This document shows, in pieces, positions 1 through 64,000 of a DNA stretch of 64,000 nt; the stretch's first letter is position 1, and each line of letters starts with the position of its first letter. Both the position numbers and the translations under genes were made by a program. The notes beneath the pieces were generated by a model, which did no database searches, was not told the origin of the DNA, and saw only the letters and a list, made by a program, of their open reading frames with translations. The stretch is from Rhizaria sp. SCN 62-66. Its lineage: Eukaryota. The stretch is taken from positions 1 to 64,000 of the forward strand of contig MEDY01000124.1 of assembly GCA_001724265.1 (NCBI GenBank), read 5' to 3'.

Positions 1-54
1 TGTGGTAATCTAGGGATGTTTATTGGGGATGGGGGGTGCCTCAACATCACAAAC

Positions 55-124
55 CTGTGGGGTGGGAGAGGCAAACGGCCCAATTCGCGACCCCCGTGTC
101 AGCCTCAATTACAGTTGCGGTCAT
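55..124 (-). CDS. Possible first coding exon of a gene running off the left edge (MTATVIEADTGVANWAVCLSHPT...)
   Basis: ATG at 124-122, 23 open codons, then CAG|GTTTGT (possible donor at 54). It would be divergent from the gene at 1010, which fits the window's layout. No homology recognised. Confidence 0.3.
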
Positions 125-1009
125 AGCAGATGATAAGTTGACTTGACATTGATTCTGGCAACAGCTACGCATCGTGTATGCATATACCGGTTATCTTCTT
201 GGTTGACGTTGCCTCATCAAATTCTTGAGATGCTAGGACTGATAAGATTTGTCAGCCTGCGAGCACAGTGACAACATGCTAATGTGCATTCCCGACACTC
301 TTGTGCATTATCATGATGGGTAATTACATCGCCAGCACGGATATCATATAGATACGCGTTGTTTCATGCACATGATATTCTTTTATTTTCTTGTAAACAT
401 CATCTTAGGACATAAAGGTCTTGTGAAAGAGATGTGTGCGAGAACTCAGCTCCTTTATGACGGCTGTAGGGGATCAAGGAGATGTCAAACTATTGTATAC
501 GCACGTTTTTCGATTGTTTAAACTTCACAATTAACGCATTGTTGCTATTTTAATGATTGGTATACCATATATGACGCTATACACTCTAAAATACCGTGTT
601 ACTACATTGCCACAAGCTCTATGTTCCGGTGAGAACTAGGTCAAAGCTTCAACGCGAATATTAGTAATTCACAAACAAGTTAAAAAAAAAGATATACAGC
701 GCAGATCTTGTACGGATTTCAAATATGAGCATATCTTGATACACAACGCACTGAAAACTTAACCTCGTTCTGGTAGAAGGGGGTTGCAGAGAGCGGTGCA
801 ACAGTTTCGGAGCCGTTAGAGACGAAATAGGAAGCTTCTGTTGCGACTAATGCTGATCGTCAGACGCAATGATAGAGATTTATTACATTTTTCGGAATTA
901 TTGAAAGTGCATAATAATTATATTCACGCTAAATTTTGTCGATCTTCCTGTGATCTATCTTGTTTTGTTTCCGCTCGTTATTCCCAACGGCTATAGCCCG
1001 GTCAGGCCG

Positions 1010-4000
1010 ATGTCGATGAACTACGTCGACTCCCGCGCGCCCGTCCTGCACCCCGACTCCATGTCGCACGCAGCCTGGGCACATCTCGACGGATCCGCGG
1101 CCCCCGCACCCCGTCTCGCCACCGCGGCGACCGCGCCCACGCAGCCGCAGCGCATGCAAGCCAAGGCCTACAACTCCAACCAGGTCGGCGCCACGTTCAA
1201 CATGAACCACAACATTCCCGCCGACAACGCGCGTCAGCGCTACTTTGTCTCGCTCCCCGTCGCTACCGCGCCGCCCGGGTTTGTCTCCGTGATGCCTCCG
1301 CAGCCCGCCGGCTCCGCCGTGTACCCCGGCGCAGTGGTCGCGACCCAGCCCCTCCGCCCAGTCCCCATCTCCGCCGCCGCCGGTGCTGTCGCGCCCCACC
1401 TTGTCGCGCCCCACGCACAGCAGTACGTGCAGGGCGGCTTTGCGGCGGCACACTGCCTCGCCCCGCCTGCACCGATGCCGATGCCCGTGTTCACACAGCA
1501 GCACCCGCCTCAACAGCAGTTCGCGCCACCCGTGTTCATGCATCTGCAGCAGCCTGTCGCGCCGTGCCGCTACGTCAACGCCCCTGGCCCAGCGCCCCGC
1601 GTCGCGTCTGGCGCTTGCGCTGGAGTGGCTGTTAACGGCGTGCGCGTGCCGACCCCGGTGCAGGCGGCGCAGCTGGCGGCGCTCACGGCCGAGGTTTCCC
1701 GCCTCCAGGCCCTCGTTACCGCCCGCGACTCCCAGCCACTCTCTCACGTCCCGACTCAGTCGCAGCCTCACGGCGCTGAGCCCCAGTACGCGCCCGCGCC
1801 CGTGGTTGATAACGCCGCCGCCGCTGCCGCCACCGTCGCCGCGTCTGCCGCGCCTGCGGTTGTTAAGGCCGACCCCGCGGCCGAGCGCGCCGCCAAGAAC
1901 GCCGAAGCGGTGCGCCGCGGTCGCGCACGCGCACGCGAGGCGCTGCGGCAGCTGGCGGAGCGCCTGGCCGCTGAGCCGCAGACGACGTCCGAGGCCGCGA
2001 ACCAGGCCGTGCTGCGCGCAACCACTACGGGCACCAAGCGGCTCACGCGCGCGGAGCAAGATGCCTGCGTCGGCAGGCTCTACAAGGTGCCCGCCGCCGC
2101 TGCTGCGACTAAAGGCAAGGGCGCGGGCGGCAATGCCGTGCGCGCGGCGTCTGCGTCGCGGCCCGCCACCGCGTGCGCCGCCGCCAGCCCCCGCACTGCT
2201 GCTCACAGCCACGCCCGCGCGGGGAACGCAGGCGGTGTGGTTCGCGCTGGCACTGCGCGCGCCGCCTCCGCCACCCGTGCCACCGCTGCAAACACCAACG
2301 CCGGCGTGAAGCGCGCTGCAACCGCGAAGTCGTCCAACGCCGGCGCTGCTGCTGCTGCGCCTGCTGGTCCTGTGTGGGCCGCGGGCGGCGGCGGCGGCGT
2401 GCTCGCGCCCGGCGTCGGCGTGCTGTGCGCCGACGCGCTCGCCCGCTTTGCTCTCAGTAGCAGCGACACCACCCACAGCAATAGCAATGCTGTCGTTGTC
2501 AATGCTGCTGCGCCGTACGAATACGCCACACAGGACGCTTTCCACGCCGTCCCCGTGCACCACAACAATGCCGCTGCGGCTGGGTATGTCGCCGTAAGCA
2601 ATGGCAGCGTTGCCAACATTGTTAACGGCGGCGGCGGTGTTCAAGAGAGCCACCAGGGTGCGAGAGCGGCGCCGCGCCCCGGCAGCCCGGGCCAAGTGCG
2701 GTTCAACCCGCTGGTCGAGGTCCGCACTTACGAGCCCGCTTCCCACGGTCACTCCGCTGCGCCTAGTTACGGGCAGGCGGACTACAGCTACAGCGGCGCG
2801 GCAGAGTACTCTGCTGCTGCCCCTGGCGCTGCTGGTGCTGGTGCGGTGTCGCCGCGCGACCTGTACGCCGCCAACGCGCGCCGCCAACACTCTTCGTCGA
2901 GCATGGCCGCGGCGCTCTCACTCCCCGAGCCCGCCGCTCAAGCCCACGGCCACCGCGCCGCCGCTGCGCACGGCCACTCTGCTGCTGCGGCTGTGGCCGT
3001 GGGGGGCGCGGCGATGTCACCTGCGCACGCCTCGCACTCGGCCTCGGCTGCGGCGTACGCGCGCAACAAGCAGCTCGGCTCCGACGCTTCCGCCGTGCGC
3101 GCTGTTCTCTTCCCCCCTGTTGACGTTAACGCCAACAACAGCAACGTCAACTCGCACGGCAACCTTTCGGGCGCGCGCGCTGCTGCGGCGAAGGCTGCCG
3201 CGGCGTCCGCGGCCGCTACCGTCGCGGCCAGCGCCGGCGCGAGCGCCCGCGAGTCTTACCGCGCCCGCAGCGGCAGCTCCGTGGTCTTCGCGGGCGAGGC
3301 CGAGGCGACGGACGCCGACTACGCGCACGCCGCCGCGACCGCGGCCGCGGGCCCCAGTGGCGGCGGCTCCGCCCGCGCGCGCTCCCGCAGCCGCGAGCGC
3401 AGCGCGTACACGAATAACACGAGCATCGCGAGCGCCGACGCCTCCGGCGACGCGTGCGCGGGACTGGGCGCGGAGGCGGCGGCGCTGGCGGCCGCGTTCC
3501 GGGCACGCAACGCGAGCGACTCGTTCCACCTCGCCAACGACAGCGTTACCGTTGCGCCTGACGACACGGTCGGCCGCCCGCGGTCGGCCGCGCGCAGTCC
3601 GCGCCGCGACGTGCAGCCCGTCGCCGCTGCCGCGGCTTGGGGTGATGCGGGGGAGACGCGTCGCGCGGCGGCTGCCATTGCGCAGCGCAACAGCGGCTCC
3701 AGCGGCGTCAGCAACGCGTTCGCCGCGGCTGCTGCGGTGAACGCGGATGCGCGCAACCGCGCCGCGCAGCATGCGCCCGCTTCGGCTGCGGAGGACGGGG
3801 AAATCAACCCTCTGCTAGTCGATTCTGCGAAGATGCAGGCTGATTTTAAGGCCAGGAGCGCGGAGTTGGCTGCTAAGTATTCGCACATTTACGTCCCGAG
3901 CGACGCTGTCCGGGCCGCCAACTTCATCGACGACGGAGGCTGCAACCACTTTGCCGCAGCTGCTGCTCACGGACAGCTTCAGCAGCAGCCGCACCCGCAG

Positions 4001-5947
4001 CACTCGCAGCAACAGCAGCAGCAGCAGGCTGGTGTGCTTGCGGCGTGGGGCGACTCAGCGCGCGCTGCCGAGGTGTTCCGCTCTCGCGCCACCGGATCCT
4101 CCTCCGTCGCTGCGGCCATGTCGCAGCCCGAGCCCGACTCCGCCGCCGAGCCTGCGTCGGCACGCCTCGCCCGCCGGCGCCAGGGCCCCGTCCCGGTTCC
4201 CGCGGCCACGCGCGCGCAGCCTGACGCGGGCGCCTACTACGGCCGCCTCACCGGTGGCTACAACAGCGCGCGCAACAGCTCCCAGGTCTGCATCGGCTTC
4301 AGCGACGAGGGCGAGTGCTGGGACACCAGCAACGGCGCCGCCACCTACGCGCCGCCCGCGGCCGCGAGCGTGCCCGCGGCGGGCGTGGCCAGCGGCGCCG
4401 CCTCCGCGCGCGGCCCCCGCGGCGCGGGCGCAAGTCCCGTGCAAACCGAAAGCGCGCAGGCCGCCGCGCTGCTCTGCCCCGCCGGCGCGGCCGCGGGCGT
4501 GAGCGGCGCGGCCGCCTACGAGCACGCGCGCGAGCTGGAGCGCCAGCGCGCAGCGGCCGCGGCCGAGTCCGCCGCGGCGGAGCAACAGCGCGAGCGCGCG
4601 GCCGCTGCGCAGCGCGCGCTGAAAGTGCAGGTGGCCGCGCTCGAGCAGCAGCGGCAGGGGCTCGTGGCGCAGCAGCAGCAGCAGGTACAGATGCAGCTGC
4701 AGCAGCAGCAGCAGGCGCACGCGATGCGCGTGCAGCAGCAGCATCAACAGCGGCAGCAACAACAGCAGCAAGAGCAGCAGGACTGGTATCATCAGCTGTA
4801 GAGTGCTCGCTCGACCAGCGTTAGTGCCAACCCCAACCACGCGCACAGCGGCCAGCGCTGCTCCGACGCTCTCGTGCGCGGCCAGAGCTACGCTGCGCAA
4901 CAGAAGCAGCTTGAGCAGGCGCAGCTGCAGCAGCAGCGCGCTGCCGCGGCGGCCGGGGCGCAGGCCGCGGTTGCCGCGCTCGGCGACTAGGTCGTGCGCC
5001 GCCAGCAGCAGATCGCGATGCTCCAGCACGCGCTGCAGCACCCTGGCGCCTCCGTTCAGCCACAGCAACAACAGCAGCAGCAGCAGCAGCTCGGTAAGCC
5101 GCGCTACCTGCCCCGGCGCGGCGGCGGACTCGAACGCACTCCCGTCCGCGCCGACGGCGGCAGTTGCCCGTACACCAGTGCAAACACGGCTGTCGGCGGC
5201 GCAAACACTTTCACCTACGATGCCCCTGTCGCCGGCGCAACTGCCAACGCTGCCAGAGGCCCTGCCGCACAGCCTTGCGCGTTCACCGTTGCCGCCAACG
5301 CCCGCAACGGCGCCACCTGCGACCGCCGCCGCGCGCGCGCCCCCGTGTCGTGGTGCGTGTCCTTCAAGGGCCCTACGCAGGGCGTCGACGACGGCTCGGC
5401 GGATTCTGACTCCGAGCAGTGCGCGGGCGACGGCAGCAGCAACAGCAACAGCGGGGCCATTGCGGCCGCGACCGAAACGCTTCGGCAGCTCGCGAAGGAC
5501 CTGCAGGTGCAGGGCACTGCGTGGATGTCTCCCGCGCACCCCAGCAGCGTGGCAAGCCGCAACGGCGAGGACGCCATATCCTGCGCCAGTTCTGTGCCGT
5601 TCACGGGCTACGACGGCGCGTTTGCCCCGCAGTCCCCCGCCGCACCCGCGGCGCAGAGCGGTGCCCCGTTTGCCAGTGCTGGCCAGGCGCAGTGGGCTGA
5701 GGCCCCGCGCCCGCGGACGCCGGTGAATCTCGCCTCGCCTGGCCCGGTCACCGCCGCTCCCGTCTCCGCTTTCGCTCCTCTCTCCACGCCTGCAGCTGCG
5801 CCCGTGTCGCTCTCGGCCACTGTGTCTGCCGCGACGCCGGCCGACAACGAGGCTGCGGCTGGCGCCAATGGCGGTGTCAGCGCTGCCGAGATGAGAGGGT
5901 TTGACGTGCTTGCGTTCTTGGACGAGGCAGACGAGTTCCTCAAGTGA
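1010..5947 (+). CDS. Large Ala/Gln/Pro-rich low-complexity hypothetical protein (~1645 aa) containing two in-frame TAG codons (4799, 4988)
   Basis: ORFs 950..4801 and 4994..5947 share a frame. The gap translates ...WYHQL[TAG]SARSTSVSANPNHAHSGQRCSDALVRGQSYAAQQKQLEQAQLQQQRAAAAAGAQAAVAALGD[TAG]VVRRQQQ... with unchanged GC and codon style. Ends at TGA 5945-5947, where AT-rich sequence begins. First ATG at 1010. Confidence 0.75.
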
Positions 5948-6278
5948 AAGAAACACATCCACGTTCATGCAGAGCTGCAAAGTGTCACAAGTTCAGTGCG
6001 GATATTTTATGACAGATAATGGGTCAAAACAATGTGTATTTCGCCGTGACAAGTTATACGTTTGTTTAGATAGATAGCTAGACTATGTATGGCCACCTCA
6101 CATTCGATCACTTGGAGTGATCACTGTGATTGTTTAAGTAACGGTATTTAGTTAATTCAAATGAGTAAGAGCTCAATTCTTCGCGCTGGCCCATTGTGCG
6201 CGCGTCCAATGAATAAAAATAGTGTCAAAAATAAGCCCACCATGTTTAACATTAATTGGAAACATTGCAACAGAGTTC

Positions 6279-9200
6279 TTACTTGCGCACAAATCCGGCG
6301 TCGGTCCTGAGCAGCAGCCCTTGCCGCTCTAGCGCCTCGAGCGCGGCCGCGGCGACTGCGACGCTGAGCCCGCCGTGCACGATGCCGCGCGCGCGCTCGC
6401 TCAGCTGCGCCGCGGTCAGCGCCCGCGTGCTGCTCGCAAACCCGCGCGCCAGCGCCAGCGCCTCCGCGGTCGGCACCACCTCCGCCGCAGCCGCCGCAGC
6501 TGCAGCCGCAGCGGTCGCAGGAGTCCCGCTGGCGTCGTCGGACATCGCGGTCGCAGAGGCGGCCGCAGAGGCGGAGCCGTCGACGCGGGCGCCCGCTCGG
6601 CCCGCGGCGCCGGCGCCAAGCGCGGCAAGCTTGCGCGCCTCGGCCGCCAGCGCCGCGTCCGCGCCAGCCGCCGCGTCCCCGGAGTCGTCGTCGGCGGCGT
6701 TGTCGAGAGGTGGAAACGCGTCCGCGGTGACGAAGCCGCCGTTGCAAGGGACGAGAACGCCCTGCGTTACCCAGTATCGCAGCGCGCGCAGCGCCGCGGC
6801 GGGTCCCACACACACGGCGCGCGCCACCGCGGCCGCGGTCAGCGGCGCGGGGCCGGCTGCCGCGGCTGCCGCGTCTTCGTCGCCGTCGTTGTCGTTGACC
6901 GCAAAGCAGGACATGACCGCGGCGCAGAGCGGCGAGACGGTGAAGGCGCGCGTCTCCCCGTCGCCGGCCTCGAGCTCCAGCGTCACGCAGCCCACGCGCG
7001 GCGCGAAGACGAGCCGCCGCGACGGCGCGCTGCCCGCCGGACCTGCGGCGGCGGCGGCGGCGGCCAGCGAGGGCGGCGGCACCGCGACGGCGCGCGCCAC
7101 GGCCAGCGCCTGCGTGAGCACCGTGCCGGGCACGCGCAGCCCGCGCAGCGCACCGCTGCTGCTGCCGCTGCTGGCGGAGGCAGAATCCGCGGCGGTGGCG
7201 GCGGGGCGCGCGGTGGAGGTCTCTCCGAGGTTGGCGAGCAGTGGGCGGAACGTGTGCTCACCGAGCCCCATCTTGCGCTGCTTGAGCAGCTGCTGCAGAG
7301 CGGCGTGCTGGCGCTGCTCGCGCGCAAGGAGCTGCTCCTCCGCCGCGGAAACACCGGCGCACGCGCGGCGCCATGACGCCGTGCCGCGCGGGCCAACCAA
7401 CACAGCACCATGCGCCTCACTGGCGTCGTCCTCGTCGTTAGCGTCGTCGTCGTCGTCGTCGTCAGAGAGGCCGGTGGGACAGGCGGGCGCGACGGCGAGC
7501 TTCGCCCACTCCGCGGGCCACGCGGCCGTGGCGCCGACAATCACGGTCACTTCACAGCAGCCCGCGCGGCGCGGCGCCGAGGCCTGCAGCAGGCGGCGCG
7601 CCGAGACCAGCGCCGCGGTGACGGGCGAGTCGGGCGCCAGCGACTGCGCCGCGTCCAGCACGATGTTCTGTGAACGCACAGGAAAAAAAAAGAGAAGATA
7701 AAACATGAGGCGAGAGTGTAAAAATATAATTAAAGACAACACATATAACAAAAATATCTTGTCGTTTTTTAAGATGTTAAGATTAGGCTATTTGAGAACG
7801 TACGTCGAAGGCGAAGATGTTGGGTTCCTTGGTCCTGAAGAGCTCTAGCGCGTCCGCAGCGGCCGCCGCGCGGGGATCCGAGCCGTCGAGCGCGCCGCGC
7901 AGCGCGAGCAGCGCGGCCTCGCCCACCACGGCCGCGGACGCGCCGGCCGCGGCGATCAGCAGCGCCAGCGGCGCGACGCCGCCCGCGCCGCCGGTGTGCG
8001 AGTGCGCGCGGCTCTTGCGACCGTGCGCGTGCGAGGTGGAGACTGCGGGGGCGGGCAGAGAAGGCGGCAGCCAGCGCGCCTGCGGGGCCGGGCCCGAGGC
8101 GTCATCCTCGCCGTCGCTGTCGGGCGGCGCCCAGTCAGAGCCGCCGCCACTGTTCGCACTCGCGTTCACACGCACGCTCGCAGCGGCACTTAAAGCAGCG
8201 CGGACGCTTTTCTCTTTACTCTTACCCTTGCTCGGTGTGCTCGTGTACGCGCCTGCGCCAGCGTCTGCCTCTGCATCAGGGTGAGTTTGACTGGGCGAAA
8301 CGTACTCGGATAGAGCTGGCACAGACGCGAGCTCAGCGCGCTGCCGCTCGGTCAGCGCGCCCGTCGCGGCGGCCGCGAGCCAGCCGGCGCGCGCGCGGCG
8401 CGGCACCGCGAGCCCGCCAGCCCCGACCGCCGCGGCGGGCGCGAGCAGCGACAGCGGCAGCCCGGGCGTGTGCGCGGGCGCTAGGAAGGCCGCCGCGAGC
8501 AGCCGCGCGGGCTCGGCGCCGCGCGTGCGCAGGTGCGACGCCGCGGCAACCAGCAGGGCCGCGGTGGCGGGACCTACAGTCATTGCGGTGTTCGGCGACG
8601 CATGCGCACTGGGTCCATCGCCATTGCTGTCGAACGAGGCACCGTGCACCCATGCGACGTCATCGCTCGCGCTGAACTCGATATCGTGAACACTGTTCAA
8701 CGAGTCAGAGGTAGAGCTTGCATCCGCACTGGAGGAGTTGAAGCAGCCTAACCCAGAGAACGCGCGCGACGACAGCGGCGGCGCGTCCCAGCCCTTGGGA
8801 TCGGCCGCCGCGGCCGCCTCCGCGGCCTCGAGCGCGGGGACGATGTGGAAGAGCGCGAGCAGCAGCCGGAGCACCGAGCCCGTGGCCGTGGCCGCGTGCA
8901 GCACCGCGCGCGCCGCTCCCGCCGACACTGCGTGCGACACTCGCAGCGGCGACTGAGACTCTGCCGCGCCGTCCGCCGCGGCCGCAGCGGGGCCGCGCTG
9001 CTCGGCGGCGACGGCGGCGGCGGCCACGCCCACGGCGGCCACAGCGGCGAGGTCCCCGACTGCGGCCGCGGCCGCCGCGGCGGGGCCGCCCAGTCCGAGC
9101 GCGATGTCGACGGTCGCGGCGACGAGGGACCGGGAGAGCGCGGTGCATGCGGCGCGGGCGGCGGCGCGGGCGGCGGCGGGCGCGGCGTCGCGAGGCAGCG

Positions 9201-10152
9201 CGGGTGCGAGCGCGGCGACGGCGCAGCGCAGGCGGAACGAGAGCCCCGGGAGGGCGGAGCCCGCGATTGCGCCGGAGAGCAGCGCGGCGGCGGCGGCGGA
9301 TGCGGCGTCGGCGGCGGCTGCGGAGAGCGCGCGCGCGGCGGCGGCGGCAAGCGGGGCCGCGGCGCCCAGCGCGGAGAGCTGGAGACAGGCGCGGCGCCAC
9401 GGGGCGAGGGCGGGGGCAGCGCCGGAGAGCGCGCCGTCCGTGGTGACGAGGACTGCGCGCGCGGCGGCGGCGGCGAGAAGGCCCTCGAGCACGGCCGCGA
9501 GCGGCGGCGCGGGAGCCGGCAGCAGCGCGGACGCAACGTGGGCCTGCGCGCGCGCGCGGAGCCACTCGTAGCGCGACGCCACGGCTACGGTCACGGAAGC
9601 TGCGGAGAACACGTTAGAAGCGGCTGCGTTGCTAACAGACGACGTGAGGGCACTGGCAAGCTCCACAGCGTACGACGTCGCTGCCAGCTCTTCTGGGGTA
9701 TCTGCTGTGTTGCTCGCCAACAGCGCGGAGCGGCCGTGGGCCGCATGCGCGACTGCGAGGTCGAGGACGGCGGCGACGGCGAGCCAGGCCCGCGCGGCGG
9801 GCGACAGATACAGCGCGTCCGTGGCGGCGGCGGCGGCGGCGCAGGTCGAGTCGCGGGCAAACTGCTGCAGCTGCGCCGCGGTAAGCGTCTGCATGGGTGC
9901 GGAGGAGAGCACGGCGTACTGCAGCGCGGGGCGCGCGAGGTGCTGGGTGAGGGCGGCGACGATGGAGGACTGCCAACGAGCCTGCCACTCGTCGCGCAGC
10001 GCGGAGACAAGCTCGGCGCCCAAGAAAGGCGAGATAAGACCTGCGAAGTCACCAACCGATGGGACTGACTCTGAAGATGCCGAGAGTGCATCTGAATGTG
10101 CAAGGAACAAGTCCCATGCTGCACCGAGGTCTGGCTCGGGCAGGCAGGACAT
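6279..10152 (-). CDS. APC2: Divergent anaphase-promoting complex subunit 2 (cullin-like), ~1245 aa; exons 10152-7804 and 7667-6279
   Basis: Ordered APC2-like motifs: VLHAATATGSVLRLL (cf. LLHPG.. region), HLRTRG, WLPPSLPA (cf. WxPDP), LELFRTK, IVGATAAWP (cf. ILSxxFWP), RRLVFAPRVGCVTLELE..RAFTVSPLCAAVMSCF, ALRYWVTQGVL. A phase-0 intron joins ORFs 7783..10185 and 6279..7751. Stop TAA. Confidence 0.72.
7668..7803 (-). other. Spliceosomal intron (136 nt, phase 0) in APC2
   Basis: GAC|GTACGT ... TTCACAG|AAC, AT-rich; restores the frame (FAFD|NIVLD). Confidence 0.85.
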
Positions 10153-10681
10153 GCTATTTGCGCAGAGAGGAACCCGGGTATGCACGGAGAGAGATATGAA
10201 CGGGTATATGAGCGCCTACGAAGGAATAATTTGAAAAACAAAATGTCACCCCACGCAGACATTTAAATTCACCAGGAACTTTCCTATTCACAGACATTTT
10301 CTCGTGTTAGCCTTGTGTTAAATTGATGTCCTCGTTCAAATTTGGATCCCACAGTCTTCGAGGCCGAGCTGGTCTGCTGCGGAGGCGCAGCAACAAAGCA
10401 GCACTTTGTTGCTGCACAGTGCCAGAGGTACTTCGCTAAAACAGCCTGTACACTTGAAGTGTACCGTAAATAAGAATGATTTTGTGATGTCATATGTCAA
10501 CACGCATTATTGCTAATGGATTCAAGTGGAATGTTCCGTGCAACGAATGTTACACCTGGATGCCGTCTCACCTTACACTGACTTGAACATCGCTCCGCAC
10601 AGAACCTTATCTCGAGCTTTCCTTGCTATACTTGCACTGGCGTTGCAGTTCCGTAGCGCAACGTCCGTGGCTTAGGCAAGG

Positions 10682-13600
10682 ATGTCATCCCTGCCCCCGC
10701 TTTCGCCCACGCGGCGCGCAGCGGCATCAAACTCTGAGTATGGTGCCACAACATCAGGCTCCAGCTCCAACTCAACCGCTGTCAGCACATGCACGTCATC
10801 ATCATCTGCAGCCACCAGTCTTATTGCGGTACCCCCGCGCTCCCCGTTTGCGGCGTCTCCGCATGCAGGTGTGCCTCCGCTATCTCCGCAACACGAAGCG
10901 TCGATCGTGAGCTCCCCAAGTCTCGGCGTAAAGAACAACAGGCATGGCGACCCCGGCAGCAACAACAACTTGGGCAGCGCTGACAAGTCCGCCGAAGACT
11001 TGCCCGATGCTGTGCAGATTACGATCACGCCCACTTCTGTTAGTGTGCGCGCGTCCACCACGCGTTCCCCTGTGCTATCACCAGGATTCGATGGCGTGTC
11101 ACCGAACGCATCTTCGCAGCAGCAGCATCGGGACGCCACATCTGCCTCAGTCACTCTCAGCAGTCCTGTCTCACACGTGCGTCAATATTTCAATTGATTT
11201 TTTCCCACTTCATACGCTTTTCAAGTTACCTATACGCTTTTGACATGATATCGATAAGCATTCTCACTCACTTCTCTCTATCATGATTTCCGACTTGACT
11301 TTTGCTTGCCCGAACCCCACAGAGCTTCGCCGACACCGGTGCACCAAGCCACTTGGCAGACGCCGCCAGCTCCTTCCACCTTGCTTCCCCAGCCACGGCC
11401 GCGGCGCGCGCGCACACCGCGCACATGGCGTCGGTCGCGTCGCCCATGAGCGTCAATGGCGGCACGCCGCTCAGCCATAGCCGCTCCCCACAGCCGCGCT
11501 CGGCGCGCGCGCAGGCCGAGTTCAACCGCTCGCTGCTAACCACGCGCAGGCACGGCGCTGTAAGCGCTGCGCAGACGCCGCAGCCGCAGAGCGGCGCGGC
11601 GCACGGGCTCGGCGCGATGACAGCTGCGATGCGCGCGCGCGGCCAAGGCTTCCTCACGCCGGCGAGCTGTGTCGCGGGCAACATCAGCGGCGACGGCGGC
11701 GGCATGGCAAGAGCTGTGGTTGGACACGAGGAGGACGAGGAAGACGGCGGATGCGCGAGCAACACAGCGCACGGACGCGCGTCCGTTGCGAGTCCGCAGC
11801 ACAGCGCGCTGCATGAGGACAGCGGCGCACCTGACGATGCAGAGCCAGAAAACGACGGCAACGTCACCGACATCAGCAGCGTTCGTGCAGACGGCCCTGC
11901 TTGCTCTCCCACGGGAGCTCGGCGTCGCACAGGCACCTTGGGTGCTGAGAGCGGCACCGAGACCGAAGGGCCTGCGTCTGAGAGCGACGCGCCGCTGCGC
12001 AACGAGTCCCGGCCGAGCTGGGAAGCTAAGCCGCACTGGGATGACCGCGCCCCGCAGCGCGTCTCTTTGTCCTACGGGCTGCCCGCCGCCTCTGCCGCCG
12101 CTGCCGCCTCTGCCGCCGCCGCCGCTGCCGGTGTTGGTATTGGGAGCGCGAGCGGCGAGGCGGCTGCTGTCGCCGGCGTCAGCAGCCAGTCGTCGAGCCT
12201 GGATTCATACAGCGGACCTCGGTCGTACGACGCCTACGATCGCGATGGCGATGAGACCGCCAACGCGCACGCTGCAGCGGACACCACGAGCAGTATCAAC
12301 TGCAGCACGCGCGTGCAGCCACAGCCCGCAGCGCCGTCAGTGTCGCAGTCGATGTCGTCGCGCCTCGGCCGGTTTGCGCTGCGTTTGCGATCGATGCTTG
12401 TGCCAAGCAACTTTTTGTTCCCAACAATCACAAACACAGACGGCACGAGCAATAGTCCCATCGCGCCCGTGTCGCCATCTATGGCGCAGCCTCCGCAGGT
12501 CCGCATCGACCCTGCGCCCATTGCAGCTGCCTCAGCCGCCGCCGCAGCCGAAGCCGCTGCGGAGGGCGGGGAGCCCGTTCCAGGTGCAGCTGTGGTTGGC
12601 GAGCCTGAGGCTGCAGCGGACACCGCAGACGGCGAGAAGAAGCCTTGCTGCACACGTCGTCGCTTGGTCATCCTAGCAGCGATTCTGATTGCCGTCATCA
12701 TCGTCGTGATCGTGATCGTGCTGTGGCAGCTAATGCTGCTGACAACAATCAACGCTGGTGACGTGCGCGTAGCGTTGGTCAACACATGCGAACCCGGCGT
12801 GATTACGCTTGCGGTGCACGTGGGCATCCGCAACCCGTCGTACTTTGGCGTTGGACTCAGCAGCACCAAGCTTGAGCTCTACAAGTCAAAGAAACTCGGC
12901 CCGTTTACGTACACGGATGACGGCGGCAGCGTGAGCACACGCGGGAGCAACTCGTCGACCAACGCACAGAAGCTCTCCGGCACGGAGGGCAAGACCCCGA
13001 TGGTGACGGTGCCGATTCCGCACATCGAGCTGCCGCGTGGCAAGAGTGCGATCGATATCCCGGACCTGCGCATCCGCATCGGCGACGAGCAGGGGCTGCT
13101 GACAACCGCGCGCTACGGCGCGCGCGCGATGGAGCTGCCGCCGATGAAGTTCAAGATTAAGCTGCCAATCCACCTGTGGCTAGGCGCGATCAAGGTCCCC
13201 GTGTCGTTCCCGCTAGAGGGCGAAATTGGGCCCGACTTCAGCTTGCCGTCGCTGCCGGGCAGCGGGTCCCTAGACTCAGGCTCGCTAACTGTCACGGACC
13301 CCGAGACAGGGGAGGAAAGAATTGTAGATCTAAGCATGATGCGCGGTTTTAACCTCGATGACATTGTCGACTTCATGAAGTCTCTCACCAACGGTCTCAA
13401 GCTCGCCGTGCTCGGCTCAAGTGAGCGCCGCGAGGACGCGCTTGTGCAGCTTAGAATTAGCTCTGTGGGTCTCAGTCCCAACACTAACTTTTCGCTCACA
13501 ATCCCGACAATGCATTTCGAGGTGCAAGCCGTGCTGCCGTCGCTCGAGCCAATCATTGTTGTCAGCAACAGTACTGGTAGCGGCTCTGGCACCAACACCA

Positions 13601-16600
13601 GTACTGGCACAGGAACTGGCACAGGTACCGGCACAGGTACTGGCACGGGCACGGGCACTGAAATCCCCGAAGTATTGCCACCCACATCTGGCGGCACTAG
13701 CGAGGGCAGTAACCCCATCGACAGTGCCGCGCGTACCACTGCGCGTGCGTTTGTGGCTGAGCGCGCGGTTGAGCGGCAAAAACTCCGGGCTGCCGCAGAG
13801 GAGAAGGTACGTTAGTCCTCTATATCTTCAGTCCATTTAATTTCTATTATATTCACAAATTTATCAAATCGCAAATCTATCACAATTTCTGTCTTTGTTT
13901 TGGATTTTTATTTCCGTTTTACGAAGGCGCGCGCTGCGGGTGGCGATGCTGCTACTATTCTCGCCGCTGGCGACAAGGCCCTCGCTGATGACACTGCAAC
14001 CTCCGGTGATCTGCCGACCACCGTTGGCGCGGCTCTACTGCAGTACGCGCACAAGCTTGCTGATGTGGGCGATTACGACCGTGAACACACCTTCATCGAG
14101 GCGCTGCGTGGCCCGCTCGTGACGTCTGTCATCGGCATCAGCATCGAGGGCTTCACGTACGGCACGCTCAACGAGGCGCAACGAACCAAGGCGCCCATGG
14201 GCATCAGTTTCTGGCTGAACTCAGAAAGTATCAGCGGACTGGAGCGGCTGGCCACGGACCTCTTCTACAACCGCAACACCACCATGCGCCTCACGGGCCT
14301 CGGCGCGCCTGTCATCGCCGCTGCGATTGCGGGCAACAACACCGTGAATTCCGGCAACGGCACCAGCAGCGGCAGCACTGCCGCCAGCAGCGCAAACATT
14401 GGCGCTGCGAGCACTACTGCGCCGATGAGCGTCGGCGTGCCTAGCAACGACGGGCTTAGCGGCCGCGACCGCCTCTCCAGCACTGACGCGGAACGGCTGC
14501 GGCTGGCCAACGCGTCCCCAACGCCCGCCATGACGACTACGGAGGCGCTGGGCGGCTGCTACGCGCAGCGCATTCTTGACCGCGTTGCACTGCATCTCGA
14601 CGTACCCACGGACGAAGACGGCACGCCGCTGCTAGAGCTGCACTCAGTCGACACACCGCACACGGAGTCGCTGACTGGCAACGCGGCGGCTGATGTTGCG
14701 CTTGGCCGACGCATCGCCACACCGCTTTCTTTTGGTGGCGCTAGGTCATTTAACACAATGGGCGGTGACCAGGGCTTCCGCGAGCGCTTTACACTGACTC
14801 GCGAAGACTTGAACTCCAAGACTGCGCTTAGCAAGGTGCTTAGACTGCTCGCGGATACAATGACTGCGCGCAGAACCGCGCCCATGGCATCGCACGCGTC
14901 TGCGTCACGCAGCGTGCTTGCTAGCGCAGCCAACAGTGCGCGGCTCAACGAGGGCATTCTGCCCGTAACAGCAGGCGCTGACAGCAGCAATAGCGCGTTT
15001 AGCAGCGGCACAGGCACTGTCTCGGTCACGCCGCTTGCTGCCACTGCCATCGGTGGTCAGACTGAGCGCGCAACGTTCCGTCCCAGCGCAGCCGTGTCGG
15101 GCCCCGCAATTAACAGTGGGCTTGCGGCGGGCAGCTACACCTCGCGCAGCAGTAGCAGCAACAGTGCTGCTAGCTCAAGCGCGGGCGCGAGCAGCGGCAG
15201 CCGCGGACTGCAGTCAGTCACGATGACGACCGAGTGGGCCGCTGCCGCTGCAATGGTAACCGCGCCGACAAGCGACTCGTCCCGCTCCACCGCGCTCAGC
15301 ACTATCACGCGCGGTGTTGCGCTGCGCGAAGCCACGTTTGCACCGGTACTTGCGGTTGCGGAGGGCGATGAAAGCCAGCTCTTCCATGGCGCAGTCCGCG
15401 CGAACTTCAGCATCAACACGCCGCTGCTGCCTACTGTCTCCATTCCTGCGGTGGGTTTTATGCTGCAGCGCGCGTCAGGCGCGAGCAATCACATGGGCGC
15501 GCTGTTCCTGCCGCAGCTCTCACTGGGCAAGTCTGTGACGTGGTACGCTCCCGCAGTTGAGGGCGCGTGGTTGTCCGATCTGCCCGGCTCAGTGCAAGTG
15601 CTGCTTGACTTGCTCAACGACGACGCGCGCGGCAAGGGCTTTGCTGTCTCGTCCGCCAACACCGACGAGGACATGCTGGTCAAGGGCAGCAGCATTGCGA
15701 CAGATCTTGTGCTTGATGGCGGTGCGATGGTGGGCGAGATGATCAATGGAGTGCTGGAAGGCGTCTCAGTTCTCGACGTTAGTCTTAAGCACGGGCTCAA
15801 CCTTACTCTTAATCTGCCTCTCGACTCGCCGCTTGCAACCGGGATTAAGGACGTCGTCCTCGGTGTCGGCATCGGCATTCCGGCGGGCTACTCGACAGTG
15901 CAGATCTATGATGCCGCGTCTGCGATGAACGCCATCGACAGGTTCTTTTTCTCTCTAGATGAGGCGGACTCTGCGGCAGCAAACAACGGCTCTGCAAGCA
16001 GCACCGCGCGTGTCACGGTGCTCAACACCGGAGACAGCGGTGCGCACAGTGTTAGTCGTTTGCCCGACGCAGTGCCCGTTGCGCACAGTAATCCGCTCGT
16101 TGCACTTCGCTCTCTTGCCACTGCAAATAACGTCACAACAAGCAGCAACCAGAACTTTAACGCACTTGACGCGCTGTTGACTGTGCTGCCTGCGTCTAGC
16201 CGCACAACTGTGCTGGAGGCGCTGCCGCAGAACTTGCGCTCCGCATCTGCGCGCGCTGCCTACCCGGAGTTCGTACCCAGTGCTGCGGCTCTTGAGGCGT
16301 TGTCAGAACAGCGTGCGGCCGCGCGTGCAGCATCGACTACTACCGTCCCTGCAACACGGGCTAGCCCGAATGCGGTCTTGAGCGCAAGTGCTCGCAGCGG
16401 CCGCATGTCTACTCTTGCGGCGACGACCAACAGCACAAAGAGCAAGAGTGCAATCACCCTTAGCAGCGGCAAGGGTATGGCACTGTCCCCGCTTGTTGGC
16501 GTCTCTTTGCCCAATATCACGCTGCACAAGGGTGTCAACGACTGGCTGTTGGGCGTGCACGTGCGCACCGACGGCGAGGCCACCGACTTCCTCAAGGACT

Positions 16601-17214
16601 TCATGATGGGCTCCGACGTCTCTCTTGGCCTCACAGCCGCCGTTGAATCGCCCTACGGTGACGCAGTCGTGCCCCCACTGCGCATTGATCTCGCGGGCCG
16701 AAACTACTTTGGTGAGGTGATTCGCGACGTCGAGCTGTGGATTAAGCTCAAAGCCATCAACCCGTTCCGCGAGTCGTGCGCGCTCCAAGTGCTTGGCCGC
16801 GCAATGCTGGGTGAGTTCCCCGTCGTCGGCGGCACCGTGCATAACGTCAGCTTCGACATTTACATGCACGACCCGATCGGCGTGCCGTTCTTCTACGGCC
16901 CGCTTAAGACGCCCAAGTTCGTCGCGCGCGCAGACCTGATCCGGTCGCGCGAGGCGCCGCAGACCGTGCTGCAGATGCTGGGCATTACCAGCGGCGGCGG
17001 CACGTGGGAAGAGCAGGCCGGCGCGGAGGAAGTGCAGATCTCGCTCACGTTGAGCAACTTTGAGGTGTGCACGCGCATGTCGGCTATGTTGCTGCGGTCG
17101 TCGATGATGGTCGATGTGAAGAACTTGCGAGCCGCGGTCACGGTGGGCAATCAGGGCGTAGACGCAATGTTTGATCTCAACAATCTCATTGTGCCGATGC
17201 CGCTAAGTTTCTAA
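10682..17214 (+). CDS. Large single-pass membrane protein with LEA_2/DUF3712-like beta-rich ectodomain, ~2088 aa; exons 10682-11176, 11323-13806, 13927-17214
   Basis: Three ORFs joined by two phase-0 GT-AG introns. Disordered Ser/Pro-rich N-terminus, then basic RRR and a TM helix LVILAAILIAVIIVVIVIVLW (~12664-12726), then VHVGIRNPSYFGVGLSSTKLELY...VPIPHIELPRG. Similar beta segments recur (VSLPNITLHKGVN). Stop TAA. Confidence 0.7.
11177..11322 (+). other. Spliceosomal intron (146 nt, phase 0)
   Basis: CAC|GTGCGT ... CCCACAG|AGC, AT-rich; joins the frames of ORFs 10682 and 11302. Confidence 0.8.
13603..13659 (+). repeat. Coding (Thr-Gly)n dipeptide repeat
   Basis: TGTGTGTG... peptide encoded with mixed synonymous codons (ACT/ACA/ACC/ACG; GGC/GGA/GGT). 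Confidence 0.85.
13807..13926 (+). other. Spliceosomal intron (120 nt, phase 0)
   Basis: AAG|GTACGT ... TTTTACGAAG|GCG, very AT-rich; joins EEK|ARAAG. Confidence 0.8.
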
Positions 17215-17777
17215 CGAGCCATTCCAGCAAAGTATACGATGTTTTAAAAACGTAGAAGTCGTGTGACACCCGTGCGCTTGCTCGTGTAGGCTCAGTCATA
17301 TATGTGTCACACTCAGTTAAAGTAACGTTTTTTTTTGTTGAGTTTACAAGGTCATGTTTTTTGTTGCTTTCAATCTTAATCAAGTTGCGACATACGACCT
17401 TCAAATTACGTTTCCACCTTTCTGTGATCAAGTTAGTTTCCTAGTGATACCTTTTAATCCACACCACACGTGCATACGTGTTGTGGTATTTGTATGTCGC
17501 AGCTTGTTCTCAAATTTCCCATGTACGTTTCCCACTTTCTATTTTGTTTTGATGTTATCACGTCGTGATATGTGTTGTTTGAACGTTTAAAAAGAAGAAA
17601 TTCAAGTGAGAACGTCCAATCTTAGCTGTGAAGAACAAGCGATGAAATACACAATAAGAGTAAGTCAAGCAATAATTTATTGCAATACAAGAAGAACTAA
17701 TGTAGAACGTCTTTTAAAATATTGTAGCATGATCTAAGTAACATAATTTTCTGATTTCTGTCTCAGCGCTCGTCTGA

Positions 17778-20425
17778 TCACTTGTGCGGAGACTGAGATT
17801 GCTGCTGTTGCGGAGACATCGGTCCTCGCATCGGCGACTGCAGCTGCTGTCGCTACGGTTGCTGCCGCTGTTCGTGCACTGTCGCATTCGTAGCAGACGC
17901 GGGGAGCTTGCCAGTGACAAGGAATACAGTCGCTGTGGCCGCCGTCGACGCCCCTGTGTAGGCCAGTGAGGTCAACCGCGACCAGATGCTCCCATCCTCT
18001 CCCTCGTTCTCAGTCTCTGCGTCGGCCACAGGAAGTTGCTGTTGCCCGGGACCACTTGCGCCCACAGTCGCCGCGGTGACTGTGCCAGCCACAGCGCCGC
18101 CACTGTCGTCGTTGATATGGCAGTCGCGGTGAGCACCGGTGCACGGAACGAGAGTGAGTGCGTTAGCGGGGAGATGGCTGATAGCGTCGCAGTTATCACT
18201 TGTTTCGTGGGTCAAGTTACCAGCAACACCAACGGCACCCTGCTCAGCTGCGGAAGTTGCCGTGAGCGCATTCCTAACAGCCTCTCCACTCTGTGCACCG
18301 GCATCATCGAACATAAGCCGCCTGGCGGCCTCGTCCCTCTCCTGCACGCAGTCGCCCAGCGCCTCGGGCCCCTCCTGTCCACAGTCACCACTACCGTCGC
18401 CCGCCAGGCTGTCGGCGGGCGGCGCCAGCGCCCAGCTCAGCCACCCCACGAGCATTCTAGCCGCGCCCGAGCCCGCGTCATCGCCCTTGGATCCACCACC
18501 GTAGCCGCCGCCGCGGCCGCCACCGCCACTGCTGCTGTTGCTTCTTGCGTTCGTGCCGCCGCTGAGGTCGACGCCGCAAAGGGTCACGAGTGCCCGCGCG
18601 TACCCGCGCCAGCCGCCGACGCCGTGGTGCGCGCCCAGCACGCGCGCCCCAGCACGCAGCCGCAGCGCCAGCCCCAGCACCAACAGCAGCCGCGCCGCGG
18701 CGGCCAGCGCCGGCAGCCGCGCGTCGCCGCCGCCCACGGCCGGGGCCGCGTTGCGTCGCAGCAGCACCGTCGCGCCGCCGCTGCCACTGCCGCCGCTGCT
18801 AAACATGCCCCCCCGCGCCGGCGCCGCGAGGTTGATGCTCCCCGCGCCCGCGCCATTCGCGCCCGCGCTGGCACCGGAGCAGGCGAAAAAGCGCGGCGTG
18901 ACCAGGTCCAGCGGCACAACGGCCATGCGCGCGAGCACCGCCGCGGCGGCCCGCGCGACCGCGGTGCCGCCCGCGCGCCACGCCAGCGCGAGGCAGAGCA
19001 CGTCCACGAGCAGGTCGACGCGGAAGCGCGAGCCGAGGAGGCGGGCAAGCGCGCGGCGCTGGCGGGCCAAGGCCGCGGCCTGCAGACGCAGGCGCGCGTC
19101 CACGGCGGCAAAGCGGCGCTGCGTGGCCGCGGCGTGCGCGGTTAAAGCGCCGTCGAGCCTGGTATGAGTTAGTTCGCAACAAAATAGAACAACATGTAAA
19201 CAAATACAAAGTTGGTAAGAGAAAACATCTCCATACTGCCGTAAATCAACAGCATAACTCCAAATTAATGCAGATTGCACCAAAAACGTGAAAACAACGT
19301 GATTTGCGGTGATATAGCATTATCGTACCTGTTGACGTCGCCGCCAAGCGCCCCCAGCGCCGCATCAGCCCTGGCAAGCGCCGCGTCGTGCTCCGCGAGC
19401 GCGGCCGCGTGGACACCAAGCTCCCGCTCATGTTCAGCGATGCGGCCGTCCATGGCGCCTACGCGCTGCGCCCCGGCCGCGAGCGCGCGGTCCAGCGCGG
19501 CGACGTCAGAAGCCACGCGCTGCACGCGGAGCGCGGCGGCGTAGTCGTTGGCCAGGTGCAGCGCGTGGAGCTGCGCCGAGGCCGCGTTGATGCGGTTCTG
19601 CCGCAGTGCGTTCTCGTCGTGGAGCAGCAGGTAGCGCGCCAGAGCGCGGCCCAGGGAGCCGCGGGAGGCGAGAGCTGCCAGCGCGGGGGAAGACAGCGAC
19701 ATCGCGCTCCCGGGCTGCTGCGTTGACGACAGCGGGCCATGCTGCAGGTGTTGGCGGGTTGCCACAGCCGAGTGACTGTGCGGGGCTGGCGCAGTTAGCG
19801 GCGCCGAGGCCAGTGCTGAGAGCGCGGCGGCGGTCGTCGCCGGAGGGAACGAAGCCGAGGCGGACGCGGTGGGTGAGAACTCGTGCAGCGTAGAGGGCGC
19901 GCAGCCTGCTGCGCTCGCGTTGCTGTGAGCAGACGCGGACGAAGGCGCCGCGAGCGCGATCGCGGACACGGAGGCCGCCGCGGGGAGCAGCGGCGGCAGA
20001 CTGAGCAGCGCGAGCGCGTCCCTGCTCGCGTGCTCGAGCCCGCCACCGCCGGCCTGCGGGGCGCCGCTAATGGTAATCGTGGCCAACGGGCGAGACAGGG
20101 ACGGGAACGAGAGGACCGCTAGAGCGGGTGCAGCCGCTGTGTCTGCGTCCGCGTCGGCACCAGTTTCTGGCTGCTGCGTTAACCCCATTCTTGCTTCTTT
20201 CTCTGTCGCAGTCTCAGCTCCGGAGAATGCACCTGAGTCACTGTGCGGAGGACTCTTAACCTCCAAACGCTCGATGTTGGGCGTATAGGCAGGGCTAGAT
20301 ATGTTGCAGCGCTCGTGCGAGGACACTGTGTTATGAGTTGTAGCTTTGTTTGGAGTTGCATGAGGGAGTGCAGGGCCCGACACGCGCCGCTCATCCGCAG
20401 ACGGCGACGACAAAGGCGAGCTCAT
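17778..20425 (-). CDS. Hypothetical coiled-coil protein with hydrophobic segments, ~825 aa; exons 20425-19329 and 19158-17778; one in-frame TAG (17853-17855)
   Basis: A phase-2 intron joins ORFs 19265..20440 and 17853..19283. Past the TAG the frame continues ...HEQRQQP[TAG]RQQLQSPMRGPMSPQQQQSQSPHK-TGA(17778). The heptad-like region runs from LARYLLLHDENALRQNRIN to IAEHERELG. Confidence 0.72.
19159..19328 (-). other. Spliceosomal intron (170 nt, phase 2)
   Basis: CAG|GTACGA ... ACTAACTCATACCAG|G, with a branch-point-like CTAAC next to the acceptor. Confidence 0.85.
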
Positions 20426-21041
20426 GCAACGTAGTAGCAAAGAGCACTTAAAGTAGTGGCTAGGTGTGCTGCCGCCAACCTATGTCGTAAAAAGAACATA
20501 TCAAAGCCAGGGAGTATGTGAGAGAACGGGTCTGGAAGAGCGTTGTGCGAGTCGTCGGTGTGAGAGCGACAGCGCGATTAGGCGACAATATAGCCTCCAT
20601 TAGAAGGCTTAAAACAGAAACAAACAAATAACAACCACGAAAATAGCATATCAAGAGCTCATATCAAGATAACGAAGTTCTGTCGAGATCAAGCGACTCG
20701 ATTCAAGAAGATCCCAACGCAACGGGTGGGAGTGTCCTGGACCGTTGTGGACCGAAAAAGTATGCTGCACAGCTCGAAGAGTCGTTTCTTTGTCTTGCAC
20801 TTAAACCATGCAATATGACACATTACAATCGTCACTTAGATATGTTGTTATACCCCAGTGCAATTGAGAAAATATTTTTTCTATAACATTTACTCACTTG
20901 CATTAATCCCTTGTTCCTATACCGTAGCGGCTCTCTGCAGAAACGTGCTTGAGTAGGCTCCTCTTCCTCTTGCTCTTCCTCTCGTTCCGTTCCGCCTCGC
21001 CCGCTCTTCCCCTTTCCAAGGGCCCTCACTGAGCCGGAGCC

Positions 21042-22277
21042 ATGTCTTCCGTTGAGATGAGCGCACCCGCCGGCACCCACTCTCACCGCGACGCTTCTTT
21101 CCCCGACTCTGGCGTCCCTTCTGCCCGCGCCTCCGCCACCGACAGCCACCGCGCCCCGGCCGCTGGCTCCGGCGCCGTCTCCGCGTCCCGCAGCAGCGCC
21201 GCGGGTCCCCCGCAGCCGGCTCCAATGCAGCTGACGGGCATGGAGGTCGCCGCCCTGCGCGAGCGCGCGCACGTGAGCGACCACCAGCCGATCATGGGGC
21301 TGAGCAAGTTCCGCACGTTCCACCACTGCGCCGACGGGCCCCGCGCGCAGCGGGCCCAGCACGGCTATGTGTTACGGCCGTCGCTGCCCGCCGTGGTGTC
21401 GATCCGCGACCCCGAGCTGCGGTCGAACCACGTGGCGCTCAAGTATATCCGCGCCGACTCGGCGTCGCAGCTGACGGCGACGTCGCGCTTCTACTATGTC
21501 AAGCGCGACAAGGTGCCCAAGATCCCCAAGGAGATGTTCGACGACGACGAGGAGGACGACGAGAGCAGCCTCATCACCTCGTACCAAGTCAAGACGCTCG
21601 AGCGCAAGACGCTGTCCCCCCGCGCGCGCGCCGCGGAGATGCCCGACCCCGCGCTGTTGCAGGCGCGTAAGTCGCTTTTCGTGGGCGACGACGATGACTT
21701 CTTCAACGCGCTGGGCAAGGACGGCGACGACGACGAAGATGAGGACGAGGACGAGGACAGCAGCGACGACGAGGACGACAGCGACGAGTCCGAGGATGAG
21801 TCGGACGAGGACGAGCTGCAGTGCTGCGTCTGCGGGCAGGCGGAGCTGTCGGAGCCGCAGGTGAGCGCGTGCGGCCACATCTGCTGCGGCGACTGCTGGC
21901 GCACGTGGCTGTCGCGCTCGAGCAACTGCCCCGAGTGCCGCAAGCCTGTCAACCCGGAGCTGCTCAGCGACGTGCCCACGTGCGGCATCTGCGAGGGACT
22001 GCTCGTGGTCGGCGGACTCATGGGCTGGCGCGCCAAGTGTTCCCACATGTGCTGCAAGCCTTGCTGGGACGTGTATCTGGCCGACATCCAGGAGTGCCCC
22101 GTGTGCAACGAGTTTTGCGACCCTAAGGACCTGGTGGCGCAGCGCCAGCCAGACAAGCCCAAGGACTCGGACGACGACAGCGACGACGACAGCGACGATG
22201 ATGACGATGATGACGACGACGATGACGATGACGATGATGATGATGACGCTGCTGCGAAGGACGATGACTCTGATTGA
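21042..22277 (+). CDS. Tandem C3HC4 RING-finger protein (putative E3 ubiquitin ligase) with acidic tracts, 411 aa
   Basis: CCVC...ACGHICCGDCW...CPECR and CGIC...KCSHMCCKPCW...CPVCN, flanked by Asp/Glu tracts. Stop TGA. Confidence 0.88.
   Translation: MSSVEMSAPAGTHSHRDASFPDSGVPSARASATDSHRAPAAGSGAVSASRSSAAGPPQPAPMQLTGMEVAALRERAHVSDHQPIMGLSKFRTFHHCADGPRAQRAQHGYVLRPSLPAVVSIRDPELRSNHVALKYIRADSASQLTATSRFYYVKRDKVPKIPKEMFDDDEEDDESSLITSYQVKTLERKTLSPRARAAEMPDPALLQARKSLFVGDDDDFFNALGKDGDDDEDEDEDEDSSDDEDDSDESEDESDEDELQCCVCGQAELSEPQVSACGHICCGDCWRTWLSRSSNCPECRKPVNPELLSDVPTCGICEGLLVVGGLMGWRAKCSHMCCKPCWDVYLADIQECPVCNEFCDPKDLVAQRQPDKPKDSDDDSDDDSDDDDDDDDDDDDDDDDDDAAAKDDDSD
22171..22247 (+). repeat. Coding GAY trinucleotide tract (Asp-rich C-terminus of the RING protein)
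   Basis: Run of GAC/GAT codons visible directly. Confidence 0.85.
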
Positions 22278-22645
22278 GCTCAACAACAACAAAAACATAG
22301 CGCATAGAACGATGCGCTGTCACGAAACAACCCAGAAGAGAGTCATGCTGAGGCCATTCTCATTCACTGCTGAGAGGCCGTTCTGTGACTCACAAGCGAC
22401 TATTTGCGATACATGTATCGTTAATACAAAGAATACACTAACACACAGTCAAATAACGTCATTAAACTTTATTATTAAGCTTACAGTATTATTAATAGAA
22501 ATACTAACACGTGTTTTGTGTTGAACATCATACATTTGTAAATAACCTTTCGATAACCTGGCCACATAGAACATAATCCATCAGCCTCCAACCATCGCAA
22601 TCATGGCAAAAAGCTTCTCATCGCAGAGACAGAGACAGAGGCCGT

Positions 22646-25600
22646 TCACCGGCGCTGCTGCTTCATCTTGGCAATCTTCTTGGTCGACACGCGCGTGCCG
22701 AGGTTTGTGTCGTTCTTCTCGCGCTCGAGAATGCTCCACACACGCGACTTCTCGGCCTCGATGGCGCGCGTCATCTTGGTCGTCTCGCGCAACCGCTCGG
22801 CCGCGACCAGCTCCGTCGCACGGCGCACCTCGCGCAGCGTCGTCTTGCGCTCGCGCTTGAGCTTCTTGACAAGCTTCTTGGTCTCGACCACCTCGCGGCT
22901 CGAGTCGTAGGTGCGTCCGGGCACGAAGTTCTCGTGCACGCTCGGCGTGAACTCGCGCACGGCCACGGGCTTGGCAAACTTCTGCAGCGGGCGCCGCTTG
23001 AGCGCGACGCGCGCGGCCGCCGTTGCGAGCGACACGCGCAGCGACGCGACGCGGGCCGCCAGCGGGGCGTCGCCCGGCAGCCGCGCGTAGTCAGTCACCT
23101 CGTGCTGCGCCACGGCGTCGGCCGCGCGGCCCGCGGCGGAGCGCTGCTGCAGCGCCGTCAACGCCGTTTGCAGCGGCGCCAGCAGCTCGGGGAAGCACAC
23201 CGACGCGCGCTGCGCCAGCGCGGCGCGGAAGGCAAGCGAGAAGATGGTCGCCAACGCGGCCGCGAGGAAGGTCCTGGAGGCGAAGACGTCGAAGCCGTTG
23301 TGCGGGAGGAACGCGAGAGACAGAGGGATGCGCGACCCGGGGGCCGCGGTACTCGCGGGGGTCGCGTACGCGGCGGCGCCCAGCGCGGCGATCGCGTCCG
23401 CGGTCTCGTCGGCGGCCGCGCGCTCGCGGGCCGTCATCTTAACCGGCTCGGGCGCCTTGGTGACGGCCGCGTCGTACGACTGCGGCGGCTGCACCGAGCG
23501 CACGGCGGCAAGCGGCGCGGCCATGAAGGCGTCGTCGGCGACCGCGTCCGCGAAGGACCGCGCGCACGCCAGCGGGTGCACCGTGCGCAGACGGGGCTCA
23601 AGCAGCGCCGCGCGGTGCGCCGCGTCGCGCGGCTGCATCTGCGACTGTGCGAAGGCGGCCACGCGGCTAGACAGACCGGTGTCGGCGCTCGCACTAGCAG
23701 CAGCAGCCTTGACCGCAGCCTTCTTGCCCTTCTTAGCAGGAGCAGCAGCAGCGGCGGCGCTCGCGTTGCTGTCGGTGGCCGTGGCGTCGGCGGCGGCGAG
23801 GTTGCAGAGCGTGACGAGCGCGGACTGGAGGAAGGAGAAGATCTCTGGCACGAGGCGCTTCGAGTCCTGCGTGTACTCAAGCAGCGTGCCTGCAATGAAG
23901 AGCCCGGCGGCGAGGTCGCGGCCGCCGCGCAGGGGCAGCGTGGCGAGGCACTCGGCCAGCAGCAGCGTCAGCGGCGTCGTGATGTTGTGGCGGAAGTCTG
24001 ACACAGGGTAGAGCTTGCCGACGAGGCGCAGCCCCATGAGCTCGTGCGCGACAGGGAAGTCGCTGCGCAGCGCCTGCGACGGCGCGCGCGGGTCCGGCGA
24101 GGCCAGGCGCTCCTGGATGCTAGTGCGGATCGCGGCCACGAAGTCGCGCGAGGCAGTGGCGGAGAACTTCTTGACGTTGTCCGAGATCTCGAACGCCTCG
24201 CGCGCAACCCAGTCCGCGGCCGCAAGCGTGGGCGCGACCGAGACGAAGGCGGCCGCGGATTGCTGCGAGGAGCCCGCGGGCACGGAGGCCGCGAGCGGGA
24301 GCGCGCCGGCCACGGGCACCACGCTGCTCACAGAGCTGGCGGCGTCGTCAGAGTCGGCGCGAGAGCCCGCGGCGCTGACGAGCTTGCAGGGCTTGCGCGC
24401 GGTCTCGGCGGCGGTCACGCGGCGCACGGCGCGCTCGGTGACGACGCGGAGGTGGCGGAAGAGCGCGCGGAACAGCGTCTCGGAGCGCGACTGGTTGAGC
24501 GAGTCCTCGAGCTTGGGGTTGAAGAGCGTGCGCATGCGCGACACAATGAGCTCGTGGTCCGCAAGCGCCTTGCGCGAGTCGACTCCGCGCGTGGCCAGAG
24601 TGGCCGCGAGGTCGCGATACATCTTGGGCGGGTTGAACGTGAACGGCACTGGGTTCGCCTCGGCCGTGTTGTCCGCGAAGGTGGGCTCGGTGAACTTCAT
24701 CTTGCGCGCGATGCGGCGGCGGCGCTTGCGCTCCTCGGCGTCGCTGTCGTCCGAGCCCAGGTCATCGTCGGAACCGGTGGTCCCCGAGTCGTCGCCGCTG
24801 CTCTTGAGGTCGCTGTCATCGCCGTCGTCGCCGCTGCCGACGGAGCCGGCGGCCTTGCGCGCGGCCTTCTTGGCCTTCTTGGCGTCGCGCTCGCGCACGG
24901 CGTCGTCGAGCATCGCGTTCTCGTCCTCCGAGTCCAGGTCAGAGGCCTCGAACGAGTCGTCGCCGCCGCCGAAGTGGCTGTCGAGCTGCAGGTTGCCGCC
25001 CAGGTCCTCGACGGCCAGGCGCGCCGCCGCGGCGGCCGTGTGGGCAGAAACGGACACAGCGGGGCGCGGGCGCTTCGACTGCGGACCAGTGATCTCGCTC
25101 TCGCTGCCGTCATCGTCCTCATCATCCTCATCGTCGCCGTCCTCGTCATCAGCGTCGGAGTCAGCCTCAGCATCGGCGTCCTCACCATCCTCGTCCTCGT
25201 CCTCGTCCTCGTCTTCGTCGTCTTCGTCGTCGTCAGAGTCGGAGTCAGAGGGCTTGGACGAAGGCTTGCCAGACTTAGCGGCACCCTTAGCGGCGTCGCG
25301 CGCGATGGCGGCCTGCTTGCGCTGCTCCTTGGTGGCGGCGTTGAGCTCCGCCTGCTGCGCGCGCAACTCGCGGGCCGCGTCATAGGCGCCGCGGTGCTCA
25401 GCCTTGCGTAGCAGCTTGAGCTGGTGCTTGCGGTCACGGGACGACATGCCCTCCATCTCATCGTCGCGCTCCTCGCCACTCTCGGCGTTGTCCTCGCCAC
25501 TCGCGGTGTCGGAGCCGGAGCTGGAGAGCTCGCCGTCGCTGTTCATCAGCGTCTCGCCGCCGATCTCGCCCTTGTCGTCCTCCTCCTCGTCATCATCTGA

Positions 25601-26956
25601 GTCACCAGCCGAGCCGCTGGCGTCGTCGTCGGAGCCCTCGTCGATGCGGACGCGCTTCTTGGCCTTTTGCGGCAGGGCGGCTGACCCGAAGGCCCCGAAC
25701 CCGGCGCCGGTGCCGAAGCCCAGTCCGAAGGTGTTGCCGCCCGCGGCGGCGCCGGCGTCGCCGGTATTAAAGCGGGCGCCGACGGTGAGCGCGCCGACGC
25801 TCTTGCCGCCCGCGACGGCCGCGGACGCGATGTCGTCATCAGCGTCGTCGGCGTCGGAGCCCGACCCCGCGCCGCCCGCGGTCATGCGCCGCATGCGCGC
25901 GCGCTCGAGCGCCAGCAGCCGGTCGCGGTGCACGGCGGCGACGTCCTCGGCGTTCTCGAGCTTGCTGCCCGCCACGGCGCGCTGGGAGAACTTGAGCTTG
26001 CGCGCCGCAGCGACGAAGTCGTCGTCCGAGTCGTCGCTGTAGCCGCCGGCAGCCTTGGCCGTGTCGGCGTCGCCCGCCTCGTCGCCGTCGTCGTCCGAGG
26101 CGTCCATGAGCTGCTGCTGGCGGCGCGTGAGGATGGGCTTGCCGTCCATGCCGATGCGCGCGACGCGGATGTCGTCGTCCTCGGCGCCGTCGGCGGAGGC
26201 GCGCGCAGACAGCGAGCCCGTGAGACGCTCACGGAGACGTTCCTCCTTCGACTTGAACTCGAGGAACGGGTGCAGCGCGGTGAGCGAGGCGTCCATCTCG
26301 GCCACCGAGGCCTGCAGGTCGAGCCCCTCCTGGTGGCGCTGCGCGCGGTAGAACTTGGACTTGGCCATGATCTCCTTCATGATATCATCCTTGGACATCT
26401 TGGCGCGCTCGGCGGCCGTCTTCTCGGGGAAGAGGTGGCGGCGCTGCGCCTCCAGGTCACCGCCACCGAAGTGCTCGAATTTGACCAGGTTCGACGGCAG
26501 CTCGCCCTTGTCTCCCGCGCCTTCGGCGTCCGAGTTGTCCGAATCAGAACCCAGCTTGGCGGCGTTGATCTGCTCGGCCGACATCGTCGAAAGCGACTGG
26601 CCCATGTGCGTCAGCTCGTCCTCGTCCTGCAGCGCGTACTTGCCGTTGCCCGACGTAAGCTTCCGCGTCAGCGCGGCCTGGCGTGCGCGCTCGGCCTGGA
26701 AGCGCGCAAGGTACTTGTCCTCTTCGGACATGCCCGCCTTGTTCTCGCCGAGGCGCGCGTCGTCGAACTTGTTCCGCTTCGACGCCGTCGAGAGCTCCGT
26801 CTGCAGCGCCTCCTTGCGCGCAGAGATGGCCTTGGCGCGCGACTTGGAGGCCGTGTTGATGGTCGTGCCGTGCGTCTGGCGGTTGAGCACATTGAACTTT
26901 TGCTTCGTGTCGCGCGTGTCGAACACGTCGCCGACAGTGAAGATGCGCTTGCTCAT
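22646..26956 (-). CDS. NOP14: Nucleolar protein 14 (40S biogenesis), 1436 aa
   Basis: NKFDDARLGE..MSEEDKYLARFQAER, ELTHMGQSL, HFGGG, MKEIMAKSKFYRAQR, LYPVSDFRHNITTP, SKRLVPE, KKLKRERKTTLREVR. Stop TGA. Confidence 0.93.
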   Translation of the reverse strand: MSKRIFTVGDVFDTRDTKQKFNVLNRQTHGTTINTASKSRAKAISARKEALQTELSTASKRNKFDDARLGENKAGMSEEDKYLARFQAERARQAALTRKLTSGNGKYALQDEDELTHMGQSLSTMSAEQINAAKLGSDSDNSDAEGAGDKGELPSNLVKFEHFGGGDLEAQRRHLFPEKTAAERAKMSKDDIMKEIMAKSKFYRAQRHQEGLDLQASVAEMDASLTALHPFLEFKSKEERLRERLTGSLSARASADGAEDDDIRVARIGMDGKPILTRRQQQLMDASDDDGDEAGDADTAKAAGGYSDDSDDDFVAAARKLKFSQRAVAGSKLENAEDVAAVHRDRLLALERARMRRMTAGGAGSGSDADDADDDIASAAVAGGKSVGALTVGARFNTGDAGAAAGGNTFGLGFGTGAGFGAFGSAALPQKAKKRVRIDEGSDDDASGSAGDSDDDEEEDDKGEIGGETLMNSDGELSSSGSDTASGEDNAESGEERDDEMEGMSSRDRKHQLKLLRKAEHRGAYDAARELRAQQAELNAATKEQRKQAAIARDAAKGAAKSGKPSSKPSDSDSDDDEDDEDEDEDEDEDGEDADAEADSDADDEDGDDEDDEDDDGSESEITGPQSKRPRPAVSVSAHTAAAAARLAVEDLGGNLQLDSHFGGGDDSFEASDLDSEDENAMLDDAVRERDAKKAKKAARKAAGSVGSGDDGDDSDLKSSGDDSGTTGSDDDLGSDDSDAEERKRRRRIARKMKFTEPTFADNTAEANPVPFTFNPPKMYRDLAATLATRGVDSRKALADHELIVSRMRTLFNPKLEDSLNQSRSETLFRALFRHLRVVTERAVRRVTAAETARKPCKLVSAAGSRADSDDAASSVSSVVPVAGALPLAASVPAGSSQQSAAAFVSVAPTLAAADWVAREAFEISDNVKKFSATASRDFVAAIRTSIQERLASPDPRAPSQALRSDFPVAHELMGLRLVGKLYPVSDFRHNITTPLTLLLAECLATLPLRGGRDLAAGLFIAGTLLEYTQDSKRLVPEIFSFLQSALVTLCNLAAADATATDSNASAAAAAAPAKKGKKAAVKAAAASASADTGLSSRVAAFAQSQMQPRDAAHRAALLEPRLRTVHPLACARSFADAVADDAFMAAPLAAVRSVQPPQSYDAAVTKAPEPVKMTARERAAADETADAIAALGAAAYATPASTAAPGSRIPLSLAFLPHNGFDVFASRTFLAAALATIFSLAFRAALAQRASVCFPELLAPLQTALTALQQRSAAGRAADAVAQHEVTDYARLPGDAPLAARVASLRVSLATAAARVALKRRPLQKFAKPVAVREFTPSVHENFVPGRTYDSSREVVETKKLVKKLKRERKTTLREVRRATELVAAERLRETTKMTRAIEAEKSRVWSILEREKNDTNLGTRVSTKKIAKMKQQRR

Positions 26957-27344
26957 CGCTGGACAGGCGCGTCGCGGCCGCGGGGGGTCAGCGGCGAAGA
27001 GGTGCTGGGGGGAAAAAAGGGTGGGAGAGAGGGAAGCGGGCCGGGACCACGAAAATGGGTGCGGGCTAGAGGTCGGGCGGCGAAGGGCAAAGACAGAGCG
27101 AAAAGGGGCGACAAAAGGAACAGCGCAGCGGTGAGTATAGAGCTTTTCGTAAGATTTCTATAGATTTAATAAAACAATTGCTCTTCTTATTTTCTTTAAA
27201 TCGCAGTTAAATCCCGTCGTGACGGTGTTTAGGGCCTGGCAGATATGTTTTGCGTGCAGCCCTCGCACCAACCAATAGCCGACCCGCCCGCCGCAGCGCG
27301 GCTGCAAGCGAGGGTTCTCAAAAATCTGGCGGCAGCAGCGAGAC

Positions 27345-27360
27345 GAGATGAGGCGATGAG
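27345..27360 (+). promoter_or_regulatory. Tandem PAC-like motifs (GAGATGAG, GCGATGAG) in the NOP14/REI1 divergent spacer
   Basis: Exact matches to the GMGATGAG core of the yeast PAC element, lying between two ribosome-biogenesis genes. Function is inferred only. Confidence 0.35.
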
Positions 27361-27402
27361 GAGGACTGGGTTGTGAGTCAAAAGTGATTACGTTCTGTTG
27401 AA

Positions 27403-29446
27403 ATGGACCATAATTACGACAACGATTTCATCTGCAATGCGTGCCAGTGCCCGTTGCCCACGCCCGAGTCTCGGTACGTTCTTCAGCTCCCCAGCAAAGC
27501 GTATATACGCACTATTCTGCACCCTTCGCCCTTCACACCATCTCGCCCTTCAGCCTCACCGCACTTGTTGTAATAGACCTGGTATATCGATGCTCGTGAG
27601 TACAACATGAATATTTTGTGCAAGAAGGAACTTGTAAATACTTATAACCACTCGTACATTTACCACCGGCTTACATTTTTCCCGCCATTTCCATGCTTCT
27701 CGCATCTCCACCACGAATGCATTGCCCGCATACCCTCCTTGCTCCCCTGCCCCGTATCACCCCAACGCCCCGCACAGTCTCCAGCACTACCGCACGACGT
27801 GGCACCGGTACAACGTGCGCCGCCGCTGCGTGGACCTGCCGCCGATCCCGCAGGAACTGTTCCTGAGCAAGTACGACAAGGTCCGCGAGGAGCTGGCCGC
27901 GCCGACCGTGCAGGAGCTCACCTGCCCCGTCACCAAGCGCACCTTCAAGACGGCCGCTGCGCTCGAGCACTTCCACAGCTCCAAGGCGTACCAGAAGGCG
28001 CTGGAGAAGGCCAACTCGCGCACTTCGCGCGCCGAGGACCTCGAAGCGCGCGTCGCCCGCGGCGAGGCCGTGCCGACCGAAGTGCGCAACAGCGACGGCG
28101 TCGTCGTCGACAAGGTGCTGTACCGCGTTCCCACGGCCGAGGAGGACCCCGTGAACCCCGAGGAGGAGGCGCTGCTGCGCCGCGACACTGCGCGCGCCGA
28201 GGCCGCCGCCGCGACGGGCGGTGTGCTTGCGCCCAGCGTGGCGACGGCGGCCGAGTCGTCCGCGGCCGCGCTGGCGGGCGAGGAGGCGCGCCGCACGGGC
28301 CAGCTCCCCGTGCCGACTTCGGCAGCGATGCTGGAGATCATGGCCGAGGCCGGGTACGCGCCCGACAACCTGCTGCACCGCCCGATCCCGCTGCGCTACT
28401 CGCTGTTCGACCGCGTGGGTCCGTTCCGCTCCGTCAAGGGCTGTCTCGACTACATGCTGCGCGAATACGGCTTCCACATCCCGTTCGTGGCGTACTTGAC
28501 CAACCTCGAGGGGCTGATGGAGTATCTGGGCACCAAGGTTGGCGTGGGCCACACGTGCGTGTGGTGCCACAAGGGCTTCGCGTCGCTCAAGGACGTGCAG
28601 CAGCACATGCGCGACATGGGCCACTGCATGATCTCGCTCGACGACGAGGAGGGGCAGGAGGACGAGGACTTGCACGAGTACTTCGAGTTCACGCACACGC
28701 TCGACCGCGAGGCCAACAACGGCGAGGACGACAACGACGAGTGGCTCGGCGACGCCGACGCCGCCGCCACTGTCGCCAACGACGGCGACAACGAGGAAGA
28801 GGAGGAGACGGGCGCGAGCAAGCCCAAGGTGATGACCGACAACGCCGACGCCGACGACGAGGACGCTAAGGCCGCCGCGCTGCCCAAGCTCACCAAAGAG
28901 GAACGTCTGCAGCTGCGTGCGACGCAGCGCCTGCGCACGCTGCAGCTGCTGCGGCTCAAGACGGCCGCCGAGGCCGCCGAGGCCGAGGAGCACCTCAACG
29001 CCGTGGCCGCGATCCCGTCCGCGGAGCGCGCGCTGGTGGAGCGCCCCGAGCAGACGTACAAGGGCATTCTGACCTTCGCAGCGCCGCGCAAGCGCGAGCT
29101 GGTGGAGAAGAACGAGCTGGGCGAGCTTGTGTTCGCCGACGGCAGTGTTATCGGCCACCGCCAGTACAGGCACATGTACCGCCAGCGGCAGGCGACGACC
29201 GAAGAGCGCGACCCCGAGGAGGAGCTCGAGGCGCGCCAGATGCGCGCCGCGCTGACGAACCAGTACGCGTCGCTCCAGATGCCCGGGTACGCCTACACGG
29301 TGACCGAGACGCCCAAGGAGTACTCGGTGGCGATGGAGAAGCAGCACCGCGAGGTGCGCCAGCGCAAGCTGCGCGAGGAGAACAAGCAGGGTATCAACTA
29401 CAACATGATCCTGCGTCGCTGGTTCCGCCACCAGGTCCCCAAGTAA
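27403..29446 (+). CDS. REI1: Cytoplasmic pre-60S maturation factor REI1/ZNF622, ~579 aa; exons 27403-27473 and 27778-29446
   Basis: Splicing rebuilds the N-terminal zinc finger FICNACQCPLPTPESR|LQHYRTTWHRYNVRRRCVDLPPI. Also YGFHIP..YLTNLEGLMEYLGTKV, CVWC..F..LKDVQQHMRDMGHC and ELVFADGSVIGHRQYRHMYRQ. Stop TAA. Confidence 0.92.
27474..27777 (+). other. Spliceosomal intron (304 nt, phase 2) in REI1
   Basis: CG|GTACGT ... CGCACAG|T gives CGT (Arg) and unites CxxC with the His pair. Confidence 0.88.
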
Positions 29447-29840
29447 GCGCCGAGAAGGGCGCGCCAGTGCTGCAAGGCAAGGGCAAAGGTTAGCAACACT
29501 GTCAATCGAAGAAGAAGGCTTTTATCAGCGTTGCCTTGCGTTCCTTGTGTGATCGATCTTGCTTGCTGCTGCTTTGAACACTTTTGTTTTCGTTCTTTTG
29601 TTTGTTTTTGTTTTGCTCGCGCATCTAGTTCGCGATTGTCTGCCACTGTTACGTGTGTCAGTTGGAGGACGTGCTTGTGCGCACGCTTTTCTTGCTGTTG
29701 GTTGTTGGTTGACGATGGTGGCAAGGACTCATTTCGTTTTAGACCTCAAAATATACACATTTTAATTTTCACAGTTCGCTTGACGCAATGTATGTTGCAT
29801 GTCAATTCTGCAATCGTTTATTCGTAGCTGTCTCACACAG

Positions 29841-32315
<2,475 letters not shown>

Positions 32316-32605
32316 GGCGAAAGTGCCGTGGCCACAATCGTTGCTCGCCTCAAGTAGGTAGTCGTTATTGTGGATGCCCTGAATATAACAGTGACTTCGA
32401 AGACTTGCTTTCGCTGAGGCGACAGGGTGAATCGAGAAGAGATTGATGATACGTTAATATAGATTCTCTGAATATATAATTAAGAAGTTCAATTTAAAAC
32501 ATAGATATAATAATTCTCTCAAAATGCCATGTCTATTGACGAACATCTAAATGATATCAAACTATTTTTTTGTTGCTTCATTCTATCTCCCAACAAGGAT
32601 CAAGC

Positions 32606-35600
32606 ATGCTTCGCTCCGCACTTTCGTGCAGGCGCGGAGCTCTTGCTCTTTCACGTTTCACACTGCCCTTCGTTGTTACAACAACTTCAACACTGAGTGC
32701 ATCCATTTCTACCCGCGGCTTTGCTGTGCGCCTGCATCAATCTCTCCCGACGGTGAAGCCGAGTTTCTCCTGCCCCCTCGCCCCTCGTGCTTTGCCCGCT
32801 GCCACCACCGCTCTTCGCGCCTCGCTTCCCGCCTCAATTCGCGCTTTCTCCGCGGCCCATGCATCCCCTGTGACCGCGCGGCCGCACATGCTCGGCGAGG
32901 ACTCCGGTAACGAGCGCACGCACACCTGCGCGGCCGCCGCGGCCCTCGCGCCCGGCACACCAGTGTGCCTCACCGGTTGGGTGATGCGCTCGCGCGCGCT
33001 CGGCGGCGTCCTCTTCCTCGCGCTGCGCGACCATACGGGCTCGCTACAGTGCGTGTGGGAGCTCGCGCACGCCACCGCCGCCGCGGCGCCGCTGCTGGCC
33101 GCTTTTCCGGGGCTGGCGGACGCAGGCGCGCTCGGGCCCGCTGGCTTCGCAGCCGCGTCCGAGGCGCGCGTCGAGTCCGTCGTCTCGGTCCACGGCGTCA
33201 TCCGCACGCGCGAGACCGCTGCGCGCACGCGCGGCACCGCCGGCGGCAAGGGCGCTGTTGATGCGAGCACGGCGGATGAGAGTACCAAGAGCTTCACAGC
33301 TCTGGACTGGACGGCACAGTCGCTCGCCGCGGCCCAGAGCAACGGCTCTGCGGCCGGGCTGGCGTCCGCACAGACAAGCCCGGTCTCGGCGTCCCCGGTG
33401 TCCCTGGCGTGCGTGGGGCAGTCCCCGTTTGCGGGCGTGACTGCGGCGCCGCAGCCGAGCCTGGGCGCGCTGGCCGAGGCCTCCGCGCTGCCCGTCGAGC
33501 TAGCCATCACCTCGCTCAAGGTGCTCAACCCGGCCGCCACGCTGCCGGGCGTCTTCTTCCCGGGCGCCGGCGAGACGCTCTCGGACGAGGACACGCGGCT
33601 GAAGCACCGCTACATTGACCTGCGCCGCCCGCAGCTGCAGGCCGCCGTGCGCGCGCGCGCCCGCATCACCGCGGCGGCCCGCACAGCGCTCACCGCTGCC
33701 GGCTTCACAGAGGTCGAGACGCCCGCGCTGGTCAAGTCGACGCCCGAGGGCGCGCGCGAGTTTCTAGTGCCGTCGCGCGCGGCGGGGGCGTTCTACGCGC
33801 TGCCGCAGTCGCCGCAGCAGCACAAGCAGCTGCTCATGGCGGGCGGCGTGGACCGCTACTTCCAGGTCGCGCGCTGCTTCCGCGACGAACACGGCCGCCA
33901 GGACCGCCAGCCAGAGTTCACACAGATCGACCTGGAGATGGCGTTTGTTACGCAGCGCGAGGTCATGGCCGCCGCCGAGGCGCTCGTCGCGGCCGCGCAC
34001 GAGGCCCAGTTCGGCGTCGCGCCCGCGCTACCCCTGCCGCAAATGCCCTTCTTCGAGGCGCTCGACCGCTTCGGCTCCGACAAGCCCGACTTGCGCTACG
34101 CGCTGCCGCTACACGACATCACCGACGCCATGCTCAACGGCTATGAGGGCGGCGCGGACGCTGCTGTAGCCAGTGACGCACTGCTCGCGCGCTGCGAGAG
34201 CCTATACCCCGGCTTCGTGTCTGCACACGCTGAGCACAGCAACAACACCAGCAGCACCAGTGTCACTGTGAACGCAGATGGGACTGCCGCCACGCGCGTG
34301 CCCGCGCGGTCGGTGCTGCCGTGCGTCAAGGCGCTGGTGCTGCGCGGCCAGGCGCCCGCGCTGTCCAAGAGCAAGTCTAAGGACGCGGTCGCGGGTGTGC
34401 GCCGCGCGGGCGAGAGCGCCGCCACGCCCGACGGCGTCTTCGTTGTGCACGCGGGCAAATGGAAGCCGCCGCCGTCGCTGCCGGCGCTTGCGAGCCCCGC
34501 CGTGCGCGCGCGGCTCCAGCAGCAGCTCGCGCTGGGCGACGACGACCTGCTGCTCATCGCGGCGGGGCCCTGGGAGGGTGTGTGCAACGCGATGGGCCGC
34601 GTGCGCGCCGCGGCGGCGCGGCTACTGCCGGCCGACGCGCCTGATGCGACGCCCGTGCTGCTGCGCAACAGCGCCGGCACGGCGACCTACGCCGCCACCT
34701 GCGAGGCCCGCGAGCGCGCGCGCAGCGCCCGGGCGACCAAGACCGCGACCGCGACTGCGGACGCCGACTCGGCGGGTGCCGCGAGCGCTGCTGCGGGCGC
34801 GAGCGCTCTCACAGCGGGCGTGAACGAGGGCCCGCTGCCGATGCTGCACTGGGTGACGGACTTCCCTCTGCTGGACGTGACGGTGCCGCCCGCGGTGTGG
34901 CGCCAGCGCAGCACGGCGGGCGCGCGCCACGTCTCGCGCGCTGCCGGCGGCAGCAGCGACGACGCCGCAGCGGCTGCGGGCGAGGCGGGCGCTGCGGGCG
35001 GCAAGGACGTGTTCATCCAGGCCATGCACCACCCGTTTACCGCGCCGCACCCCGCGGACGCCACCGAGGCCGACGCGCTGCTTGCTAAATTCGTCAACAA
35101 CAGCAACGCGCCCGCGAGCGGCAGCAGTGATCCGCAGAGTGTGGCTGAGAATAGCAAGAGCGACCGTGCGTTCCCGCTGTCATTCGCGGAGCTCTCGGCG
35201 CTGCTGCAGGTGCGCGCGCAGCACTACGACCTGGTCGCCAACGGGCTCGAGGTCGGCGGCGGCTCCGTGCGCCTGCACGCGCCGCCGCGCCAGACAGCGG
35301 TGCTGCGGACGATGGGCGTGGACCCCGCGCAGTTCGAGCACCTGCTCGCCGCCCTGGGCTCGGGCTGCCCCCCGCACGGCGGCTTCGCGGCGGGGCTGGA
35401 CCGTCTCGTCGCGCTCCTCGCCACGGGCTCCGGCGCACCGCTGCCGCTGCGCGACGTCATCGCCTTCCCCAAGACGCTCACGGGCAAGGACGCGCTGCTG
35501 GGCGCGCCCGCGCCGGCGACCGCGGCGCAGCTCGCGGAGTACCACATCGCCACCGTTGCGCCGGCGCGTAGTAGCAACAGCGGCGACGGCAGTGGTGAGG

Positions 35601-35608
35601 CCAAGTGA
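32606..35608 (+). CDS. DARS2: Bacterial-type (mitochondrial) aspartyl-tRNA synthetase with N-terminal targeting peptide, ~1000 aa
   Basis: RTHTC, GWV..R.LGGVLFLALRD, RLKHRYIDLRR, TPEGAREFLVP, YALPQSPQQHKQLLM..GVDRYFQVARCFRDE, DRQPEFTQIDLEM, FGSDKPDLR, HHPFTAP, YDLVANGLEVGGGS, PPHGGFAAGLDRL, VIAFPKT. Arg/Ser/Leu-rich, acid-poor N-terminus from ATG 32606. Stop TGA. Confidence 0.95.
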   Translation: MLRSALSCRRGALALSRFTLPFVVTTTSTLSASISTRGFAVRLHQSLPTVKPSFSCPLAPRALPAATTALRASLPASIRAFSAAHASPVTARPHMLGEDSGNERTHTCAAAAALAPGTPVCLTGWVMRSRALGGVLFLALRDHTGSLQCVWELAHATAAAAPLLAAFPGLADAGALGPAGFAAASEARVESVVSVHGVIRTRETAARTRGTAGGKGAVDASTADESTKSFTALDWTAQSLAAAQSNGSAAGLASAQTSPVSASPVSLACVGQSPFAGVTAAPQPSLGALAEASALPVELAITSLKVLNPAATLPGVFFPGAGETLSDEDTRLKHRYIDLRRPQLQAAVRARARITAAARTALTAAGFTEVETPALVKSTPEGAREFLVPSRAAGAFYALPQSPQQHKQLLMAGGVDRYFQVARCFRDEHGRQDRQPEFTQIDLEMAFVTQREVMAAAEALVAAAHEAQFGVAPALPLPQMPFFEALDRFGSDKPDLRYALPLHDITDAMLNGYEGGADAAVASDALLARCESLYPGFVSAHAEHSNNTSSTSVTVNADGTAATRVPARSVLPCVKALVLRGQAPALSKSKSKDAVAGVRRAGESAATPDGVFVVHAGKWKPPPSLPALASPAVRARLQQQLALGDDDLLLIAAGPWEGVCNAMGRVRAAAARLLPADAPDATPVLLRNSAGTATYAATCEARERARSARATKTATATADADSAGAASAAAGASALTAGVNEGPLPMLHWVTDFPLLDVTVPPAVWRQRSTAGARHVSRAAGGSSDDAAAAAGEAGAAGGKDVFIQAMHHPFTAPHPADATEADALLAKFVNNSNAPASGSSDPQSVAENSKSDRAFPLSFAELSALLQVRAQHYDLVANGLEVGGGSVRLHAPPRQTAVLRTMGVDPAQFEHLLAALGSGCPPHGGFAAGLDRLVALLATGSGAPLPLRDVIAFPKTLTGKDALLGAPAPATAAQLAEYHIATVAPARSSNSGDGSGEAK

Positions 35609-35929
35609 TATGGGCAGCTGAGTGACTATTTATTATATTGCAATCATATCGTGATGCTTTTGTTTAAAATGCGACTATTTTGTCTGTTATTCACGTTTCG
35701 ATACATAATGGCCATTTCCTAGAAACCCATGGCTGAATTATGACAAATATAGCAGGAACCACCACCAGTAACAACACGCAAATGAAAAAGAAGGAAAACA
35801 GTATCTACAATAAGTACTTTAGCTTTGCGCACTTTGCTTAGAAGCCATGTTCGTCTTAATAAAAACAAACTGCACATCGTTGTTATTGACGTTTTATTCT
35901 GACATTCCTTCTTGTTTTGTGTTTGTCTC

Positions 35930-38900
35930 TCATGCGTCTGAAAGCTCAGAGGCCTCATCAGCCGCGTGTTCCGCTGCCTCCACAGCAGCGGCGACCGACT
36001 TCTCGCTATGCCCCGCGGCAATCGCATCAGCAGGGAGCGAGTGTTGTCCATGCGCATGCGCTAAGTGGCAGTGCGCCGCAGTGTCCGCCTGACTTTGCAC
36101 GCTCTGCTGGCTGTGCGCGTCACGCGGCTCCTGCTGCAGGAGCTACGACTGCTCGTTATGCGACGGCGGCTGGAGCTGCACTGGCTGCGCTGGTTGCACA
36201 TCTTGCGCGCTGCTCTGCGGTGACCCCTGGTGCACCTGTGGGGGCGACAGTGCGGGCTGCTGAGACATGTGCTGCGAGGAGTGCGGTGCAGGCTGCGACC
36301 GTGAGTTCGGATGCGTCAGCGGTTGAGCAACGTTTGGCTGTGATACCTGCTGTGATGACTGCTGGACGGCAGTTCCCTGCGACTGGGTCTGCGCATGCTG
36401 TGCTGCCTGCGGTTGCGCTGACTGCAACCGACTTGCGTGCGGCTGGGGGATCCGCCTTTGATCTTGAGACTGCGGTGTCTGCGACATAGACAGTGGGAGC
36501 TCGCCAAGGCCGCCGCTGACACTAACACCATTGCTGCTTGTCGCAGACACTTGCGGTGACTGCGGCTGCCGCTGCGAGTTGAGCTGTGAGAGTTGATGCG
36601 GGGAGCTTCGGGCCAGCTGAAGGTGCTCCTGTTGAGAGCTGTGGAGTTGCGATTGATGCTGCGGGTGCTGAGAGAACCGCGGTTGTTGCGACACTTGCGA
36701 GTGCCGCGGTGGTGTCGCCTGCGGTTGCGGAGACAGCAGCTTCTGCTGCAGCGGTGACTGAAGCTGGCTTTGCTGCGGTGAGCTTTGCTAAGAGCGCCGC
36801 TGCTGCGACAGCGCCAGAGCCTGCTGCTCAAGCTGAGTATGGGACTTCACATGGGACAGCATGCTCAGGTTGGCCTGTGACAGCGACTGCGGCATGTTCA
36901 GTAGCCTTTCTTTGTGCACGCCCCCTTCCGCGTCCGACTCAGAGTCAGCCCGCGGGCTGCGCTGCAACGGAGTCAGCTGCGACGGGGACCGCAGTTGCAG
37001 TGGTGGGCGCTGTGCCTGCGAATGTGACGGCGACTGTAGCTGCGTTCGCTGTTGGCGTGCCTGTTGCGACTGCGAGAGCGATGCTTGACGCGATTGCTCG
37101 CGTTGCTGTAACGGGGACATCTGCTGCGAGTGCGGCCACGTGAGCACGTGTGCCGGAGACTGCGCTGGAGAGCGTTGACGCAGTTGTGCCGGAGACTGTG
37201 ATGGTGAGCGCACCTGCGACTGCGCTTGCGACGCGCGCGAGCTTTCAATGGCGGCCTGACTGCTTGCGCTCTGACTCCGTGTCTCGCCTGTGCCAGCGTC
37301 AGCGCGGCCGATAGTGCCACTGGCATCTCTGCGGTTTCTGCTGTCAACAGCAACCTCGTCATAGCCCGCACCGCTGCCGAGAGCGTTCGCGTCCACTGGC
37401 GGCCCCGCACCGGTCACTGCGCTCACGCTTGTGTTTGTTTCCGCCCCCGTGATTGCGTTGTCGCCGATACCCTTTGTGCAGATATCGCGATCGTCCACCA
37501 TCGGCGTCCCGGCGACACCCTCGCTGTCGACGACGGCGGTCGCAACAGGCGCGGCTTGAGGACCATTACTCAGCGTGCTGCCGGCAACCTTGTCGCCCTC
37601 GACTGGGTGCGCATCAGTGCGACGAGCGCTTGACCGACCGCGAGACACCGCTGCCGCCTCCGCCTTCGCCATTGCAAGTGCCTCGGCATCGGCCTGCGCC
37701 ACCTTTGCCTTTGCTTTTGCGGCCGCCTCAGCCTACGCCTTGTTCTCCAGGCTCTCAGTCACCAAATCGCGCTCAGTTTTGCCGCCAACCCCGTCGCGAC
37801 TCACCGCGGCCTTCACCTCCCGCGCCCGCGCATCGGCCGACTTGGCGGCCCGTTTATCCGCCGCGGCCTCTTGCTGCGCCAGCGCCGCGCCCGCCGCGGC
37901 CTCGGTCTGGTCCGCCTGGCTAAGCCACCACGCGTCGACGAGGGCCGCCGTCGCGGGCACGCGGCCCTGCGGCGGCCGGGCGCCGAGGCCAACCAGCGGG
38001 CTAACGACGCTGTTGCTAACATGCGCGCGGCCGTGGCTCGGGGCGGGGGCCGGGGCGGGCGCGTGTGCGAGCGCGCCGAGGCCGGGACTGGCCGCCACGC
38101 CGACGGTGGCGAACGGCATGGGAACGGATGATGACGTGTTGTCGTACTCTTTGACGCTGTCGGAGCTGTTGACGCCGCTGAGGGTAGTGTTGTTGTTGGC
38201 GTTTTCATTGTCGCTGTCATTGAGTACCATGTTCGCAAGACTGTTCACATTCTCATCATTCGCACTGTTTGTGTCGTCCGCGTTGGCGCTTCTGATAGCA
38301 GCGTCGGCATCTGTATCACCGGCGTCACTGTCGTTGGCGGCATCACTTGCTGCGTCAAGTACAGCTGCAGCGACATCCTTTGCAAGAAAATCGTCGCTAA
38401 TACTTTTTGTCGCCGTCTGATCTGCATGCGCATCATCATCCGCATGAGCCATGTCACGATGAACAGCGTGTTCAAGGTTCATATCCCGGCCCTTTGTAAC
38501 CACAGCCGCGTCCTCCGCCGTGATTGCGCGCGCCACCACCGCGTTCCCAGTAGCTGCCGCGGCGGCCTTGCGCGCCGCCGCGGCTTTGAGCGTCTCCGCT
38601 ATCGGCGGCACCCAGTCAGACGGCCTGCCGAAGGGCACCTGGGACTGGTACCTGAAGTTGGACCGCTGCGAGCTAGCCTACATCTTCACGTTAAGCTTCC
38701 GCCGCGCCGGCGCGTTCTCCGCGTCTTCCTCGTCATTGTCTAGGTCACTGTGATGACTACGATCGGCAATGTCGTCGTCATCTTCGTGGCCGACATCGCC
38801 GGCGTGAGCTACCGAGCCACGTCGCAGCCCTTGCCTCACCACCGCGCCCTTGGCTCCCGTGCCCGCGAGGCCGTCGTCGCCGTCGCGGTCCGCGCTCGCC

Positions 38901-39971
38901 AGCGGCAGCCGCGCGCTCAGCGGGGCCGCGCGCGCGGGACGGGGCGGCGCCGTGTAGACTGTCAGTGGCGGCTGCGAGGCCCTAAGACGGGCCCACTTAG
39001 AGCTGTCGCTTGGCTCAGCGCCCGTTGCGAGCGTGGTGGCGGCGGCGGCTGTGGCGTTGATGGCCGAGGCAGGCGCTGGACGCTTGGTGCCTTTCTTAAC
39101 GCAGTGACTGTCTCCGAATTCGCTGTTGTCGTCGCTATCGTTGTCCGAGCGAAGAGCAGCTTCGTCGAACGCGCCGTCGCCTTCGTCGTCGTCGTCGCTG
39201 TCCTTGCCCTTTCCGGAGTCCTTGCCCTTCTCTTGCACCTGCAGAGCCGATGCAGCGCCCTGCTTGACTCGGCCCTTGCTCCCGCCAGTCGTGCCACCAA
39301 ACGCGCGCTGGTTAAACACAGTCAGTGACGGGCCGGCGCTTGCGCTTGAGATTCTTGGTGCCCTCGCAGACTTGCTACCAGCCGCAGCCGCGGTCGCGGC
39401 CGTCGGAGGCGCCGCAGTGGAGCCGAGTCCGCTGGAGCTTGAGCTGCTGGTGGCCACCTCCGACCACGCGCTCGTGGACGGACTTGCCTCGGAGGGGCTC
39501 AGCCCAGCCACCGCGCGGTCTGCAACGGTCCTCGCGGCGGAGAACGCGATGAAAGCGCGGAGCTTGGTGACGCGCTGCTCGACCTCGCTCTCGACCGCGT
39601 CCACGGCGCCGATCTGCTGGAACCAGAGAGACTGTGGCAGCGCGTCGTACACCACGCGCCGCACGCGCTCACAAGCCGCGACGTTGCGGCGGAGAAAGAC
39701 GGAGCAGGACGCATGAAGCGCGCGCACTGCGGGGGCAGGATCGGACGTGGTGGAGAAGTCGGTGTCTTCGACGCTGTGGACGAGGGTGTCGAGCTCTGTC
39801 GTCGCTGTCGCCTTGAGGGACTACAACTCCGAGAGGCAACGATCGCGACCAGCCTAAAAATATATAACATCAACGGGAAATGCGTGTTTATTTAGCTTGT
39901 TACGTTATTGAGGATCTATCAATGTGCGATCAGGAAGGAAGGGAACGTACCTCAATCTGGCGCTCTGTCAT
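35930..39971 (-). CDS. Hypothetical protein with SQ/SP-rich C-terminus, ~1314 aa; exons 39971-39951 and 39853-35930; five in-frame TAG codons (39821, 38678, 37733, 36788, 36143)
   Basis: ORFs 38678..39727, 37733..38638, 36788..37702 and 36143..36694 share one frame, and each ends in TAG. Manual translation of the gaps shows no TAA/TGA until TGA 35930-35932, at the GC-to-AT transition. N-terminus MTERQIE|AGRDRCLSEL[TAG]SLKAT. Confidence 0.72.
39854..39950 (-). other. Spliceosomal intron (97 nt, phase 0)
   Basis: GAG|GTACGT ... ATTTTTAG|GCT. Confidence 0.75.
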
Positions 39972-40342
39972 ATGTTCCGCTTCGCTGAACATTTCCTCTA
40001 TGAAACACATTTTTTCAAGTGTAGCAATAAAAAATCCATATGAGCTGCAATATATTTCTTCGCGTGGTTAGATTTTTACATGAACACATCATTTTATAAA
40101 TGAGCATTAAGTTGAAGATGATTGGGACCAAGAGAGTCTTGCGTCCAGTTGACCGTTGGCGGTGGTGAGCAAGAGAGGGGTCAGCCCCGAGCCGTTGTTA
40201 GAGTGAACAAAAATCAGCTCATATCTCCATTAAGATCCGTTGTATGATTAAACTGCACACATTTATAATTTTTAATGGCAAACAATAACTCAAATTTATT
40301 TTGAAATTTGTATTCTCGAATGACGTGTTGCAGAGGAGCCTG

Positions 40343-43300
40343 ATGCGTTCGAGCGCGTTTCACCCTCCGACTCCAATGGCAGCTCCGATGCCGCAGTGGA
40401 TTCCACAGCCTTCATACGCTCCCCAAGCTCCCTCGACCGGCATTCCCTTTGCCGCATCTGTTGCGTCTGCGCCGCCGTTCTCCTCTGGCTACCCGGCCCC
40501 GTCTCCGGGCCCGTCGCCCAGCCCGCTCGCGTGGCCCCACTCCGCCCGCCAGCCCTCGGCGCCTTTCCTACCCGCGGCGGCCGCCGCCGCCGCCGCGGCC
40601 GCGTCCCCCGCACTGGGGAGCTACCAGGACGCCGTGCTCGCACACTACCAGCAGCAACAGCAGCTGCAGCAGCAAGCGTACCACGCGCAGCTGCAGCAGC
40701 AGCACGCCCACCAGCACGCCGCGGCGTTCCAGCAGTACCACATCGCACACGGACTCCCACTGCCCGCCGGGGCGACGCACGGGCTCTCCGCGCCGCAGCA
40801 GCACGGCGGCATGTCGGCCATTGGAGCAGCAATGCCGAGCGGGGCGACCGGGACTGAGCCGTTCTACACTCCGCTACATTACAACGCAGCTGGCGGCAAC
40901 GTGATGGCGATGTACGGACACCCGCACCCTTACCCGCAGCTGCAGCCCCAACCTTTGTCGCAGCAGCTGCAGCAGCAGTACGCGGCGCCCGTTGCGAGCG
41001 CGGCGTCCGCGAGTGCGCCGGCGTCAGGCGCGGGCGCTGCGGGTGCGGTGTTCAGAGCGCAGGCTTCACCGATGCCAGCGATGCATCAGTACGCGCCGTA
41101 CCAGTACCCGTACCACCAGCAGCAGCAGCAGCCTCAGCAGCAACCCCTTCATCAGCCTCAGACCCTGCCCCGGCCCCAGCCTCAGGCTCAACTTTCGACT
41201 CATGGGTATGCGCCGTCGCAGTCCGTCCATCCTTCCTCTGCGTCATCTGCATCAGCCGCGGCGACAGAGGCGGTGCCAGAGACTGCGGCCGCGGCTGCGG
41301 CTGAGCCGGTCTACGCCGATATATCCATTCCAACCAACAAGGGCGCACTTTCGCTCACCGTGGACCTCGCGGCGCCGTTGGAGGCCACGGCCAGCAGCAC
41401 GCGGCTCTTTTGCGCGGCTAAGGGCCTCGGTCCCTTAGACACGGAGACCGTGGTCGCGACTGTGAGCAAAGCCGTCACAGACGCCGCCACTGAGGCCGCC
41501 GCCGAGGCCGCTGCTGAGGCCGCTGCTGAGGCCGACGCACAGGCGCAGGCTGCTGATGCGGCCGTTGAGGCGTACAGTTTGACCGGCGACGCTGACGGCG
41601 ACGTCGACGCAATTTCCAGGGCATCTGCGAGCGCCGCTCCTTCGATGAGCAATATCAGCCTCAACCAGACCCACAACAACGCGAGCGCGTTTATGGCCCA
41701 CGCCAGCGGCATCGCGGTCCCGACTCCGGTCTCGGCGCGCTCTGCCCGCTCAGCGCACTCCACAGCGAATACGAACACACTCGCCGCCCCTGCCCCGGCG
41801 CGTGGCCCCTCCGCGCCTGGCGGTGTGTCTGATGGTGGGTCGGGCGGTGTGCTCGAGCAGTCCGCGATCTCGACCGCGCCAACGCTCGCGGCACTGGCCA
41901 CACCGCGCCCCGCGGTGGGTGCGCCGCCGGCGCCGACGGTGACCGTAGGCGGAGTGACCGTGAGCGGAGTAACCGTGAGCAGCAGCAGCAGCAGCAGCAG
42001 CAGCGATGCCAGCGGTCCGCCTGCGGCCATGACCGTGAGCAGCAGTGGCCAACCTGTGCCTGCTGCGGTGCCCGCGGGCTATGGATATGGCTACGAAAAC
42101 CCCTATTACAACATAGTCCACGGTGGTCCTGTGAACACCACGCACCAGCATACGCCTGCTGTGCCCACTGCGAGTTCCACTGTGTATGCCGACAACTACA
42201 ACCCCAGCACTAGTGCACTCGCCAACCCTGCTCCGCCTCTCAGCACGACGAGCGCCCGCGGCCGCGGCCGTCCCCCGGTCAGCAGCTCTCAGGCTACCAG
42301 CTCTCACAGCCTTACCAACAACCATGCGAACGCACTGCATGCTACCAGCGTCCTCGGCCGCCGCACACCAAGCCCTAGTCCGGCGGCCCGCTCGCACCAG
42401 AGCAACAACAACATCAGCAGCAGCAGTCGCGCTCGCTGTCCCTCCAACAGCCGCGACACCCGCGCTGGCGCCCCCAGTGCAGCCGAGTCTGCCAGGACCA
42501 AAGCGAACACTCGCGGCGTGAGCATCCCCGGTCTGACAAGCCCCACGGTCGCCTCCGCAGCCAAGGCGCGACTCCCCGCGCCGTCCTCAGCATCGGCGCA
42601 GACGCGGCCGGCTGCAGTGACCGTGAGCAGCACCGCGAACGTAGACAACGCCCAGACTCACACCGAACGCGCACAGACGCGGTCACAGTCTGAGGCGCAG
42701 GCGGTGACCGTGAGCGCGCTGGCCGCCTCGGCCGCTGCGGCCGCCGTGACTGGCCGGCTGTACTCGTGGTACCGCGCCGCCACGGCCTCCCGCGCTGCGG
42801 CTCGCGCCACTGCGGCCCGCGCGCTCACCGCTGCGGCGTCAGTGCCGCACTCGATCCCGCGCTCGCGGCGGCTCGTCGCCGCGCACCGCGCCAAGGTGCG
42901 ACTCGCGCTCGGCGCGCTGCGGGCGCAGCGGCGCGGCGACGAGAGCGCCGGCCAGGGCTCGGCCGGCGAGGCGCGCTACGGCATCGGGCCCTACGCGGAC
43001 GCGGACGCGCAGCAGCGCGCGGCGGCGGCGGCGGCGGCGGGCGAGGGGCCCGGCGGCGTGAGCGATGCGTGGCCCACGGTCCCCGCAGTCGTCGACGACG
43101 CAGCTGCGCGGCTCTACGTCGACTCGCTGCAGCGCAACTGGGCCGCGGCCGTCGCCAAGCAAGAGGCCGCCGCCGCCTCGGCCGCGGCGGACGCGGCGGC
43201 GGCAGCGGCTGCTGCAAACCCACCGGTGCCTGCGCGCAACCGCGCGCTGCAGGCGCGGCTGGAGCACGAGGCCTGCGTGCGCGCCGAGTTCCGCGCGAAC

Positions 43301-46300
43301 GAGGCCCGCGCCAACGGCGACGACTCGGCCCCCGCGGGCGCGCCGTTTGAGTTTGAGTCGGTGGATGCGGCTGTGGCGTACTGGACGCAGCAGGCGCTGG
43401 CTCACGCGCTGCCGCCCGCCGCGCTGATGCACCTGCCGCCCGCGATCAGGCTCACGGTTGCCGCAGCGGTCTCGCACAGGGCCAAGGCCGAGGCGGCGGA
43501 GCGCGCGCGGGCTGAGCGCGAGCAGACTGAGGCCGCGGAGGCGCCCTTCGCGCCCAAGCTTGTGTCTGCGCGCTCGGCCGCGCTCGTGCGCCAGGCCAGG
43601 CGCTCGCACCAGGTATGGCTATATTTTATTGACCTTTGCAACGACGTTCCTTTGAAATGCAATGTCTTTATCTTCTCGTTGTTTTTTTTCTCACTATTTC
43701 CTGCTGCTTTTTGATTTTTGTTGTTCTTAGGGTGCTGGTGCACTGTGGGCTTCTGCTGCAGTGCGTTTGCACGCCGACTCGTTCGAGCGCGCGCGTAAGC
43801 ATGAGCACCGCCGCGACGCAGCGCAGGTACGTGGTGCATCACTTGACTCTACTTATAATTCACAGAGACTCTTTTGTGTATGTGACTACAGCTTTAATAT
43901 GAATCGTTACACTCACTAAGCATGGCTTCATTGTTGGACTTGCCGTACACAGGACGAGCTGCCTTTCGCGCCCGCGATTGACTCGCGCTCGACGCGCATT
44001 GTGGCCGGCGGCGACACAGAGCTGGAGCAGTACCGCGCTCTTTTAGTTGCCGAAGCGCAGCGTGCTGAGGAGATTGCGCAGCGCATGCAGCAGCGGCAGG
44101 ACGAGTTGCGCGCGCAATCCGCCGCCACCAAGAACACAGCCGCCGCCGCCAACGGTGGCGCCGACGACGCCCTGGCAGCAGACGCGGCAAACAGTGGGGA
44201 ACAGCGCCCCGGCGGCAGCAGCGGCAGCGTGAGCGCGCCCGTCACTCCGGCCCACGGCAAAGACGCAAGTGGGATCGCCGGCCCGGCGACTGCTGCTGCG
44301 GCGCGGCCGGACGCGCCGCTGCCGTCGGGGCGGCGCGTGCCGGCGTCGGCGCTGCGCAAACAGGCCCTCGAGGCGCGCGCGCGGGCGCTCAAGCTCGTCA
44401 CGGAGGCGCAGCAGCAACAGCACGGCCACACGCAGACTGCCAGTGGTAATGCCACTGGCAGTGCCGGCAGCGGCGCGCCTGGCTCTGCGCGGGGCCGTGC
44501 GCGCGACACTGCCAGCGGCAACACCACCCCCGTCCCACCAGCTGCCTCTGGCACTGCCACTGGCGCTGGCGCTGGTGCTAGCGCGATGTCACGGCCGCAG
44601 TCTGCTGCGCGGTCGCGGTCGAGGTCGCTGGCCCGCTCACACTCGACCGCGCGCGTCGCCGCGAGCGCGACTGCCCATGGACCGACTGGCGGCGCAGGCA
44701 GCGGCGGCGCCCGGATGACGTCGACGCCCAGGCCTACGCGCGCGTCCACCGCTGCTGCCGCGGGAGCCGCGACTGTGGGCAAGCCCCCTCGGCCGCCGAC
44801 GAACCTCAACGCCAACAACAGCGCCGCCGCTGCGCTGCCGGTGCTACCGTCACCGGCGGCTGCGGTTGTGTACACCGAGAGCTCTCCGGCCCCGGAGGCT
44901 GCGGCGGCGCGGGCTGCGGCACACGCCGCCTCGCTTGCTCAGGTGCGTCACTTGAACGTTGAGAAACTTTCTATTGGCTTTCATTGAACTTATCGTAGAT
45001 GTTATTTCAGAAATTGAAATCGTTTTCCTTTATTTTGAACCAAAGCTCACATTTGTATCGATGTATTAACCTTATCCTGTCACAGGCTCACGAGGCTGCC
45101 CTCGCACACGCGCGCGCTGCCTTTGCTGCCGATGCTCAGGCTGCAAACAGCGGCTTACACACCGCTTTCCACCCACAGCAGCAGCAACAGCTGGAGCAGC
45201 AGCAGCAGCAGCAGCAGCGGGCGGCCGCGTTGGCGACCCTCGCCGCACTGGAGCAGGCGCACGCACAGGCCCAGGCCAGCGCCAACTCTCTCGCTCTGCA
45301 AGCACAGGCGCAGGCACAGGCACAGGCGCAGGCGCAGTTGTTAAGCCAGAGCCAAAGCCAGTCCCGTAGCCGGAGTCGCCATCGCGCCCCCGCCCCCGCC
45401 ACTGCGCCCCGCGGTCGCGGCGGCCGTCCCTCGGTTGCCGCGACCACCGCCGCCGCCAACGCCTACACCGGCCCTCACACTGGCGCTGGCGCTGGCGCTG
45501 GCGTCCGTACTCCAGGCCGCTACGCTGCGGGCGCGGGCGCGACCGCTGGCCGGTCGCAGTCGCGCTCTCGCGCGACATCGCAGTCGCGGCCACTCACTGC
45601 TGGCGCCGCAGCGAACGCCTCGAGTGCAAGCGCGCATGTGGTTACCCTCGGCGGTGTGAGTATCCCGAGTCTAAGCGCCCCCAGCGCTCGCGCGCTGCGC
45701 ATTGCGCGCGCGCTTGACACTGACAACGACGGCTTCGTCGACTGCTCGTGCTACTTCACCGCCGCAGAACTCGCCAACGCGCACAGTCAAAGTCAGAACC
45801 ACAGCCAGAGCCAGAGCCACACTGGCGGCGACGGCGAGCTGGCGCTATTGACGTTGCGCGCGCTCGCAGCTTCACTCAAAGACGACGTCGCGCGCACCCA
45901 GTCGCTCTCTCAACAACACATTACTTCTGCTGCTTCGGGCCCGCAGCCCCTCCTTGCCGCCGTACTCGCGACTCAGAGGGTCGGTTTCGCGCGTCCACAG
46001 ACCGCGGCCGCTCCACTCACCGCGCACGGCCCCGACGGCAGCAACGGCAGCGCCGAGTGGGTGGCGCGCTGGACCTCCTGGCGACTGTCGGTGCGCCAGT
46101 TCGCGCTGCTGCTGACCGACCACGAGGCCAAGGCCGCCGCCGCCGCCGCGCAGCAGCAGCGCGCGGCCGCGCAGGCCGCGGCCGAGGCCGAGGCCGGCTG
46201 CCGGCGGGCTGCGGCCGAGGCGGAGGCGGCGGCGGCGGCAGCGGCAGCGGCGCACGCGGCGTGGCTGGGCAGCAACGCGGCCGCGCAGCACGCGCTTGTG

Positions 46301-46468
46301 CAACGGCACTGGGAGATCGCCAACGAACAGCAGCAAATGCAGCAGCAGGCGCAGAGGCAGCGGGATCAGGAGCAAATGCACCAGTTTCAGCAGTTTCAGC
46401 TCTATCAACAACAACAGCAACAGGTGATGCTGCAACAGCAACAACAGCAACAGATGCCAACGATGTAA
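40343..46468 (+). CDS. Large low-complexity hypothetical protein (~1912 aa) with PFAP-type repeats and a degenerate EF-hand-like loop; exons 40343-43612, 43731-43826, 43953-44942, 45086-46468
   Basis: Three phase-0 GT-AG introns connect ORF 40301..43714, a 96-nt exon, ORF 44001..44987 and ORF 44999..46468. Motifs RLYVDS/RLHADS followed by PFAPKLVSARS/PFAPAIDSRS; LDTDNDGFVD at ~45713. Stop TAA. Confidence 0.72.
43613..43730 (+). other. Spliceosomal intron (118 nt, phase 0)
   Basis: CAG|GTATGG ... TTCTTAG|GGT, T-rich. Confidence 0.8.
43827..43952 (+). other. Spliceosomal intron (126 nt, phase 0)
   Basis: CAG|GTACGT ... TACACAG|GAC. Confidence 0.8.
44943..45085 (+). other. Spliceosomal intron (143 nt, phase 0)
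   Basis: CAG|GTGCGT ... GTCACAG|GCT, AT-rich. Confidence 0.82.
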
Positions 46469-46809
46469 ACAAAGAAACGTTACTTATTTTTAACTTTAAT
46501 TTTCAGTCTTATTTGAACTTGTTTTCGATTGACACTTAATAGAATACATATGAATCTGTGTATTATTTGAGAATAATGATTATTTTTATGATGGTTAAGA
46601 GCAAACAGAGAGGACGATTGCGAAATATATAGAGTAAACATCTACATGTTCATTGATATGTACGCACACATGTCTATATCCCCCAAATGAGGCGATCATT
46701 GTGCCGAGCGTCATGATGGAATCCAAAAACAAGCGTTAGACCTAGATCAGGGGTTGATCATTCGTAACAGCCAGACTTTGGCGACTTATGTGCGCGATAC
46801 GCGTCATAC

Positions 46810-47361
46810 TTACTCGTCCTTGCCGAGCGCCGCAATGACCTCAGCGGGGGCCTGCACGAGCTCAACGAGCACGCCACCGGCGCCGATGGGAAAGCCCGCC
46901 GCGGCGTTGCCCTTGGGGTGGACAAAACAGACGTTGTGACCCGAGGCGCCCTTGCGGATGCCGCCGGGCGTGAAGCGCACGCCCTTGGCGGTGAGGTCGG
47001 CGACGCACGCCTCGAGGTTGTCGACCCAGAGCCCGAAGTGGTTCAGTGCGGGTTCGTGGACCTTAGGGGACTTGTTGGGGTCGAGCGGCTGCATGAGGTC
47101 GACCTCGACGGCGAGGGGGCCTTTGCCGATGGAGAGGACGTCCTCGTTGACGTTCTCCTTCTCGGACTGGAAGGTGAGCACTTTGTTCAGGCCCATGATG
47201 TCGACCCAGAACTTGGACAGCTCGTTCTTGTCCAGGCCGCCGAGCGCAATCTGCTGCACACCAAGAATGCGGAAGGGGCGCTTCGCAGCCGCCGAGGAGA
47301 AGGAGCGGACAGACACGATAGGGAACGCGGAAGCGAGCTTGGGAGCGAAGCGGCGGAGCAT
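46810..47361 (-). CDS. VOC/glyoxalase-superfamily protein, methylmalonyl-CoA epimerase-like, mitochondrion-targeted, 183 aa
   Basis: Presequence [26 protein letters not shown], then [62 protein letters not shown]. Stop TAA. Confidence 0.85.
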
Positions 47362-47726
47362 CGAGGACTGGATTGAAGAGTTGGAACGCGGGTGGAAATA
47401 TGCACATGTAACAAAGTGCTGTGAGCGTGTATTAAAACAAAAATATAAGATGATAGCTATTCTGCCCAAACAAAGTGACACCCGCCCAAGAGTACGTCTT
47501 GAAGACGACATAAACTTGCATATCAAATAGCCCAAGATACGTCTCACGTGGTGAGGGCCGAGACTCTTCGAGATCATGAAACGCAGCTGAGAATCCGTTA
47601 CGTAATGCCGCCACTCCAAATGACCGTTACTGTAAAAATCACCAGCTATCCTAAAGACACAGCTCACTTATTTGCTTGCATTGTAAATTATCATTGAATC
47701 TCACCCAATATATCCACAGAAAACCC

Positions 47727-48371
47727 ATGCGGCGATCCCGTCATGACGAGTCCCATACGGCGGCCTCCACCTCCCTGCAGATGACCGGCGCGGTGCGGCC
47801 CCACTCCCCTTCGGGCGCCCCCCCGCAGCCTCTGCCGATCCGCGGCCCCATGCGCCAGCGCGCTGAGCGTTTGCGTCTTGAAGCCGAGGCCGCCCAGCGC
47901 GCAGATGCCGCTGGCAGCAGCGGCTCCTTCGACCCCTGCTCCTCCGCGCAGTTCAACAACGGCGGCAACTTCAACGCGTCCTACGGCGCCTCCGGCGACC
48001 CCGCGTCGCGCTCATACGCTCCTGCGTCGTTGGGCTATGGCAAGAACCACCCGGACCACTTCGTGTACACGCGCAACGCCGTGCGCAAGGGAGTCTACGA
48101 CAACCACTCGTCGCACCACAGCTCGCTCCAGTTTGGCTCGCTTGCGGCGCCCTACGCGACGACGATGGTGCACCCACAGGGCGGCGCCGCGGCCGCGCAG
48201 GCGCTGAACGCCACGAGCGCGGACTTTGCGCGCACCAAGACGCGTTTCGCGGACGAGGAGACGCTGCCGGCGCCGCAGAGCATCGGGTACGGGCGCACAC
48301 ACGCCCATTACTTCCATTACGTCGCTCCTATTGTCGCCAAGCCTGGCGCCGGCGGCAACGGCAGTCAATGA
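47727..48371 (+). CDS. Hypothetical protein (~214 aa) with a duplicated PxSxGYGxxH..F.Y motif
   Basis: GC-rich ORF with coding-like codon bias; PASLGYGKNHPDHFVY and PQSIGYGRTHAHYFHY. Stop TGA. An upstream exon is possible (CCACAG just before the ATG). Confidence 0.7.
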   Translation: MRRSRHDESHTAASTSLQMTGAVRPHSPSGAPPQPLPIRGPMRQRAERLRLEAEAAQRADAAGSSGSFDPCSSAQFNNGGNFNASYGASGDPASRSYAPASLGYGKNHPDHFVYTRNAVRKGVYDNHSSHHSSLQFGSLAAPYATTMVHPQGGAAAAQALNATSADFARTKTRFADEETLPAPQSIGYGRTHAHYFHYVAPIVAKPGAGGNGSQ

Positions 48372-49034
48372 AGCGGGCGACGCTGCTTTGTTGTGTGGCT
48401 GTATGCTGTCTTGGTAACTGTCTGGGACTGGAACCAATCTTAGCTTACATCAGAGTCGTACAGTCACCGTTTACGAATAGTACGGTGACTGTCGGTTACG
48501 TGCGAATTCTTTGTGCGACTGCTTGAGATTGTATCTCAGGGTCATTGTGCTTTTTTTGGCGTTTTCCCCCCTCTGTATGCAATAATTCCTGCTGCTATTC
48601 CGCCCCATGCTGACGCCGTTCGTCTGACTATCTGTACTGTCTGTGCTTGTGTCTGTGTTAAGACAAGCAATCCTTCTTGTTTTTCGCTCGTCAAAAGTAA
48701 TGCACTTCAACGTTGATTTGTGTGTTGAGGCGAGTTATTACGTAGTTTTTAGTCTGAGTTTGTTGTTTTGCCCAAGAATACCCGTTGACACAGTCGCGTA
48801 ACAACACGAATACATTAGTTTCTTTCATCATTTTGGGTGACTATCAGTCTCACTGGCAAATAGACATGTCACTCTAGACAAAAAGTCGAATTACAAGTCA
48901 AAACTATGTATTGCTAATGTGCTGTTCATCTAACTCCGTTCTCGCAGCACGAATCTTGGCACTGTTGGCCCTGACCTCCGGTAAGATGATGCAATAAACT
49001 AAGAGTCGCTGAGTGGTTCAGCTGGCTGCGGAGC

Positions 49035-49641
49035 TCAGATGCGCATCCAGAGGAACCAGGGGCACGCGGAGCACATGCGGCGCGACTGGTACGGCTGGTC
49101 CTTCTGGAAAGAGGAGCGCGTGCCCATCATGGGTGTGCCCTCGAACTCGGAGTCGAACTTCTCCACAGACATCTGTCGGCGCCAGCAGAGCGTGAAGACG
49201 AGCGCGAAGGCCATGCCGAAGAAGAAGGCAACGGCGAGGGCCGCCCAGAAGGCCGGAATCGGGACGTGCATCATCGGCATCCCCGACGTCGCCTGTGCAA
49301 ACAGATATTAGACGAAACATGAGCGACAAGTGCGCGTGTATGTGTGTGAGTTGTGAGCAAGAGACAGGAGGGAGGCATGATAATATCGGTATGGTTGCAA
49401 ATCACAGTTGTAAAGAAAATGCATACATGCAACGTGATACTTTCAACGTCAATTGCAAACGAGGCGTTGCGTGGCGAGTCGCTGCAGTGATCGGACGTAC
49501 CTCGGAGGTTGCGGTGGTCTTGGTGGTGTCGGCGGCGACAGTGGCGGCGACCGCGAGCAACGTGGCGGCAAACAGTGCGAGCGCTGAGGACGCGGAAAAA
49601 CGCGGGACGCGCCGGGCAAGGACAGATGCGGTAACACTCAT
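49035..49641 (-). CDS. Small type-I membrane protein (~132 aa); exons 49641-49501 and 49292-49035
   Basis: Signal-peptide-like LALFAATLLAVAATVAA, short Thr/Ser-rich stalk, TM AFWAALAVAFFFGMAFALVFTLCW followed by RR. A phase-0 intron joins ORFs 49402..49641 and 49035..49280. Stop TGA. Confidence 0.72.
49293..49500 (-). other. Spliceosomal intron (208 nt, phase 0)
   Basis: GAG|GTACGT ... TTGCACAG|GCG. Confidence 0.78.
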
Positions 49642-50342
49642 GCTGACGCGAGGGCTTGAACGAGCTGGCGGACGAGCGCGATGAGAAGCTTGGCGTCTGC
49701 TACTGCGGCGAGGTTGTGTTTGAGCAGAATAGACAGCGCAGATGGTTTAGAGCTGAGCCTGCAAGGAGAAAACTTGGTTTACATGAATATGAACGGACAA
49801 TTTGGCGTGTGGTCATCAGCAAAGAAGATCCATATGGAGCGAGACAGGACGGTGACGGCGGGTGAGGAAGGGACAAAAGGAGGATACGAAGAGAATGCCA
49901 AGAGCCTCACAGAAAGTGTGATAGAATGTCGATACAGAAGCTACCAAAAGAATATCTGATAAAAAATCTACCAGACACAACGGAAACAGCACAACGTGTC
50001 ATTTTGACGATGAGAAGATCACGATACAGACAATTTCTTGAAGCCTCGATACGCTCGTGGATGGCTCGACCGAGACTGCCCAATGTTGCAGCGGCTGGTC
50101 GCCCCGTCAGTCCGTTTCTTAAGCTCGTTGTGGCGTGGTTCTAAAATCGTATGCAGAGCTTTCAAACTTCCGTCAAGAACGAGTAGTAGATGATATCCCT
50201 GGAATATAACAGTTATTTTACAATTTACTTTGTTGACTCACTTGCTGTTGGCAAACCCCTTCTTCTTTGGCTCCTGCTTTTTGGCTCTTGTTGGCACCCA
50301 GCTACAAGCAAAGTAACAGGCGTTTCGCACACATCTGTGGCT

Positions 50343-52391
50343 ATGGCGGACTTTTATTCGGGGTCAGCCAAGACCCCTCACTATATGCAGCCTAGCATAG
50401 CCTCCACCCTGCCGCAGTACACCAACAAAGAGCAGGAGCACATCCGCGAGTGCTTCACCTCTGTCAGCTTCAAGACGATCACGGCGCTGCCCAACGAGCT
50501 CAAGCCCAACGTGGTCTCGGAGACCGTGGCGAACCACGTCGACGCGAACCTCGCCGGCGCGGGCCACCCGGGCACCGTGCTACTTAACAAGCCCAGCGGA
50601 CCGTACTTCCAGGCTTTTCCGTACATGTCGACTCCGTTCAGCGCCGTCGACGACCTCAAGCGCCGCGAGCGGCTCGAGCTCTCGGGCAAAATGACGCTGC
50701 TCGCGCACGAGCCCTGGCGCCCCACGCACGCGCGCCCCGAGACGTGCTTTAACCCGCCCCCGCCGGTCTTTGCTGCACCCGTACGTCTCTAACTAAATCA
50801 ACGCTCCATTCTTTGCCCTTGAAATGCATTCCTCTCCCACACTCACTGGTTTTTATCTCTCCCCGTGTTGCTCTATTGCATTCATTGTACCACACAGAAC
50901 CCGCTCGCTGCGCACGAGTTTTACAGCGACCCGTTCGAGGACGCCGACGACGTGGAGCTGCGCGCGCGCTGGTTCGAGCGCTCCCGCGTGCGCGCGGGTC
51001 CTTTCCTCGCTGGCGGCAAGGCCCCCTCGTCGACGTCGACGGCCTCGGCCGTGCCCTCCGCGACCTCGTCCGCTGGGCTTTCGCGCCAGGACCTGCCGCG
51101 CGTCCTGCAGCGCCTGCGCGCGCTGCTGCGCGAGGACTGGGCCGAGGCCGAGACGTCGGTGTACGCCGACGAGGACGGCTACGTCGTGCTCGAGTTTGAC
51201 ATGAACACATGTCCGTCGCGCCGCAGCGTGCTCGCCTACATGAACATTGTCACGGGCGCGAACCCAATCGTGTCGGAGCACGGACTGCGCAAGGTGCCGC
51301 AGCTCTGGGGCTACTTACCCAAAAACAACAACAACAACAGTAACGCCGGCGGTGAAGCTCAATCTGGGTCTCAGCAACAGCAGCAGCAGTCGCAGCAGAC
51401 TGCTGACGGCAAGCAGGACGGCGCCCTAACCGACAGCAGCGGCGAGCAGCAGCAGCCGGGGGGCCAGGGCGGTGACGGTGGCAAGGACCTGAACAAGATG
51501 TACTTCGCGTTCCGCCCGCCCTGGCTGGCGCAGGCGCCGCTCGAGGCCTACTACACTCTGCATCCGGAGAAGCGGTCGTTCCGCGCGGACCAGGCTCACC
51601 AGCGGCGCACGGCGGCCGAGGCGCAGGCGCGCGACGAGGAGGCCGCGCGGCAGCATCTGGCGCGCCAGCATGCGGTGCACCAGCAGCAGCAGCAGGGCAC
51701 TTTCGCGCAGCTCATGTCCCCGCAGCCGCCGCAGCAGCAGCAGCCGTCGTCGCTGGGGGCGCGTGGCGCGCGCGGCAGCGGCGGCGGCGGCGCGCTAGGG
51801 ACTGTGAGTAGCTCAGGCGCGCAGCCGAGCGCCGTGCCGCTGTCGCAATACGATTCGCCCTACTCGTTCGAAGCCGCGGGTCCCGGCACGCTGGCCTACG
51901 GCGCGCGCAGCTCGCTTGCCGTCACACCCACCAATAGCGCGCGCGCGGGCCCCCTGGGACCCATGGGTGCCGCTATGGGTACCGCGGGGACCACGGGCGC
52001 GTTGTACGCGAGCGCAGGCACGGGCGCCGCGAGCTACAACACGGGCTACAGCGCGTCGGTCGAGGACGGCGAGGAGCGCTATCACGGCGCTGGCGCCGCG
52101 CCGCTCGGGTTTGTGCGCGGGGACCAGTTTGTGGTTGACGCACAGCAGCAGCAGCTCATGCAGCAACAGCAGCAACAGCAGCAGCAGCATGGCAAAAGCG
52201 CGAGTTACACGCAGGGATACGGCGCGCACGCGTACGGCTCTCAAGGGTATGGCTCGCAAGGGCAGTCTAACCGGAGCTCGCTGGGGCAGACGCAGATGCA
52301 GATGATGCAGACGCAGGCCTCACAGCCAGCCTACTACCAGCAGCAGCAGCAGCAGCAGCAGCAGCCGCAGGCGCTGGCCCGACCCGGCTGA
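50343..52391 (+). CDS. Hypothetical protein (~643 aa) with a globular N-terminal half and Gln/Gly-rich tail; exons 50343-50780 and 50898-52391
   Basis: ORFs 50190..50792 and 50865..52391 are joined by a phase-0 intron. ATG at 50343. Stop TGA. Confidence 0.75.
50781..50897 (+). other. Spliceosomal intron (117 nt, phase 0)
   Basis: CCC|GTACGT ... CACACAG|AAC. Confidence 0.82.
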
Positions 52392-52884
52392 GCATGGCAG
52401 CCAGCTCATCAGATGCACGTTTGCGTGTCTTCGTTTAACATGCGAGCTGATGTTTGATGTCGTGTCATAAGCTCGCTTTGTGCGTATTTGAGAAAATGCT
52501 GATTGGATCGTTACATTAGATTGCTTCTTGTTGTAATTTGCTCTGGATTAGGTGTGTTTGCCTGAGTTTTAAATCGTTCCATGAGTGTATTGCATTGCTC
52601 GAGTTAACTGCTTGAAACAAGACCACCGGCAAGGCCTCTGGCCCTGCTGTACACAGAATTGAATACATACGTCAGTATATCTATCATCAAAATATCTATA
52701 TAATTAGCGAAATACTATTGATCCGTTCAAATAGTCACAATGAAAAAACCTTATCAAGGCTAGTTGTCTAGTTGTGAAACAGAAGCGTAAAGTCGACGTA
52801 AACGCATTCACAGCATAAGTGCCCACCGCCACAGCAACCGGGGACTACAGCTACTACATACTGCGGTAACTCCACGCGCCCCAC

Positions 52885-53904
52885 TCAGTGCGCCTTGCCG
52901 GCGCCGCTCTGCGTGAGCGCGGTGAGCTGCCGCTGCAGCAGGCGGTAGATGGGTAAGTAGACTGACCCGCCGAGCATGATATGCGCGCCACGCGTCGTCA
53001 TGCCCGTGAACCAGAACCGCATGCCGCGCTCGGCGCGGATCGCGCTCAGCGCGTGCAGCACGCCGCGGTACTTAGGCGCGGGCGCGCCGGGCAGGAGCCG
53101 CGACATGGACTGCGTCTGGATGATGGTCTTGGCCACGTCGAGCGGCTGCGTCAGCACGGTCGTGGTCGCGCCCGACAACGCACCCGCGAGCATCGACACG
53201 TGCGCAGAGTGCGAGCGGCCCTCCTTGCGCATCGCCTGGTCGCGCGCGAAGTAGGCCGTGCCGAAGCCCGCGACGGAGCCCGTGGTGAGGAGGTGCGTGT
53301 AGAAGTCGTTGCCGGACATCATGAGGCACACTACGGGCAGGTCACGCGCTAGGTTCGCCCACAGGCCCTGCCAGAGGCCGCCGACGCCGTCGCGCGAGAC
53401 AAGCGTGCGCAGCGCGTCGAAGGATGAGCGCGAGCGCGGCACGCCCTGGAGCGAGCCCTCAACCTGCATGCGCTCCTTGACCACCTCGAACGGGCACTTG
53501 ACGAACGTCACCAGCGCGCGCGAGCCGGCGAACAGCGCCGCGTACTTGGCGGCGTCCAGAGTGGACGCGTTCTTGTGCGCGGCAACGTCGCGGAACATCT
53601 CGTAGGTCGTCCACTGCACGGCCGCCAGCGGGGACTGCATGAGCCGCGGGCCGAGGCCGCGGTAGAAGGCGCGGACGCCTTCGCCGTAGATGCCGCGCAC
53701 GGCGTCCGAGACGTTGCGGTACTGCTTGGCACCGACGACGGCGCCGGAGAACTGCTGGCGCACCATGACGGTGACGACGGGATGCCAGATGGCGCCCGTG
53801 ATCATGGTCGTCACGAACGATGCCATGCCGCCCTTGGTGATGGCTGTCTTGCCACGCTCCATCAGCGTCGGCTGCGTCTTGGAAGCAGGGGCCGCGACAG
53901 ACAT
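52885..53904 (-). CDS. Mitochondrial carrier family (SLC25) protein, 339 aa
   Basis: Three repeats: HPVVTVMVRQQ..EGVRAFYRG, CPFEVVKERMQ..DGVGGLWQG, QPLDVAKTIIQ..RGMRFWFTG. Stop TGA. Substrate not assignable by eye. Confidence 0.92.
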   Translation of the reverse strand: MSVAAPASKTQPTLMERGKTAITKGGMASFVTTMITGAIWHPVVTVMVRQQFSGAVVGAKQYRNVSDAVRGIYGEGVRAFYRGLGPRLMQSPLAAVQWTTYEMFRDVAAHKNASTLDAAKYAALFAGSRALVTFVKCPFEVVKERMQVEGSLQGVPRSRSSFDALRTLVSRDGVGGLWQGLWANLARDLPVVCLMMSGNDFYTHLLTTGSVAGFGTAYFARDQAMRKEGRSHSAHVSMLAGALSGATTTVLTQPLDVAKTIIQTQSMSRLLPGAPAPKYRGVLHALSAIRAERGMRFWFTGMTTRGAHIMLGGSVYLPIYRLLQRQLTALTQSGAGKAH

Positions 53905-54370
53905 CAGTGCTGCAAGAAATTAAATAATACGGGTCATTTGAAGGATATGAGAGTTCGTATGCACAGTTCAATTTTGACACCAACGATGAAACAATTGCGC
54001 TGTGGATAATCAAATCAGCCCAACTTTCGAGGGGGTGTGGCGTGATCTCTCGCTCGGCCACAGTCTGTCTTAAGAGCCCGACGGCACTGCGGACATTGAT
54101 CATGTGCACACGTATAAGGCCGTCGTTAAGAATAACGTCTGCATACTATATTATACTGATGCGCATGTGCTTATTTTTATAATTATACTTTCTACAGACC
54201 TATTTATAACTCACACCACTTACTCGCTTATCCTTCCGCACCCCACCATCAAAGCTTTACAACACCCACTTCGGCTGGCCCATTGCAACGGCACTCTTGG
54301 GTTCTCTCTTCAAGACACAGCAAAGGTACACCATCACCTAATCACCGCTCTTGCGGAGCGACTTGTCAGG

Positions 54371-57300
54371 ATGCAACACCGCGCCCGCCACCTCGCTGGC
54401 GCCCTGCGCGCCGCAGTGCCCGCGGCGCCCGCACTGCCGTCCTCCGCGCTCCAATCCCCTGCCCTCGCGTCAACGGCGGGCCAGTCCCGCGCCATGTCGT
54501 CGTCGTCGTCGTCGTCGTTCTCGTCCTCGTCCTCCGGCCGCGGCGCGTCCCCCCGCAAGGGCTCTTCCGCGCGCATGCCCCCCACGTCGTCGGCGGACAT
54601 CGCGCAGCGCCAGTTCCGCCGCCCCGAGACCAGCGTGCTCGGCCGCTCCGGGGGCTCACTCAACAGCACCACCCCGGCCGAGCCCGAGGGCGCGGGCGAG
54701 AGCGAGGAAGAGGCGGACCCGGCGCTGGCGCTCGTGCAGCGCTACCTGGCGGCGGGCGACGTCGCGGGCGCCGAGGCCGCGCTGGCGATGGCCGTGCGCT
54801 CCACCGAGGACCGCCTGGGGCTCGACTACGTGGGTGGCGCGGGTACTCCGGCGACAGACGCTAAAGCCAACACAAACGTCCATCACTCATTGCAACAACA
54901 GCAGAAACAGACCGCTAAGCCCGCCAAACCTGCCACAACGAAGCTTTCTCAAACTGCTGCTGGCGCTAACGCTGCGAAGCCGCCTGTGACGCTGACGTCG
55001 CTGATGCAGGCTGCGCAGCGCGCGGAGCGCCGCGGGGGCGCGCTGGCAGCGCCGGTGCCGACGCAGGCTCAGCTGCGCGCGGAGCACGCGGCGCAAGGTG
55101 AGCGGCTTGCGCGCGGGGAGGACTTCGCTAGGGAGCAGACGCTGCACTTCGCTGCGCTCGGCCAACGCGCGGCCATGGGCACGGAGGAGGCGCTGCGGGC
55201 CGCCGCGCGCCGCAGGGCGGGGCTGCCCGCCGAGGAGGACGTCGACGACGACATTGACGACGATGTCGACGACGAGGTTGACTATGACGAGAACGATGAC
55301 GTCGAGGACGGCGCGTACGACAGTGATGGCCGCGCCGGCTCCGGCTCCGGCTACGACTCGGCCCTTGACTCCGGCGCCGACGCCGAGCTGGGCTCCGGCG
55401 TGGACTCGGCGGCCGAAAGCGGCGGGCTTATGAGCGGCTATGACTCGGACGCCCGCGCCGCCGACTCCGAAGTGCTGACGCGCATCGCAGAGGCCGGGCG
55501 CGCAGGCCGGCTTGGCAAGGACGCTGAGTGGTTCGACCCACGCCGGCCCGACGCGCTTGCGCGCAAGAGGGAGAAGGACGCCGCCGCCACCGCTAATACC
55601 AGTGCCAGTGCGGCCCGCCGCGGCGAGGTTGAGGAGGACGACGATGTGGACGCGGATGCGAGTGGGCGCGAGAGCTGGTTTGACTCTGCGATGCAGGCAG
55701 CCTCAGGCACTGAGGGCGAGCAACAGCGCAGCCAGCAGCAGCAGCGTGAGCAAAGCGACGCTGAGTGGCAGGCCCACGCGCGCGCCGCGATGTGGCACAA
55801 GGCCGGCAGCCCACCATCACAATCACCGGCTCACCCTGCGCAGTTATCGCGGCCGGAACAGGCCGCCGCCGCCGTGGCCGCGACCGCGCGCGCCACGGGC
55901 ACCACGGTCACGGCCCCGCCCGGCGAGCCCGCCTTCGCGTGGCCGCCGCCGCGCCGCTCGCTCGGCCTCTCCCGCCTTATGGCCTCTGCGCGCCCCCTGC
56001 CGTCCACCGCCTCAGCTGTCAGTGGCGCCGAAGGCACCGGCGCTAGCGGTGCTGGGTCGATGTCGGGCGTGGCGGCGCTGCGCCAGCTGCCCACCGCGGC
56101 CGCCCGGGCGGGAGTGCGCGGGGCCACAGCCGCGCTCGAGGCCGCGATGGCCGACATGGCCGCCGAGCTGGCCGCCGCGCGCACCGCGGCTGCCGCGGCC
56201 GCCGCTGAGGCCGCGGCGACGGGCGCCCCGGCGGCGGCGCCGTCGACCGCGGCCATCGCGCGCGCGCACGCCGTGGCGGCGGCGCTGACCGAGCTGTGCG
56301 CAGGGCTCGTCGCTGACGGCGCCGCGGACTCCGGGCTGCCGCCGCCGCGCCGCGCCGCCGCCGCCGCCGCGGGGCTGTCGCTGGACCCCGCGGAGCTGGT
56401 GCGCGAGTTCCAGGCCCACCGCGGCGCGCGCCTGGAGCACGAGGTCGCGCTTGGCGCAGACACCGACGGCGACAACGGCGGCGAGAGTGTGGCCGCAACT
56501 GTGGAGGCGGTGCGGGCCCCGGCGCTGTCGGCGCCCGCGCTGCCGTTCGAGCCCTTCGCGCCGTCGTTCGCGCGCAGCGACTCGGCGGCCGCACTCACTG
56601 CTTCGGCCGTGGCGGCGGCGGCTCCCACTCCGCGCGCCGCGCTGCTGGCCATGTCACCCGCCGCGGCCGCGTCGGCGCTGCGCGACGACCCGGCCTTGCT
56701 GACGATGCTGCGCATGCTCGACACCGCGGCTGCGAACGAGGCCCTCGGCGCCGCCAAGGGCAAGGGTGCGCGGAGCGACAAGGACGCGGCCGCGGCGGCG
56801 GGGACGCAGGTGGCCGTGCTGCGCGCGCTGCGGTCCGTGCTGCCGGCGACGTTCTCGCGCGTAGTGGCGACGATGGGCGCGCGCGGCGGGCGCGCGATGG
56901 CGCGCATGATGCAGGCCTCCGAGTCCGCGGCGGCGGCGGCGGCGCGGCGCGGGGCTGCGGCGCCCGACGCCGCGGCGGCCGCCAAAGAGGGCGCGCGCGC
57001 GACGGCCGCGCTGGCCAGCGAGCTGCGCAACATCGCCGCCAGCGAGGGCGCGACTGGCGCGCAGTTGCCGCCGGAGGTCGCGCGCGCGCTCGGCGTCGCC
57101 ACACCCGACGCCGAGGTCTCCCCCTCGCTGACTGGGGATTCGCAGGCGCATGCGCAGACACTTGAGTCAGACGAGGCCGCGGCGGTGCGGCGCGTGGCGG
57201 CGCTCATGGCGACGGACCGCGACGGCATCGTGGTGGATCTGGCCACAGAAGAACGCCGGCTCGCGCTCATGGCCGTCGAAGGGCTCTCACCGGCGGCCGC

Positions 57301-60300
57301 GGCCGCGCGGGCCATCAACGACGTCCACGGCGCCGACTCCGCCTCTGCTGCAGACGCCAGTGCGGACGGGGGCGAGGTCGTCGACGAGTACGGCGTGACC
57401 AAGGAGCAGCGGCAGCTGCAGGCGGCGCTGGTACAGTATGAGAACATGCTGCGTCGGCGCGTGATGCTGCTTGAGGCGGAGAAGGAGGCGCAGGCCACTG
57501 GCGCGCCGTTGATCGACGACCTGCGCACCCTGGCGTCGCGCATCGCGGCCGTGCGCGCCGATGTCAAGGACCGCCCGGAAGACTCGTCGCTGCTGCGGCG
57601 CGCCAACGAGCTGTACAAGCAGCTGGCCTTCGTGCAGCAAACGAAGCGGACGAACCCGACGCTCTACTACTGGCGCAAGTTTCTGGCCAACATCCCGCGG
57701 TCCGCGCGCGCTGACGCCATGGCGGCGCACGAGCTGCCGAACAACCCCATCGCGTGGGCCATCGAGACGGGCGAGCAGGAGGCCGCGCGCCGCGCCGCGC
57801 TCGCCGCGGGAGTGCCCGACGAGGAGTCGGCCGCGCGTCAGGACGAGACTGACAAGCCGCGGCTGACCCCGGAGATCGTCAAAGACGCGCTCACGCGGCT
57901 TGTGCGCCTGCGCCGCGACACCGCCGCGCTCGAGGCGCGCATCGAGCGCTCCGTGGCCGCGGGCGACGCCGCCGCGAAGCTGGCGAAGCGCGAGGGCCGG
58001 CCGCCCGCGCGCGCGCAGCGCGAGTCCGGCGGCACAAGCGCGGCCGAGGTAGAGCTCACGGAACACATGCGGTTCCTGTGGTCGCTGCGCGCTGACTGCG
58101 AGCTGGCGACGGCGGCGATCGAGCGCGACACGCGCGCCGAGCAGCGCGCGCTGCGGATGCGCGAGGTGCAGCGCGAGCTCAAACTTCTTGCCGGCTCGCA
58201 GGTCACGGATGCCGAGCGGCGCGTGGACGAGCTGCAAGAGCTCACGCGCACTGCGATGCTGGGCCGCAAGGCGCTGCGGTTCAACGTGACCGAGCTGGCC
58301 GAGGAGCGTGACGAGGCCGCCATGCACGGCGGGCACGTCGAGGCCCTCGTCGCGCCCAGCAAGTTCCGCCAGCGCGCCAACAAGACCGTCGCCGCGGGCG
58401 CCGCGGGGGCCACGGTCGCGTTCGTCGACCCGCTTCTCGCGCTCGCGCTGGCCGGGGATGATCCCGCTGCCGCTGCCGCCGCCACGGCCGGGCAGGCCGA
58501 CGCGTTCGGCTCCACGGCAGGCCGCGCGATGCCAGGCTCGGTTCAGGAGGCGCTGCAGCTGCAGGCGCGCGCGGTGCTGGCGTCTCCGACCGCCGCGGCC
58601 GCGTCCGCCGAGACTGCGGCGGCCGCCGCCGCCGCGGCGTCTGCGCTGCCGCGGTCCGAGGTCGCGCACCTCAAAGCGCAGGAGGCGCTGGCGCGCGCCG
58701 CCGAGGCAGAGGCGCGGCGCACAGTCATCACTGCGGCCGCGCAGGAGCACATCCTGCGGGCCGCGCAGCAGGAGCAGCAGGCGGGCGCGCCGACCACGGC
58801 TGCGCGCGCGAAGCTGACGCTGCGCGAGGTCGCGCCCGCGGCCGCGCGGCTGCTGTTCGGGCGCGTCGTTGGCGCGCACGGTGCGCGCGTGCTCGTGGAG
58901 CAGGTGGGCACGCGCGCCTACGCCAAGCACGCCATGTACTACGCGGGCACGCCCGTCGAACGCCTGCTGCGCGCTGTGGCGCCGCGCGCCGAGGACGAGG
59001 GCGAGGAGGCCGCCGCCGCCGCGGAGGCCGTGGCGCGCGCGCTCGACCTGCCCGGCGCCACCGCTGCGGCGCGGAATGCCGACAACGACGGCGAGATGGC
59101 CGCTGCCGATGCAGTGCTTGGCAATCGCCTTAAGACCTCCCAGCCCACTAATGACGCTGATGCCGAGGCTGATGCTGTCGCAGAGGCTCTGGAGCAGGGC
59201 GCCAGCGCCGGTGCAGTCAAGGCGGGCCGCCGCTGGGAGGCCGCACAGCGCCGGAACAACAACAACATCAAGTCACAGACTGCGGACGCCGAAAATGACG
59301 AGGACGTCGACGATGACAACGACGAAGAGCTCGACACCGACGCCGACAGCGCGACCGAGAGCGCTGTTTCTACTTACAAAGCGGGCGCGCGTCCGCTGTG
59401 GCAGTGCACCAAGTCGCGGCACATGCAGCTGCTGTGTGGCGACTATGTGCTCTTCGACCCGCACGCCGCGCGCGCGTGGTCCCAGTCGGCCGCGACCACG
59501 GCGGCCGCGGTCACCGCGCTGGGCGCTGCCGCCGACGGCGTCGTTAAGGTCGTCTTCAAGCGGCTCAACGAGCTCAAGCGCGGACTGGCCGTCAAGAAGC
59601 GCGGCACAGTGCTCTCGCAGCCAGCGTCAAGCATGGCGGCCAACGCGGACCACGTCGTGGTCTTGTGCGCGGCCGAGGGGCAGCCGCCGCTGTCGCCGTT
59701 CTTGCTCGACCGCTTCATCGCCATCGGCCAGCAGGCCAACGTGCCTGTGACGATTGTGTACAACAAGGTCGACCTGCTGGACACCGTCGCGGCGGCGGCG
59801 GAGGACTTCGAGCGCGAGCAGGCCCGTGCGCGGCTGCTGCGCGAGAAGAAGGTCAAGAACCACAAGTTGCGCCGCCAGATGCAGCGCGAAGACGCCGATG
59901 CCGACGTCGCTGTTGAGGATGACGCTCAATTGGAGAACGACGGCGAGGAAGAGGAGGAGTGGGACGAGGAGCAGTGGGAGGCGGCCGAGGCCGAGGACGC
60001 AGCGCAGCGCCGGCTCGCTCGTTGGGTGCGCAAGCGCGGCAAAGAGAGCACCAACGGGCGCCGCACGGCGTACTTGCCCGCCGAGGTGGACGCGCTGCTC
60101 GCGGCATACGAACAGCTCGGCCACCGCGTGATCCGCACGTCGGCGACGACGGGGCAGGGCGTGGACGAGCTGCGCGGCGTGCTGGACCGGTTCCACACGT
60201 CGCTGCTGCTGGGGCCCTCGGGCGCGGGCAAGAGCTCGCTGCTGAACCTGCTGCTGCCCGACACGCAGCTGCGCGTGAACCGGCTGACCGTGTCGGGCCA

Positions 60301-63300
60301 GGGCCAGCACACGACCACGGCGGCGAACCTGTACCGCCTGCCGTCGGGCGCCGCCATCGTCGACACGCCCGGCTCGCAGGGCTTCCTCCCCGACCTGCTC
60401 AATGCAGGCATGCTCGGCGTCCCCGGCGGGGCCGCGGGTGGCGAGGCCGCGGCCAGCACGCTGCAGCCCGGCGCGCCCGCCACCGCAGGCTCCGTGTCCA
60501 TGGCGGGTCCTGCGAGCTCGGCGCTAGTCGACGCGCAGGCGCTCGTGGCCTCAGTGGCCGGTTTGGGCAGGCTCTTCCCGGAGATCTCCCGCGCGAGCGC
60601 CTTCTGCCGCCTGGGCAACAAGTGTACGCACGTGCGCGAACCGGGCTGCGCGGTGAAGGAGCTCGTTGGCGTCGGCGCGGACCACAAGGCCGTGACGGTG
60701 TTCGACCTCTACCGCATGGACAAGCAGAGCAACGTATACGTGGCCAAGTTCTGGCAGGACCTCCGGTCGGGCGCGCTGCGGCCGCTGGCGTCGCTGGCGT
60801 CGCCGGACCCCGTGCTGGTGTTCGCCGCCAAGTGGTACCGCGACTGGGACGCCGGGCTGGCCTCGTCGCCGGCGCACAAGCCGCTCGACACGCACTCGCC
60901 CGCCGAGCTCAAGGTCATGGGTCAGCTTGCCGCCGCGACCGAGGCCGGCCGCAAGCTGGGCTCCGCGGCCAACCCCGGCTCGGACAAGCGCGGCGCGCGC
61001 GGCGACGTGGCCCCGCCGCGCGCGGCCGCCGCGATGCGCACCGCGCCCGTCGAGGCGGACTCGGAGCAGGCCATGGCGCTGGCGGGCGTCCCGCTGGGCG
61101 CTAGCGCCGAGGACGCGATGTTCGCCAAGGACGACGAGAAGATCCTCACGGAGCAGATGTCGCCGTCCCCGCAGCGCTTCGCGCAGGCCGCCGCGGCCGA
61201 CGCCGCCGACGCGGCCGCTGCGGCTGGCAAGCCGGATCCCTACGAGGGCTCGAGTCTGCGCAGCCGGCTGCTGGACGAGTCGGTGCTGGCGGCGCAGCGC
61301 GGGGACGCGCCGGGCGCCGACGCGCAGGACAAGGCGGCGCCCCCGCTGGGCGTGACGTCGCCAGAAGTGGTGCGCGAGCTGCTCGAGCGGCGCGCGCGGC
61401 GCGTGGCGCGCGATGTCGCCGAGATGGAGTTCGACCGCGACCTGTCCGCCGCGGAGGCCGCGCTGGACCGCATCGAGCGCGCCGAGGAGCGCAAGAAGCG
61501 CGCCGCGGTGCGGTCTACGGCCGGCATCCGCGGCGATCGCGATATCGAGGCCGATGAGGCTCTGGCCGAGGCCGAGGCCGAGGCCGAGGCGGAGGCGGAG
61601 GCTGCGGCGAAGTCAAAGGCACACGGTGGCGAGGTCGAGGCGTCCGAGGAGCAGCCGCCCAAGTCGTCGATGGCGCGCCTGTTCGCGGACATGGGCCGCG
61701 CGCCGTCGACGCTGGTGCGCATGCCGGGCATTCCCGCCAAGTACTACGCGCAGCAGCGCGAGGCGCAGGCCGCCGTTGACATCATGAACTCGAACCTCAA
61801 CGGCGATCATGATGACGCAGACGGTGGCGATTCCCTGTCGCCGAGCGGCGGCCGGCGCATCACCCCGGAGGCCACTGCCGAGGTCGCGTACGCGGCGCGC
61901 CGCAGCCCGGCTGCCGCCGCCGCCGCGGGCGTGTCCGTCGACCGCATGCGACTCGCGGACCGCGCCGCCGACGGCCGCGTCGTCGTGCGGCCCGTGCACA
62001 GCAAGTTCGACCGCCTGCTTTGGGAGAAGCTCTGGGCCGCGGCCGCCAGCGGCGCCAAGCCCGGCAAGCAGGCCGGCAGCAACACTATAGCCGTGCTCGC
62101 CCCCGCCAACACCTCCCCGACACGCGACGCCGACGCGGCCGCCGACTCCGCCGCGTCTGCCGGCAGCCGCGGCGGCGCGCTGGACGCGGCAGCGGAGCTC
62201 GGCTTTAGCGCCACGGGCCGCATGATGCGCGCGATGGACCGCGCGCGCCAACGCGCCTCCGAGGCCGGCGGCGACGGCGCGGACGCCGGCGTCGTCGTCG
62301 CGGGGGTGAGCCTCGACGCCTATCTGGCGGGCAAGCGCGCCGCCGACGGCGAGACGGTCGTGCTGCCATCACTCGCCGCCCTCGCGCGCGCGGGCTACGC
62401 CACCGCCGCGGACACCGCCGCAGACGGCGGCGCGGCCAAGCCCGGCAAGGGCAAGAGCACGCCGCTGTCGGCGCTGCCCATCGCGGACCCGGACGACGAC
62501 GACTTCGACGCCAACTTCACTGCCGGCGGCCGCGGGCGCACCAAGCGCGAGCGCCGCCTGGCCGCGCAGCAGGCGCAGCGCGACCAGCGCATGCGCGCGC
62601 TGCGCGCAGAGCTCGACCGCGTAGCCGCTGACGTCGAGGCCCAGCCTGCGCCCGTGACTCCCGCGGCTGCTGCGGCTGAGCCGGTGTCCGCGCCGCGCGC
62701 GGTGACCAAGACGTTCACGCCCTCGGCGACCGCTGCGCTGCGCGCGACGGTCGCTGGCGTTGTCCCGCTGCGCCCGCCAACTGCACTGCCAACCACGCAC
62801 GCGCTGCCCGTCACGCTGCACGCAGCGCTGCCGGCACTGGGCGGGCTCAAGCTGCCGACGGCGATGCGCCTGCCCTCGGCGGCTGCACTCCCCGTCGTCG
62901 TTGCCGCCGCCGCGCCGCCGAAGCCCACTGCGGGCGCTGCGGCGGTGAAGGTCGGCGAGTTCGAGGTGGAGGAGAGCGAGACGGAAATGCACGACGAGTC
63001 CCCCTTCTGGCGGATGCCGCGCGTCGCGCCGCTCCAACCCCACCTCAAGCGCGCCCCCGCCCCCGCCGCGGTCGCCACGGAGATCGGGCGCGAGAGCGAG
63101 CGCGATATGAGTGGCGTGCACATCTTCGACTACACGTCAGAGTCTGCGACGAACGCGGACGAGGACGCTGCGGCGCAGAGTAAGGCCGAGCTGAGCATGT
63201 TGAGCGGCCAGCGCGTGCCCGCCGGCGCAGCGCGCGGCCTGATGATTGCGCCCTCGCGCTACGAGAGCTACGTGCGGTTGCGCGGGATCCTCGCGGCGAC

Positions 63301-63865
63301 GACGGAGGCCCTGCGCACGCGCGGCCGGTCCAGCGCTAGCAAGAAGTTAGCCCGCGTGGAGCTGGAGACGGCGGCGGAGCGCGAGAAGGCCGAGATGAAG
63401 AAGTACAAGAAGGTTGCGCTCGCGCGCGCGCTGCGGCACGATAGCCGTGCGTTTGACGCGCTGGTCAAGCAGCAGGCCGCCAAGGAAAACGAGCTGCTGG
63501 GCGAGGGCTTCGACGCGACCGAGACGGTGCGCGCGCGCCTCGCAGTGACGCTGCACAACAGCGGCCAGGCTGTCGGCGCGAGCGCGAAGCAGGTCCGCGA
63601 CAGCGCCAAGAAGGGCCGCAGCGACAAGGTGATGACCGCGGAGCTCCGCACGAGCAGCAGCGGCAACGGCGGCGGCAGCGGCGGCGGCGATGGGGAGAGC
63701 TTCGGCATGGACGGCCACGATGACGCGGAGAAGGTGATGCGCGCGCACACGTACGAGGGCTCGGCTGAGGCCAACGAGGCGCGGGTGAAGCTTGGCGAGC
63801 GCGTGACGGGCATGGTCGGGCAGCGCGCGAATGCGACTGTTAAGTCGCTGCGTGAGAGCAAGTAA
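54371..63865 (+). CDS. rsgA: Giant RsgA/YjeQ-family circularly permuted GTPase with mitochondrial-type presequence, ~3164 aa
   Basis: OB-fold remnants (GRVVG at ~58859, CGDYVLF, GVVKVVFKRLNELKR), AANADHVVV, LDRFI, G4 NKVD (59762), G5 SATTGQG, G1 GPSGAGKS (60212), G2 GQHTTT, G3 DTPG (60362), Zn site CRLGNKCTHVREPGC (60605), terminal helix RYESY (63257). Stop TAA. Confidence 0.85.
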   Translation: MQHRARHLAGALRAAVPAAPALPSSALQSPALASTAGQSRAMSSSSSSSFSSSSSGRGASPRKGSSARMPPTSSADIAQRQFRRPETSVLGRSGGSLNSTTPAEPEGAGESEEEADPALALVQRYLAAGDVAGAEAALAMAVRSTEDRLGLDYVGGAGTPATDAKANTNVHHSLQQQQKQTAKPAKPATTKLSQTAAGANAAKPPVTLTSLMQAAQRAERRGGALAAPVPTQAQLRAEHAAQGERLARGEDFAREQTLHFAALGQRAAMGTEEALRAAARRRAGLPAEEDVDDDIDDDVDDEVDYDENDDVEDGAYDSDGRAGSGSGYDSALDSGADAELGSGVDSAAESGGLMSGYDSDARAADSEVLTRIAEAGRAGRLGKDAEWFDPRRPDALARKREKDAAATANTSASAARRGEVEEDDDVDADASGRESWFDSAMQAASGTEGEQQRSQQQQREQSDAEWQAHARAAMWHKAGSPPSQSPAHPAQLSRPEQAAAAVAATARATGTTVTAPPGEPAFAWPPPRRSLGLSRLMASARPLPSTASAVSGAEGTGASGAGSMSGVAALRQLPTAAARAGVRGATAALEAAMADMAAELAAARTAAAAAAAEAAATGAPAAAPSTAAIARAHAVAAALTELCAGLVADGAADSGLPPPRRAAAAAAGLSLDPAELVREFQAHRGARLEHEVALGADTDGDNGGESVAATVEAVRAPALSAPALPFEPFAPSFARSDSAAALTASAVAAAAPTPRAALLAMSPAAAASALRDDPALLTMLRMLDTAAANEALGAAKGKGARSDKDAAAAAGTQVAVLRALRSVLPATFSRVVATMGARGGRAMARMMQASESAAAAAARRGAAAPDAAAAAKEGARATAALASELRNIAASEGATGAQLPPEVARALGVATPDAEVSPSLTGDSQAHAQTLESDEAAAVRRVAALMATDRDGIVVDLATEERRLALMAVEGLSPAAAAARAINDVHGADSASAADASADGGEVVDEYGVTKEQRQLQAALVQYENMLRRRVMLLEAEKEAQATGAPLIDDLRTLASRIAAVRADVKDRPEDSSLLRRANELYKQLAFVQQTKRTNPTLYYWRKFLANIPRSARADAMAAHELPNNPIAWAIETGEQEAARRAALAAGVPDEESAARQDETDKPRLTPEIVKDALTRLVRLRRDTAALEARIERSVAAGDAAAKLAKREGRPPARAQRESGGTSAAEVELTEHMRFLWSLRADCELATAAIERDTRAEQRALRMREVQRELKLLAGSQVTDAERRVDELQELTRTAMLGRKALRFNVTELAEERDEAAMHGGHVEALVAPSKFRQRANKTVAAGAAGATVAFVDPLLALALAGDDPAAAAAATAGQADAFGSTAGRAMPGSVQEALQLQARAVLASPTAAAASAETAAAAAAAASALPRSEVAHLKAQEALARAAEAEARRTVITAAAQEHILRAAQQEQQAGAPTTAARAKLTLREVAPAAARLLFGRVVGAHGARVLVEQVGTRAYAKHAMYYAGTPVERLLRAVAPRAEDEGEEAAAAAEAVARALDLPGATAAARNADNDGEMAAADAVLGNRLKTSQPTNDADAEADAVAEALEQGASAGAVKAGRRWEAAQRRNNNNIKSQTADAENDEDVDDDNDEELDTDADSATESAVSTYKAGARPLWQCTKSRHMQLLCGDYVLFDPHAARAWSQSAATTAAAVTALGAAADGVVKVVFKRLNELKRGLAVKKRGTVLSQPASSMAANADHVVVLCAAEGQPPLSPFLLDRFIAIGQQANVPVTIVYNKVDLLDTVAAAAEDFEREQARARLLREKKVKNHKLRRQMQREDADADVAVEDDAQLENDGEEEEEWDEEQWEAAEAEDAAQRRLARWVRKRGKESTNGRRTAYLPAEVDALLAAYEQLGHRVIRTSATTGQGVDELRGVLDRFHTSLLLGPSGAGKSSLLNLLLPDTQLRVNRLTVSGQGQHTTTAANLYRLPSGAAIVDTPGSQGFLPDLLNAGMLGVPGGAAGGEAAASTLQPGAPATAGSVSMAGPASSALVDAQALVASVAGLGRLFPEISRASAFCRLGNKCTHVREPGCAVKELVGVGADHKAVTVFDLYRMDKQSNVYVAKFWQDLRSGALRPLASLASPDPVLVFAAKWYRDWDAGLASSPAHKPLDTHSPAELKVMGQLAAATEAGRKLGSAANPGSDKRGARGDVAPPRAAAAMRTAPVEADSEQAMALAGVPLGASAEDAMFAKDDEKILTEQMSPSPQRFAQAAAADAADAAAAAGKPDPYEGSSLRSRLLDESVLAAQRGDAPGADAQDKAAPPLGVTSPEVVRELLERRARRVARDVAEMEFDRDLSAAEAALDRIERAEERKKRAAVRSTAGIRGDRDIEADEALAEAEAEAEAEAEAAAKSKAHGGEVEASEEQPPKSSMARLFADMGRAPSTLVRMPGIPAKYYAQQREAQAAVDIMNSNLNGDHDDADGGDSLSPSGGRRITPEATAEVAYAARRSPAAAAAAGVSVDRMRLADRAADGRVVVRPVHSKFDRLLWEKLWAAAASGAKPGKQAGSNTIAVLAPANTSPTRDADAAADSAASAGSRGGALDAAAELGFSATGRMMRAMDRARQRASEAGGDGADAGVVVAGVSLDAYLAGKRAADGETVVLPSLAALARAGYATAADTAADGGAAKPGKGKSTPLSALPIADPDDDDFDANFTAGGRGRTKRERRLAAQQAQRDQRMRALRAELDRVAADVEAQPAPVTPAAAAAEPVSAPRAVTKTFTPSATAALRATVAGVVPLRPPTALPTTHALPVTLHAALPALGGLKLPTAMRLPSAAALPVVVAAAAPPKPTAGAAAVKVGEFEVEESETEMHDESPFWRMPRVAPLQPHLKRAPAPAAVATEIGRESERDMSGVHIFDYTSESATNADEDAAAQSKAELSMLSGQRVPAGAARGLMIAPSRYESYVRLRGILAATTEALRTRGRSSASKKLARVELETAAEREKAEMKKYKKVALARALRHDSRAFDALVKQQAAKENELLGEGFDATETVRARLAVTLHNSGQAVGASAKQVRDSAKKGRSDKVMTAELRTSSSGNGGGSGGGDGESFGMDGHDDAEKVMRAHTYEGSAEANEARVKLGERVTGMVGQRANATVKSLRESK

Positions 63866-64000
63866 GCAAGTAAGCAAGCGAGCAAGCAATGAATGATGCA
63901 TGTGAGTGATCACACGCCTGACTGGTAACCAAAGCCACATGCTCACGCGACGACATGCTGTTTGGCGACAATTAAACGCACGTATTTATTATAACTATTC

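Follow-up and report, generated by a model that had tools for sequence, protein, structure and literature searches.

Strict strand alternation of 17 neighbouring genes in a compact, GC-rich segment of a eukaryotic genome

Seventeen neighbouring genes in a 64-kb stretch of eukaryotic DNA (the window, that is, the whole stretch of 64,000 nucleotides that was analysed) alternate in strand from the first gene to the last. When the gene models were rebuilt independently, the strand order was + - + - ... +, and all 16 adjacent pairs switched strand, which confirmed the alternation described in the original prediction. The window is a piece of a GC-rich, intron-poor and compact nuclear genome, from an uncultured organism of bioreactor and wastewater samples. 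Genes cover about 89% of it, and the 16 spacers, each shorter than 1 kb, sum to about 7.3 kb of 62.9 kb. Probably the window comes from a lineage in which the preference for shared promoter and terminator spacers is unusually strong, the genome-wide extent of this preference being extrapolated from the one window.

For the rebuild, AT-rich islands were located, splice sites and reading frames were enumerated, the junctions were checked, and the final models were checked once more. This gave 17 complete gene models with 29 exons and 12 introns, each running from ATG to TAA or TGA without an internal TAA or TGA. The models, preceded by a candidate exon at the left edge, are as follows.

55..124, minus strand: candidate first exon of an 18th gene, starting at an ATG (124), its frame open as far as a GT near 55
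1010..5947, plus strand: gene 1, 1645 codons in one exon, two in-frame TAG (4799, 4988)
6279..10152, minus strand: gene 2, 1245 codons, two exons, intron 7668-7803
10682..17214, plus strand: gene 3, 2088 codons, three exons, introns 11177-11322 and 13807-13926
17778..20425, minus strand: gene 4, 825 codons, two exons, intron 19159-19328
21042..22277, plus strand: gene 5, RING-finger protein, 411 codons (Pfam zf-C3HC4_2, E 2.3e-10)
22646..26956, minus strand: gene 6, Nop14, 1436 codons (Pfam Nop14, E 1.8e-116)
27403..29446, plus strand: gene 7, Rei1/ZNF622-like zinc-finger protein, two exons, intron 27474-27777 (Pfam zf-C2H2_2, E 2.5e-22)
29841..32315, minus strand: gene 8, 824 codons, poly-Asp tract, six in-frame TAG, weak coding signal
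32606..35608, plus strand: gene 9, bacterial/mitochondrial-type aspartyl-tRNA synthetase (AspRS), 1000 codons, long insertions (Pfam tRNA-synt_2, E 9.9e-89)
35930..39971, minus strand: gene 10, 1314 codons, two exons, intron 39854-39950, five in-frame TAG
40343..46468, plus strand: gene 11, 1912 codons, four exons, introns 43613-43730, 43827-43952 and 44943-45085
46810..47361, minus strand: gene 12, glyoxalase-domain protein, N-terminus presequence-like (Pfam Glyoxalase_4, E 1.5e-29)
47727..48371, plus strand: gene 13, small conserved protein, 214 codons, six homologues besides itself, GC3 0.84
49035..49641, minus strand: predicted gene 14, 132 codons, two exons, intron 49293-49500, GC3 0.86
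50343..52391, plus strand: gene 15, 643 codons, two exons, intron 50781-50897
52885..53904, minus strand: gene 16, mitochondrial carrier, 339 codons (Pfam Mito_carr, E 2.4e-43)
54371..63865, plus strand: gene 17, 3164 codons in a single ORF, RsgA-type GTPase domain (Pfam RsgA_GTPase, E 1.5e-35)

The strand was independently backed for 15 of the 17 genes. Pfam families gave the strand of genes 5, 6, 7, 9, 12, 16 and 17, intron direction that of genes 2, 3, 4, 7, 10, 11, 12, 14 and 15, and homologues that of gene 13, whose relatives are 156-256 aa long (E 6e-32 to 8e-5). Genes 1 and 8 were assigned by the stop-free frame alone. Gene 1 has a frame without TAA or TGA and a coding score of 0.95-1.21 per codon after each TAG, and the Pfam search returned no family for it. 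The 824-codon frame of gene 8 has no TAA or TGA, where each of the other five frames has 10-74; its coding signal is weak (0.07-0.21 per codon). Predicted gene 14 has a signal-peptide-like N-terminus, one hydrophobic helix and a median coding score of 25.6; should it prove spurious, genes 13 and 15 would form a tandem pair. RNA contigs leave parts of the window uncovered, for example around gene 14, and are uninformative there either way. The Protein Atlas yielded no usable match for genes 13 and 15 (TM at most 0.27; feature score 0.76). At the left edge, the candidate minus-strand exon 124-55 had a coding score of +2.0 over 23 codons, compared with -28 for the open plus-strand frame 1-120.

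Several window proteins were compared with known sequences. The search with Nop14 (gene 6) gave nine matches, the nearest 35% identical, and the named ones came from basidiomycetes and a pedinophyte. Named eukaryotic matches of the AspRS of gene 9 came from Mucoromycota and one chytrid. The named best matches of two window proteins, fungi and one green alga, are of low identity and too weak for a taxonomic placement. When six related AspRS were aligned and compared with metagenome contigs, 80 loci were found, and all but one had matches of bacterial length. The exception, on a 7.8-kb contig of 47% GC (L079), was rejected as unlike the window's organism. The AspRS of one relative (P0010) gave 80 loci in genome contigs, all bacterial, P0002 had no matches in viral contigs, and the C-terminus of gene 17 gave 275 pattern matches in metagenome contigs, none of which was confirmed. 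None of these four scans yielded further DNA of the window's organism or of its relatives. One AspRS relative is encoded on a 344-kb contig.

In-frame TAG occurs 14 times, in genes 1, 4, 8 and 10, and 12 of these codons are clearly internal, with coding signal continuing after them. The 17 models end at TGA (11 genes) or TAA (six genes). In gene 8, TAG is not avoided, its six copies being as many as in non-coding frames, while TAA and TGA are absent. Across the remaining 13 genes (13,371 codons), among them all seven that matched Pfam families, TAG is absent. In genes 4 and 8 a TAG stands 25 and 5 codons before the model stop, respectively, with little coding signal after it. In gene 4 this signal is 0.12 per codon over the 24 codons that follow the TAG at 17855, which may be a real stop. 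The TAG at 13813, which the original prediction read as a sense codon, proved to lie inside an intron donor of gene 3 (GTACGTTAG). Four other runs have GAG in place of the TAG at 37735, in the region of gene 10. No tandem repeat was found behind the 945-nt TAG spacing of gene 10, and a search for its relatives across its TAGs returned the window's own ORFs only. Gene 10 is present in the sequence collection as split ORFs of 294 and 165 aa. Reassignment of UAG alone to sense has been reported for Iotanema and the rhizarian exLh, and in aphelids both UAA and UAG are read as Gln (PMC5304391). The aphelid code was rejected for the window, in which TAA ends six genes.

The AT-rich spacers between the genes fall into two classes, listed below without strand. 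All eight divergent ATG-to-ATG lengths reproduced the earlier values, and the eight convergent lengths span the range given before, 321-663 bp.

5948..6278: convergent spacer, 331 bp, GC 0.39, ATGTAT at 6085, no coding signal
10153..10681: divergent spacer, 529 bp, ATATGAG at 10206
17215..17777: convergent spacer, 563 bp, GC 0.37, alone among the convergent spacers in lacking ATGTAT
20426..21041: divergent spacer, 616 bp, between genes 4 and 5
22278..22645: convergent spacer, 368 bp, three ATGTAT copies, two lying within a short palindrome (22409-22418)
26957..27402: divergent spacer, 446 bp, GC 0.56, its GC-rich part adjoining the start of gene 6
29447..29840: convergent spacer, 394 bp, ATGTAT at 29788
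32316..32605: divergent spacer, 290 bp, GC 0.38, between genes 8 and 9
35609..35929: convergent spacer, 321 bp, ATGTAT at 35701
39972..40342: divergent spacer, 371 bp, two opposed CTCATAT about 175 bp apart, at 40038 (minus) and 40218 (plus)
46469..46809: convergent spacer, 341 bp, ATGTAT at 46544
47362..47726: divergent spacer, 365 bp, gene 12 starting at ATG 47361
48372..49034: convergent spacer, 663 bp, ATGTAT at 48810 and 48906
49642..50342: divergent spacer, 701 bp, between genes 14 and 15
52392..52884: convergent spacer, 493 bp, ATGTAT at 52663
53905..54370: divergent spacer, 466 bp, CTCATAT 41 nt before the ATG of gene 16

The value of 365 bp presumes that gene 12 starts at ATG 47361; with the optional 5′ mini-exon, a candidate for which lies at 47548-47577, the spacer measures 149 bp. 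All eight minus/plus neighbour pairs are on opposite strands and transcribed away from each other. Head-to-head pairs are defined as genes on opposite strands with start sites at most 1 kb apart (PMC2648788, PMC2670823), and the ATG-to-ATG distances of 290-701 bp are within the 1000 bp set for 5′ ends. The start sites must lie between the paired ATGs, barring 5′ introns.

No extra small gene that would break the alternation was found in any spacer by the coding-score, tRNA and Rfam checks within the window. In 16 of the 18 non-coding stretches the best 30-codon coding score was at most 7.0, compared with an exon median of 30.2. The two exceptions, with scores of 24.2 and 13.8, immediately precede genes 6 and 14, respectively, on the same strand as the gene. 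Introns and spacers gave no extra coding signal. No tRNA gene was found in the window and no Rfam family reached the gathering score; at E ≤0.1 a single Rfam match appeared, well under the threshold and within coding sequence.

Divergent and convergent spacers differ in sequence make-up. ATGTAT occurs 14 times in the window (4.4 expected), ten times in convergent spacers, seven of the eight having at least one copy, and never in divergent ones. ATATGAG occurs seven times (1.5 expected), and six of the seven copies are in divergent spacers. The copy at 10206 is CTCATAT on the strand of gene 2, 54 nt before its ATG. Only four of these six face the gene that is closer to them, and ATATGAG/CTCATAT is weak evidence as a promoter-like motif. 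A loose initiator, CTCAYWY, was rejected as not specific, its density per kb being 2.9 (divergent spacers), 2.0 (convergent spacers) and 3.0 (introns). In divergent spacers the GC skew of the left half was positive in eight of eight cases and that of the right half negative in six of eight; because the skew is mirrored, the sense strand is C-rich on both sides. Convergent spacers showed no clear mirror pattern in T/A skew, and the poly(A) signals AATAAA and TGTAA had no consistent placement.

The 12 introns are 97-304 nt long, with a GC content of 0.28-0.50. Their donors are GTACGT (seven), GTGCGT (two), GTACGA, GTATGG and GTGAGA (one each), and their acceptors CAG (nine), TAG (two) and AAG (one). 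GTACGT occurs 17 times in the window, and seven of the 17 are predicted intron donors. Among the 15 joints listed from short read contigs, beside which there are 115 further ones, none coincided with a predicted intron and none was a clean GT..AG joint; these contigs marked no start or poly(A) site either. It is conceivable that same-strand neighbours were fused by invented introns or TAG read-through, or that small or non-coding genes in the spacers were missed, and the alternation would then be an artefact of annotation; we regard this as very improbable. Merging same-strand ORFs raises alternation by construction, 12 intron joins and 12 internal TAG joins are required, and no splice is directly supported by RNA contigs. 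The gap of 340 bp that separates exon 1 of gene 11 from exon 3 matches a real spacer in length, but it holds an in-phase, GC-rich exon of 96 nt between two canonical introns, and indels at 43682 and 43865 in another run both lie inside predicted introns of this gene. Canonical donor and acceptor signals are present at all 12 joins. Nine of the 12 downstream exons have 34-417 coding-like codons ahead of their first in-frame ATG, as in exon 2 of gene 2 (132), gene 7 (183), gene 10 (390) and gene 15 (101). The splice of gene 7 rebuilds a zinc finger whose CxxC is encoded in exon 1 and whose two His are encoded in exon 2. Pieces joined across TAG share one frame without a gap and keep their coding signal, the spacers contain no coding signal, tRNA or Rfam family, and the homologues of gene 13 match its own size. 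The exon merges are not artefacts. The alternation had also been said to lend the gene models independent support. This argument is circular, since alternation goes up whenever same-strand neighbours are merged; the merges are backed by other evidence, namely the introns, the coding sequence before ATG and the zinc finger. What holds of the earlier account is the architecture of the window, with only short divergent and convergent spacers that differ in their sequence signals.

The probability of 16 switches in 16 pairs at a switch rate of 50% and independent orientations is 2^-16, or 1.5e-5, as calculated before. Switch fractions derived from Table S1 of PMC2871058, a eukaryote-wide survey that likewise uses co-directional, convergent and divergent classes, range from 0.02 in Leishmania to 0.658 in Cyanidioschyzon merolae, with 0.647 in Monosiga, 0.632 in Cryptococcus, 0.559 in yeast and 0.51 in Encephalitozoon. 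Compaction alone does not explain the pattern, because other very compact genomes in that table, such as Encephalitozoon, lack this kind of bias. The 95% lower bound of the local switch rate, 0.83, is above the rates of all 22 species computed (maximum 0.658). The switch rate of the genome might nevertheless be ordinary or moderately raised (0.5-0.66), the window being a rare long alternating run that was noticed because it is striking, and this we consider rather unlikely. At a rate of 0.66 any one window would show the pattern with a probability of 1.3e-3, and a genome of 10,000 genes should contain about four such runs. The definition of the pattern followed its discovery, in one window with 16 transitions, and moderate bias does give long runs, since 15 genes alternate twice in Nannochloropsis gaditana as reported in PMC3566019. 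Against this, the probability is only 1.1e-5 to 1.2e-3 at every published species rate computed (1.2e-3 at p=0.658), the run of 17 genes, possibly 18, exceeds the genome-wide maximum given for N. gaditana, and it would be a coincidence for the longest run of a genome to lie on a single contig of about 70 kb.

Near-perfect genome-wide alternation was not found for any eukaryote in the literature searched, where only the N. gaditana paper turned up as a precedent. As described there, most neighbours in N. gaditana are transcribed outwards from a shared 5′ locus and towards each other at their 3′ ends; its authors interpreted this as bidirectional promoters that save genome space, and other photosynthetic stramenopiles share the divergent/convergent orientation bias (PMC3566019). 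According to that description, N. gaditana and the window have in common a compact nuclear genome, few introns and many spacers below 1 kb. The reported bias in N. gaditana is moderate, with a longest alternating run of 15 genes (two instances in the whole genome), whereas 17 alternate here in 64 kb. Unlike N. gaditana, the window's organism is GC-rich, has TAG inside genes and has no firm taxonomic placement. In human and plants, head-to-head pairs comprise a minority of genes in published accounts, about 10% in human, while 16 of the 17 genes of the window appear, from their predicted starts, to be paired. Ostreococcus resembles the window as a very compact eukaryote with short spacers, and O. 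tauri has about 8000 genes. The 2288 head-to-head transcript pairs reported for it (PMC4035068) thus correspond to about 29% of neighbour pairs, near the random 25%, and a strong genome-wide bias is not supported by these figures. The window is an extreme case of a head-to-head/tail-to-tail packing of which a few compact algal genomes show a milder version.

If the preferred reading of a strongly biased lineage is right, gene orientation would be strongly non-random, with neighbours nearly always on opposite strands. Each divergent 5′ spacer (290-701 bp) would hold two opposed core promoters and may act as a bidirectional promoter, and in each convergent 3′ spacer (321-663 bp) two transcripts would end facing each other, so that no spacer would need both a terminator and a promoter. 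The bias would extend across the whole genome, and the arrangement may have been kept since spacer DNA is saved and read-through of an upstream gene into a downstream promoter is avoided. In a stricter form, orientation would be near-deterministic (switch rate at least 0.8) in a lineage that reads TAG, with chromosomes tiled by bidirectional promoter and terminator spacers and almost no tandem neighbours. This stricter form is proposed tentatively, the chances being not quite even.

For eukaryotic metagenome contigs, the alternation, the GTACGT donor and TAG read-through would be useful priors for gene calling. Prokaryotic gene callers fragment these genes, as with gene 10 and its two ORFs. 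If the bias is genome-wide, it would be the most ordered pattern of gene orientation known in a eukaryote. It would then offer a test of spacer sharing as a route to genome compaction, and of the part that read-through interference, transcription-driven supercoiling and shared nucleosome-free promoter regions play in gene order. It would also be a test case for why tandem neighbours persist in other compact genomes.

The strands of the 17 rebuilt gene models of the window follow the order + - + - ... +, with a switch at all 16 neighbour pairs. Every model runs from ATG to TGA (11) or TAA (6) and holds no internal TAA or TGA when introns are removed and TAG is allowed within frames. The alternation of the 17 genes described in the original prediction is real and robust. 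The divergent spacers (ATG to ATG) of 529, 616, 446, 290, 371, 365, 701 and 466 bp were identical to those predicted, and the convergent spacers, at 331, 563, 368, 394, 321, 341, 663 and 493 bp, agreed with the predicted range. The 365-bp spacer presumes that gene 12 starts at ATG 47361; an optional upstream mini-exon shortens it to 149 bp and leaves all strands unchanged. One candidate for an 18th gene was recorded:

124-55, minus strand, exon of the candidate 18th gene

The DNA is GC-rich (0.54-0.77 in 2-kb windows) and is broken up by 55 short AT-rich islands, which are of two kinds, 12 introns and otherwise intergenic spacers. The introns measure 97-304 nt, have a GC content of 0.28-0.50, and each connects a pair of long open frames in phase. 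The donor is GTACGT in seven, GTGCGT in two, and GTACGA, GTATGG and GTGAGA in one each; the acceptor is CAG in nine, TAG in two and AAG in one. Seven of the 17 GTACGT hexamers on both strands of the window are intron donors. The TAG at 13813, previously read as a sense codon, is actually within the intron donor GTACGTTAG.

Small spacer genes, which had been named as able to break the alternation, were not seen by six-frame scoring, and the window gave neither a tRNA gene nor an Rfam match that reached the gathering score. For each of 18 non-coding stretches, the 30-codon window with the highest coding score in any of the six frames was taken. In 16 of them the score was at most 7.0; for exons, by the same measure, the median was 30.2 and the 5th percentile 3.9. 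The two exceptions, 24.2 at 26957-27402 and 13.8 at 49642-50342, sit just upstream of gene 6 and gene 14, respectively, each on the strand of the gene that follows it, and so cannot break the alternation. The bacterial sRNA isrG gave a sub-threshold Rfam match (4623-4890, minus strand, 36 bits against a gathering score of 100) where gene 1 codes for a Gln-rich part; this match is almost certainly a composition artefact.

Perfect alternation hinges on the small genes 13 and 14; should just one of the two be real, there would be a tandem pair. Six homologues of gene 13, 156-256 aa long, were found in other sequence clusters (E 6e-32 to 8e-5). Gene 14 has, in its own sequence, a canonical intron, a GC3 of 0.86 and a median coding score of 25.6, and its product has an N-terminus that resembles a signal peptide, and a single hydrophobic helix. 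The family to which gene 13 (47727-48371) belongs is small and has no Pfam domain; its fold is predicted poorly (Atlas pLDDT 0.41), and gene 13 itself carries a Gly-Tyr-Gly...His...Phe/Tyr motif that is repeated internally.

The alternation had also been taken to support the gene models. This argument is circular, since fusing same-strand neighbours yields perfect alternation automatically, and the pattern could by the same route have been made by the modelling. That origin is very improbable, because the gene fusions stand on their own evidence. In nine of the 12 downstream exons, the first in-frame ATG comes only after 34-417 codons whose coding score is clearly positive, so these exons cannot initiate translation alone. 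The remaining three joins (gene 11 exon 2, gene 12 and gene 14) concern same-strand pieces under either reading. The splice of gene 7 completes a zinc finger, whose CxxC half is in exon 1 and whose two histidines are in exon 2. The riskiest join is in gene 11, where exons 1 and 3 are 340 bp apart; this gap holds a GC-rich 96-nt exon in phase with a canonical intron on each side, and the indels at 43682 and 43865 in another run are both inside these two introns. Pieces joined across TAG form a single gapless frame whose coding signal is kept downstream (0.95-1.21 per codon in gene 1, 0.26-0.78 in gene 10).

Under independent orientations, 16 switches in 16 pairs have a probability of 2^-16 (1.5e-5). 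Switch fractions computed for 22 species from Table S1 of PMC2871058 range from 0.02 in Leishmania through Encephalitozoon (0.51), yeast (0.56), Cryptococcus (0.63) and Monosiga (0.65) to 0.658 in Cyanidioschyzon merolae, the highest found. The window is far beyond this range, with a 95% lower bound of 0.83 on the local switch rate from its 16 pairs. A chance run in a moderately biased genome is possible though rather doubtful: about 4 runs this long are expected in a 10,000-gene genome at a switch rate of 0.66, but even at 0.658 the probability for this window is 1.2e-3.

The gene number of Ostreococcus tauri is roughly 8000. Its 2288 head-to-head transcript pairs, as given in PMC4035068, suggest only a slight head-to-head excess relative to that number. 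One close precedent, Nannochloropsis gaditana, was found in the literature on alternating gene order, so the idea of alternation is not new. According to PMC3566019, the orientation preference is common to other photosynthetic stramenopiles, and bidirectional promoters together with genome-size reduction are proposed as the cause. The longest alternating run there is 15 genes, in two instances over the whole genome, whereas 17 genes alternate here within 64 kb. The present window is therefore a stronger example from another organism.

Divergent and convergent spacers really differ, which independently supports the strand assignments and the reading of spacers as 5′ or 3′. ATGTAT occurs 14 times in the window (4.4 expected; none of 100 shuffles attained 14). 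Ten copies are in convergent spacers, seven of the eight having at least one, two in introns, two in coding sequence and none in divergent spacers. ATATGAG occurs seven times (1.5 expected), with six copies in divergent spacers.

6085, 22409, 22413, 22530, 29788, 35701, 46544, 48810, 48906, 52663: ATGTAT in convergent spacers
10206, 40038, 40218, 53945; also 723, 20658: ATATGAG

Two ATGTAT copies make a short palindrome at 22409-22418. ATGTAT is a candidate signal for 3′-end formation. ATATGAG reads CTCATAT on the sense strand, 41-125 nt upstream of the ATG of genes 16, 2, 10 and 11, and the spacer between genes 10 and 11 has two opposed copies about 175 bp apart. CTCATAT resembles an initiator element and might, by judgement and tentatively, be a candidate initiator-like core promoter element. 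Only four of the six ATATGAG copies in divergent spacers are aimed at the nearer gene, and no specificity of a looser CTCATAT form was found in the window. GC skew is mirrored in divergent spacers, positive in the left half of all eight and negative in the right half of six, so that on either side the sense strand has a C-rich leader.

The contig also has in-frame TAG codons, a feature distinct from the alternation and arguably more unusual. All 14 are within genes 1, 4, 8 and 10; the other 13 genes, with 13,371 codons, have none.

4799, 4988: plus strand, in-frame TAG
17855, 29858, 31061, 31610, 31931, 31955, 32312: minus strand, in-frame TAG
36145, 36790, 37735, 38680, 39823: minus strand, in-frame TAG

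Across 824 codons the frame of gene 8 is free of TAA and TGA, of which the other five frames hold 10-74, and it has six TAG, about as many as non-coding frames. TAG resembles a sense or read-through codon in rare use, with TAA still a stop, which would be a UAG-only change. Position 37735 is a TAG/GAG polymorphism between populations; the contigs of all four other runs examined have T to G there, giving GAG (Glu). The consecutive gene 10 TAGs at 36790, 37735 and 38680 are twice exactly 945 nt (315 codons) apart; a tandem repeat was looked for there and not found, and the spacing may be a coincidence. Gene 8 also contains a (TCA)n run of 27.7 copies (30334-30416) that gives a long poly-Asp tract on the minus strand. 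Its overall codon signal is very weak (0.07-0.21 per codon), and it may be evolving fast or decaying.

Seven of 27 long-ORF translations had Pfam matches above the curated cut-off, one was sub-threshold only and 19 had no match. The seven are a RING finger, Nop14, a Rei1-type zf-C2H2_2, a bacterial/mitochondrial-type aspartyl-tRNA synthetase (AspRS), a glyoxalase-domain protein, a mitochondrial carrier and an RsgA-type GTPase domain in a giant ORF, all typical of eukaryotic nuclear genes. Positions 40001-50000 were found nearly whole in DNA runs from bioreactors and wastewater, and partly in a poly(A) metatranscriptome. The closest relatives of two conserved proteins are environmental sequences with 35-63% identity, and the organism is therefore uncultured. 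The AspRS (gene 9, 32606-35608) is 1000 aa long, compared with about 600 aa in bacteria, owing to long insertions; these are common to five environmental proteins of 43-63% identity, which points to a clade of uncultured relatives. Gene 17 (54371-63865) is one ORF of 3164 codons without interruption. Its sole recognisable part is an RsgA-type GTPase domain (about residues 2004-2102 of the translation begun at 54074), for which so large a host is unusual. Within gene 11, a low-complexity GC-rich repeat at 44839-45505 is matched by many unrelated contigs, and the contig depth there rose to 89-1828 in four runs, most other bins having one-digit or low two-digit depths.

The interpretation of the original prediction, a genome organised around bidirectional promoters and shared terminators, fits the window and is putative for the genome; it was partly anticipated in print. 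It is fairly probable that the alternation reflects an orientation bias of the lineage that clearly exceeds the published range.

What the first reader, a model, noticed from the sequence alone, without database searches (positions are those of the whole stretch)
4799..39823. Non-standard nuclear genetic code: UAG is a sense codon while UAA and UGA remain stops
Seen in sequence: 14 in-frame TAG codons in four genes (+4799, +4988; -17853; -32310, -31953, -31929, -31608, -31059, -29856; -39821, -38678, -37733, -36788, -36143). Each frame continues with unchanged coding-style sequence until a TGA near the GC-to-AT boundary. There is no internal TAA, TGA or frameshift in any gene model. The 13 genes without internal TAG end in TAA (6) or TGA (7), never TAG. 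The base after TAG is variable (A, C, G, T), so there is no fixed readthrough signal. Established knowledge: UAA and UAG are almost always reassigned together in nuclear codes; decoupled cases are rare (e.g. the fornicate Iotanema spirale UAG=Gln, a sainouroid rhizarian UAG=Leu, a few ciliates). Inference: this GC-rich organism has mitochondrial translation factors, so it is unlike a fornicate or a typical AT-rich ciliate and may be an independent origin. The TAG at 29856 lies only 4 codons before TGA and is the weakest single case.
Basis: partly seen in the sequence, partly recalled or inferred. Interest (0 to 1): 0.95.

Follow-up and report, generated by a model that had tools for sequence, protein, structure and literature searches.

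The report
UAG read as sense codon
An unidentified GC-rich microbial eukaryote from wastewater-type metagenomes has several apparently working genes interrupted only by TAG codons, so it most likely reads UAG as a rare amino-acid codon and keeps UAA and UGA as stops.

Summary
All 14 TAGs are at the stated coordinates. In the four frames the in-frame stops are 14 TAG, 0 TAA and 0 TGA. The other five frames of the same DNA hold 91 TAG, 81 TAA and 308 TGA. The window is intron-poor eukaryotic nuclear DNA with about 21 genes.

The strongest support comes from gene g2 (29841-32315, minus strand). A relative has an uninterrupted 511-aa ortholog next to the same AspRS neighbour. It aligns with g2 on both sides of four TAGs and has the same N-terminal length, which puts a TAG at codon 2. 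Downstream of five TAGs g2 has not evolved faster than its orthologs. Gene g3 has an ATG only through a 5' exon and a GTACGT..AG intron, which puts a TAG at codon 25.

None of the 21 gene models ends in TAG. RIP, hidden introns and chance are rejected, and pseudogene decay is disfavoured.

Caveats: TAG is rare and clustered in the least codon-biased genes. It never falls in a Pfam domain or a conserved column. The amino acid is unknown; one TAG is GAG in other strains. No tRNA, eRF1 or whole genome could be examined. Confidence is about 0.7.

The parts
1010..5947 (+). Gene g1: a low-complexity Q/A-rich protein running from the first ATG at 1010 to the TGA at 5945-5947. In-frame TAGs lie at 4799-4801 and 4988-4990.
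   Evidence: The in-frame codon-usage score stays the same across both TAGs: 0.326 before, 0.369 between and 0.278 after, against -0.2 to -1.0 in the other frames. There is no AT-rich spacer between the pieces, whereas every intergenic region in the window is AT-rich. No Pfam family matches.
17778..18926 (-). Gene g5: an orphan gene running from the first ATG at 18924-18926 to the TGA at 17778-17780. Its TAG at 17853-17855 lies 24 codons before the TGA.
   Evidence: GC-rich, Q-rich sequence continues from the TAG to the TGA, and the sequence turns AT-rich about 20 nt after the TGA. The 24-codon tail has a poor codon score of -0.50, so this TAG may be a true stop.
29841..32315 (-). Gene g2: a lineage-restricted conserved protein of 824 codons, ending in TGA at 29841-29843. 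TAGs lie at 32310, 31953, 31929, 31608, 31059 and 29856, which are codons 2, 121, 129, 236, 419 and 820.
   Evidence: Ortholog P0128 (511 aa, no stops) aligns collinearly on both sides of TAGs 121, 129, 236 and 419, and it has the same spacing from the initial Met to the first conserved block. In 131 three-way alignment columns the window lineage is not accelerated. Gene calls from other assemblies end at the same TAG, 31059.
32606..35608 (+). Mitochondrial-type aspartyl-tRNA synthetase. It is the synteny anchor between g2 and g3, ends in TGA and has no TAG.
   Evidence: Pfam tRNA-synt_2 matches at 9.8e-89. Its orthologs P0006 and P0007 lie on the same 6189-bp and 6470-bp contigs as the g2 orthologs P0128 and P0130.
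39951..39992 (-). Gene g3, exon 1: ATG plus 13 codons, ending just before a GTACGT 5' splice site.
   Evidence: Read directly from the sequence. The long g3 frame has no in-frame ATG before its codon 407, counted from the preceding stop.
39854..39950 (-). Gene g3 intron: 97 nt, GTACGT...TTTTTAG, AT-rich, phase 0.
   Evidence: Read directly from the sequence. It has the same 5' splice-site hexamer as the intron at 13807-13926. Splicing is not confirmed by RNA.
35930..39853 (-). Gene g3, exon 2: a low-complexity protein ending in TGA at 35930-35932. TAGs lie at 39821, 38678, 37733, 36788 and 36143, which are spliced codons 25, 406, 721, 1036 and 1251.
   Evidence: Translations are. For 4 of its 5 TAGs the same frame is still the best of six in the 80 codons downstream. 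TAG 37733 reads GAG in runs X4 and X5, and the neighbouring codon shows a synonymous TTG>CTG change. Gene calls from other assemblies end at the same TAG, 38678.
13807..13926 (+). A 120-nt AT-rich intron (GTACGT...AG) in gene 11302-17214. It contains a frame-compatible TAG at 13813 that need not be translated.
   Evidence: Read directly from the sequence. The segment lies in a GC trough at 13738-13996 and has a negative in-frame codon score of -0.208.

Best explanation
The organism decodes UAG as an amino acid. UAA and UGA are its only regular terminators.

UAG is a rare, disfavoured sense codon. It has accumulated only at unconstrained positions of weakly codon-biased, probably weakly expressed, genes. 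This fits a recent or inefficient reassignment.

Inferred mechanism (not shown here): a tRNA with anticodon CUA, derived from a tRNA one base change away (Gln, Glu, Leu, Lys, Tyr, Ser or Trp), together with an eRF1 that recognises UAG poorly.

Shown here:
- genes that behave as functional need their TAGs to be read;
- TAG is absent from terminator positions.

Not shown here: the tRNA, the release factor, the amino acid and any protein product.
For: 1. In-frame stops in the four genes are 14 TAG, 0 TAA and 0 TGA. Off-frame counts in the same DNA are 91, 81 and 308.
2. A relative's g2 ortholog, P0128, is an uninterrupted 511-aa protein on the same 6189-bp contig as the AspRS ortholog P0006. It is collinear with the window's g2 through conserved blocks on both sides of TAGs 121, 129, 236 and 419.
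3. Both proteins have Met plus 8 residues before the L-x-KDSIPWS block. The ATG at 32315 is therefore the start and the TAG is codon 2.
4. Relative-rate count over 131 three-way columns, all downstream of the first four TAGs and most downstream of TAG 419: unique changes are 14 in the window, 11 in P0128 and 18 in P0130.
5. The only ATG for g3 comes through exon 1 and a GTACGT..AG intron, which puts a TAG at codon 25. Otherwise the long frame has no ATG before its codon 407.
For 12 of 14 TAGs the same frame is the best of six, or ties for best, in the 80 codons downstream.
7. 0 of 21 gene models end in TAG; 9 end in TAA and 12 in TGA.
8. If random nonsense mutation had hit these codon sets, 47-80% of hits would be TAG, depending on the gene. 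All 14 being TAG then has P of about 0.001-0.004.
9. Standard-code gene calls from other assemblies stop at the same TAGs, 31059 and 38678. X4 keeps TAG 36143.
10. TAG density falls as codon bias rises (Spearman rho -0.56, p 0.008). Rhizarian exLh also has few UAG codons in its highly expressed ribosomal-protein genes (PMC5304391, passages).
Against: - No TAG lies in a Pfam domain or a conserved column. The 7 Pfam-bearing genes used to train the codon model (about 7,300 codons) have 0 TAG.
- The TAGs are strongly clustered: 14 in 4 of 21 genes, where about 9 genes are expected (P of about 3e-4). Q-rich, low-bias genes such as 44999-46468, 40343-43714 and 50865-52391 have none.
- g2 and g3 are among the four least codon-biased gene models (g2 the least) and have the two lowest GC3 values, 0.60 and 0.72. 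Decay would also produce this.
- The listed g3 differences between strains are 3 synonymous and 9 non-synonymous, so constraint is weak.
- X4 has a +1 insertion at 29893 inside the g2 tail.
- No tRNA gene is in the window. eRF1 and the rest of the genome could not be reached.
- The amino acid is undetermined.
Confidence: 0.72

Rival explanations
1. Ambiguous or leaky UAG. UAG is still a terminator in this organism but is read through at a useful rate, by near-cognate or low-level suppressor decoding. A subset of dispensable, weakly expressed genes tolerates internal TAGs, and full-length product is only a fraction of the output.
For: TAGs are confined to 4 of 21 genes, the least codon-biased ones, and always fall in variable or inserted segments. 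11 of 14 TAGs are followed by C or G; C after a stop is the leakiest context in eukaryotes, which I recall rather than tested. TAG 17853 and TAG 29856 sit close to the 3' ends and could act as stops.
Against: 0 of 21 gene models use TAG as their terminator. A gene with six leaky stops, g2, would yield almost no full-length protein, yet its downstream blocks are conserved at the same rate as in intact orthologs. The downstream bases show no fixed readthrough motif.
Confidence: 0.13
2. Standard code. g1, g2, g3 (and g5) are recent pseudogenes or truncated genes. All their nonsense mutations happen to be TAG because CAG, GAG, TCG and TGG dominate these GC-rich, Q-rich genes.
For: A TAG share of 47-80% is expected among random nonsense hits. 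g2 and g3 have low codon bias (g2 the lowest) and the lowest GC3 in the window. g3 differences between strains are 3 synonymous to 9 non-synonymous. TAG 37733 is GAG in other strains, as expected for a derived nonsense allele. No TAG lies in a conserved column.
Against: - All 14 being TAG has P of about 0.001-0.004, and there is no frameshift in 4,158 codons.
- Six nonsense hits in g2 imply roughly 8% neutral divergence. That estimate is my own calculation from the codon counts.
- The window lineage is not accelerated: 14 unique changes against 11 and 18.
- Three or four pseudogenes among 21 genes of a compact genome is implausible.
- TAG-terminated g1 would leave 1.1 kb of GC-rich, same-frame, coding-like sequence where every other spacer is AT-rich.
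- 0 of 17 intact genes end in TAG.
- There is no RIP signature: TpA/ApT is 0.51-0.54 and (CpA+TpG)/(ApC+GpT) is 1.29-1.32 in g2 and g3.
Confidence: 0.09
3. The TAGs are removed before translation, either by unrecognised GC-rich introns (each TAG supplying a 3' AG) or by RNA editing.
For: The genome has spliceosomal introns, and one of them hides a frame-compatible TAG (13807-13926). The g2 TAGs at codons 121, 129 and 419 lie in segments absent from the orthologs. A GTGAGT lies 27 nt upstream of TAG 31608.
Against: The two recognisable introns are AT-rich, 97-120 nt long and begin with GTACGT. The TAG flanks are GC-rich (0.47-0.85) and coding-like in the same frame. No comparable 5' splice site is visible upstream of the other TAGs. 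The candidate at 31608 would be a 30-nt intron. Introns need not be multiples of 3 or free of TAA and TGA, yet every TAG-bearing segment is.
Confidence: 0.04
4. Chance: the frames are open by accident in GC-rich DNA, or the TAGs are assembly errors.
For: In DNA of about 70% GC, many long non-coding frames are open.
Against: 14 TAG, 0 TAA and 0 TGA in frame against an off-frame TAG share of 0.19 gives P of about 8e-11. g2 has orthologs. The same TAG boundaries appear in gene calls from other assemblies and in laid contigs of other runs.
Confidence: 0.01

Closest known systems
Rhizarian exLh (Sainouroidea), UAG = Leu (PMC5304391; passages read)
   Same: Only UAG is reassigned, and terminators are exclusively UAA or UGA (56 and 15 cases there; 9 and 12 here). 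UAG is rarest in the most highly expressed, ribosomal-protein genes, which parallels the codon-bias gradient here.
   Different: exLh has 384 in-frame UAGs in 71 conserved genes, concentrated at conserved Leu columns. Here there are 14 in 4 orphan or lineage-restricted genes and none in a conserved column, so the amino acid cannot be read. exLh is insect-associated. This organism is found in wastewater and bioreactor runs. No relationship was tested.
Iotanema spirale (Fornicata), UAG = Gln (PMC5304391; passages read)
   Same: UAG alone is a sense codon and UAA is retained as a stop.
   Different: Iotanema is an anaerobic fornicate. The window encodes mitochondrial AspRS and a mitochondrial carrier. 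UAG is used in conserved genes such as RPB1 there, but not here.
Phyllopharyngean ciliates, UAG = Leu or Gln, three independent changes (PMC11687900; abstract read)
   Same: These are UAG-only reassignments with UAA kept as the stop, discovered in metagenome-derived assemblies.
   Different: According to the abstract, UAG is widely used as a sense codon and suppressor tRNAs were identified. Here usage is rare and no tRNA was seen. That the window's GC-rich 64-kb multi-gene contig with AT-rich spacers is unlike ciliate macronuclear DNA is recalled knowledge, not a test made here.
Amoebophrya sp. ex Karlodinium veneficum (PMC6394959; passages read)
   Same: [quoted passage not shown] This is a precedent for the gene-wise clustering seen here.
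   Different: All three stop codons are sense there, with UGA doubling as a stop, and the genome is AT-biased. Here only TAG is affected.
Oligohymenophorean ciliate PL0344, where UAA and UAG code for different amino acids (PMC10553269; only the search listing and the start of the abstract seen)
   Same: The meanings of UAA and UAG are decoupled.
   Different: Both codons are sense there. That UAG = Glu in that ciliate is recalled, not read. Here UAA remains a stop. The single TAG/GAG strain difference does not establish Glu.

Membership tests
Nuclear UAG-only stop-to-sense reassignment | In-frame UAG codons lie inside coding sequences of functional, selectively constrained genes. | tested here: met
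   g2 has a collinear, uninterrupted ortholog across 4 TAGs, and its lineage is not accelerated (14 unique changes against 11 and 18 in 131 columns). g1 keeps its frame and codon score across both TAGs. g3 needs TAG codon 25 to be read after its only ATG.
Nuclear UAG-only stop-to-sense reassignment | UAG codons align to a consistent amino acid at conserved columns of conserved proteins. | tested here: inconclusive
   0 of 14 TAGs fall in a Pfam domain or in a column conserved among P0126, P0128 and P0130. One TAG (37733) is GAG in runs X4 and X5. A genome-wide Codetta- or FACIL-type test is impossible because no genome is held.
Nuclear UAG-only stop-to-sense reassignment | UAG is not used as a terminator, and UAA and UGA are. 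| tested here: met
   0 of 21 gene models end in TAG, 9 in TAA and 12 in TGA. The sample is small and comes from the window only. TAG 17853 and TAG 29856 could be terminators if the code were standard.
Nuclear UAG-only stop-to-sense reassignment | There are no in-frame UAA or UGA codons, so only one stop codon is affected. | tested here: met
   There are 0 in-frame TAA or TGA in 17,736 modelled codons.
Nuclear UAG-only stop-to-sense reassignment | A cognate tRNA with anticodon CUA exists. | not testable with these tools
   ARAGORN finds 0 tRNA genes in the window and Rfam finds 0 families. The rest of the genome is not held.
Nuclear UAG-only stop-to-sense reassignment | eRF1 has altered or weakened UAG recognition. 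| not testable with these tools
   eRF1 is not encoded in the window, and no other contig of the organism could be fetched.
Nuclear UAG-only stop-to-sense reassignment | RNA and protein evidence shows that the TAGs are present in mRNA and are translated. | tested here: inconclusive
   Contigs of a polyA RNA run (X6) lie on g3 at 36840-37126 and 39439-39732, but none was shown bridging a TAG. DNA carry-over cannot be excluded, and contigs cannot show translation.
Processed or decaying pseudogenes under the standard code | A mixed spectrum of disabling mutations (TAA, TGA, frameshifts) and accelerated protein evolution. | tested here: not met
   Only TAG occurs, 14 of 14 (P 0.001-0.004 under mutation spectra). 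There are no frameshifts. g2 shows no acceleration. There is no RIP dinucleotide signature.

The most novel reading that the evidence does not exclude
This is a snapshot of an early or incomplete UAG capture in a previously unsampled, GC-rich, mitochondriate eukaryote lineage. UAG has already vanished from terminator positions but is still a costly codon, tolerated only at unconstrained sites of weakly expressed genes.

One close relative (the P0128 contig) has an uninterrupted ortholog. A second relative (the P0130 contig) may also carry an internal stop in the same gene. The change could therefore be dated within a small clade. It might encode an amino acid, possibly Glu, that has not been reported for a UAG-only code.
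Probability: 0.35. Interest if true: 0.85.

Novelty: new member of a known kind. Interest (0 to 1): 0.72.

Why it matters
Reassignments of UAG alone, with UAA kept as a stop, are few: rhizarian exLh, Iotanema and some ciliates. They bear on a long-standing question of how one stop codon can be captured without the other.

A GC-rich, non-ciliate lineage would be a natural test of the codon-capture and ambiguous-intermediate models. Here UAG is already absent from terminators but is still rare and confined to weakly biased genes.

There is also a practical point. Standard-code gene callers already cut this organism's genes into pieces in public databases: the 165-, 325- and 349-aa fragments end at TAGs.

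The organism recurs in wastewater and bioreactor data sets. Genome, tRNA, eRF1 and transcript data are therefore within reach.

Tried and rejected
- **Scans for more contigs.** The one metagenome scan used the AspRS alignment. Nop14 scans of genome contigs and viral contigs found nothing.
- **Homolog searches.** A search for shorter g2 fragments returned only the window's own two fragments, because low-complexity words filled the candidate list. A search with the g3 N-terminal 135 residues returned nothing.
- **Fold and family of g2.** The AlphaFold model of P0128 was unusable (mean pLDDT 36.9). A PDB profile search gave only E = 1.6. Pfam found nothing. The Atlas gave a weak lead to 2OG-Fe(II) oxygenase: 9 of 30 hits, score 0.92, with the family on 38% of cluster members. 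I do not rely on it.
- **Taxonomy.** The named eukaryotic AspRS hits listed are all fungi, but they score level with bacterial hits. The Atlas result for the carrier protein was uninformative. The organism is left unplaced.
- **RIP-type mutation.** Rejected on dinucleotide indices.
- **Hidden repeat behind the equal 945-nt TAG spacing in g3.** None was found.
- **RNA evidence.** Contigs of the polyA run X6 cover parts of g3 and the conserved genes. Depth from contigs cannot rank expression, and no contig was shown across the g3 intron or across a TAG. 149 further differences and 6 further indels were not displayed, so the state of most TAGs in X4 and X5 is unknown.
- **Literature.** Three searches found no report of a UAG reassignment in a GC-rich wastewater eukaryote. 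This covers only the held open-access library. Supplements were not consulted.
Full report
**What the window is.** The window consists of coding blocks of about 60-80% GC separated by AT-rich spacers of about 190-960 bp with GC 0.39-0.50. Genes lie on alternating strands. Pfam finds eukaryotic nuclear families:
- Nop14 (2e-116)
- RING fingers
- zf-C2H2_2
- a mitochondrial-type class II AspRS (9.8e-89)
- a mitochondrial carrier (2.3e-43)
- a glyoxalase
- an RsgA GTPase domain inside a 3,253-aa ORF

Two spliceosomal introns are recognisable. Both are AT-rich and both begin with GTACGT: 13807-13926 (120 nt) and 39854-39950 (97 nt). No tRNA and no Rfam family is present. No whole genome is held. 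DNA runs labelled bioreactor or wastewater hold 98-100% of the sampled words, and these may be the source of the window. An independent 2025 run, X4, holds 58%. The organism could not be placed. Its AspRS has two relatives at 55-56% identity and two at 40%, all unnamed. The named eukaryotic hits listed are all fungi, and they score no better than bacterial hits.

**Observation.** They are in frame and embedded in GC-rich sequence with flank GC of 0.47-0.85. In the four frames the in-frame stops are 14 TAG, 0 TAA and 0 TGA. The five other frames of the same DNA hold 91 TAG, 81 TAA and 308 TGA, which gives P of about 8e-11. All four frames end in TGA where the GC content drops.

**Are the TAGs inside coding sequence?**
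- **g1 (1010-5947).** The same-frame codon-usage log-odds, trained on the seven Pfam-bearing genes, is 0.326 before the first TAG, 0.369 between the two and 0.278 after the second. The other frames score -0.2 to -1.0. A TAG-terminated g1 would leave 1.1 kb of GC-rich, coding-like sequence where every other spacer is AT-rich.
- **g3.** The long frame has no ATG before its codon 407. Upstream lies ATG plus 13 codons, then GTACGT...TTTTTAG, and this joins the long frame in phase. TAG 39821 is therefore codon 25. Splicing is inferred, not shown by RNA.
- **g2.** The ATG at 32315 is followed directly by a TAG. The ortholog has the same number of residues between its Met and the first conserved block, which supports this start.
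- **TAG 17853 and TAG 29856.** They lie 24 and 4 codons before a TGA and could be true stops.
- **All 14 TAGs.** For 12 of 14, the same frame scores best of six, or ties for best, in the 80 codons downstream. The clear exception is 36788; 17853 ties, and its window runs into the UTR.

**Ortholog evidence (the strongest result).** A search of 1.84 billion representatives with g2 translated under TAG=Q found four proteins at E of 1e-10 or better:
- two of the window's own standard-code fragments;
- P0128 (511 aa, E 7e-45);
- P0130 (156 aa, E 4e-15).

P0128 lies on the same 6189-bp contig as AspRS ortholog P0006. P0130 lies on the same 6470-bp contig as P0007. The g2-AspRS neighbourhood is therefore conserved in two relatives.

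P0128 is uninterrupted and collinear with g2 through these blocks:
1. KDSIPWS...ELARL
2. EWWVR.QC..GGM.LHLDKDEGLW
3. HP.WASVLYLTG
4. GGGPT.V.D.GL
5. PPGWAW
6. VWPR.G.WL.FAGDRLHGV.PP
7. RVTVL.N.WR.RP.D.TC.RFPLP
8. LW.RYG.L

The TAGs at codons 121 and 129 fall between blocks 1 and 2. TAG 236 falls between blocks 2 and 3, and TAG 419 between blocks 5 and 6. One protein thus spans the TAGs.

In the 131 columns where all three sequences align, unique changes number 14 in the window, 11 in P0128 and 18 in P0130. All of these columns lie downstream of the first four TAGs, and most lie downstream of TAG 419. The window copy has therefore not evolved faster than its intact orthologs.

By my own estimate from the codon counts, about 3% of random substitutions in g2 are nonsense. 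Six nonsense hits would then imply roughly 8% neutral divergence. That would have left a visible excess of unique changes.

**Pseudogene and other rivals.**
- **Mutation spectrum.** For the actual codon content, the TAG share of random nonsense hits is 0.47-0.53 in g2, 0.61-0.67 in g3 and 0.70-0.80 in g1. All 14 being TAG has P of about 0.001-0.004. There is no frameshift in 4,158 codons.
- **RIP-like C-to-T mutation.** Rejected. TpA/ApT is 0.51-0.54 and (CpA+TpG)/(ApC+GpT) is 1.29-1.32 in g2 and g3, the same as in other genes.
- **Hidden introns.** Unlikely. The real introns are AT-rich and start with GTACGT, while the TAG flanks are GC-rich and coding-like.

**Strain and assembly evidence.** Standard-code gene calls from other assemblies (JGI/IMG and Logan) end exactly before TAG 31059 (P0278, P0279) and before TAG 38678 (P0281, P0282). 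These samples may not be independent of the window's source. Contigs of four runs were laid on 20050-40049, with these results:
- Position 37735 reads C instead of A in X5 (2 contigs, depth 14.1 of 14.1) and in X4 (1 contig, 5.3 of 5.3), but not in X3 (0 of 6.1). On the coding strand this is TAG to GAG, which is Glu.
- The codon just upstream of TAG 39821 shows a synonymous TTG>CTG change in X4 and X5.
- X4 record 14 (35444-36147) has only 3 differences, all elsewhere, so it keeps TAG 36143.
- Indels in X4 and X5 inside g2 and g3 are +6 (31499), -12 (30131) and +3 (38187). All are in frame, though at least the -12 lies in a codon repeat.
- X4 also has a +1 insertion at 29893, 12 codons before TAG 29856, so the g2 tail is unconstrained.
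- 149 further differences were not displayed.

**Results against the simple reading.**
- TAG is not an ordinary codon here. The 14 TAGs lie in 4 of 21 genes, where about 9 genes are expected under even use (P of about 3e-4).
- No TAG lies in a Pfam-bearing gene or a conserved column.
- Q-rich, weakly biased genes (44999-46468 with 75 Gln codons, 40343-43714 with 72, 50865-52391 with 71) have no TAG.
- If TAG were a neutral synonym of CAG with the TTG/CTG ratio, roughly 150 TAGs would be expected rather than 14.
- The listed g3 strain differences are 3 synonymous to 9 non-synonymous.

TAG density does fall with codon bias (Spearman rho -0.56, p 0.008) and with GC3 (rho -0.49, p 0.024). By GC3 class (counts):

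| GC3 class | TAGs | Codons |
|---|---|---|
| below 0.76 | 12 | 5,476 |
| 0.76-0.85 | 2 | 4,123 |
| 0.85 and above | 0 | 8,136 |

This is what a costly, rarely decoded codon would show. Precedents are UAG being rarest in the ribosomal-protein genes of exLh (PMC5304391) and reassigned stops being absent from about half of Amoebophrya transcripts (PMC6394959). Decay of weakly expressed genes would also produce this pattern, and that is why the pseudogene rival keeps some weight.

**Terminators.** 0 of 21 gene models end in TAG; 9 end in TAA and 12 in TGA. If TAG had a 20% share of terminators, which is my assumption, P(0 of 21) would be about 0.009. Six genes, including g1 and g5, end in AAG followed by a stop. 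This is a small point in favour of those TGAs being the real ends.

**Mechanism.** The best-supported reading is that UAG is decoded as an amino acid and UAA and UGA terminate. The steps shown are that TAG-bearing genes are intact, conserved and in frame, and that TAG is missing from terminators. The steps inferred are a tRNA(CUA), a weakened UAG recognition by eRF1, and which amino acid is inserted. The amino acid is open. Gln or Glu are the likeliest by precedent and by the single TAG/GAG difference, but g3 evolves almost neutrally, so that difference need not be synonymous.

**Comparison and verdict.** This works like the known UAG-only reassignments: exLh with Leu, Iotanema with Gln, and phyllopharyngean ciliates with Leu or Gln (PMC5304391; PMC11687900, abstract). 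It differs in its very low, gene-clustered usage, in its GC-rich compact genome and in its habitat. Of the membership features, three are met in the window:
- in-frame UAG in constrained genes;
- no UAG terminators;
- only one stop codon affected.

Two features are inconclusive (a consistent amino acid at conserved columns, and RNA or protein evidence). The tRNA and eRF1 could not be tested. I rate it a probable new member of a known kind, with confidence about 0.72 and interest 0.72.

Noticed in passing
window 38678, 37733, 36788 (minus strand): Three consecutive in-frame TAGs of g3 are spaced by exactly 945 nt (315 codons) twice. No 945-nt repeat or shared flank was found. This is probably coincidence, but it is unexplained.
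   Followed up: partly
window 13807-13926 (+) and 39854-39950 (-): The genome is intron-poor but not intron-less. Two AT-rich introns of 120 and 97 nt both start with GTACGT. The first joins ORFs 11302-13815 and 13900-17214 into one gene of about 1,930 codons, and the second supplies the start codon of g3.
   Followed up: partly
protein P0130 (a relative's 6470-bp contig; aligns to g2 codons about 375-760): The second relative's g2 gene call covers only the C-terminal third and begins with L. If synteny holds, its missing N-terminal side faces the AspRS gene, not the contig end. That relative may therefore also have an internal stop in g2. Its DNA could not be fetched.
   Followed up: no
window 54104-63865 (+): A single 3,253-aa ORF has only an RsgA-type GTPase domain at about residues 1994-2092. 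Proteins here are greatly expanded by low-complexity inserts: AspRS is 1,012 aa, and g2 is 824 aa against 511 aa in its ortholog, with a run of about 45 Asp.
   Followed up: no
window 48400-50150: About 1.7 kb has no convincing ORF on either strand and no Rfam or tRNA hit. The short ORF at 49035-49307 (-) has a high codon score of 0.54 and might be an exon of a spliced gene.
   Followed up: partly
window 44996-45001 and 50184-50192 (+): In two genes the start ATG is directly preceded by an in-frame TAG (TAG ATG at 44996) or by two (TAG TAG ATG at 50184). An upstream ATG lies at 50151. If TAG is sense, the 50151 ATG would extend that protein by 13 codons.
   Followed up: no
window 29893 (g2 tail) in run X4: A divergent strain has a +1 insertion 12 codons before TAG 29856 and a 2-nt deletion just after the TGA. 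The last 17 or so codons of g2 are therefore not conserved between strains.
   Followed up: partly
window 5945, 6279, 17778, 29446, 35608, 63865: Six of 21 genes end with the codon AAG (Lys) directly before the stop.
   Followed up: no

Follow-up and report, generated by a model that had tools for sequence, protein, structure and literature searches.

The codon TAG is probably read as sense in this eukaryote, judging from the reading frames that it interrupts, and glutamine is our best guess for its meaning, a call that is about evenly balanced overall and is drawn mainly from precedent. The full explanation, in which TAG is a rare sense codon, most likely for Gln, and TAA and TGA are the stops, is put forward tentatively, its probability falling just short of even. 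If TAG is sense, Gln is somewhat favored as its meaning, with Glu and Leu as the main alternatives.

The window, that is, the whole 64-kb stretch analyzed, is a eukaryotic nuclear contig with 65% GC, few introns and a compact layout, in which we delimited 18 genes. Ten of them end in TGA and eight in TAA; TAG terminates none of the 14 that lack a coding TAG, of which eight stop at TAA and six at TGA. This TAA/TGA-only pattern arises partly by construction because ORFs were bounded by these two codons. As a code resembling NCBI table 15 needs, UAG occurs in frame in coding sequence (14 sites per 16,254 codons, all in the four low-complexity genes g1, g5, g10 and g12), and UAA and UGA still terminate and are absent in frame (none among the 16,254 CDS codons of 17 CDS parts, again partly because the ORFs were delimited by TAA and TGA). 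A further TAG, at 13813-13815, lies within the 120-nt intron of g4 (13807..13926, forward strand; AT-rich, GTACGT...AAG, local GC 0.42) and is not a coding TAG. The codon-usage training set consisted of the TAG-free, better-conserved genes, among them a mitochondrial-type aspartyl-tRNA synthetase (32606..35608, forward strand; Pfam tRNA-synt_2, 1e-88; stop TGA); its 11,324 codons include 950 Leu and 626 Glu codons, no TAG and no in-frame stop of any other kind. TAG usage is therefore very uneven. The gene with the lowest GC3 of all is the TAG-bearing g10 (0.60); g12 has 0.72 and g5 0.73. As the initial annotation had stated, CAG is the dominant Gln codon (707 versus 135 CAA in the 17 CDS parts), and it is the commonest one-step neighbor of TAG. 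The eight TAGs quoted in that annotation (4799 and 4988 on the forward strand; 17855-17853, 31955-31953, 31931-31929, 36145-36143, 36790-36788 and 37735-37733 on the reverse strand) are all present, within the peptides it reported. No tRNA genes were found in the 64-kb window, which also gave no Rfam matches; scans of genome contigs found no matches, and the sole match in the metagenome scan was an identical 5.4-kb contig (L001), which corresponds to 32414-37862 of the window, including part of g12.

Comparative evidence that TAG is translated comes from g10, a conserved hypothetical protein (29841..32315, reverse strand; ATG 32315-32313, stop TGA 29843-29841) with six in-frame TAGs in the ORF reading: 32312-32310 (codon 2), 31955-31953, 31931-31929, 31610-31608, 31061-31059 and 29858-29856. 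An intact 511-aa orthologue, P0033, shares with g10 colinear conserved blocks (KDSIPWS, TAAPRC, EWWVR.QC..GGM.LHLDKDEGLW, HP.WASVLYLTG, GGGPT and PPGWAW, as well as VWPR.G.WL.FAGDRLHGV.PP, RVTVL.N.WR.RP and LW.RYG) that flank the first five TAGs and also lie between them. The codon-2 TAG directly follows the only plausible ATG, and the two N-termini start at the same place; no splice-donor-like motif was found in the 400 nt upstream of this ATG-TAG. Beyond codon 2 the frame continues for 817 codons without TAA or TGA (P about 2e-8 from base composition). The last TAG, only 5 codons ahead of the TGA, may be a real stop.

The longest such frame is that of g12, an orphan Ser/Gln/Ala-rich gene with stop TGA (35930..39992, reverse strand; exon 1 39992-39951, exon 2 39853-35930), in which sequence reading places a 97-nt GTACGT...TAG intron at 39950-39854 and ORF reading places in-frame TAGs at 39823-39821, 38680-38678, 37735-37733, 36790-36788 and 36145-36143. 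Past TAG 38680, 915 codons follow without TAA or TGA (P about 4e-7), against 13 and 32 such codons in the two alternative frames. No relatives of g12 were detectable among 1.84 billion representatives; three of its TAGs coincide exactly with the ends of the database fragments P0034, P0036 and P0035. The visible strain differences in g12 comprise 8 replacement versus 3 silent changes, and 6 versus 1 downstream of TAG 38680, a replacement excess that untranslated or unconstrained sequence would show. The remaining two TAG-bearing genes are orphans. In the Ala/Gln-rich g1 (1010..5947, forward strand, stop TGA), for which no Pfam family was found, the in-frame codon-usage score is positive on either side of both TAGs (4799-4801 and 4988-4990), and 381 codons past the first are free of TAA and TGA (P=0.02 from base composition). 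In g5 (17778..19283, reverse strand, stop TGA), the single TAG at 17855-17853 lies 25 codons ahead of the TGA; the 24 intervening codons are non-coding by codon usage, an open frame of this length is expected by chance (P=0.65), and this TAG could be a true terminator.

Taken across genes, the TAGs sit inside otherwise open, coding-like frames. Codon usage is clearly coding-like on both sides of 5 of the 14 sites and weakly so at two more (31061 and 36145), and the other frames past the first TAGs hold 13 to 73 TAA or TGA codons. All in-frame stops inside the TAG-bearing genes are TAG, yet only 60-65% of one-step nonsense changes would produce TAG (P=0.006-0.014 for ten of ten). Strain length differences inside g10 and g12 are 6, 12 and 3 nt, and a fourth, at 29893 near the extreme C-terminus of g10, is a single nucleotide inserted in the sister strain. 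TAG is found in frame less often than base composition predicts (3, 1 and 4 seen versus 8.7, 2.6 and 10.1 expected), as for a codon that is disfavored but tolerated.

The initial annotation had placed many TAGs in Gln-rich tracts, a description based on 8 of the 14 that holds for the mean but not for every site. Within 6 residues on either side, the TAGs have on average 1.79 Gln neighbors versus 0.85 for positions drawn at random from these genes (P=0.016), and the 10 best-supported TAGs have 1.90 versus 0.89 (P=0.033), so that Gln-richness modestly exceeds chance. However, 6 of the 14 (32312, 31610, 31061, 29858, 39823 and 37735) have no Gln in this interval, versus 21% of true Gln sites; TAG 38680 has one, and the distribution falls into two groups, with five sites having three or more. 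By mean neighbors, the TAG sites are consistent with true Gln positions (P=0.13) and borderline for Leu (P=0.06); Glu, Lys, Tyr, Trp and Ala sites are incompatible (P<=0.004; Glu P=0.004). A gene-stratified likelihood of the same neighbors puts Gln at the bottom of the 20 amino acids when all 14 TAGs are used, 6.6 nats from the best, and places it 2.8 nats down for the core 10, under Leu, Pro and Arg; the likelihood tests show no preference for Gln over Leu, Arg or Pro. A neighbor-composition classifier picks Gln under an all-gene model and Leu when trained on TAG-bearing genes, with Gln 1.7 nats behind; in a control, Gln was recovered from 93% of the sets made up of 14 true Gln sites. The TAG contexts are polar and disordered, and their mean hydropathy fits Gln best (-0.90 versus -0.64 at Leu sites, P=0.15). 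The classifier and the Gln-neighbor likelihood thus conflict with each other and with the Gln reading. A Gln-rich context would in any case be undiagnostic if TAGs originate mostly by C-to-T change of the abundant CAG and persist in unconstrained low-complexity tracts, since any meaning would then show it; the pattern fits simple mutation of this kind as well.

No TAG falls on a conserved column, in agreement with the earlier description, and none was found at a conserved Leu position among the window genes and the g10/P0033 alignment. At the three comparable columns, which are few and all in variable regions, the counterpart is never Gln. At 37735, runs of two studies show GAG (Glu) in the sister strain; P0033 has Asp at codon 2, opposite the g10 TAG, and Pro at another g10 TAG, in a poorly aligned loop. 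Three columns in such variable regions do not amount to an enrichment for Glu or Leu. The proposed echo between the peptide around TAG 37735, KA(TAG)AEAAA, and nearby VAQADAEA is not an alignment of repeats, as internal repeats cover no TAG. Thus, of the original argument from context to Gln, the premise that TAG is translated is well supported, and the step to Gln is not, given conflicting tests and no Gln at three columns; its reservation that Leu or another amino acid might be meant stands, as the context tests leave Leu in play.

It is unlikely that TAG is still a stop, with g1, g10 and g12 being recently truncated or decaying genes or undergoing rare read-through, their open frames being leftovers, and CAG-rich sequence breaking into TAG. 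Under the standard code, TAG would terminate 4 of the 18 genes, which is nothing unusual, most nonsense changes are expected to give TAG, the low GC3 of the TAG-bearing genes is what relaxed selection gives, and the lack of a detectable g12 relative, the replacement excess past TAG 38680 and the 1-nt insertion at 29893 all fit decay. Yet g10 would be reduced to a single codon while every block shared with P0033 persists in a common frame that exceeds 800 codons, and neither TAA, TGA nor a frameshift has entered the 817, 915 and 381 codons past the first TAGs. Restriction of the in-frame stops to TAG has a probability of about 0.01 or less, in-frame TAG is scarcer than base composition predicts, three of the four strain indels in these frames are multiples of 3 and the fourth is at an extreme C-terminus, and three multiply broken genes of 18 would be odd for a compact genome. 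Removal or alteration of the TAGs before translation under the standard code, whether through RNA editing or through very short in-frame introns with TAG at their 3' end, is very improbable. The organism does splice, with GTACGT donors, and, counted to the end of the codon, GTGAGT precedes TAG 31610 by exactly 30 nt and TAG 37735 by exactly 72 nt, both multiples of 3; as 1.8% of codons should have such an in-register motif no more than 100 nt away, two of ten gives about P=0.014. However, 11 of 13 TAG sites checked, 38680 among them, have no donor-like motif that would place the TAG in a tiny intron, the sole other match, 130 nt ahead of TAG 39823, being the true g12 donor. Both candidates have a high GC content, no pyrimidine tract and a coding-like score, whereas the three measured introns have lengths of 97, 120 and about 300 nt, the first two being AT-rich. 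The window contains 27 copies of GTGAGT, close to the base-composition estimate, and contigs from the X5 and X7 runs cover 37733-37804 unspliced, although these libraries are probably DNA. We know of no nuclear U-to-C editing of the kind needed.

A larger share of the probability, approaching one third, goes to TAG being sense but not Gln, with Glu and Leu likeliest and the Gln-rich context marking merely where TAGs arise, from CAG, and are tolerated. The GAG at 37735, the Asp at P0033 codon 2, likelihoods that favor Leu, Pro or Arg and the choice of Leu by the TAG-gene classifier argue for it, as does precedent: UAG alone is reported as Leu in exLh (PMC5304391) and in three uncultivated phyllopharyngean ciliates (PMC11687900). 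Against it, the mean-neighbor test rejects Glu sites and finds Leu sites borderline, and TAG occupies no Leu or Glu position of the conserved genes despite their 950 Leu and 626 Glu codons. The P0033 N-terminus is otherwise unconserved, and a Glu-to-Gln difference between strains is unremarkable because most g12 changes (8 of 11) are replacements. In a study where UAA and UAG differ in meaning, UAG is reportedly Glu. An unlikely but specific possibility is that in this non-ciliate, GC-rich, uncultured eukaryote UAG alone specifies a non-Gln residue, for which Glu is the best hint, with UAA and UGA as stops, a combination that to our knowledge has not been described for any nuclear genome; the codon would be caught early in capture and confined to unconstrained genes. 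PMC10553269 describes UAA and UAG with different amino-acid meanings.

Under the preferred reading of TAG as Gln, TAG use would be confined to weakly biased, fast-evolving, low-complexity genes and TAA and TGA would terminate, a code whose match we take to be NCBI table 15 (UAG = Gln with UAA and UGA as stops). We predict that TAG is decoded by a tRNA(CUA) unable to read TAA, which may have arisen by a CUG-to-CUA anticodon change in tRNA-Gln; CAG-to-TAG transitions would then be silent and could drift into Gln tracts. Because TAG is rare and restricted to weakly constrained genes, its capture may still be at an early stage. Few nuclear genomes reassign UAG alone, those in the papers cited here being from one rhizarian, one fornicate and some phyllopharyngean ciliates, and a case in an abundant wastewater eukaryote would, if true, be an independent further example. 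In public databases, proteins of this organism have already been truncated at TAG by gene callers that apply the standard code, as with P0034, P0035 and P0036.

Among known systems, the context-dependent codes of Condylostoma, Parduczia and karyorelicts, in which all stop codons are reportedly ambiguous (PMC4967479; bioRxiv 10.1101/2022.04.12.488043), resemble the present case in that TAGs 29858 and 17855, 5 and 25 codons ahead of the ORF end, are possible terminators and internal TAGs are read; two of 14 sites in the last 25 codons are too few for position dependence. They differ in that TAA and TGA are absent in frame here, in ORFs delimited by those codons. In the rhizarian exLh (Sainouroidea), with UAG alone as Leu, 71 genes carry 384 in-frame UAGs, many of which fall on conserved Leu columns, and UAG is scarce in its highly expressed genes (PMC5304391). 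Here, no TAG falls on a conserved Leu and the flanking sequence is polar and disordered, but the two systems share TAG as sense with UAA and UGA as stops, and TAG is absent here from strongly biased genes. UAG alone is Gln in Iotanema spirale (Fornicata; PMC5304391) and in the ciliates Hartmannula sinica and Trochilia petrani (PMC11687900), and the inability of tRNA(CUA) to read UAA is an argument made in PMC5304391. In those organisms, the meaning was read from many UAGs at conserved columns, and in Hartmannula and Trochilia suppressor tRNA genes supported it, whereas here no TAG is on a conserved column, TAG use is very low and in low-complexity genes, and the genome, 65% GC and multi-gene, is not ciliate-like. 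The likeness is that only TAG occurs in frame, that TAA or TGA ends all 18 ORFs and that the predicted decoder is a tRNA(CUA).

With TAA and TGA taken as the sole stops, the window contains 18 long frames, and 14 in-frame TAGs lie in four genes within 16,254 codons of coding sequence. They are located at 4799 and 4988 in g1 (1010..5947, plus strand), at 17855 in g5 (17778..19283, minus strand), at 32312, 31955, 31931, 31610, 31061 and 29858 in g10 (29841..32315, minus strand), and at 39823, 38680, 37735, 36790 and 36145 in g12 (35930..39992, minus strand); TAG is never present in the conserved genes of the window. Eight other TAGs in extended frames were rejected as non-coding, being located in AT-rich leaders or in the g4 intron. 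Our data support well, and make quite probable, the reading that a GC-rich wastewater eukaryote uses TAG as a rare sense codon.

GC content is 59-75% across the window (4-kb bins), and the 18 frames show a sense-type pattern (GC1 ~0.7, GC2 ~0.55, GC3 0.6-0.92). Pfam matches are those of eukaryotic nuclear genes: Nop14 (3e-116), a REI1-type zinc-finger protein, a mitochondrial carrier, a mitochondrial-type aspartyl-tRNA synthetase (32606-35608, plus strand), a glyoxalase-fold protein, a RING protein, and a 3,264-codon frame with an RsgA GTPase domain (54074-63865, plus strand). The remaining genes are orphans rich in Ala, Gln and Ser. Both strands are used, and spacers are short and AT-rich. 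Spliceosomal introns are present and rare, with a GTACGT start in every readable one: 120 nt in g4 (13807-13926, plus strand), ~300 nt in the REI1-like gene, downstream of an ATG exon (27474 to about 27777, plus strand), 97 nt in g12 (39950-39854, minus strand), and one at 50781 (plus strand). Most genes run for thousands of codons without an intron. Because the open frames of several genes lack an ATG in their first 100-400 codons, many genes probably start with a short ATG exon farther upstream. Neither a tRNA gene nor a match to an Rfam family was found within the 64-kb window.

The RsgA-containing frame (GC3 0.88) carries its bacterial-type GTPase domain near residue 2000 of a very long Ala/Glu-rich sequence, an unusual giant fusion. 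The aspartyl-tRNA synthetase has 1,000 residues and its class II core, 308 positions in the Pfam model, is stretched across residues 344-974, indicating large Ala-rich insertions. Within g4, a short way 5' of its intron (about 13600-13700, plus strand), a dinucleotide-type repeat encodes a Gly-Thr run, TGTGTGTGTGTGTGTGTGT. Runs of Asp and Glu codons occur at 30324-30559 (minus strand), 22170-22259 (plus strand) and 24669-25335 (minus strand); g10 has a pure run of 34 Asp, and the RING protein and Nop14 have acidic tails. These acidic runs attract metagenome contigs from unrelated organisms, creating spurious depth and joints when reads are laid on the window.

The case for a sense reading is strongest in g10. 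Its orthologue P0033, an intact protein of 511 residues, aligns to it along its whole length, with conserved blocks before, between and after five TAGs in a single frame. The N-termini are of equal length (M-D-S-F-P-A-C-V-T-L-E-K-D-S-I-P-W in P0033, M-TAG-P-A-G-A-A-P-V-L-L-K-D-S-I-P-W in g10), no ATG precedes in frame the one before TAG 32312, no donor-like motif was found within 400 nt upstream of that ATG, and the diverging aspartyl-tRNA synthetase gene is only some 290 nt away. The likeliest reading therefore makes this TAG codon 2 of g10. Past the first TAG of g10 there is no TAA or TGA in 817 codons (P=2e-8 from base composition), compared with 18 and 73 in the other frames. The corresponding stretches are 915 codons beyond TAG 38680 in g12 (P=4e-7; other frames 13 and 32) and 381 codons past the first TAG in g1 (P=0.02; other frames 2 and 5). 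A codon-usage model trained on 11,324 TAG-free codons scored both flanks as clearly coding, in frame, at 4799, 4988, 31610, 38680 and 37735; 31061 and 36145 scored weakly, 36790 gave a mixed result, and 31955 and 31931 came out negative. Public databases store g12 as three pieces (P0034, P0036 and P0035) that end exactly at TAGs. A metagenome scan returned one 5,450-bp contig, identical over 5,449 nt, that carries three of the TAGs and may come from the same sample.

If the internal stops had arisen by nonsense mutation, 60-65% of them should be TAG, and the observed ten of ten has P=0.006-0.014. Among 12 aligned sequences, no relative of the TAG-free carrier gene had a premature end. Against a sense reading, TAG under the standard code would end 4 of the 18 genes, which is unremarkable; bias is weak in the TAG-bearing genes (GC3 0.60-0.82), and the conserved genes contain no TAG. 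In g12 the window and a sister strain differ by 8 replacement and 3 silent changes, of which 6 and 1 lie beyond TAG 38680 (among the 40 of 190 strain differences listed), an excess expected of untranslated DNA or of disordered, unconstrained protein. The TAGs at 17855 and 29858, 25 and 5 codons before a TGA, may be terminators. No poly(A)-RNA contig among the matches listed spans a TAG site. Tiny in-frame introns ending at TAG are an unlikely explanation: GTGAGT, expected at 1.8% of codons, does lie in register 30 and 72 nt upstream of TAGs 31610 and 37735, but the segments so defined are GC-rich, contain no pyrimidine tract and score as coding-like, the remaining 11 sites examined have no donor-like motif compatible with such an intron, and GTGAGT is not commoner in the window than its composition-based estimate.

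Antisense frames opposite real genes also contain many TAGs and few TAA or TGA codons (83 TAG versus 45 TAA and TGA in one antisense register). Some are free of TAA and TGA for up to 969 codons yet hold 7-8 TAGs each, for example 32737-35643 (minus strand), with 8. They mimic TAG reassignment because high GC3 leaves TAG as the sole common antisense stop, and they must be left out of any genome-wide TAG count. We rejected the possibility that g1, g10 and g12 are themselves antisense shadows, as they show GC1>GC2<GC3 and positive codon scores and lie opposite no continuous frame.

DNA nearly identical to the window turns up in runs from wastewater, bioreactors and activated sludge across 8 studies, and runs X1-X3 contain the whole window. 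The sister strain, ~98% identical over window positions 20000-39999, is present in wastewater and activated-sludge data sets (runs X4, X5 and X7). Among the differences listed, its indels inside TAG-bearing genes are 6, 12 and 3 nt long and in frame, in support of a sense reading; a 1-nt insertion lies at 29893, roughly 12 codons short of the end of g10. A 460-aa piece of g10 recovered one relative among 8000 scored candidates, 1200 aa of g12 searched exhaustively against 1.84 billion representatives matched only the three g12 fragments themselves, and the Nop14 search returned only itself; in the Atlas, Nop14 led to generic Nop14 clusters that carried no informative taxonomy, and cluster look-ups yielded neither names nor accessions. 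For the carrier protein, 11 relatives at 42-79% identity are unnamed, and named proteins come up only at <=28%. Two scans of genome contigs yielded no further DNA of the organism or its relatives. Two motifs common to g10 and P0033 (LHLDKDEGLW and FAGDRLHGV.PP) may be akin to the metal-binding His-x-Asp ... His site in a fold like that of 2-oxoglutarate/Fe(II) oxygenases, but no such family was matched in Pfam.

The initial annotation had inferred glutamine as the likely meaning of UAG from its Gln-rich surroundings. Every TAG it quoted was recovered in the frame and peptide context claimed. The observation is real, but its examples were chosen selectively from the Gln-rich cases: of the 14 TAGs, 6 show no Gln among the six residues to their left or right. 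The mean number of Gln among 12 neighbours is 1.79 at TAG sites versus 0.85 at random positions in the same genes (P=0.016). This mean accords with true Gln sites (2.37, P=0.13), is incompatible with Glu, Lys, Tyr, Trp and Ala sites (P<=0.004), and is borderline against Leu, Arg and His (0.06-0.07) as well as Pro (0.16). The sites nevertheless fall into two groups, six with zero Gln neighbours and five with three or more, and of 316 true Gln residues only 21% lack a Gln neighbour. When the neighbour counts are scored by a gene-stratified likelihood, Gln comes last of 20 for the 14 sites (-6.6 nats) and below Leu, Pro and Arg for the ten best (-2.8). The full neighbour-composition classifier is unstable: it ranks Gln first by 5.9 nats with the all-gene model and Leu first, with Gln 1.7 nats behind, with a model of the four TAG genes, although 14-site sets of true Gln were called Gln 93% of the time. 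Of the codons a single step away from TAG, CAG is the most frequent (707 codons, via a transition), and TAGs would therefore arise in Gln tracts and persist in unconstrained protein whatever they encode, so that a Gln-rich context cannot separate the meanings. The mixed pattern is what this model predicts. No internal repeats span the TAG sites.

Three comparative columns are visible, and none contains Gln. At 37735, the plus-strand A is C in contigs from three runs (two samples, two studies), giving GAG (Glu); in P0033, Asp faces g10 codon 2, and Pro faces TAG 31610 within a loop that aligns badly. Relative to P0033, the remaining three g10 TAGs between conserved blocks fall in insertions. 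A rough calculation with an assumed transition bias and selection strength gives Glu odds of roughly 2:1 against Gln from the GAG variant at 37735; a Glu/Gln difference between strains would be unsurprising, since most changes in g12 are replacements. What direct hints there are lean weakly towards an acidic residue. If TAG is sense, Gln is a reasonable default that we hold somewhat probable; overall, we put a Gln meaning at about even chances, and the window alone does not demonstrate it.

Codes in which only UAG is reassigned are known. PMC5304391 argues that reading UAG while keeping UAA as a stop needs a CUA anticodon, and PMC11687900 reports that UAG means Leu in three uncultivated ciliates and Gln in Hartmannula and Trochilia. 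Precedent is on the side of Gln, yet Leu arose at least twice among UAG-only cases. No wastewater eukaryote with a UAG change was found among the literature matches listed. The Gln variant, to which the window may belong, is defined by conserved Gln columns together with a tRNA(CUA) of Gln type. The window appears to work like these UAG-only codes (PMC5304391, PMC11687900), and it is probably an additional instance of already known code variation.
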